Below are positions 1 to 22,521 of a stretch of 22,521 bases of DNA, one piece after another. The position numbers and the translations under genes are program-made. Under the pieces are notes generated by a model, which saw only the letters and a program-made list of their open reading frames with translations, ran no database searches and was not told the DNA's origin. Origin of the DNA: Candidatus Hodarchaeota archaeon (GTDB lineage Archaea > Asgardarchaeota > Heimdallarchaeia > Hodarchaeales > Hodarchaeaceae); assembly GCA_016840035.1 (NCBI GenBank), contig JAEOTC010000213.1, positions 1 through 22,521 on the forward strand, in the 5' to 3' direction. Within the stretch, counting starts at the first letter, position 1. Each line of letters starts with the position of its first letter.

Positions 1-732
1 AAAAATCTCTGGGTTTTCTCCTGCTGCACGGGCAACAGAGAAAAAATTAACACCAGTGTCTAGAATTGCCCTTGCACTTTTCTGATCAATGACGGAGTTA
101 TTACCTATCATTTCAGCGCGACAATGTTCAGAAAACTGGTTAAGAAGATTTAAATCTGTTCCTTCCTCACCATCCCGATAGGAGTCTATATGTAAATAAT
201 CCACTTCCCACCTGTTGAGTATTTTAGAAAATGAACGTGGATCAACAGTATTTCCTCTGATTTTCAGAGAAACTAAAAAATCCTGAGATTTAAATACAGA
301 TATAATGTTAGAAAGGATCTTAGGCCGATGAACTAGGTTCTCACCTCCGCCTTTATCCAGAATTTCTTGTTGTCTACAATGAGCATTCACTTCAATCAAA
401 GGATAGATAGAAATTCGGTCAGAAAAAGCTTTAATAAATGAAAATGACTCCTCAGAATTATTACTCCTCACATTTATAATTACATCAGTTTTCTGAGGGA
501 TTTTTTCTAATTCGTGAGCAATAAACTTAGCTTCTTCTCCTCCTGGGAATATGAACTCATCACGTCCTCTTTGTGTAGATTGCTTTGATGCAAGGGTCAT
601 CTCTTTTCCAATTGCGTATCCTCCAATTGTAACTCTCCCCACAAGTCCTGTGCTATAAACCCGAGCGGCAAATTCACCATCTGTAATTCCAGCCATTGCA
701 GCTAATATTACTCTAGATGGATCAATTTTCAT
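1..732 (-). CDS. MJ0144-family tRNA-dihydrouridine synthase-like (Dus/NifR3-related) TIM-barrel flavoprotein, 3' end truncated by the window
   Basis: Not in the ORF track because it runs off the window. Manual translation from ATG at 732: MKIDPSRVILAAMAGITDGEFAARV...VTIGGY...RGRDEF...IINVRS...LIEVNAHCRQQEILDKGGGENL...VSLKIR...LHIDS...IGNNSV...FSVARAA. The LAAMAGITD, E-x-NAHCRQ, IGNNSV and SVARA motifs fit archaeal Dus-like proteins. Open frame through position 1. Confidence 0.88.
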   Translation of the reverse strand, partial: MKIDPSRVILAAMAGITDGEFAARVYSTGLVGRVTIGGYAIGKEMTLASKQSTQRGRDEFIFPGGEEAKFIAHELEKIPQKTDVIINVRSNNSEESFSFIKAFSDRISIYPLIEVNAHCRQQEILDKGGGENLVHRPKILSNIISVFKSQDFLVSLKIRGNTVDPRSFSKILNRWEVDYLHIDSYRDGEEGTDLNLLNQFSEHCRAEMIGNNSVIDQKSARAILDTGVNFFSVARAAGENPEIF

Positions 733-733
733 A

Positions 734-1666
734 CTATATCTTATCCAACAAGACGTTAAAGAGACGATGGGCATCGGATTGGTCTTTAATTATGATATTA
801 TCAAAAACTGGTATTACTCCTAATTTTCGGGTCTCATCTTCAAAATCTTGATCAGTTTCATGTAAGATAATTCCATCTAAAAAGTCCTGAAATAGCTTGA
901 CAACTGTAAGGGGAGATGTTTCATAGTTCCATGCCTTTAGAAACTTCGGAGTGGGACCAGAAATCGCTGAAGTACCAATAATTGGACTAATTGCATATTT
1001 CTTAGCTTTTGTACTGCAAAGCGCTTTTCTAATAGGGGAAATTGCAAGGATTGGCCCCAAAGAGGAAACTGGATTACTAGGCCCTAATATTATATAATCA
1101 GCAGATTCTATTGCTGTCAAGACATCTGGTGATGTTTTACTAAGATCCCCTTCAAAAAACACATTTGTGACATCAAGCTCGCCCCTATACCGAACCCAAT
1201 ACTCTTGAAGATGCATAAGTTCATTCTTGGTCCTAATCATTGTTCTAATAGGTTGATCAGCCATAGGTAAGATTTTAGAATTGATATTCAAGAGCAGTCT
1301 TAATTTCTTTGTGACCTCTGTTAATGAAACCTCTTGATTTAAGAGCCAAGTACGATAAAGACAGAAACCTGCGTCTTGGTCTCCAAGATTGAACCAGATA
1401 TCCTCTTTCAAGTTTTCCCGAAGCATTTTAACCATACTAAAGGTATCTTTGTAAATTCCCCACCATTTTGAGTGATCTATTAAGTTTGCTAACGTAAATA
1501 AAATGCTATCAATGTCTGGTGATACATGAAGCCCGTAATATTGCCAGTCATCGCCGGTATTGCCGATAATTGTTATATCTTCAGGATTGATTGAAGATGG
1601 AATACCTTGTAACAATTTGGGAGTCCCAGTCCCCCCTGATAGGAATACAAGGTTTGGTGATTCCAT
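734..1666 (-). CDS. cofD: 2-phospho-L-lactate transferase (coenzyme F420 biosynthesis)
   Basis: LSGGTGTPKLL, IGNTGDD, GLHVSPDIDS, WFNLGDQD, HLQEYWV, GPSNPVSSLGPIL and SPIIG..AISGP motifs typical of CofD; 310 aa. Confidence 0.95.
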   Translation of the reverse strand: MESPNLVFLSGGTGTPKLLQGIPSSINPEDITIIGNTGDDWQYYGLHVSPDIDSILFTLANLIDHSKWWGIYKDTFSMVKMLRENLKEDIWFNLGDQDAGFCLYRTWLLNQEVSLTEVTKKLRLLLNINSKILPMADQPIRTMIRTKNELMHLQEYWVRYRGELDVTNVFFEGDLSKTSPDVLTAIESADYIILGPSNPVSSLGPILAISPIRKALCSTKAKKYAISPIIGTSAISGPTPKFLKAWNYETSPLTVVKLFQDFLDGIILHETDQDFEDETRKLGVIPVFDNIIIKDQSDAHRLFNVLLDKI

Positions 1667-1752
1667 TATACTTCACTTATTTGATGAAATAATTTCTCAT
1701 AAATGCCTAATGATATTTAAAACTTCAATTAGCGGTGACATTTTAACGTGGA

Positions 1753-2862
1753 ATGTTGATGAAAAAACAGGAATGGGATTTAATTCTCCTTAGAGAGATG
1801 GATGGCCTGAATACCCAGGTAATATGGCATGCTGCCGCGTTAGCTCGGAGTAAAGGAATACAACCCCGTGATCTCCTAATTATTGATTGGCCAGCTGAAC
1901 AATTCGTTTGCTGTGGATTTCATCAAGTAATTGAGCGAGTGGTAGACTTGGATTATTGCACCAAGAATAATCTCCCGGTATATCGTCGTGCCTGTGGAGG
2001 GGGGGCCGTCTTCCTAGATCCAAATCAATTATTCTATCATGTTGTTGCCCATATTGATTCCTCAGTAGTTCCTAGGAATATTAATAGCTTTTTCAAGATG
2101 ACTCTTGAACCAGTAGCTCAAACATATCGTCATTTTGGTATTGATGCTGAATACAAACCTGTTAACGATATAATTGTTAACAATCGAAAAATCTCGGGAA
2201 ATGGTGCTGGTTTAATTGAAAAAGCACAAGTTTTGGTTGGAAACTTCATTTTAGATTTCCCCCGTAAAGAAATGTCTCAGATCCTGAAAGTTCCAAGTGA
2301 GAAATTTCGTGATAAGGTAATCAAATCTCTGGAAGCGGGTATCAGCTCTTTTCATGACGAACTGGGGTATATCCCTTCCCGTGAATCAATTATTGAAGAA
2401 TACTTACGACAAATCGAAACCACTCTCAATATAAAACTTATTGAATCAGAGCTGCAAAGGGGAACACTTGAGATTTTAGAAGATCTTAGGAAGATGTATG
2501 TAACTGACGAATGGCTTTATCAGGTGAAAGCACGAGGAAAACATCTCTACAGTAAAGTGAAAATACATGGATCCACCCACATAGTCGAAGGAATGTTTAA
2601 ATCCACTGGTGGTCTGATTACAGTCATTTGTGAGTTTAAGGGTACTATCCTTACTGATATCAATATTAGTGGAGATTTTTGGATTCAACCAGATACGATT
2701 CTACCTAAACTTGAGAGATTCTTAATAAACCACGATCTTGAGAAAAAAAATCTGACTAAACAAATAAATTTATTCTTAGAGACTAATAATTGCGAAACTC
2801 CAGGTACTTCAGCTTCTGATCTTGCTCATGCAATTCAAAATGCTTTCGGAAACATTTCCTAA
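1753..2862 (+). CDS. lplA: Lipoate-protein ligase A family protein (catalytic domain plus C-terminal accessory domain)
   Basis: RRACGGGAVFLD, NDIIVNNRKISGNGA, LKVPSEKFRDK, and a C-terminal K-S-T-GGLI...ISGDF domain. The start may be ATG 1759. Confidence 0.88.
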   Translation: MLMKKQEWDLILLREMDGLNTQVIWHAAALARSKGIQPRDLLIIDWPAEQFVCCGFHQVIERVVDLDYCTKNNLPVYRRACGGGAVFLDPNQLFYHVVAHIDSSVVPRNINSFFKMTLEPVAQTYRHFGIDAEYKPVNDIIVNNRKISGNGAGLIEKAQVLVGNFILDFPRKEMSQILKVPSEKFRDKVIKSLEAGISSFHDELGYIPSRESIIEEYLRQIETTLNIKLIESELQRGTLEILEDLRKMYVTDEWLYQVKARGKHLYSKVKIHGSTHIVEGMFKSTGGLITVICEFKGTILTDINISGDFWIQPDTILPKLERFLINHDLEKKNLTKQINLFLETNNCETPGTSASDLAHAIQNAFGNIS

Positions 2863-3063
2863 TTTACAATAATTATATCGTACAAACTAATTCGCTTATG
2901 TAGTCTGTATCAAATCATCGATTTTTATTGTTCTTTCATGTGTGATTTTTCTCTGACAATACACAAATAGAAGAAAAACTAAAGAATCCTTGAGTAAACA
3001 TATGTGGATTGACCATCTAATTGCTGAATTGCTAAGACGCACTTCTACTGGACGATTAGAATC

Positions 3064-3537
3064 ATGAGGAAAGGTAAAAAACCAAAGAAATCAAAACCAA
3101 AGAAAAAGAAAAGACAAAAAAGTTTAATGGTCACAAAAGAAGAATTTTTAAGACTTAAACCTGTAATGAGCCCATTTGTTGAACAAAAATCAAGGACTGA
3201 CGATTCATTAAACCTAAAATTAGATATTAGTGGATATAAAAAGCGAAGCATCGTAAGACGGTTTCTACCAACTCCAAATTTTAAGAGAGTACAATTAGAT
3301 AAACTGGGCATGGATGTTTTTCTTTTATGTAATGGAAAAAACAAAGTAAAAGACATCATGAACGATTTCCAAAACAGATACAAATTAACTCCTACTGAAA
3401 CGGATGTAGCGGTTCAGAAATTCCTTATAAGTCTGACTGATCGTCATTTGATAGGATTTATCATTCCCAAAGAAATAGCAGAAAAAAAACAAGTTTTCTC
3501 TGATACCATCGAAAGGGTAATTCTTGATCCTTCATGA
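3064..3537 (+). CDS. Stand-alone PqqD-family / RiPP recognition element (RRE)-fold protein with Lys-rich N-terminus
   Basis: KRVQLDKLGMDVFLLCNGKNKVKDIMNDFQNRYKL...DVAVQKFLISLTDRHLI fits the PqqD pattern LD..G..vw.lcDG.rtv.eI...l...y......dv..fl..L....li. Confidence 0.8.
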   Translation: MRKGKKPKKSKPKKKKRQKSLMVTKEEFLRLKPVMSPFVEQKSRTDDSLNLKLDISGYKKRSIVRRFLPTPNFKRVQLDKLGMDVFLLCNGKNKVKDIMNDFQNRYKLTPTETDVAVQKFLISLTDRHLIGFIIPKEIAEKKQVFSDTIERVILDPS

Positions 3538-3554
3538 TGGAATTCAGATTTCGA

Positions 3555-4487
3555 TTAATTTGCGCCTATGGTGAGTTTGGTTATTTCTTCAATCGTTTTT
3601 CGATTAATATCAACTGATTTAGAGTTTAATTTAAAAATAATACAATAAATATCGTTTTTTTCAGCTTGGGTCCAGAGATATGTCTCGAAATATTGAGATT
3701 TCAATTTAATTCTAGATTTCGTTACTTCTCTACTCCTCCAGGCTGAAATTTTCTTTTTAAAGAGGAGTTTTTCGAATTTTTGTGGATTGTAACTAGAGGG
3801 AACTAAAGGAAAATGCTTTCGATAATACGATTTGAACCATTTCGGAAGTTCATCTTCTGAATGTATTTTTTGATCTGCTAATCCAACCCTATACGAATTA
3901 ATTTCCATATCATCACTTTTAAAATTTAAAAACGTTAATCCAATCAAAAATCGTGAACTAACAAGATTAAAATTACTCGTTGGCGTAAAAAACTGTAAAT
4001 TAGGAGCTGACCAATAATTATAGGCTTTTTGGGGATGACATTGGATATGGGAAAGGATTTCTAGAAATAGCGATTTTTCTAATTGCTTGTTTTTTATTAG
4101 ATACTGGTTTGTGCAGATAAGCAAACGATTAGTTTTCTCACAAATCCAGACAGTAACATACCCTTGTACTTTTTCTTTTTCTAATTCCCAGTATAAGTAA
4201 CGTGCTTTATGTCCATTAACTGTACGTGTGGCCTCTTTTCTAATTTTAATTTTTCTCTTTTCCTTTTTCAACGATTTATAGTAATCTTTGATAACATTTT
4301 CTAGTTTGGGAGGTTTTTTCTTAATTTGGACAAAGGATATTTCTAATTTCTTCCCTGATGGATCACGAAATCCAAAATAGCCTTTTTCTTCCTTAGTGGA
4401 TTTTTTCGTATCTTTTTCGTATATCATAGTCCAATTCTTGGGAACACTCATAAGAATTTGTTCCCAACCGACTGTCTGAAATTGCAC
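3555..4487 (-). CDS. Hypothetical basic protein, probable tandem PsbP/Mog1-like alpha/beta fold
   Basis: 310-aa ORF with no signal peptide or TM. It has a 'VPKNW' start and 'TVNGHKARYLYW' (PsbP/DcrB-like strands). The two halves repeat a W...P..(W/F) and W-x(2-5)-(E)K-x-N pattern. The fold call is an inference. Confidence 0.6.
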   Translation of the reverse strand: MQFQTVGWEQILMSVPKNWTMIYEKDTKKSTKEEKGYFGFRDPSGKKLEISFVQIKKKPPKLENVIKDYYKSLKKEKRKIKIRKEATRTVNGHKARYLYWELEKEKVQGYVTVWICEKTNRLLICTNQYLIKNKQLEKSLFLEILSHIQCHPQKAYNYWSAPNLQFFTPTSNFNLVSSRFLIGLTFLNFKSDDMEINSYRVGLADQKIHSEDELPKWFKSYYRKHFPLVPSSYNPQKFEKLLFKKKISAWRSREVTKSRIKLKSQYFETYLWTQAEKNDIYCIIFKLNSKSVDINRKTIEEITKLTIGAN

Positions 4488-4563
4488 AGGGGCTCACCAA
4501 GTGTATAAAAGAGAATTTACACTAATAATTTAAGAATAGCTTTGTAGATTTTGTTATATTGTC

Positions 4564-5616
4564 ATGAGAGCTGCAGTTATTGAAACACCTTATTCTGTTT
4601 CATTTCAGGAACAAGAAGTTCCAAAGCTTACAGAACACGATATTTTGGTTAAAGTGGAATATTGTGGTATTTGTGGTACGGATGTCCATATTTACAAGGG
4701 TCATGTTCCCTTTGTAAATTATCCGATAATTCCTGGACATGAATTTTCTGGATCAATAATCAAAGTAGGGGAACAAGTCTCAAATTTAAGTGTAGGAGAA
4801 AAGGTTGCCATTAATCCGAATCTATCCTGCAAGGATTACACATCAGAAAAGTCAAAATTCTGCTATTATTGTAAGAAAAATCGTCCTCATTTCTGCAAGA
4901 AATGGGAAGCTTTAGGAGTGACACGATCAGGTGGATTTGCGGAATATGCAGTATGCCCAGGAACATCTGCGGTAAAAATCCCTTCAAAGGATATTTCACT
5001 AATGGAGGCATCGTTTATGGAACCTATTGCATGTGCTCTCCATGGAATAAATAAATTGGATATTTCCTCTTCTGATACCATATTGATTATTGGCGCGGGT
5101 CCCATGGGATTAATAATGATTTCCCTTTTACAAGAATTATATTCGCCAAAAATCGTTGTTAGTGAACCAAATAAAATTAGAAGGGATCTTGCTTCATCTT
5201 TAGGCGTTTTGCATACAATTAACCCCAAAGACAGGCCTATTGAGCAGGTTATCCCAAATCTAACATCTAATGAGGGTGTGGATATCTCGATCGAAGCTGT
5301 AGGTTCTCCTGAGACAGCATTAAGTGCATTAAATGTACTGAACAAAGGAGGCCGTGCTCTGATATTTGGCGTAGCTTCAGAGTCCACCATTCCATTATCA
5401 CTATTTGATCTCTATAGTAGAGAATGGTCAATTTTTGGATCGTTTACGAATCCACATGAAAACCAACAAGCAATGGATATACTAGCCAAAAAAGTTATAG
5501 ACCCTAATCTACTCGTATCGCATGAATTAGATTTAGCAAATCTAGAAAAAGGCTTTAACTTGATGAATAATAACGCTTCAGATGCAAAAAAAGTCCTTGT
5601 GAAGCTAGCGGAATAG
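4564..5616 (+). CDS. Zn-dependent medium-chain dehydrogenase (threonine/sorbitol/polyol dehydrogenase-like)
   Basis: CGICGTDVH, PGHEFSG, structural-Zn cysteines, EPIACALHG, NAD-binding IIGAGPMG and GSFTNP. Confidence 0.93.
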   Translation: MRAAVIETPYSVSFQEQEVPKLTEHDILVKVEYCGICGTDVHIYKGHVPFVNYPIIPGHEFSGSIIKVGEQVSNLSVGEKVAINPNLSCKDYTSEKSKFCYYCKKNRPHFCKKWEALGVTRSGGFAEYAVCPGTSAVKIPSKDISLMEASFMEPIACALHGINKLDISSSDTILIIGAGPMGLIMISLLQELYSPKIVVSEPNKIRRDLASSLGVLHTINPKDRPIEQVIPNLTSNEGVDISIEAVGSPETALSALNVLNKGGRALIFGVASESTIPLSLFDLYSREWSIFGSFTNPHENQQAMDILAKKVIDPNLLVSHELDLANLEKGFNLMNNNASDAKKVLVKLAE

Positions 5617-5687
5617 ATTAATAAAACCAAGATCTAACCAAGTCTAATTCAGATTCATAAACTAAAATCTTAATTGAGAATAAATAA

Positions 5688-6035
5688 GTGACATCTATTA
5701 TGACTGAGAATGATGAAACCAGTCAAATCCAGTGCCCATGTGGCCAAAAAATCCAAAAGCATACGGATTACCAATTATTGTACTTAAAAAAGGACATGGG
5801 TGAAATTGACATTCTTTGCCCAAATGAATACTGTTATCTTCGCGAATTGGGATTTCTGAGATTTTCGATTAAGAATAAAAAAATTATTTTCGAAATAGGG
5901 AGATTCTATGCACCTTACGTAACATGGAATGCCACAATTATGTCCGAAGAAAAAACCGTACGCAAGCTAAAACAACATCTTGTCGATATTACTGAAAAGA
6001 ATGTTCAATGGCAAAAAATTACTAGTAGAATCTAA
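5688..6035 (+). CDS. Small hypothetical protein with putative 4-Cys zinc site
   Basis: CPCG and CPNEYC motifs; co-oriented inside the ABC operon. The start is GTG 5688 or ATG 5700. Confidence 0.7.
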   Translation: MTSIMTENDETSQIQCPCGQKIQKHTDYQLLYLKKDMGEIDILCPNEYCYLRELGFLRFSIKNKKIIFEIGRFYAPYVTWNATIMSEEKTVRKLKQHLVDITEKNVQWQKITSRI

Positions 6036-6059
6036 TAATATGAAAAGGAGTTTACGATC

Positions 6060-6662
6060 TTGGATTTAAATCTTCCAGAACCTGATTTTAGTTTCTTCGA
6101 GATGCTCTACTTATCTTTCTCAAATATTCGAAGGAGATTTTTAAGATCACTAATCACCGCTCTAGGTATAATTCTTGGAATAGCTTTCATGGCTGCTCTT
6201 CTAACAAGCTCATTAATTTTGGGAGCAATGCAAGCAGAATCTGGTGTGGAAGCCTACCAATTCTGGCTAGTAGGAATTTCTCTTGTAGTTTGTTTTGGAG
6301 GCATTACCAACAGCATGTTAATGGCAGTTAATGAGCGTGTCAAAGAAATTGGTGTGTATAAATGCATTGGGGGGTTAGATAGTCATATAGTTCGACTTTT
6401 CATTGTCGAAGCCCTGCTTCTTGGAATTCTTGGAGGAGGAATTGGAGGTGTTCTCGGAATTATCTTTGGCTTTATTATAAATTTAAACCGATTCTCATTT
6501 GATGAAATGTCAGTAGTTCTTCAAAATAACAGTATCATACTTATAGCACTTCTATTATTATCATTGTTGATCTCAATGGTCTTAACGGCGCTTGCCACAT
6601 ACATTCCTGCTCGTAGAGCGGCAAATTTGTCACCCGCAGAGGCTCTAAGATATGAAAATTAG
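6060..6662 (+). CDS. Minimal FtsX/MacB-type ABC permease (4 TM, no extracytoplasmic domain)
   Basis: NIRRRFLRSLITALGIILG (MacB TM1 lead-in), GITNSMLMAVNERVKEIGVYKCIG, LFIVEALLLG and IPARRAANLSPAEALRYE. TTG start with AAGGAG about 9 nt upstream. Confidence 0.9.
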   Translation: MDLNLPEPDFSFFEMLYLSFSNIRRRFLRSLITALGIILGIAFMAALLTSSLILGAMQAESGVEAYQFWLVGISLVVCFGGITNSMLMAVNERVKEIGVYKCIGGLDSHIVRLFIVEALLLGILGGGIGGVLGIIFGFIINLNRFSFDEMSVVLQNNSIILIALLLLSLLISMVLTALATYIPARRAANLSPAEALRYEN

Positions 6663-6676
6663 GGAGAAATAGAGAT

Positions 6677-7399
6677 ATGAGCTTAGTAGAACATGTTGTT
6701 GAAATAGAGGATGTCCACAAGACTTTTATCATGGGGAAAATCAAAGTATATGCACTGCAAGGTGTTTCGTTCAAAATTAAGAGAGAAGAATATATTAGCA
6801 TTATGGGGCCTTCAGGTTCGGGTAAAAGCACATTATTTAATGCTATTGGCGGTTTGGATGTTATTGATTCGGGAGAAATTTATATTGATCAAGTTGATAT
6901 AGCTGAACTTGATGCCACTGAATTGGCCTGGCTGAGAAATAGAAAAATCGGTTACATATTCCAAACGTTCAATTTGTTATTAGCATTCACTGCACAAGAG
7001 AATATCGAGATACCTATGGTCTTTGCTGGAGTTTCTCGTGAAGAAAGACGGAAACGCTCTAAGGAGTTACTGAAAATTGTAGGGTTAAGTGATCGGGCTA
7101 GAAATAAACCAGGACAACTAAGTGGGGGACAACAGCAGCGCGTAGCTATTGCTAGAGCACTTGCTAATGATCCTGCAATTGTATTGGCTGATGAACCAAC
7201 TGCAAATTTAGACCTCGAGACAGGTCTCGATATTATTGAATTGCTCAGAAACTTGAACAAGGAAAAAGGTACAACGATAATTACCGCAACTCATGATTTA
7301 AAAATGATCTCCATAAGTGACAGGATAATTTGGATTAGAGATGGCCTTGTAGACAGAATTGAAGATAGAGCTGATGTTGAAATTGGTACTGTAGACTGA
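6677..7399 (+). CDS. ABC transporter ATP-binding protein, MacB/LolD family (copy 1)
   Basis: Walker A GPSGSGKS, Q-loop IGYIFQTFNL, signature LSGGQQQR, Walker B VLADEPTANLD, H-loop ATHD. Confidence 0.97.
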   Translation: MSLVEHVVEIEDVHKTFIMGKIKVYALQGVSFKIKREEYISIMGPSGSGKSTLFNAIGGLDVIDSGEIYIDQVDIAELDATELAWLRNRKIGYIFQTFNLLLAFTAQENIEIPMVFAGVSREERRKRSKELLKIVGLSDRARNKPGQLSGGQQQRVAIARALANDPAIVLADEPTANLDLETGLDIIELLRNLNKEKGTTIITATHDLKMISISDRIIWIRDGLVDRIEDRADVEIGTVD

Positions 7400-7424
7400 G
7401 AATTTAGAATAGGTAGGAAAATAA

Positions 7425-8159
7425 ATGTCAGATGAAACAACAATTAAAATGGTTGATGTTTGGAAAACCTATCAGATGGGGGAAGAAAAAGTGGATGCAC
7501 TTCATGGTATAAACCTTGAGATTACCCCGGGTGAATTTCATTGCATTATGGGGCCTTCTGGCTCAGGAAAAACAACTTTTCTAAATATGGTTGGTGCCTT
7601 GGATGTTCCTACTAAGGGAGAAGTATATTTTGAGGGTGTACCTCTGTCCAGTTTGAACAAAAAGCAGCTAGCTTCATTAAGAGCGTACAAGGTAGGTTTT
7701 ATTTTCCAAACTTTTAATCTCGTCCCAGTAATCAGTGCTCTTGAGAATGTTACACTACCACTGATATTTCAAAAATTTTCTCGTAAAGAGAGACGAAAGA
7801 GAGCTGAGACAATTTTAGAGCGAGTAGGATTAGAGGATCGTATGCATCATACCCCTGATGAGTTATCAGGTGGACAACAACAACGAGTGGCGATAGCACG
7901 AGCATTAGCGGGAAAACCAAGTCTTATTCTAGCTGATGAGCCAACAGGAAATTTAGATTTAAAAACAGGTTTTCAAATAGTGGAATTATTAAGAGAACTT
8001 TGTCATGAAACTGGAGTTACAGTAATCAACAGTACTCACGATTTAAAACTTATAGATCTAGCTGATAAGATCTCTTGGTTGCGAGATGGAGAAATTACAC
8101 GAACCCAAAAACGGTTAGAAGTATCCATCTCTGCTAGTAATGTGACCATTCCCGTCTAG
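7425..8159 (+). CDS. ABC transporter ATP-binding protein, MacB/LolD family (copy 2)
   Basis: Walker [42 protein letters not shown]. Confidence 0.97.
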
Positions 8160-8235
8160 AATTATAAGAAAATAATTTAAAAATTAATCAATAACAAACA
8201 CAGAAAGTAAATAATCAATTTTAGAGGAAAATCAC

Positions 8236-8421
8236 ATGGAAATAACAGACACAATTGTGTTAATTATGGTGATTCTTGCAGTTTTAATGGCCATATTTAA
8301 TGGATGGATGATAGATATGATTGGTGAACTCCCCCTAATAATTTTAGAGGTGGGGATGTTCATAGGAGTCATTTTCATTGCAGTTTTTGGTCAATCGATT
8401 TCAGGCTCCAAGAACAAATAA
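8236..8421 (+). CDS. Small 2-TM membrane protein (61 aa)
   Basis: Two hydrophobic stretches and a basic C-terminal tail. GAGG lies upstream of the ATG, and the ORF fills the gap between the ATPase and the convergent gene. Confidence 0.7.
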   Translation: MEITDTIVLIMVILAVLMAIFNGWMIDMIGELPLIILEVGMFIGVIFIAVFGQSISGSKNK

Positions 8422-8435
8422 AATTTAAAATCACC

Positions 8436-10877
8436 TTACTCTCTGGCTCTTTCTTTGTATATTATCTCGAAACTATATACTGATAGATTTTCTAGTTCAA
8501 TATTGATATGATCTTTTCCAAGAGAGAGCATTTTAGGTATAGTTACCTCGTGAGTAGCCTTTAAAGATCTGATCTTGTAAAGAAATGGTCTTCTGATTTC
8601 TGGATGTATAACTATTTGAGTTTTTATAGAAGTTTTTGTTGGATTAAAGATTAGAAAATTAAAATTATCATTAGTAGGTTCCACAACCGAGGTAAAATCG
8701 AAGAAGTCAAGATTAATGATGAGAATTTCTCTATTCGTTACTTGTGCAACACCTTCAAAGAGCAAGCAGAGCCATATTACCTCTCCTGCTCCATAACATT
8801 CTCGACCTAAGATCCCAGTTCTAGACCCCTTTTTAGAAGGTTCCTGACTGGAAGAAAAATGTGGTGGTGTTTCTAACATTTCTAAATCCTCAAAGGGAAT
8901 AAATGGACACTCTGTTTCTCTTCTCGGAGGATAAATGATATCAGCAGGTAGAATATTAGAAAAGTAATAGAAAGAATTAATGCGGATCAAATTAAAGAAT
9001 TTTAGGAGACCCATTGATATTAAGTCATATTCACCTGATTTAATGGCATATTTTAGAAATACTGTCCATGGATATACTGATTCCAGATTTTCTTTCATTG
9101 CTGGATATCGTATCCCGATGCAGGCCATAGGAAAGCCTATAATACACCTTTTACCTTTCCATTGTAGTGTGTTATCTTCATACCAATAAAACATTCTTAA
9201 TTCATCATAAATGACAAGCTTAGCATCATGAAGGTATTTCACATCCCCAGTTATTTTGTAAAGTTCTGTAAGTCCACTTACGCCATATGCAAGTTCCAAC
9301 GGTTCCCAAAATAATTCATCAGGAGAGTTTTTCATCAAATAGACGCTTGATTTTTTTGCTTCTTCTAAAAATTCCTGATTATTAGTGAAATAATAAGCTT
9401 GTATCATAATGTAGAGATAAAGGGCTATACAAGCATAATTTTTCGCAATTTTCTTCCACTTCAGATCCACCTCATCTCGATTTAAGACTTGAAATTGCCA
9501 TCTTTCATTATCCTCATCTTCTATACTCATAAACGGTTTGAAAGTAAAAGGGTCATAAAAGGCTGTAATCGCATATTTGTGGTGATAAACGAATTGTTGC
9601 GTAAAACCCGCCATTGAAATAAATACTATAAGAAGCTCTTTTACTAGTTCTTCCCGACCCTCTTCCTGAAGAAGTCTAATTAACCATCCAAACCTCGCAA
9701 TTGGCTCAAAAAAGTACCAAGAATCACCTATTGACATTTCAGATGGTTTACTTAATACAGGCTGACCATTATCATCTAGATGAACATTATTATATAGATA
9801 GTTTGTCTCATTATCAATAAATGATTTAATCGAGGTGCAAGTCTTCAAAACATGCGATTTTTGGATCTGATTTGGGAATAGTTTTAGATATTGGATCCAA
9901 GGAGGGAGAATATCTAACAATGTCATTGTTTCAAAGGCTTTTTTTCTTCCAAAAGCCTTCCTTCGCTGATATTCTGAATTTTCCATGACGTATGCGTGGT
10001 ATAAAGGTGATTTCGGATTTTCCCAGCACAGATTTTCTTTCATCAAGTCATTTATGCATCCTTTACTATACTTTCTCCAATTTAAATCATTCTCAGGAAA
10101 ATCAACTTTAGCTGGAAGGAGATCAAAGCATTCTGCAATTAAAGACTCAACAGCTTCCCACTTACTAGGTTTTTTCTCAAGTAATATATGTCTAATATAA
10201 AACTCAAAATTTATTTCAGTGTTAGGAGGAAAAATCAATGGTTTTTCTAATGGTACACGTTGTAGAAGTCCAAAAGTTTGATTTCTCTTATAACCACACA
10301 TATAATTTGAGAAACGTTCAATTAATTCAGAGGACATCCAATTCATTGTTGAAAAATTTATAAACAAAATTGTTGCTACTTGGGTTTCTGGATTCCATAA
10401 AAAGCTTGCAGGCATATCATTGGATTTCCATTCATCCGTCGGAGGAGTATGGAGAGTGGGTTGATTTATAGAAACTGGATCAACGATATGTGAGTGAATT
10501 GGAAGAATATCGAAAACAATCTCAGGAATAGCTTTGGTAAATTGAGTTTCATCAAAAAATCTCATTTTAAGGAGGAATTTAAACCAGATCTTTGATTTAT
10601 CTTGGAAATAAGGACTGGATTCTAAATTTATATCGATTTTACTTGATATCTGTTGATTAAGGACGATCTTATTGTTAAATTTCTCTTTAATTTTATAATT
10701 AACACTTTTTGCATATATTTTCTTCTCTCCATCCAAGGTTATCAGCGGGAACGAGAGAACATTAACCAGCTGACATTCATGTTTCATTCCTGATAATATC
10801 TTACACTTTGTTCCAATATTCTCTAAGTTCAAAAACTGATTTCCGAATATAAGCAAACTTTGTGTTTTTTTATCCAT
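8436..10877 (-). CDS. Large hypothetical protein with an N-terminal beta-rich region and a C-terminal (alpha/alpha)6 six-hairpin glycosidase-like toroid
   Basis: Helical hairpin repeats typical of toroids: IQAYYFTNNQEFLEEAKK and LTELYKITGDVKYLHDAK. Acidic/aromatic motifs DSWY, PFEDL and RECYGAGE. No signal peptide. The likely start is ATG 10877 (MDKK); the ORF track extends to TTG 10895. Confidence 0.65.
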   Translation of the reverse strand: MDKKTQSLLIFGNQFLNLENIGTKCKILSGMKHECQLVNVLSFPLITLDGEKKIYAKSVNYKIKEKFNNKIVLNQQISSKIDINLESSPYFQDKSKIWFKFLLKMRFFDETQFTKAIPEIVFDILPIHSHIVDPVSINQPTLHTPPTDEWKSNDMPASFLWNPETQVATILFINFSTMNWMSSELIERFSNYMCGYKRNQTFGLLQRVPLEKPLIFPPNTEINFEFYIRHILLEKKPSKWEAVESLIAECFDLLPAKVDFPENDLNWRKYSKGCINDLMKENLCWENPKSPLYHAYVMENSEYQRRKAFGRKKAFETMTLLDILPPWIQYLKLFPNQIQKSHVLKTCTSIKSFIDNETNYLYNNVHLDDNGQPVLSKPSEMSIGDSWYFFEPIARFGWLIRLLQEEGREELVKELLIVFISMAGFTQQFVYHHKYAITAFYDPFTFKPFMSIEDEDNERWQFQVLNRDEVDLKWKKIAKNYACIALYLYIMIQAYYFTNNQEFLEEAKKSSVYLMKNSPDELFWEPLELAYGVSGLTELYKITGDVKYLHDAKLVIYDELRMFYWYEDNTLQWKGKRCIIGFPMACIGIRYPAMKENLESVYPWTVFLKYAIKSGEYDLISMGLLKFFNLIRINSFYYFSNILPADIIYPPRRETECPFIPFEDLEMLETPPHFSSSQEPSKKGSRTGILGRECYGAGEVIWLCLLFEGVAQVTNREILIINLDFFDFTSVVEPTNDNFNFLIFNPTKTSIKTQIVIHPEIRRPFLYKIRSLKATHEVTIPKMLSLGKDHINIELENLSVYSFEIIYKERARE

Positions 10878-11100
10878 ATTAAGACCACACGACAAGAATG
10901 GATGATTAGTAGAAATTTCTATATGTTTTCAGAGAAAGAAATTGCTTTTATTTCTTAAAAATTCCTCTTCTATTCTATTTCCTGTCATTTCAAACCTCTA
11001 ATTTCATTCTATGCTTCTTTCACATATTTAATCGATTTTTCTCGATAATATCAACACTCGAAAACCCAAGATAGCGTGAATCATCACTAATTTTTGAGTG

Positions 11101-11116
11101 TAAAAAGTTTATATAT
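11101..11116 (+). promoter_or_regulatory. Archaeal BRE + TATA box for the OPT/FtsX/OPT operon
   Basis: TAAAAAG directly followed by TTTATATA (11108-11115) in a divergent intergenic region, upstream of the ATGs at 11174 and 11237. Confidence 0.65.
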
Positions 11117-11236
11117 TACACACATCGAAGGTACGGGTATCAATTCGAGAGGAAAAATTATTTTAATAGATGAATGGCGATAGCGAAGACTCGTAGAATA
11201 ATATATTCATCTTATTTTTTTGGAAGTGCAATACTC

Positions 11237-13435
11237 ATGAGTGATGATAGTCTCTGGTCAGACGAACCAGTTGTTGAGAAAAGCAAGGAAGATTTATTAG
11301 AAGAAGTAATTCCAGAAGTTCAATCTGGACTAACCCGTAGATCTTTTTTCATTGGATTTATTATCCTTCTTCTTTGGGGTCTTCTCACAATTTTTGCTGG
11401 AAATTTTGGTGAGGCACCTCAGATCCTTATCGAGGAAATGTCAATTTTGTTCCCATTCTTCTTACTCATATTTGGATTACAAGCCCTAGAGAAAGTCCGA
11501 ATACGCAATAAACAGCTTTCTCCTCAAGAATTAACTTTTATTTGGGCTATGTTGATTGTTGGGATACCAATTGCCAATTCTGGATTTATTGCAGGAAGAT
11601 TATTACTAAATGCCATGTTTACTCAACAAAGTGAACCGCTTTCTCCTCCATCCTCTTGGGGTGATCGGATCTGGTTTTGGGCACCTAGTGGAGATGAAGT
11701 CTATAGGGCATATGAAGGAGGTGCTTTTCCAAATATTCCAGAATGGATTATTCCTATTGCATTCTGGGGCCTAACTAGCATTGCATGGGCGTTTATGTGT
11801 TTATTCCTTATTCAGATTTTCAGAAAACCTTGGGTTGATGTCGAAAGATTAGCATTTCCATTAGCTCAGCCTGTTCAAGAGCTTTTAGAAGCCCCCCTTG
11901 CACCTTATGATAAACGTAGGAGAAGATACTTCTGGCTTGGAATCGGCGCGCTTCTCGGAATCGGTTGGTCATCATTCGAATTCTTACGAGTTGTATTTCA
12001 ATTCGATCTGTTTGAAGGAGTAGAATTCCCCTTTGATATTGTTCCAGGACGAGCATGGAGTACTAGGATCGATTTTGCTGAATTTGGAGTTCCTCCATTT
12101 CAATTGGGTTCTCTCTTCAAAAATGCTTATCTTGAAGCGAGACCTGAACCTGTTATGATAGCAGCATTCCTACTTGTATCTTTAAACGTACTACTATCTG
12201 GATTAATCTTCTATGTACTCTTTTGGGTAGCAATTCCTGTACTGGAAACAGAATTAGGTATTATTGACCCACCCACAGTGGTTGGCTCTCAACCGTACAT
12301 TGGATTAGGGTTTGCCCAAGAAGGAGGAATATCATTATTTGCCTTTGGAGAATTTGGAATGCTCTTTGGAGTCGCTATTTGGGCCGTTATTTTACAGAGG
12401 CGGTATTTAAAGAGGACAATTCAGGCAATATTTAATCCAGATATTATTGACGAAACAGGTGAACCCATTAGTTATCGTGCAGCTTGGATAGGATTCATAG
12501 TTTGCGCTATTATCTTCTTTTTCAGCTTATTCATGTCTGGCTCTCCTTTATTCGGCGCTCTCTATACAGTAATATTTTTAGTGATAGGATATATTGCTGG
12601 AGCACGATTAAGAGCAGAAACAGCAGGAATGGGAATTGGTCATCCTGGATATATTCATCTTCATGGAATTCACAGTGTTAGAGAGGTACTTGGTGGGCCT
12701 GATAACGCTCAGAATGCTGGATTTTATGTAACATCAATGTGGATGCAATTTTTTCAACGTGATGCAGCGCCTGCATCTCCTGCAATTTCATCTTTAGAGG
12801 CTTACAACATTGGCCGGGTTACAAACACACGCACACGAGATTTATTCCTAGGACAAAGCGTTGCTATCGTGTCCATAATCGTATTGTGTTTAATTGTTTG
12901 GCCGATATTTGCTTATTCCTATGGACTTGCTAACGAATGGAGTGGTGAGGCAGGACACAATCTTGATTATTCCGAAAGTAGTTTGGAACTAGCCACAGGT
13001 GGACTTTGGGATCATAAAAGTTATGGTCCAGAAATCTGGGGGCAAGCGATCCTTGGAGCAGTATTTGCAATAGGCCTTAATATCCTTAGATTAAGTCGAC
13101 CGTGGTTACCCTTCAATCCTGTTGCAGCACCCTTATTACTGAGTTTAAGAGGACCATATTGGTGGCTACCAATGCTTATTGCATATGTAATCAAATTTCT
13201 TGTCGTGAGAATAGGTGGTACGCGAGTTTATTCGTCTTCGTTACTCCCTGCGGCGGTAGGATATTTACTAGGAACTGCAGGCATATGGGGATTCACACTA
13301 GTAGCATTAATGATACCAGCGGTGTTCCCATTCATATTCTTTACCTCTATTGTGAGTTCAGGATATGACCTCCTTATCCTTGGAATCTGGCTAGTTTCTA
13401 TCTTTGGGATTGTTGTGATGATGATTAGGTCGTGA
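11237..13435 (+). CDS. OPT-superfamily-like polytopic membrane protein (DUF6785/DUF6784-like)
   Basis: Many TM helices. Motifs SGLTRR, LSPQEL, W.IP..FW, IFRKPWVDVERLAFPLAQ, RLRAETAG, PWLPFNP and KFLVVRIGGTRVY...P.AVG match my recollection of DUF6785/6784. The likely start is ATG 11237 (MSDDS); the ORF track starts at 11174. Confidence 0.75.
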   Translation: MSDDSLWSDEPVVEKSKEDLLEEVIPEVQSGLTRRSFFIGFIILLLWGLLTIFAGNFGEAPQILIEEMSILFPFFLLIFGLQALEKVRIRNKQLSPQELTFIWAMLIVGIPIANSGFIAGRLLLNAMFTQQSEPLSPPSSWGDRIWFWAPSGDEVYRAYEGGAFPNIPEWIIPIAFWGLTSIAWAFMCLFLIQIFRKPWVDVERLAFPLAQPVQELLEAPLAPYDKRRRRYFWLGIGALLGIGWSSFEFLRVVFQFDLFEGVEFPFDIVPGRAWSTRIDFAEFGVPPFQLGSLFKNAYLEARPEPVMIAAFLLVSLNVLLSGLIFYVLFWVAIPVLETELGIIDPPTVVGSQPYIGLGFAQEGGISLFAFGEFGMLFGVAIWAVILQRRYLKRTIQAIFNPDIIDETGEPISYRAAWIGFIVCAIIFFFSLFMSGSPLFGALYTVIFLVIGYIAGARLRAETAGMGIGHPGYIHLHGIHSVREVLGGPDNAQNAGFYVTSMWMQFFQRDAAPASPAISSLEAYNIGRVTNTRTRDLFLGQSVAIVSIIVLCLIVWPIFAYSYGLANEWSGEAGHNLDYSESSLELATGGLWDHKSYGPEIWGQAILGAVFAIGLNILRLSRPWLPFNPVAAPLLLSLRGPYWWLPMLIAYVIKFLVVRIGGTRVYSSSLLPAAVGYLLGTAGIWGFTLVALMIPAVFPFIFFTSIVSSGYDLLILGIWLVSIFGIVVMMIRS

Positions 13436-16400
13436 AGGTGAAAGTCAATGAGATATCTCAATCCCAAATTTACTTTTTTTTTTTAGTTCTAGTAGCTTTT
13501 TCAGCCTCTGCTAGCCTGCTCTATGGAATACAAGAATTAGAAGTAGCTGAAAAAAACGAGAATCCCAATTCAGTAACAGAATACGTCCCGACTTCCAAAA
13601 TTGAATCCATACAAGACTTTTTTAGCCTCAGTAATCAAATTAATAACACGAATTTCCCAAGAATTATCGACCATATATCAAATTTATCTAGTTATGGAAG
13701 TAGAGTAACTGGATATCCTGGTTATGAGATGGCTGCTTCATATATTCACAATTTTTTTGCAGGGGCTGGATTGGAAGGTGTTGATTACATAACATATCCT
13801 CTTATTGTCCCAATCGACAAAAATACGAAAGTTTCAATTAACGGGAATAATTATTCTGCATTTACTCTAGAACCAAACTCTGTCCATACTTCTCAAATTT
13901 CTCGAGGAGGTATTTCTGGGCCACTTATCTATGGGAAAACAGGAGAATTTACCGATTTAGATGGAAAAATTGTTAAAGATTCAATTGTAGCCCTAGAATT
14001 CAACTCTCGGGATAATTGGATTAATATTGCTGCTCTAGGAGCAAAAGGGGTAATATTTCTTGAAACCCTTGAATCTACTCGTTATGAGGCTGAATTAAAA
14101 AATATTGATGTTCCTTTAAACTTCCCTCGAATCTATATTGAGAATTCAACGACTTCAAACACCTTAAGAACACTTAGTACATTCAATAATCAAACAATCT
14201 CGGTCTATTCCAACATGGAATGGACCTCTATCGAAGCGAAGAACGTAGTCGGATATTTGCCTGGTCTAACTGAGGATACCATTGTTATTTCGTCCTATTT
14301 TGATTCATCGTCAGTGATTCCTGGTATTGCGCCAGGAGCCGATCAAGCATGTGGAATTGCTACCCTTCTGGAATTGATACAAATTCTCAAAGATAATAAT
14401 ATTTCCCCTCAACATCGAATCATGTTTCTTGCACTTTCTGGTCATCATCAGTCTGCTACTGGAGCACGTGAATTTGTTTCACAAAATTATGATATACTAA
14501 ATCGTCCAGAAGGTATTAAGCTATTTATCTCCCTAGATCTATCAAGTACAAACAATAAAATCGGAATTACTCCCTATGGGTATTTATATCGATTTAAACT
14601 TCAGTTTACCAGTGGAAATAATCTTTATGGCAGATTAAAAGACGTGGGAGAAAAATTCTTAGTGAGTTATGCCTCTGATATTAAGGCTGAAACAGGCTAT
14701 GATTTTGATGTTGCCTCCTATATCGCTCTACAAACATTTGAAAATATTGCTCCTATCACCTTTTTAGGTGATCAAGAACCCTTTGTTGCGAGTAATGTAC
14801 TGGGTTTATCATTTTTTACAGCCGAAACAAACAGACTTTTGTTTCACACTCCGATGGACACATTAGACAAAATTAAACCGGATTTACTAAAATCACAAGT
14901 TGTTTATTCAATCTGTGCAATAAGTGAACTTATTTCTGAGGAAAGTCTGGATAATTATCTGGATTTACAACCTTCCTCCTTCAGTATTCGGCACAAAAAG
15001 CATGTAGGATTTGGTAATATAGAGGGATATTGTAAAATATATAATGAATCAACAGGATGGTACACAAACGTACCTAATGCCTTGATTAGAATTACTTCTC
15101 TTGATACCCGAACAGGAGCAGCAGGATTTTATTCCTATATTACTCAGGCTGATGAATCCGGTTATTATAAGGTAAGGGGAGTATCTTCTTCTCAACCTGA
15201 CAATGTTTTGAAGTTTAGAGCGGAAGCATACCAGTTTGATGAAGAAGGAAACATCATCAAAGGAATAAATTTAGGTCCACGAGGACAATCCTTTGACCCC
15301 AGTAAGAAGTTAACTACGAAAACAATTACTATCAATCCAACAGTATTCGAATGTGGATCGATTCAAATATTCGGAGTGAATCATCCTTACACTCAAGAAC
15401 CTGTTGCTGGAACAATAAATTATCAGATAATTCATCCTGATACGCGTGCCTCATTCTTTTCATTTGGATTCATTGGAGCTGATTCAGTTAATGTTGTATT
15501 TATCCAGCCAGATTCTCCATCTGTTCTCGTAGGTGAGTTACCTGATGGAGTACTAGCTGTTTATGTCACTAATTCCGATACTGATGTGTTACGTGGGAAA
15601 GGAGTCTCCGTAAATACAGGGGAAACAGAAAATTTAGGTTATATTGCATTTATTACGGCACGAGATTTGCAGGCTATGACTCAAACTTACGTAGATTTGT
15701 ATACTTCATTCAATATTTACAATGCCCTGGTAGATGATACACTCCATCGATCCTTGAACTCATCTGCTGCTGCAAACTCCTTTCTCTTGTCTTTGAATTA
15801 CTCAAAGGCAATTGTGGCTATTACACAGGCTCAAACTTGGTCATATGATGCTTTCAAAGGAGCAAGGCAAGTCATTGAAGATGGGACCTCAACTACCATT
15901 TTTTTCGCAATTCTTCTGCTTCCTTTTTCCTTTGCAGTAACTTCCCTCTTGTTCAATTTTGACTCAGGAGTAAAGAAGATAATTACTACTGGTTTGATCT
16001 ACGGATTTACATTACTTATTTTCTATTTTATTCATCCAGGGCTTCATCTTTCATCAAATATTGCTATGGTCATTTTAGGTGTTATTGCAATCATTTTTGT
16101 TTTTCCTGCACTTTATATGATTTATTCGGAAGGTTATGATTTCTTGAAAAATTTAAGGGTAAGGTTAGTTGGTTCTCATTTTGCTGATACATCAAGAACT
16201 TCCACTGTTCTGATTGCCATGTCTACAGGTATCTCAAGAATGAAGAAACGTAAAGGAAGAACAATTATTGCCCTTTCGGGTATAATTCTCATCACCTTCT
16301 CGCTAACACTATTCACCTCAGCGAGTACACAAGTAAGTGTTTTTACTAGAGGAGTCGAAACGACTACATCGTATGAGGGTGTCCAGATACGAACAAAAGA

Positions 16401-17898
16401 TTGGGTTTCACCTTTATCGGAACAGCTTCTAGACACATTAGAAATTGAATATGGAAATAACGTCCAATTCTCTTCAAGATGGTGGTTATATCCTCCTTCA
16501 GATTGGGACAATGGTTATGTGAACGTTACTTCTTTATCAGCTGCCAATAGCTGGGAAGGCTGGGCAATTTTAGGTTTAGATCCTGAAGAACAGAATTTCT
16601 TCCCTCTTGCCGAAGCAATGAATTATGGATCGTGGTTTAACAAAAGTAATTCATTTGAATGTATTCTTACTGATTTTAGCGCCTCTCAATTGCAAGTTAA
16701 CGTTAATGACAGTGTATTATGGGCTGGTACTGAGTTTAAAATAGTTGGGATACTTGATAGCTCCATCTTTGATGACTTAAAAGACTACGATAATGAAGCA
16801 ATCTCCCCAAAAAATAATCATGCTTCTTCTGCAAACGTTCACATTCGGGCCAATCAAACATTTATTATTCCATCAGAAACCGCAAAGAAATTGGGAGCAT
16901 CATTATTTGCTATTTCTATATTAGCAGAAAAATCTTTAGCCACAGATATCGCTGAACTAGTTTCATCCACCTTCGGACGATATCTTGAGATTCGAGTTGG
17001 ATCGGAAAACCTCGTTACCATACACAAACGAGTAATTCAAAGCTTAGGACAAGGAATCGCAGAACTAGCAATTCCACTTACAATAGCAATCCTGTTAATG
17101 GTGAATACCTCAATAAGCACAGTATATGAATCAAAAAAGGAGATTGCAATTTTCACATCACTTGGACTAGCTCCTTTTCACATTGCAGGACTCTTTCTCG
17201 CAGAATTCTTGGTTTATGCAGTAATTGGATCAGTGATAGGATATCTTGCAGGAATCACTTCAGCAGTAACTTTATCAGTAATCGGAATGTTTCCTGAATC
17301 TTTAGCAATAAACTATAGCTCGGGATCAGTAATTAATGCTCTTGGTTTTGGTATCGCAGGAATACTTCTAAGCACAATTTACCCATTACGAATTTCTGCA
17401 AAAATCTCTGTCCCGTCTGTCAAAAGATCTTGGGAGCTTGCCACGAGACCAGGAGAGGATGGAAAGCGATGGAGCATTCCATTACCCTTTGTTGCAGCAA
17501 CTAAAGAAGAAGCGAAGGGAATTTTGGAATTTTTACGCGAGTTTTTTGTAATCTATGAATCAGAATCAGTGGGAGGCGCCTTTTTCGCAGAAAGCATTAG
17601 AACACGCGAAGTCACACGAAATGAACGACGCGAAATCCATCTCTTAGCTGTTGTATCATTAGCTCCTTTTGATATGGGGCTCAAACAGAGGACTGATTTG
17701 TTTTCCTACTTTGATGAAGAAAAAAGCAGGTGGATTTTCGAAATAGATTTATTAAAGACGGATGGTATTCTTTCAGCTTGGGAAACTTCTGTTAGACGCT
17801 TTGTAGATAGTATAAGAAAACAACTCTTAATATGGAGGAGTCTTCCTCAAAGTGAAAAGTCTACCAAGGCACAACAATTCAAAGAAAAGGTATCTTGA
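13432..17898 (+). CDS. 1488-aa fusion: N-terminal anchor + PA domain/M28-peptidase-fold domain + carboxypeptidase-regulatory-like beta domain + 3 TM + MacB/FtsX permease + cytoplasmic C-terminal domain
   Basis: GSRVTGYPG, PA-like GPLIYGKTG...GAKGVIF, NVVGYLPG..DTIVISSYFDS, PGADQACG, FHTPMDT, VPNALI...ADESGYY, RMKKRKGRTIIAL (MacB TM1), and NTSISTVYESKKEIAIFTSLGLAP..IAGLFLAE (FtsX). The GTG start overlaps the upstream stop (GTGA). Confidence 0.88.
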   Translation: MKVKVNEISQSQIYFFFLVLVAFSASASLLYGIQELEVAEKNENPNSVTEYVPTSKIESIQDFFSLSNQINNTNFPRIIDHISNLSSYGSRVTGYPGYEMAASYIHNFFAGAGLEGVDYITYPLIVPIDKNTKVSINGNNYSAFTLEPNSVHTSQISRGGISGPLIYGKTGEFTDLDGKIVKDSIVALEFNSRDNWINIAALGAKGVIFLETLESTRYEAELKNIDVPLNFPRIYIENSTTSNTLRTLSTFNNQTISVYSNMEWTSIEAKNVVGYLPGLTEDTIVISSYFDSSSVIPGIAPGADQACGIATLLELIQILKDNNISPQHRIMFLALSGHHQSATGAREFVSQNYDILNRPEGIKLFISLDLSSTNNKIGITPYGYLYRFKLQFTSGNNLYGRLKDVGEKFLVSYASDIKAETGYDFDVASYIALQTFENIAPITFLGDQEPFVASNVLGLSFFTAETNRLLFHTPMDTLDKIKPDLLKSQVVYSICAISELISEESLDNYLDLQPSSFSIRHKKHVGFGNIEGYCKIYNESTGWYTNVPNALIRITSLDTRTGAAGFYSYITQADESGYYKVRGVSSSQPDNVLKFRAEAYQFDEEGNIIKGINLGPRGQSFDPSKKLTTKTITINPTVFECGSIQIFGVNHPYTQEPVAGTINYQIIHPDTRASFFSFGFIGADSVNVVFIQPDSPSVLVGELPDGVLAVYVTNSDTDVLRGKGVSVNTGETENLGYIAFITARDLQAMTQTYVDLYTSFNIYNALVDDTLHRSLNSSAAANSFLLSLNYSKAIVAITQAQTWSYDAFKGARQVIEDGTSTTIFFAILLLPFSFAVTSLLFNFDSGVKKIITTGLIYGFTLLIFYFIHPGLHLSSNIAMVILGVIAIIFVFPALYMIYSEGYDFLKNLRVRLVGSHFADTSRTSTVLIAMSTGISRMKKRKGRTIIALSGIILITFSLTLFTSASTQVSVFTRGVETTTSYEGVQIRTKDWVSPLSEQLLDTLEIEYGNNVQFSSRWWLYPPSDWDNGYVNVTSLSAANSWEGWAILGLDPEEQNFFPLAEAMNYGSWFNKSNSFECILTDFSASQLQVNVNDSVLWAGTEFKIVGILDSSIFDDLKDYDNEAISPKNNHASSANVHIRANQTFIIPSETAKKLGASLFAISILAEKSLATDIAELVSSTFGRYLEIRVGSENLVTIHKRVIQSLGQGIAELAIPLTIAILLMVNTSISTVYESKKEIAIFTSLGLAPFHIAGLFLAEFLVYAVIGSVIGYLAGITSAVTLSVIGMFPESLAINYSSGSVINALGFGIAGILLSTIYPLRISAKISVPSVKRSWELATRPGEDGKRWSIPLPFVAATKEEAKGILEFLREFFVIYESESVGGAFFAESIRTREVTRNERREIHLLAVVSLAPFDMGLKQRTDLFSYFDEEKSRWIFEIDLLKTDGILSAWETSVRRFVDSIRKQLLIWRSLPQSEKSTKAQQFKEKVS

Positions 17899-17907
17899 GG
17901 GATTAAA

Positions 17908-19791
17908 ATGTCAGAGAATAATATTCTAGAAAGTAATACCGAGATACAATACAAGAGTGGTTTAACTTGGCGCGTTGGATTAGCAATTGTGTACTCTGCC
18001 CTTATTATCCAACCAGCGGCCATTTATCTTTATTTCGTGACTAATCAGTGGTTCATTGGAGCGGTTCTTAATACGACGATAGTTCTATTTGCTGTCTTGG
18101 CTAAGATGGCTGATAATCCATTAACCAAACAAGAAGTATTTCTGTTGATTAATGTAACTAGTACAGCATTAGGAATGGAAATGATTGTTGCAGTCGTCTT
18201 TAATTATTACGTTAAAAGTCATCCCATTACCAATTCTACTCTTATAAACGGTGTTCCTCTTAGTACCCTTATTCCCGATTGGTTTGCACCGGATTATTTT
18301 GGTCCAGTTACTACCTTATTTAATCCTGTTTTCATTCTTCCTCTGGGTTTATTAATCTTAAATGCCCTTTTAGGAAAAGCTACAGATATTTCACTAGGGA
18401 TTGTATTTAACTATTTATATACCAAGGTAGAAGTGTTACCATTTCCCACTGCAGAGGTTGAAGCTGAACGTGCAAAGAGTTTAACTTGGGAAGACAAGAG
18501 AAAATTGCAAATCTTTTCAGTTAGTGCCATCATTTCAAGTCTTCTTGGAATTATTCTCTATGCCTTCCCCTTAGTCTTGGGAATTACTATTATTCCGCTC
18601 CCATGGTTTGACTTTAATCCAGCAATAGAAGGTATATTACCTGGAGCTTCATTGGGAATAGCCACTGACATAATTGCCTTTTCCACTGGGTTTATTCTTC
18701 CCATGAATGTTGTGGTGTGCATCCTTGTCGCTTCTATCTTCATTAACATTATTATGAACCCAATTCTTGTTAACATGGGATATCTTCCAAGATGGGAAAA
18801 GGGTATGACTCTTTTAGATACCTTTAATACCTCCCAACTTGATTTTTGGCTGGGATGGACCGTAGGATTCCTTATTAGTGCCTCTCTTATTCCAGTTGCT
18901 CGTAATCCTAAAATATTTGTCCGTACAATCAAAGATCTTAGAAAACTTAGTCAGGGAAAAGGAGATGAGGTTGAAGGAGGGACACCCCGTCTAAGCATTC
19001 TTTTAGGTTTCTTCCTCTTGGGTACTGTAGGCTCGGTTATTGTTGCATCATTAATTATTCCAGATATTGGTTTTCAAATGCTCGTTATTATGCTTGTACT
19101 TGCTGTTGGTTGGAGTTTCATATCCTCTTTAGCAATGGCATATGCATTTGGAATTACTGCTAATCTTCCGCTCATTCCTTATGTTAAAGAATCCGCTTTC
19201 GTTGCTGCCGGGGCACCTTTAGGAAATGAGGTATGGTTCGTTCCATTAGTAATTTCTCAAGGAGGAGCTGGATGGGTTGCAACTTTCAAGACCGCAGATC
19301 TCACTTACACTAGAAAATCTAGCTTAATCAAAGCTCATCTAATTGCGTCATTTGTCGCATGGGGTGCCGGTATCTTCTGGGTTTCAGCGCTATTATCTTT
19401 AGCTCAAGTACCAAGCGTCATCTTTCCAGTTCCATTTTGGCCCCTCGAAGCAGGTAAAATTGTTACCTTTGTCTCCAATCCAACTGTAGTAATCAATCCA
19501 ATAATAATGGCAATAACCCTAATAGTCTCTCTCCTACTTTATGGCATTCAATGGACAACCAGTCTACCTATATCTGTAATTTCGCTAGCAGTTGGAACAA
19601 CAACAGCTGTTCCCTATGCTTTTACTACTTTCTTAGGTGCTCTGTTCGCTAGAGTTTTAAAAAGAAGAATGGTTAATTGGGATTCTGATAGAGCGATTAT
19701 TATTGCTGGTCTTGGAGCTGGTCTGGGGATAATCATTTCTCTCGCAACATTTATTTCACTCATATCAAATACAATCTCTCTTCCATTCTAA
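17908..19791 (+). CDS. OPT (oligopeptide transporter) superfamily-like membrane protein
   Basis: Highly hydrophobic 627 aa with SGLTWR, LTKQE, IPDWFAP, VEVLPFPTAEV, and PWFDF...LPGA.LGI motifs. Starts 9 nt after the upstream stop. Confidence 0.8.
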   Translation: MSENNILESNTEIQYKSGLTWRVGLAIVYSALIIQPAAIYLYFVTNQWFIGAVLNTTIVLFAVLAKMADNPLTKQEVFLLINVTSTALGMEMIVAVVFNYYVKSHPITNSTLINGVPLSTLIPDWFAPDYFGPVTTLFNPVFILPLGLLILNALLGKATDISLGIVFNYLYTKVEVLPFPTAEVEAERAKSLTWEDKRKLQIFSVSAIISSLLGIILYAFPLVLGITIIPLPWFDFNPAIEGILPGASLGIATDIIAFSTGFILPMNVVVCILVASIFINIIMNPILVNMGYLPRWEKGMTLLDTFNTSQLDFWLGWTVGFLISASLIPVARNPKIFVRTIKDLRKLSQGKGDEVEGGTPRLSILLGFFLLGTVGSVIVASLIIPDIGFQMLVIMLVLAVGWSFISSLAMAYAFGITANLPLIPYVKESAFVAAGAPLGNEVWFVPLVISQGGAGWVATFKTADLTYTRKSSLIKAHLIASFVAWGAGIFWVSALLSLAQVPSVIFPVPFWPLEAGKIVTFVSNPTVVINPIIMAITLIVSLLLYGIQWTTSLPISVISLAVGTTTAVPYAFTTFLGALFARVLKRRMVNWDSDRAIIIAGLGAGLGIIISLATFISLISNTISLPF

Positions 19792-19802
19792 GAGTTGAAA
19801 AT

Positions 19803-20483
19803 TCAGAGTCTACTTTCAACCAATTGAGTAGCTCTCCTTAAAGAAAGAGCTAAGATTTCTAGTGCTTGAAAGATTGAATCTATTACAAGAAGGTATTTCT
19901 TTTTTGAGATAATCCCTTCTAGATATTTTTCAAGATTGATATTCATAATTATATCTGTGGGACTATCATAATGGTTCTTAAATTGTTTACAATATTCTGA
20001 TAGGTCTTTAGTATTAATAGGAGGATTAAAAAGGGAAATAGTGAGTGAATCTGGAGAAATTATTGAGAATAAATTCTCTAATTGTAGCTCCTGATTTATA
20101 ATTTCGCTCAAATATGTGCTAATCTGCAATTTGGGAATTTCTTGTTGCAATTGATGTAATAATGTCTTTGGTTCCATGATATACTTTCTTCTAATCTTTC
20201 CTTTTCTTACCAGAGTGCATTCCATTCCTTTCAATCTTTGATATAATTCAACATGCTCCTTCGAGAATATCTCTTGTTCAATTATTCTGACTGAAGCAAT
20301 AAACTCCCAAGATTTATCTGCTGAATATGGAAGTCGCTTAGGTTTAAATAAGATGGAATTATAACTAGCATTATCATTTGGAATAAGAACACTCCCGCCC
20401 ATATTCGAAAGTTCTAATGTTCCATATTTCTTGAGATACTTGGCAAAAGGAACCAAGAGCATATCTGAATACGACTTTACCAT
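19803..20483 (-). CDS. Hypothetical soluble protein (226 aa)
   Basis: Long ORF that fills the gap with an ATG start; no recognisable motif. Confidence 0.6.
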   Translation of the reverse strand: MVKSYSDMLLVPFAKYLKKYGTLELSNMGGSVLIPNDNASYNSILFKPKRLPYSADKSWEFIASVRIIEQEIFSKEHVELYQRLKGMECTLVRKGKIRRKYIMEPKTLLHQLQQEIPKLQISTYLSEIINQELQLENLFSIISPDSLTISLFNPPINTKDLSEYCKQFKNHYDSPTDIIMNINLEKYLEGIISKKKYLLVIDSIFQALEILALSLRRATQLVESRL

Positions 20484-20632
20484 TAATTATCACAGTTTAT
20501 TGTAATAATGAAGACAGATTTCGATAGAAATTTCCCTTTAATAATACCCATCCCAATCAGGTGTAAATAAATTTTTTAAGTCCAATATGAATTATACCCC
20601 AAATTTCTCCCCTAGTAGATATGGTGACATCT

Positions 20633-22521
20633 ATGAAAAAATCTAAACACTCGTTCCCTGCTATATTAATGATATCACTTCTCTTAATACTCTTATTTGG
20701 ATTTAATCAACTCTATATAACACAATCATATAATTCATTTAATGGTGTTTCCTCAATTCAAGCTGATGCCCAAGCTTATAGGATTGATGTACAAATAACA
20801 GCTCCTACAGGTTATTCGTTACCCGAATATACCCCTATTATCTTCAATCTATCTTATCTTGCTAGTTTCTTCCCTCCTTCAGCAGATCCATTCGGAGATA
20901 ATACACCTGGAGATATTACAGATAATATTAAATGGCCCGCTGCTTTTATCATTGATGAGAATGGTAGCTATCTTCCTAGCCAGGTAGATAATGTTGACGG
21001 AATCATAGGTTTTACCAGTGGAGATGAGATGATTTTCCAACTCCCTCAAGGTGTAAACCTTGCAAGTGACGAGAGTGAAAGTTTTTCTATCTATTTAGGT
21101 AATCAAGAAATGGATTTGCCTGAACCTAAATATTCAGAACAATGCACTATCTATGAATATCCTTATATGGAAGAAGTTGCACTGGCTCATGGCACAGACA
21201 TGCTTGGTGAAGTGTATACAATAGAAAATGGAATTATACGTTCCAGTCCACTAGTGGATGCTGCTTGGAGTTCTGGAGGGATGTATCACCTCTCAGTAGT
21301 AAATGAAACAGGGGGAGACCGCTGGGATGCGGTAAAGCAACGATTTCAATTTGACTGGCCTTCATGGAAATGGGCACGCTTTGCTACCGTAGAACAATTC
21401 ATTGAACTCAATGATAAGGCAGGTACAAATCCATTTTTCTTACCTGATCCTGAAAATTCAATAATTACCGGCCCTGTAAGAGCTCGGATTCAAATGCGAT
21501 CTTCTGCGCCTTACGGAAAACCCGCTTCGGTTTGGGGTACTAAACCTGGAGTATATGGGTTAGTTACATATGAGTTATACGCAAATAACCCGTATCTAGA
21601 CTATACATTAGAAACTACAGGTCCTAATGCTGCTGCAAATCCTACTTTGATGATTGAATTACAGAATCGGGAGTATTCGCCAGGTGGAGCATATAGTCCG
21701 TATAAATCACTATATGTACCAGGAGTAGGCTGGATGGCACGTGCTCCTGATGATCTAGATACACATTCGGTGAATGCTGGTCAATTTTCAGAACCATGGT
21801 ATGTGGAAAAACTTGCTCCTGCGGATACTATGTTTCCCGATGAACCTGATGCTGATAAATTAGGTTTTGGAGTAATGTTTAGTACCACTGGTTTTACCAA
21901 TATCACCTATGAGAAAATTTCAGAAGATGTAAAAATTGTCTATAATGCTGCTGAATTTCCTCTTAAAGCACGCTATCTTCCGTTTGATGTCAGTCTAACT
22001 AGTAATGCAATCTCGTACATGGGTAATCACTACGATCAATGGAGTGCACCAGAACCAGCTTATTCAATTTCAGTGATCGAGATTGCTGAAAGTGAACTAC
22101 CTTTTGATTATATCAGTGTATCAGAACCAGAGGTCCAACCGTTTTGGGCCAAGGTTGGTGAAACAGTTTCGATATCCAATATCACTGCAAATGCCTCTAC
22201 AATTGGATTTCTGACAGGCGATACAACAGGAACTACGCACGAATATCAGATCCTCAGCTTTGACACGGAACAAGTGGTTTCTATTGGAGATTTGTCATGG
22301 GATCCTGCTGATTCTACATGGGGTGCCGCGAATGTAGATTTATCGGGTATTCCTGAAAACCAATATTACACCGCACAGGGAAATTTTAGCCTCGAATCTA
22401 TCACTATTCCAAGTGAATTTTGGGTAGGCCCGAAAAGTGAAAAGTTTTGGTATGGTAATGAAGATCCTCCCATTGATCTTAAACCTCCTATTATTTCGAG
22501 TGTCCTTCAGACTCCTATGAA
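20633..22521 (+). CDS. Secreted/surface protein, DUF4861-like or galactose-mutarotase-like beta-supersandwich followed by Ig-like regions; 3' end truncated
   Basis: Not in the ORF track because it runs off the window. Manual translation: MKKSKHSFPAILMISLLLILLFGF (signal peptide)...IIDENGSYLPSQVDNVDG...GDEMIFQ...YTIENG...IITGPVRARIQM...VTYELYANNPY...DLKPPIISSV. GGTGA RBS at 20623-20627. The frame stays open for about 629 codons to the window end. Acidic composition with several N-x-S/T sequons. Confidence 0.75.
   Translation, partial: MKKSKHSFPAILMISLLLILLFGFNQLYITQSYNSFNGVSSIQADAQAYRIDVQITAPTGYSLPEYTPIIFNLSYLASFFPPSADPFGDNTPGDITDNIKWPAAFIIDENGSYLPSQVDNVDGIIGFTSGDEMIFQLPQGVNLASDESESFSIYLGNQEMDLPEPKYSEQCTIYEYPYMEEVALAHGTDMLGEVYTIENGIIRSSPLVDAAWSSGGMYHLSVVNETGGDRWDAVKQRFQFDWPSWKWARFATVEQFIELNDKAGTNPFFLPDPENSIITGPVRARIQMRSSAPYGKPASVWGTKPGVYGLVTYELYANNPYLDYTLETTGPNAAANPTLMIELQNREYSPGGAYSPYKSLYVPGVGWMARAPDDLDTHSVNAGQFSEPWYVEKLAPADTMFPDEPDADKLGFGVMFSTTGFTNITYEKISEDVKIVYNAAEFPLKARYLPFDVSLTSNAISYMGNHYDQWSAPEPAYSISVIEIAESELPFDYISVSEPEVQPFWAKVGETVSISNITANASTIGFLTGDTTGTTHEYQILSFDTEQVVSIGDLSWDPADSTWGAANVDLSGIPENQYYTAQGNFSLESITIPSEFWVGPKSEKFWYGNEDPPIDLKPPIISSVLQTPM

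Follow-up and report, generated by a model that had tools for sequence, protein, structure and literature searches.

Does the group of membrane-protein genes carried by an uncultured Asgard archaeon (Hodarchaeales) from marine sediment encode one machine and, if so, in which direction does it work? The window, that is, the whole stretch of 22,521 nucleotides analysed here, encodes together all parts of a membrane system combining an ATP motor, a pseudo-peptidase "receptor" and two OPT-fold permeases. This system is widespread and undescribed; our literature search found no paper or functional description of an ABC/giant-FtsX/OPT system, just as the original prediction for this DNA had known of none. 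All of the open reading frames on which that prediction was built were present at the positions it had given, and the genes are as follows.

3064..3537, plus strand: g04, cytoplasmic PqqD/RRE-like protein of 157 aa (Pfam PqqD)
3555..4487, minus strand: g05, cytoplasmic accessory protein of 310 aa, without TM segments
4564..5616, plus strand: g06, zinc-type alcohol/polyol dehydrogenase (Pfam ADH_N, ADH_zinc_N and Glu_dehyd_C)
5688..6035, plus strand: g07, cytoplasmic four-Cys (zinc-ribbon-like) protein of 115 aa with CPC and CxxxxC motifs, without TM segments
6060..6662, plus strand: g08, short four-TM FtsX permease of 200 aa, lacking an ectodomain (Pfam FtsX, E 1.2e-16)
6677..7399, plus strand: g09, LolD/MacB-type ABC ATPase, subtype A (ABC_tran, E 8e-35)
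7425..8159, plus strand: g10, second LolD/MacB-type ABC ATPase, subtype B (ABC_tran, E 3e-33)
8236..8421, plus strand: g11, two-TM microprotein of 61 aa (two hydrophobic segments)
8436..10895, minus strand: g12, cytoplasmic (alpha/alpha)6-type enzyme of 819 aa (weak GH127 match, E 0.0015)
11174..13435, plus strand: g13, OPT-fold permease paralogue A of 753 aa (DUF6785 and DUF6784)
13432..17898, plus strand: g14, giant FtsX permease of 1488 aa (Pfam M28, MacB_PCD and FtsX)
17908..19791, plus strand: g15, OPT/YSL-fold permease paralogue B of 627 aa (from its fold model)
19803..20483, minus strand: g16, cytoplasmic accessory protein of 226 aa
20621..22519, plus strand, running off the window: g17, membrane-anchored or secreted DUF4861-like protein with an N-terminal hydrophobic segment

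The two ATPases, g09 and g10, are 51% identical and both retain intact Walker A, Q-loop, LSGGQ, Walker B-Glu and H-loop. Their top NCBIfam matches were LolD, MacB, DevA, FtsE and YbbA, with LolD/DarD/MacB-type models being the best for g09, in agreement with the Pfam matches and with the pair of MacB/LolD ATPases that had been predicted. The two FtsX permeases of very different sizes (200 and 1488 aa) also held up, Pfam FtsX being found in both. In g08, about 10 residues separate TM1 from TM2. In g14, an N-terminal anchor is followed by an ectodomain of about 800 aa containing an M28-like pseudo-peptidase (M28, E 1.2e-17) and by three extra TM segments, and the C-terminal half consists of a MacB-type periplasmic core domain (MacB_PCD, E 6.7e-6), the FtsX TM bundle (FtsX, E 2.3e-10) and a conserved C-terminal cytoplasmic domain. 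The model of this half (pLDDT 81.5) matched LolE, LolC, MacB, HrtB and YbbP with E values down to 2e-10, and on this modelled fold g14 is a type VII permease of the MacB/LolCE kind. Its C-terminal domain was detected in 989 representative clusters and formed the protein end in the best 150 of the 989, mostly of 1430-1630 aa. The only complex prediction run, that of g08 with g14, weakly supported the pairing of the two permeases.

The ectodomain of g14 had been called a pseudo-peptidase, and the canonical M28 site is indeed absent: across 37 homologues the metal and catalytic residues were unconserved while other positions were conserved, suggesting binding and not hydrolysis. The match of g14 to a PA domain (E 0.23) was too weak to establish one. 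Nicastrin and the transferrin receptor are M28-fold pseudo-peptidases that likewise no longer have the canonical co-catalytic zinc site or the catalytic residues, but in g14 this domain forms one protein with an ABC permease.

The OPT-like genes are tightly coupled to g14, as had been claimed: its GTG start at 13432 overlaps the end of g13 at 13435 (GTGA), and 9 nt separate its stop codon (17896-17898) from the ATG of g15 at 17908. The g13 and g15 families are homologous over their full length (hhalign 99.4%, E 2.7e-21, 589 columns), and the model of g15 (pLDDT 81.7, pTM 0.85) had as its sole strong fold matches the structures 7wst/7wsr of barley Yellow Stripe 1 (E 2.6e-10, TM-score 0.68/0.71), which together bear out the two OPT-like proteins of the original prediction. 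The resemblance to the OPT/YSL family (TC 2.A.67; PF03169; HvYS1) thus lies in the overall fold of g15, in the PF03169 OPT domain carried by many g15 homologues and in the homology of g13 to g15. The differences are an identity to YS1 of about 13%, the lack of any match in a Pfam search of g15 itself, the placement of g13 in separate DUF families (DUF6785, E 1.9e-36; DUF6784, E 6.9e-10), and the occurrence of the two proteins as a diverged paralogue pair with an FtsX partner. Distant DUF6785 proteins are solitary, without FtsX, in bacterial-type contigs, indicating that the OPT fold has no intrinsic need of an engine.

Within Hodarchaeales, the entire set is syntenic in 11 other congeneric species (38-85% protein identity), and the distribution of the system is patchy (12 of 21 congeneric species). 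Besides this locus type (type 1), there are two strongly diverged paralogous types, and the ATPase pair is retained in all three. Type-2 loci (L028/L085 and L029) are rearranged and retain the g07-short FtsX-ABC-ABC block, PqqD, g05, giant FtsX, g16, DUF6785 and a g15-like gene, with identities of only 25-28% in the large proteins; a type-2 locus is flanked by surface proteins of the Glucodextran_C (SLH-like) kind, one of which includes a PMT_2-like region. Type-3 loci retain the same four-gene block, a PqqD-like gene and one OPT-like gene, and have a 579-aa FtsX bearing the core domain; five TldD/PmbA peptidase genes are present in a type-3 locus.

Searches seeded with g15 yielded 32 loci containing triads of giant FtsX and OPT-like genes in Hodarchaeales, Bathyarchaeia and Thermoprotei, in agreement with the similar sets that the original prediction had named for the latter two groups. 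In 31 of the 32 loci the g15-like gene has a g14-like gene (1450-1560 aa) no more than 2.5 kb away, and DUF6785 (g13-like) is present in 28, the remaining four being cut by contig ends. The coding ends of giant FtsX and OPT genes often overlap or nearly touch, whatever the cargo. Among 201 Thermoproteota genomes, the short FtsX was found in 54, always as a single copy, and g15-like genes in 47, in 1 to 6 or more copies. Forty-five genomes had both and 145 neither; two triad-bearing genomes lacked a short FtsX above the threshold applied, and nine had a short FtsX without a detected triad, giving an odds ratio of 362 among genomes that, being related, are non-independent. This association was seen even though the triads are mostly unlinked to the short FtsX.

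Of 45 metagenome loci seeded by the short FtsX, 14 contain giant FtsX and/or OPT-like genes. Specifically, an operon with the order giant FtsX, OPT, g05, PqqD, short FtsX and ABC is repeated in L103, L105, L111, L119 and L127, recurs in L101, where the end of the contig cuts off the giant FtsX, and appears in permuted orders in L106 and L130. The core operon is present in bacteria as well: L105 and L119 are bacterial loci, adjoined by genes for SPOR, FtsZ and DprA. Subtype A (g09-type) ATPase genes adjoin the short FtsX gene in L105 and in the Thermoproteota locus L077. Because the genes are syntenic in 11 congeneric species and the core is found again in diverged paralogues of the locus and in another domain of life, the neighbourhood is not a product of chance. 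What the original prediction had observed is thereby confirmed, and its interpretation is supported in part: the data speak for a single conserved system, to which belong the PqqD-like and 310-aa proteins, the two ATPases, the FtsX permeases large and small, and the OPT-like pair. The gene set very probably works as one functional system.

The smaller genes can be divided by how they follow this core. The PqqD/RRE assignment of g04 stands by a narrow margin (Pfam PqqD 23.9 bits against a cut-off of 23.4; NCBIfam PqqD models sub-threshold). The protein has a Lys-rich N-terminus and neither TM segment nor signal peptide, and it is retained in all three locus types (type 2: L085, E 5e-35; type 3: E about 1e-7); in addition, 16 of the 45 metagenome loci have a PqqD-like gene immediately upstream of the short FtsX. 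Orthologues of g05 occur in every type-1 and type-2 locus. Its earlier label, tandem PsbP-like, found no support: Pfam gave nothing at threshold, with a sub-threshold DcrB match (E 0.018), the one other lead was from the Atlas (0.84-0.85), and the nearest Atlas clusters were unnamed proteins of Thermoproteota, Bathyarchaeota and Thermodesulfobacteriota (0.95-0.96). The predicted 4-Cys protein and 2-TM microprotein proved to be real and are kept in orthologous loci, g07 always directly upstream of the short FtsX in the three Hodarchaeales locus types (and adjoining an ATPase gene in L091, L107, L113 and L129) and g11 downstream of the second ATPase gene. Family searches with g16, including Pfam and NCBIfam, gave no family; the gene adjoins g15 in type-1 loci, occurs in L016, L031 and L057, and in type-2 loci lies within the operon, between giant FtsX and DUF6785. 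The dehydrogenase g06, found in some orthologous loci only, is probably a locus-specific catabolic enzyme outside the core. Both g12 and g17 accompany the triad in type-1 loci, L016 and L033. The g12 family profile gave weak PDB matches to LanC-like proteins, AprG and GH127; the enzyme is cargo-specific, outside the core, and probably glycan-related. The g17 family, with DUF4861 matches in four of nine members (best E 6.6e-6), is probably cargo-specific.

Taken as a whole, the system is best explained, with about an even chance of being right, as a multi-subunit ATP-assisted system for nutrient uptake, of a new kind, of which the window holds a complete copy; that uptake proceeds through the OPT-fold pair is proposed tentatively, at a little under even. 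The engine would be a type VII (MacB/LolCDE-like) ABC, with g09 and g10 beneath the FtsX-fold pair g08/g14, the outer domain of g14 would serve as a binding or receptor head, and g13 and g15, working with the engine in a putative complex, would provide the route across the membrane. An extracellular oligomer, here probably a piece of glycan freed by g17 or other surface proteins, may be captured by the g14 ectodomain; ATP binding and hydrolysis, relayed through the FtsX helices by mechanotransmission, would then push the substrate into the OPT-fold pair or gate the pair, and in the cytoplasm the substrate would be broken down by the neighbouring enzymes g12 and g06. The cytoplasmic proteins g04, g05, g07 and g16 may be assembly or regulatory subunits. 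Many triads of a Thermoproteota genome would share a single short FtsX, which often has an ATPase gene beside it, as their energising module. Against this explanation count the outward or envelope action of all characterised type VII ABC systems, the solitary DUF6785 proteins, the two triad-bearing genomes without and the nine triad-less genomes with a short FtsX, and the bacterial operons beside cell-division genes. Most Thermoproteota triads, moreover, are without an ATPase within 10 kb, and no fused OPT-FtsX protein was found in this analysis.

The neighbours of the triads bear on direction and substrate. Overall, these are mainly catabolic genes (glycosidases, methyltransferases and TldD/PmbA peptidases). 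Among 154 neighbours of 27 non-Hodarchaeales triads, mostly from Thermoproteota, many were catabolic. They included URO-D (12), B12-binding (5) and MTTB (4) genes, glycosidases (GH2, GH4, GH66, GHL6, GH42 and rhamnosidase, to which contig listings add GH106, GH15 and GH130), sulfatases, Phosphodiest and sugar-isomerase-like TIM barrels. Some bacterial operons adjoin cell-division genes (SPOR, FtsZ) and not catabolic genes.

An envelope machine is unlikely but has several points in its favour. On this reading the type VII engine would, like LolCDE, YbbAP-TesA or FtsEX-EnvC, act on a surface component (a lipid-linked glycan, S-layer or wall material) by extracting, presenting or remodelling it, and the OPT-fold pair would flip, export or recycle that material. 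According to PMC12646458, characterised type VII ABC systems are all outward or envelope-acting (efflux, lipoprotein extraction, hydrolase control), with none importing, and g14 folds match them; a SPOR-domain gene and ftsZ adjoin the operons L105 and L119, and SLH-like surface proteins flank the type-2 locus. Against it stand the triads of Thermoproteota, up to 6 or more per genome and each beside different cytoplasmic catabolic enzymes: many triads with differing neighbours (GH4, GH2, URO-D/B12/MTTB, sulfatases) are more in keeping with uptake of specific substrates than with a housekeeping function in the envelope. The patchy distribution among congeneric species argues in the same direction, as does the fact that characterised OPT/YSL proteins are importers (TC 2.A.67).

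We regard it as quite improbable that there is no joint machine and that secondary importers of the OPT fold are simply co-regulated in catabolic loci with an ABC exporter of the MacB type, each acting independently. Solitary DUF6785 proteins in other lineages and the absence of the ATPase in cis from most Thermoproteota triads would be expected from such independence, but not the proximity of giant FtsX and g15-like genes across two archaeal phyla, the persistence of the partnership in bacterial operons and throughout the three diverged sets of Hodarchaeales paralogues, or the tracking of the triad by an unlinked short FtsX. RiPP-like peptide export or immunity, modelled on lasso-peptide or bacteriocin clusters, with a PqqD-type leader binder and a MacB-type exporter handling a small modified peptide, would suit the PqqD-like g04, the good scores of g09/g10 on darobactin and bacteriocin exporter ATPase models, and the TldD/PmbA peptidases (known from microcin B17 processing) that fill the type-3 locus, but is very improbable, given that neither the window nor the conserved set was seen to contain a radical-SAM, YcaO, lasso cyclase, LanB/M or precursor-like gene, that PqqD-like genes also occur in loci with glycan-related neighbours and in bacterial operons, and that the 61-aa ORF is a two-TM protein, not a precursor-like peptide.

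The proposed ATP-assisted uptake system can be compared with known machines. Among type VII ABC transporters (MacB, LolCDE, FtsEX-EnvC, YbbAP-TesA, HrtBA and BceAB), it shares the FtsX four-helix fold and MacB-type periplasmic core domain of g14, the LolD/MacB/FtsE-type ATPases and, with LolC/LolE, a pair of dissimilar permeases; the engine would serve a partner protein without a pore of its own, as those of FtsEX-EnvC and YbbAP-TesA do. It differs in that g08 wholly lacks an ectodomain, g14 bears about 800 aa of pseudo-peptidase together with three additional TM helices and a conserved cytoplasmic domain at its C-terminus, two different ATPases are present in Hodarchaeales, OPT-fold permeases are constant partners, and it occurs in archaea in a context that points to uptake; these features were undescribed in the literature found. 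No OPT transporter is known to use an ABC engine. A single-copy short FtsX module serving many substrate-specific modules encoded elsewhere would resemble group II ECF transporters, but the folds are unrelated and the sharing is suggested by gene counts and co-occurrence. Similarly, a constant uptake module in many paralogous copies per genome with differing degradative neighbours recalls the SusC/SusD polysaccharide-utilisation loci, but the present system has unrelated proteins and no outer membrane, and its cargo extends beyond glycans to methyltransferase and peptidase contexts.

The window comes from a 4.3-Mb genome (87% complete), spans 22.5 kb and was present in five marine-sediment DNA runs; its close homologues carry the names Hodarchaeales, Hodarchaeota or Heimdallarchaeota. 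Based on an ORF list and family scans (Pfam and NCBIfam), the following genes were identified.

Genes g04 to g17 of the window
3064-3537, forward strand: PqqD-like protein (g04)
3555-4487, reverse strand: protein of 310 aa, without family (g05)
4564-5616, forward strand: zinc alcohol dehydrogenase (g06)
5688-6035, forward strand: protein of 115 aa with four Cys (g07)
6060-6662, forward strand: short FtsX, 200 aa (g08)
6677-7399, forward strand: LolD/MacB-type ATPase (g09)
7425-8159, forward strand: LolD/MacB-type ATPase (g10)
8236-8421, forward strand: protein of 61 aa with two TM segments (g11)
8436-10895, reverse strand: protein of 819 aa with weak GH127 similarity (g12)
11174-13435, forward strand: DUF6785 + DUF6784 protein (g13)
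13432-17898, forward strand: giant FtsX, 1488 aa, with M28, MacB_PCD and FtsX domains (g14)
17908-19791, forward strand: polytopic protein of 627 aa (g15)
19803-20483, reverse strand: protein of 226 aa, without family (g16)
20621 onward, forward strand: anchored protein, continuing beyond the window edge (g17)

Four independent lines of evidence make it highly probable that this gene set is one functional system. The GTGA overlap and 9-nt gap that the original prediction placed around g14 were both present in the window. We found that g04 to g17 were syntenic in a further 11 congeneric species, with protein identities of 38-85%, only g06 and g11 being dispensable in these loci. Of the 21 congeneric species, 12 had DUF6785; it was not found in any of 19 genomes that were searched to represent other families of the class. 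A g15-based scan, with one genome per species, gave 32 loci (Hodarchaeales, Bathyarchaeia and Thermoprotei), of which 31 had a g14-like gene detected by purpose-built HMMs at most 2.5 kb from g15 and 28 had DUF6785, the other four being interrupted by contig ends. Full-length short FtsX was found in 45 metagenome loci, with giant FtsX and/or OPT-like genes in 14 and a PqqD-like gene immediately 5' of the short FtsX gene in 16. For example, an operon of giant FtsX, OPT-like, g05, PqqD-like, short FtsX and ABC genes was present in L103, L105, L111, L119 and L127; L101 had the same order, the giant FtsX being truncated where the contig ends. Permuted orders were seen in L106 and L130. Loci L105 and L119 are bacterial, and genes for a SPOR-domain protein, FtsZ and DprA adjoin the operon there, an envelope/division context that differs from the catabolic one in archaea. 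In these two related contigs (L105:11830-14790 and L119:10856-13646), the genes directly after the operon are one for a SPOR-domain protein, as shown for L105, and ftsZ.

Hydrophobicity analysis and the predicted structure placed an anchor at the N-terminus of g14, followed by some 800 aa of ectodomain, three additional TM helices, an FtsX part (TM1, a MacB-type core domain, then TM2-4) and, in the cytoplasm, a C-terminal domain of approximately 150 aa. Pfam matched FtsX (E 2.3e-10) and MacB_PCD (E 6.7e-6), and the model of residues 800-1488 (pLDDT 81.5) matched LolE, LolC, MacB, HrtB, YbbP, YtrF and BceB with E values down to 2e-10 (2e-10 to 1e-6, at a probability of 1.0, for LolE, MacB, LolC, HrtB and YbbP). 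The modelled protein thus appears to have the arrangement of a type VII ABC permease, namely TM1, an extracytoplasmic core domain and TM2-4. The C-terminal domain matched 989 representative clusters, of which 331 had E values of 1e-10 or lower; in the best 150 of the 989, it formed the protein end, mostly in proteins of 1430-1630 aa, and none of these 150 carriers exceeded 1860 aa. As judged from these matches, the domain is a hallmark of the giant-FtsX family.

Within the ectodomain, residues 271-487 matched Peptidase_M28 (Pfam, E 1.2e-17), and no PA domain could be established for g14 (E 0.23). The reference M28 site consists of co-catalytic zinc ligands His, Asp, Glu, Asp and His plus a catalytic Glu. 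In g14, Tyr289 occupies the position of the first His and His338-His339 that of the Glu-Glu pair. Across 37 full-length homologues, 21 had Tyr and 12 had His at the position of the first zinc His, the Glu-Glu pair was replaced by His (32 of 37) followed by Asn, Tyr or His, and the last zinc His was mostly Asn, Gly or Ser; Asp291, Gly302, Gln340 and Asp476 were kept. Since the catalytic constellation is kept neither in g14 nor across these homologues, the domain is probably a pseudo-peptidase, as originally predicted, or a re-tooled binding site.

The short FtsX protein g08 (Pfam FtsX, E 1.2e-16) lacks the core domain and has four TM segments, with a spacing of about 10 residues between TM1 and TM2. 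The best NCBIfam matches of g09 and g10 were LolD, MacB, DevA, FtsE and YbbA, and both retain intact Walker A, Q-loop, LSGGQ, Walker B-Glu and H-loop motifs, so that their sequences look like those of the cognate LolD/MacB/FtsE-type ATPases expected in a type VII system; they represent two ATPase subtypes, each conserved from locus to locus. In type VII mechanotransmission, ATP drives the movement of outer domains and there is no central pore. Two FtsX units form the membrane dimer of a type VII system, and here these would be g14 and g08. Complex prediction of g14 (residues 815-1345) with g08 weakly supported this pairing, with ipSAE values of 0.33, 0.34 and 0.34 (best control 0.00), a partner pLDDT of 70 and contact agreement between runs of at least 68%. 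In the calibration of this method, 58 of 80 solved complexes scored high enough to pass, as did 2 of 110 mismatched pairs, and ipSAE values of 0.60 or less comprised 7 of the 80 solved complexes and both passing mismatches (2/110), so that by these counts a value as low as the 0.34 of g14 and g08 is more often wrong than right unless the pairing is likely beforehand. The score may also partly reflect likeness to solved LolCE/MacB dimers.

No Pfam match was found for g15, even at E 10, PF03169 included, and g13 matched DUF6785/DUF6784 in place of PF03169. PF03169 was present, in some cases weakly, in many g15 homologues and one DUF6785 homologue, and some g15 homologues are named OPT/YSL transporters at NCBI. 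The family profiles of g15 and g13 aligned over 589 columns (hhalign probability 99.4%, E 2.7e-21). When compared with the PDB, the predicted structure of g15 (pLDDT 81.7, pTM 0.85) gave strong matches only to barley Yellow Stripe 1 (7wst/7wsr; E 2.6e-10, TM 0.68/0.71), every other fold match having E >0.01; searches of the g15 and g13 family profiles against PDB sequences matched nothing, and the fold search alone succeeded. The g15 model thus has the OPT/YSL fold, to which g13 is tied through the profile alignment, and because of these two results the proteins are best regarded as a putative pair of anciently diverged OPT/YSL-fold permeases. The OPT/YSL family (TC 2.A.67) carries out proton-coupled import of peptides or metal chelates. 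Searches for fusions of OPT-like proteins to longer proteins found none, which is weak evidence. DUF6785/DUF6784 proteins were also found alone, without FtsX, in bacterial-type contigs (L013:7809-10955, L015:799-9627 and L031:502-3931). In two of these (L013 and L031), a URO-D-family gene adjoins the DUF6785 gene, and in L015 it lies several kb away.

Besides the locus type of the window (type 1), two diverged paralogous types were present in Hodarchaeales. Type 2 (G008:C49 and G004:C104) starts with PqqD and FtsX-991 genes, continues on the other strand with ABC, ABC, short FtsX and g07, and then has g05, giant FtsX (1652 aa), g16, DUF6785 (940 aa) and a g15-like gene; its large proteins share only 25-28% identity with those of the window. 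The g16-like gene lies within the type-2 operon, directly 5' of the DUF6785 gene (L028 and L029), and the type-2 DUF6785 protein (L028:8829-11651 and L029:8532-11507; 940-991 aa) has an N-terminal extra part of about 250-300 aa. Type 3 (L081-L083, in genomes G002, G019 and G004) has g07, short FtsX, ABC, ABC and PqqD-like genes, together with one 730-aa OPT-like protein and a 579-aa FtsX in which the core domain is present and the M28 part absent. The type-3 locus (L082:1-20000; also L081 and L083) is embedded among five TldD/PmbA metallopeptidase genes, suggesting that type 3 is a peptide-handling version of the system. A 305-aa neighbour of the type-3 PqqD-like gene was considered as a g05 relative, and no relationship was detectable.

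In most Thermoproteota triads (giant FtsX with the OPT-like genes), the surrounding 10 kb contained neither a MacB-type ATPase nor a short FtsX. Five genomes with such triads contained many giant FtsX genes (roughly 1400-1570 aa), and four of the five had a single g08 orthologue (40-45% identity), adjoined by an ATPase in two genomes. Among 201 evenly drawn Thermoproteota genomes, searched for short FtsX at E up to 1e-25, the orthologue was found in 54, one copy each time. In 47 genomes there were g15-like genes, numbering from 1 to 6 or more per genome. Both were present in 45 genomes, the g15-like gene only in 2, short FtsX only in 9, and neither was found in 145 (odds ratio 362; Fisher's p 3e-33, which overstates the case because related genomes are not independent). 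The genes were mostly on different contigs, so that the association is not an effect of synteny. That a single-copy short FtsX tracks multi-copy, mostly unlinked g15 genes is in favour of many giant-FtsX/OPT modules being served by one short FtsX, which often has an ATPase next to it. In the two exceptional genomes (G091 and G243), either a more diverged short-FtsX partner is present or the triad is able to work without it.

Among 154 neighbours of 27 non-Hodarchaeales triads, mostly from Thermoproteota, catabolic genes dominated. The commonest were URO-D-type methyltransferases (12), and there were also B12-binding proteins (5), MTTB (4), Phosphodiest (5), xylose-isomerase-like TIM barrels (5) and sulfatases (3); frequent glycoside hydrolases in the family scans were GH2, GH4, GH66, GHL6, GH42 and rhamnosidase, contig listings added GH106, GH15 and GH130, and one triad locus had a TrmB regulator. 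Since URO-D is the commonest neighbour, occurs with B12-binding proteins and MTTB, and also lies by standalone DUF6785, the data hint at methylated substrates. The constant companions in the locus type of the window were g12 and g17, and type 3 carries peptidases.

Genomes can hold many paralogous copies, and the cytoplasmic degradative enzymes next to them differ from copy to copy, a pattern that fits substrate-specific uptake; uptake also fits because the OPT/YSL members characterised so far are importers. An ATP-assisted uptake machine is the reading we favour, in which the g14 ectodomain would capture substrate, the type VII engine would transmit force and the OPT-fold pair would provide the pathway across the membrane. 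Some bacterial operons, however, adjoin division genes, and the type VII ABC systems known so far, as described in PMC12646458, act outward or in the envelope, both of which count against uptake. A further caveat is that DUF6785 proteins are able to occur alone, by URO-D genes, in bacterial-type contigs. Going beyond the favoured uptake reading, we tentatively propose, while regarding it as somewhat doubtful, a class of primary-active importers in which a type VII engine energises or gates OPT/Yellow-Stripe-fold permeases, many receptor modules of Thermoproteota have one short FtsX in common, frequently with an ATPase beside it, and a pseudo-peptidase ectodomain acts as substrate receptor.

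Each part can be placed in a known superfamily (type VII ABC, OPT/YSL fold, M28 fold and PqqD), and no description of their combination was found in the literature searched. We regard the system as a type VII ABC variant that differs from those known in its putative partner, the OPT-fold permeases, for which there is no precedent, and in a putative role in uptake. If the proposal is true, it would be the first uptake use of a type VII ABC, widening the range of these systems from envelope to uptake, and the first ATP-dependent OPT-fold transporter, that is, a secondary-transporter fold driven by an ATP motor; ATP-assisted import through an OPT fold would represent a new transporter class and an archaeal counterpart to the modular uptake systems of polysaccharide-utilisation loci. 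The range covers Asgard archaea, bacteria and roughly one in four of the Thermoproteota genomes sampled, with 989 representative clusters for the hallmark domain alone. Because the system adjoins genes used for inferring carbon metabolism in sediment and hot-spring archaea (glycosidases, corrinoid methyltransferases and peptidases), it may be a major path, so far overlooked, by which organic matter is taken in. The window contributes a complete in-cis Asgard gene set and three diverged paralogous architectures; it unites motor, receptor, permeases and accessory proteins, providing a defined gene list for expression, and the unlinked co-occurrence points to the probable motor of "ATPase-less" copies elsewhere.

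Among the smaller proteins, g04, g05, g07 and g16 have neither TM segment nor signal peptide and are thus cytoplasmic; as they are also conserved with the engine, they are taken to be assembly or regulatory subunits. The PqqD domain of g04 (PF05402) was borderline, at 23.9 bits against a cut-off of 23.4, with scores far under the cut-offs of the NCBIfam PqqD models, and a RiPP maturase and precursor peptide were absent from the window and from the conserved gene set. The PsbP-like identity originally predicted for g05 was not upheld (DcrB, E 0.018, 15.6 bits against a cut-off of 27.2), and its nearest named Atlas clusters reached only 0.84-0.85. For g16, a match to part of DNA polymerase IV (NCBIfam, 27.5 bits against a cut-off of 362) and Atlas leads scoring 0.82 or less were set aside, and no family was found. 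Assignments were imprecise for g12, an enzyme of the (alpha/alpha)6 type that weakly resembles LanC-like proteins and GH127, and for g17, an anchored DUF4861-like protein. The 61-aa two-TM microprotein encoded 3' of the second ATPase gene is kept in orthologous loci as well as in two metagenome contigs (L086 and L087), and because of this conservation is probably a real small subunit.

A scan of the window for sigma-70 promoters, a bacterial consensus without meaning for an archaeal host, gave about as many hits as expected from shuffling. The upstream genes (1-2862) have no relation to the membrane system and comprise a 258-aa ORF crossing the window edge, with weak Dus/SPOUT-like matches only, a CofD 2-phospho-L-lactate transferase (F420 biosynthesis) and an LplA/B-type lipoate-protein ligase.
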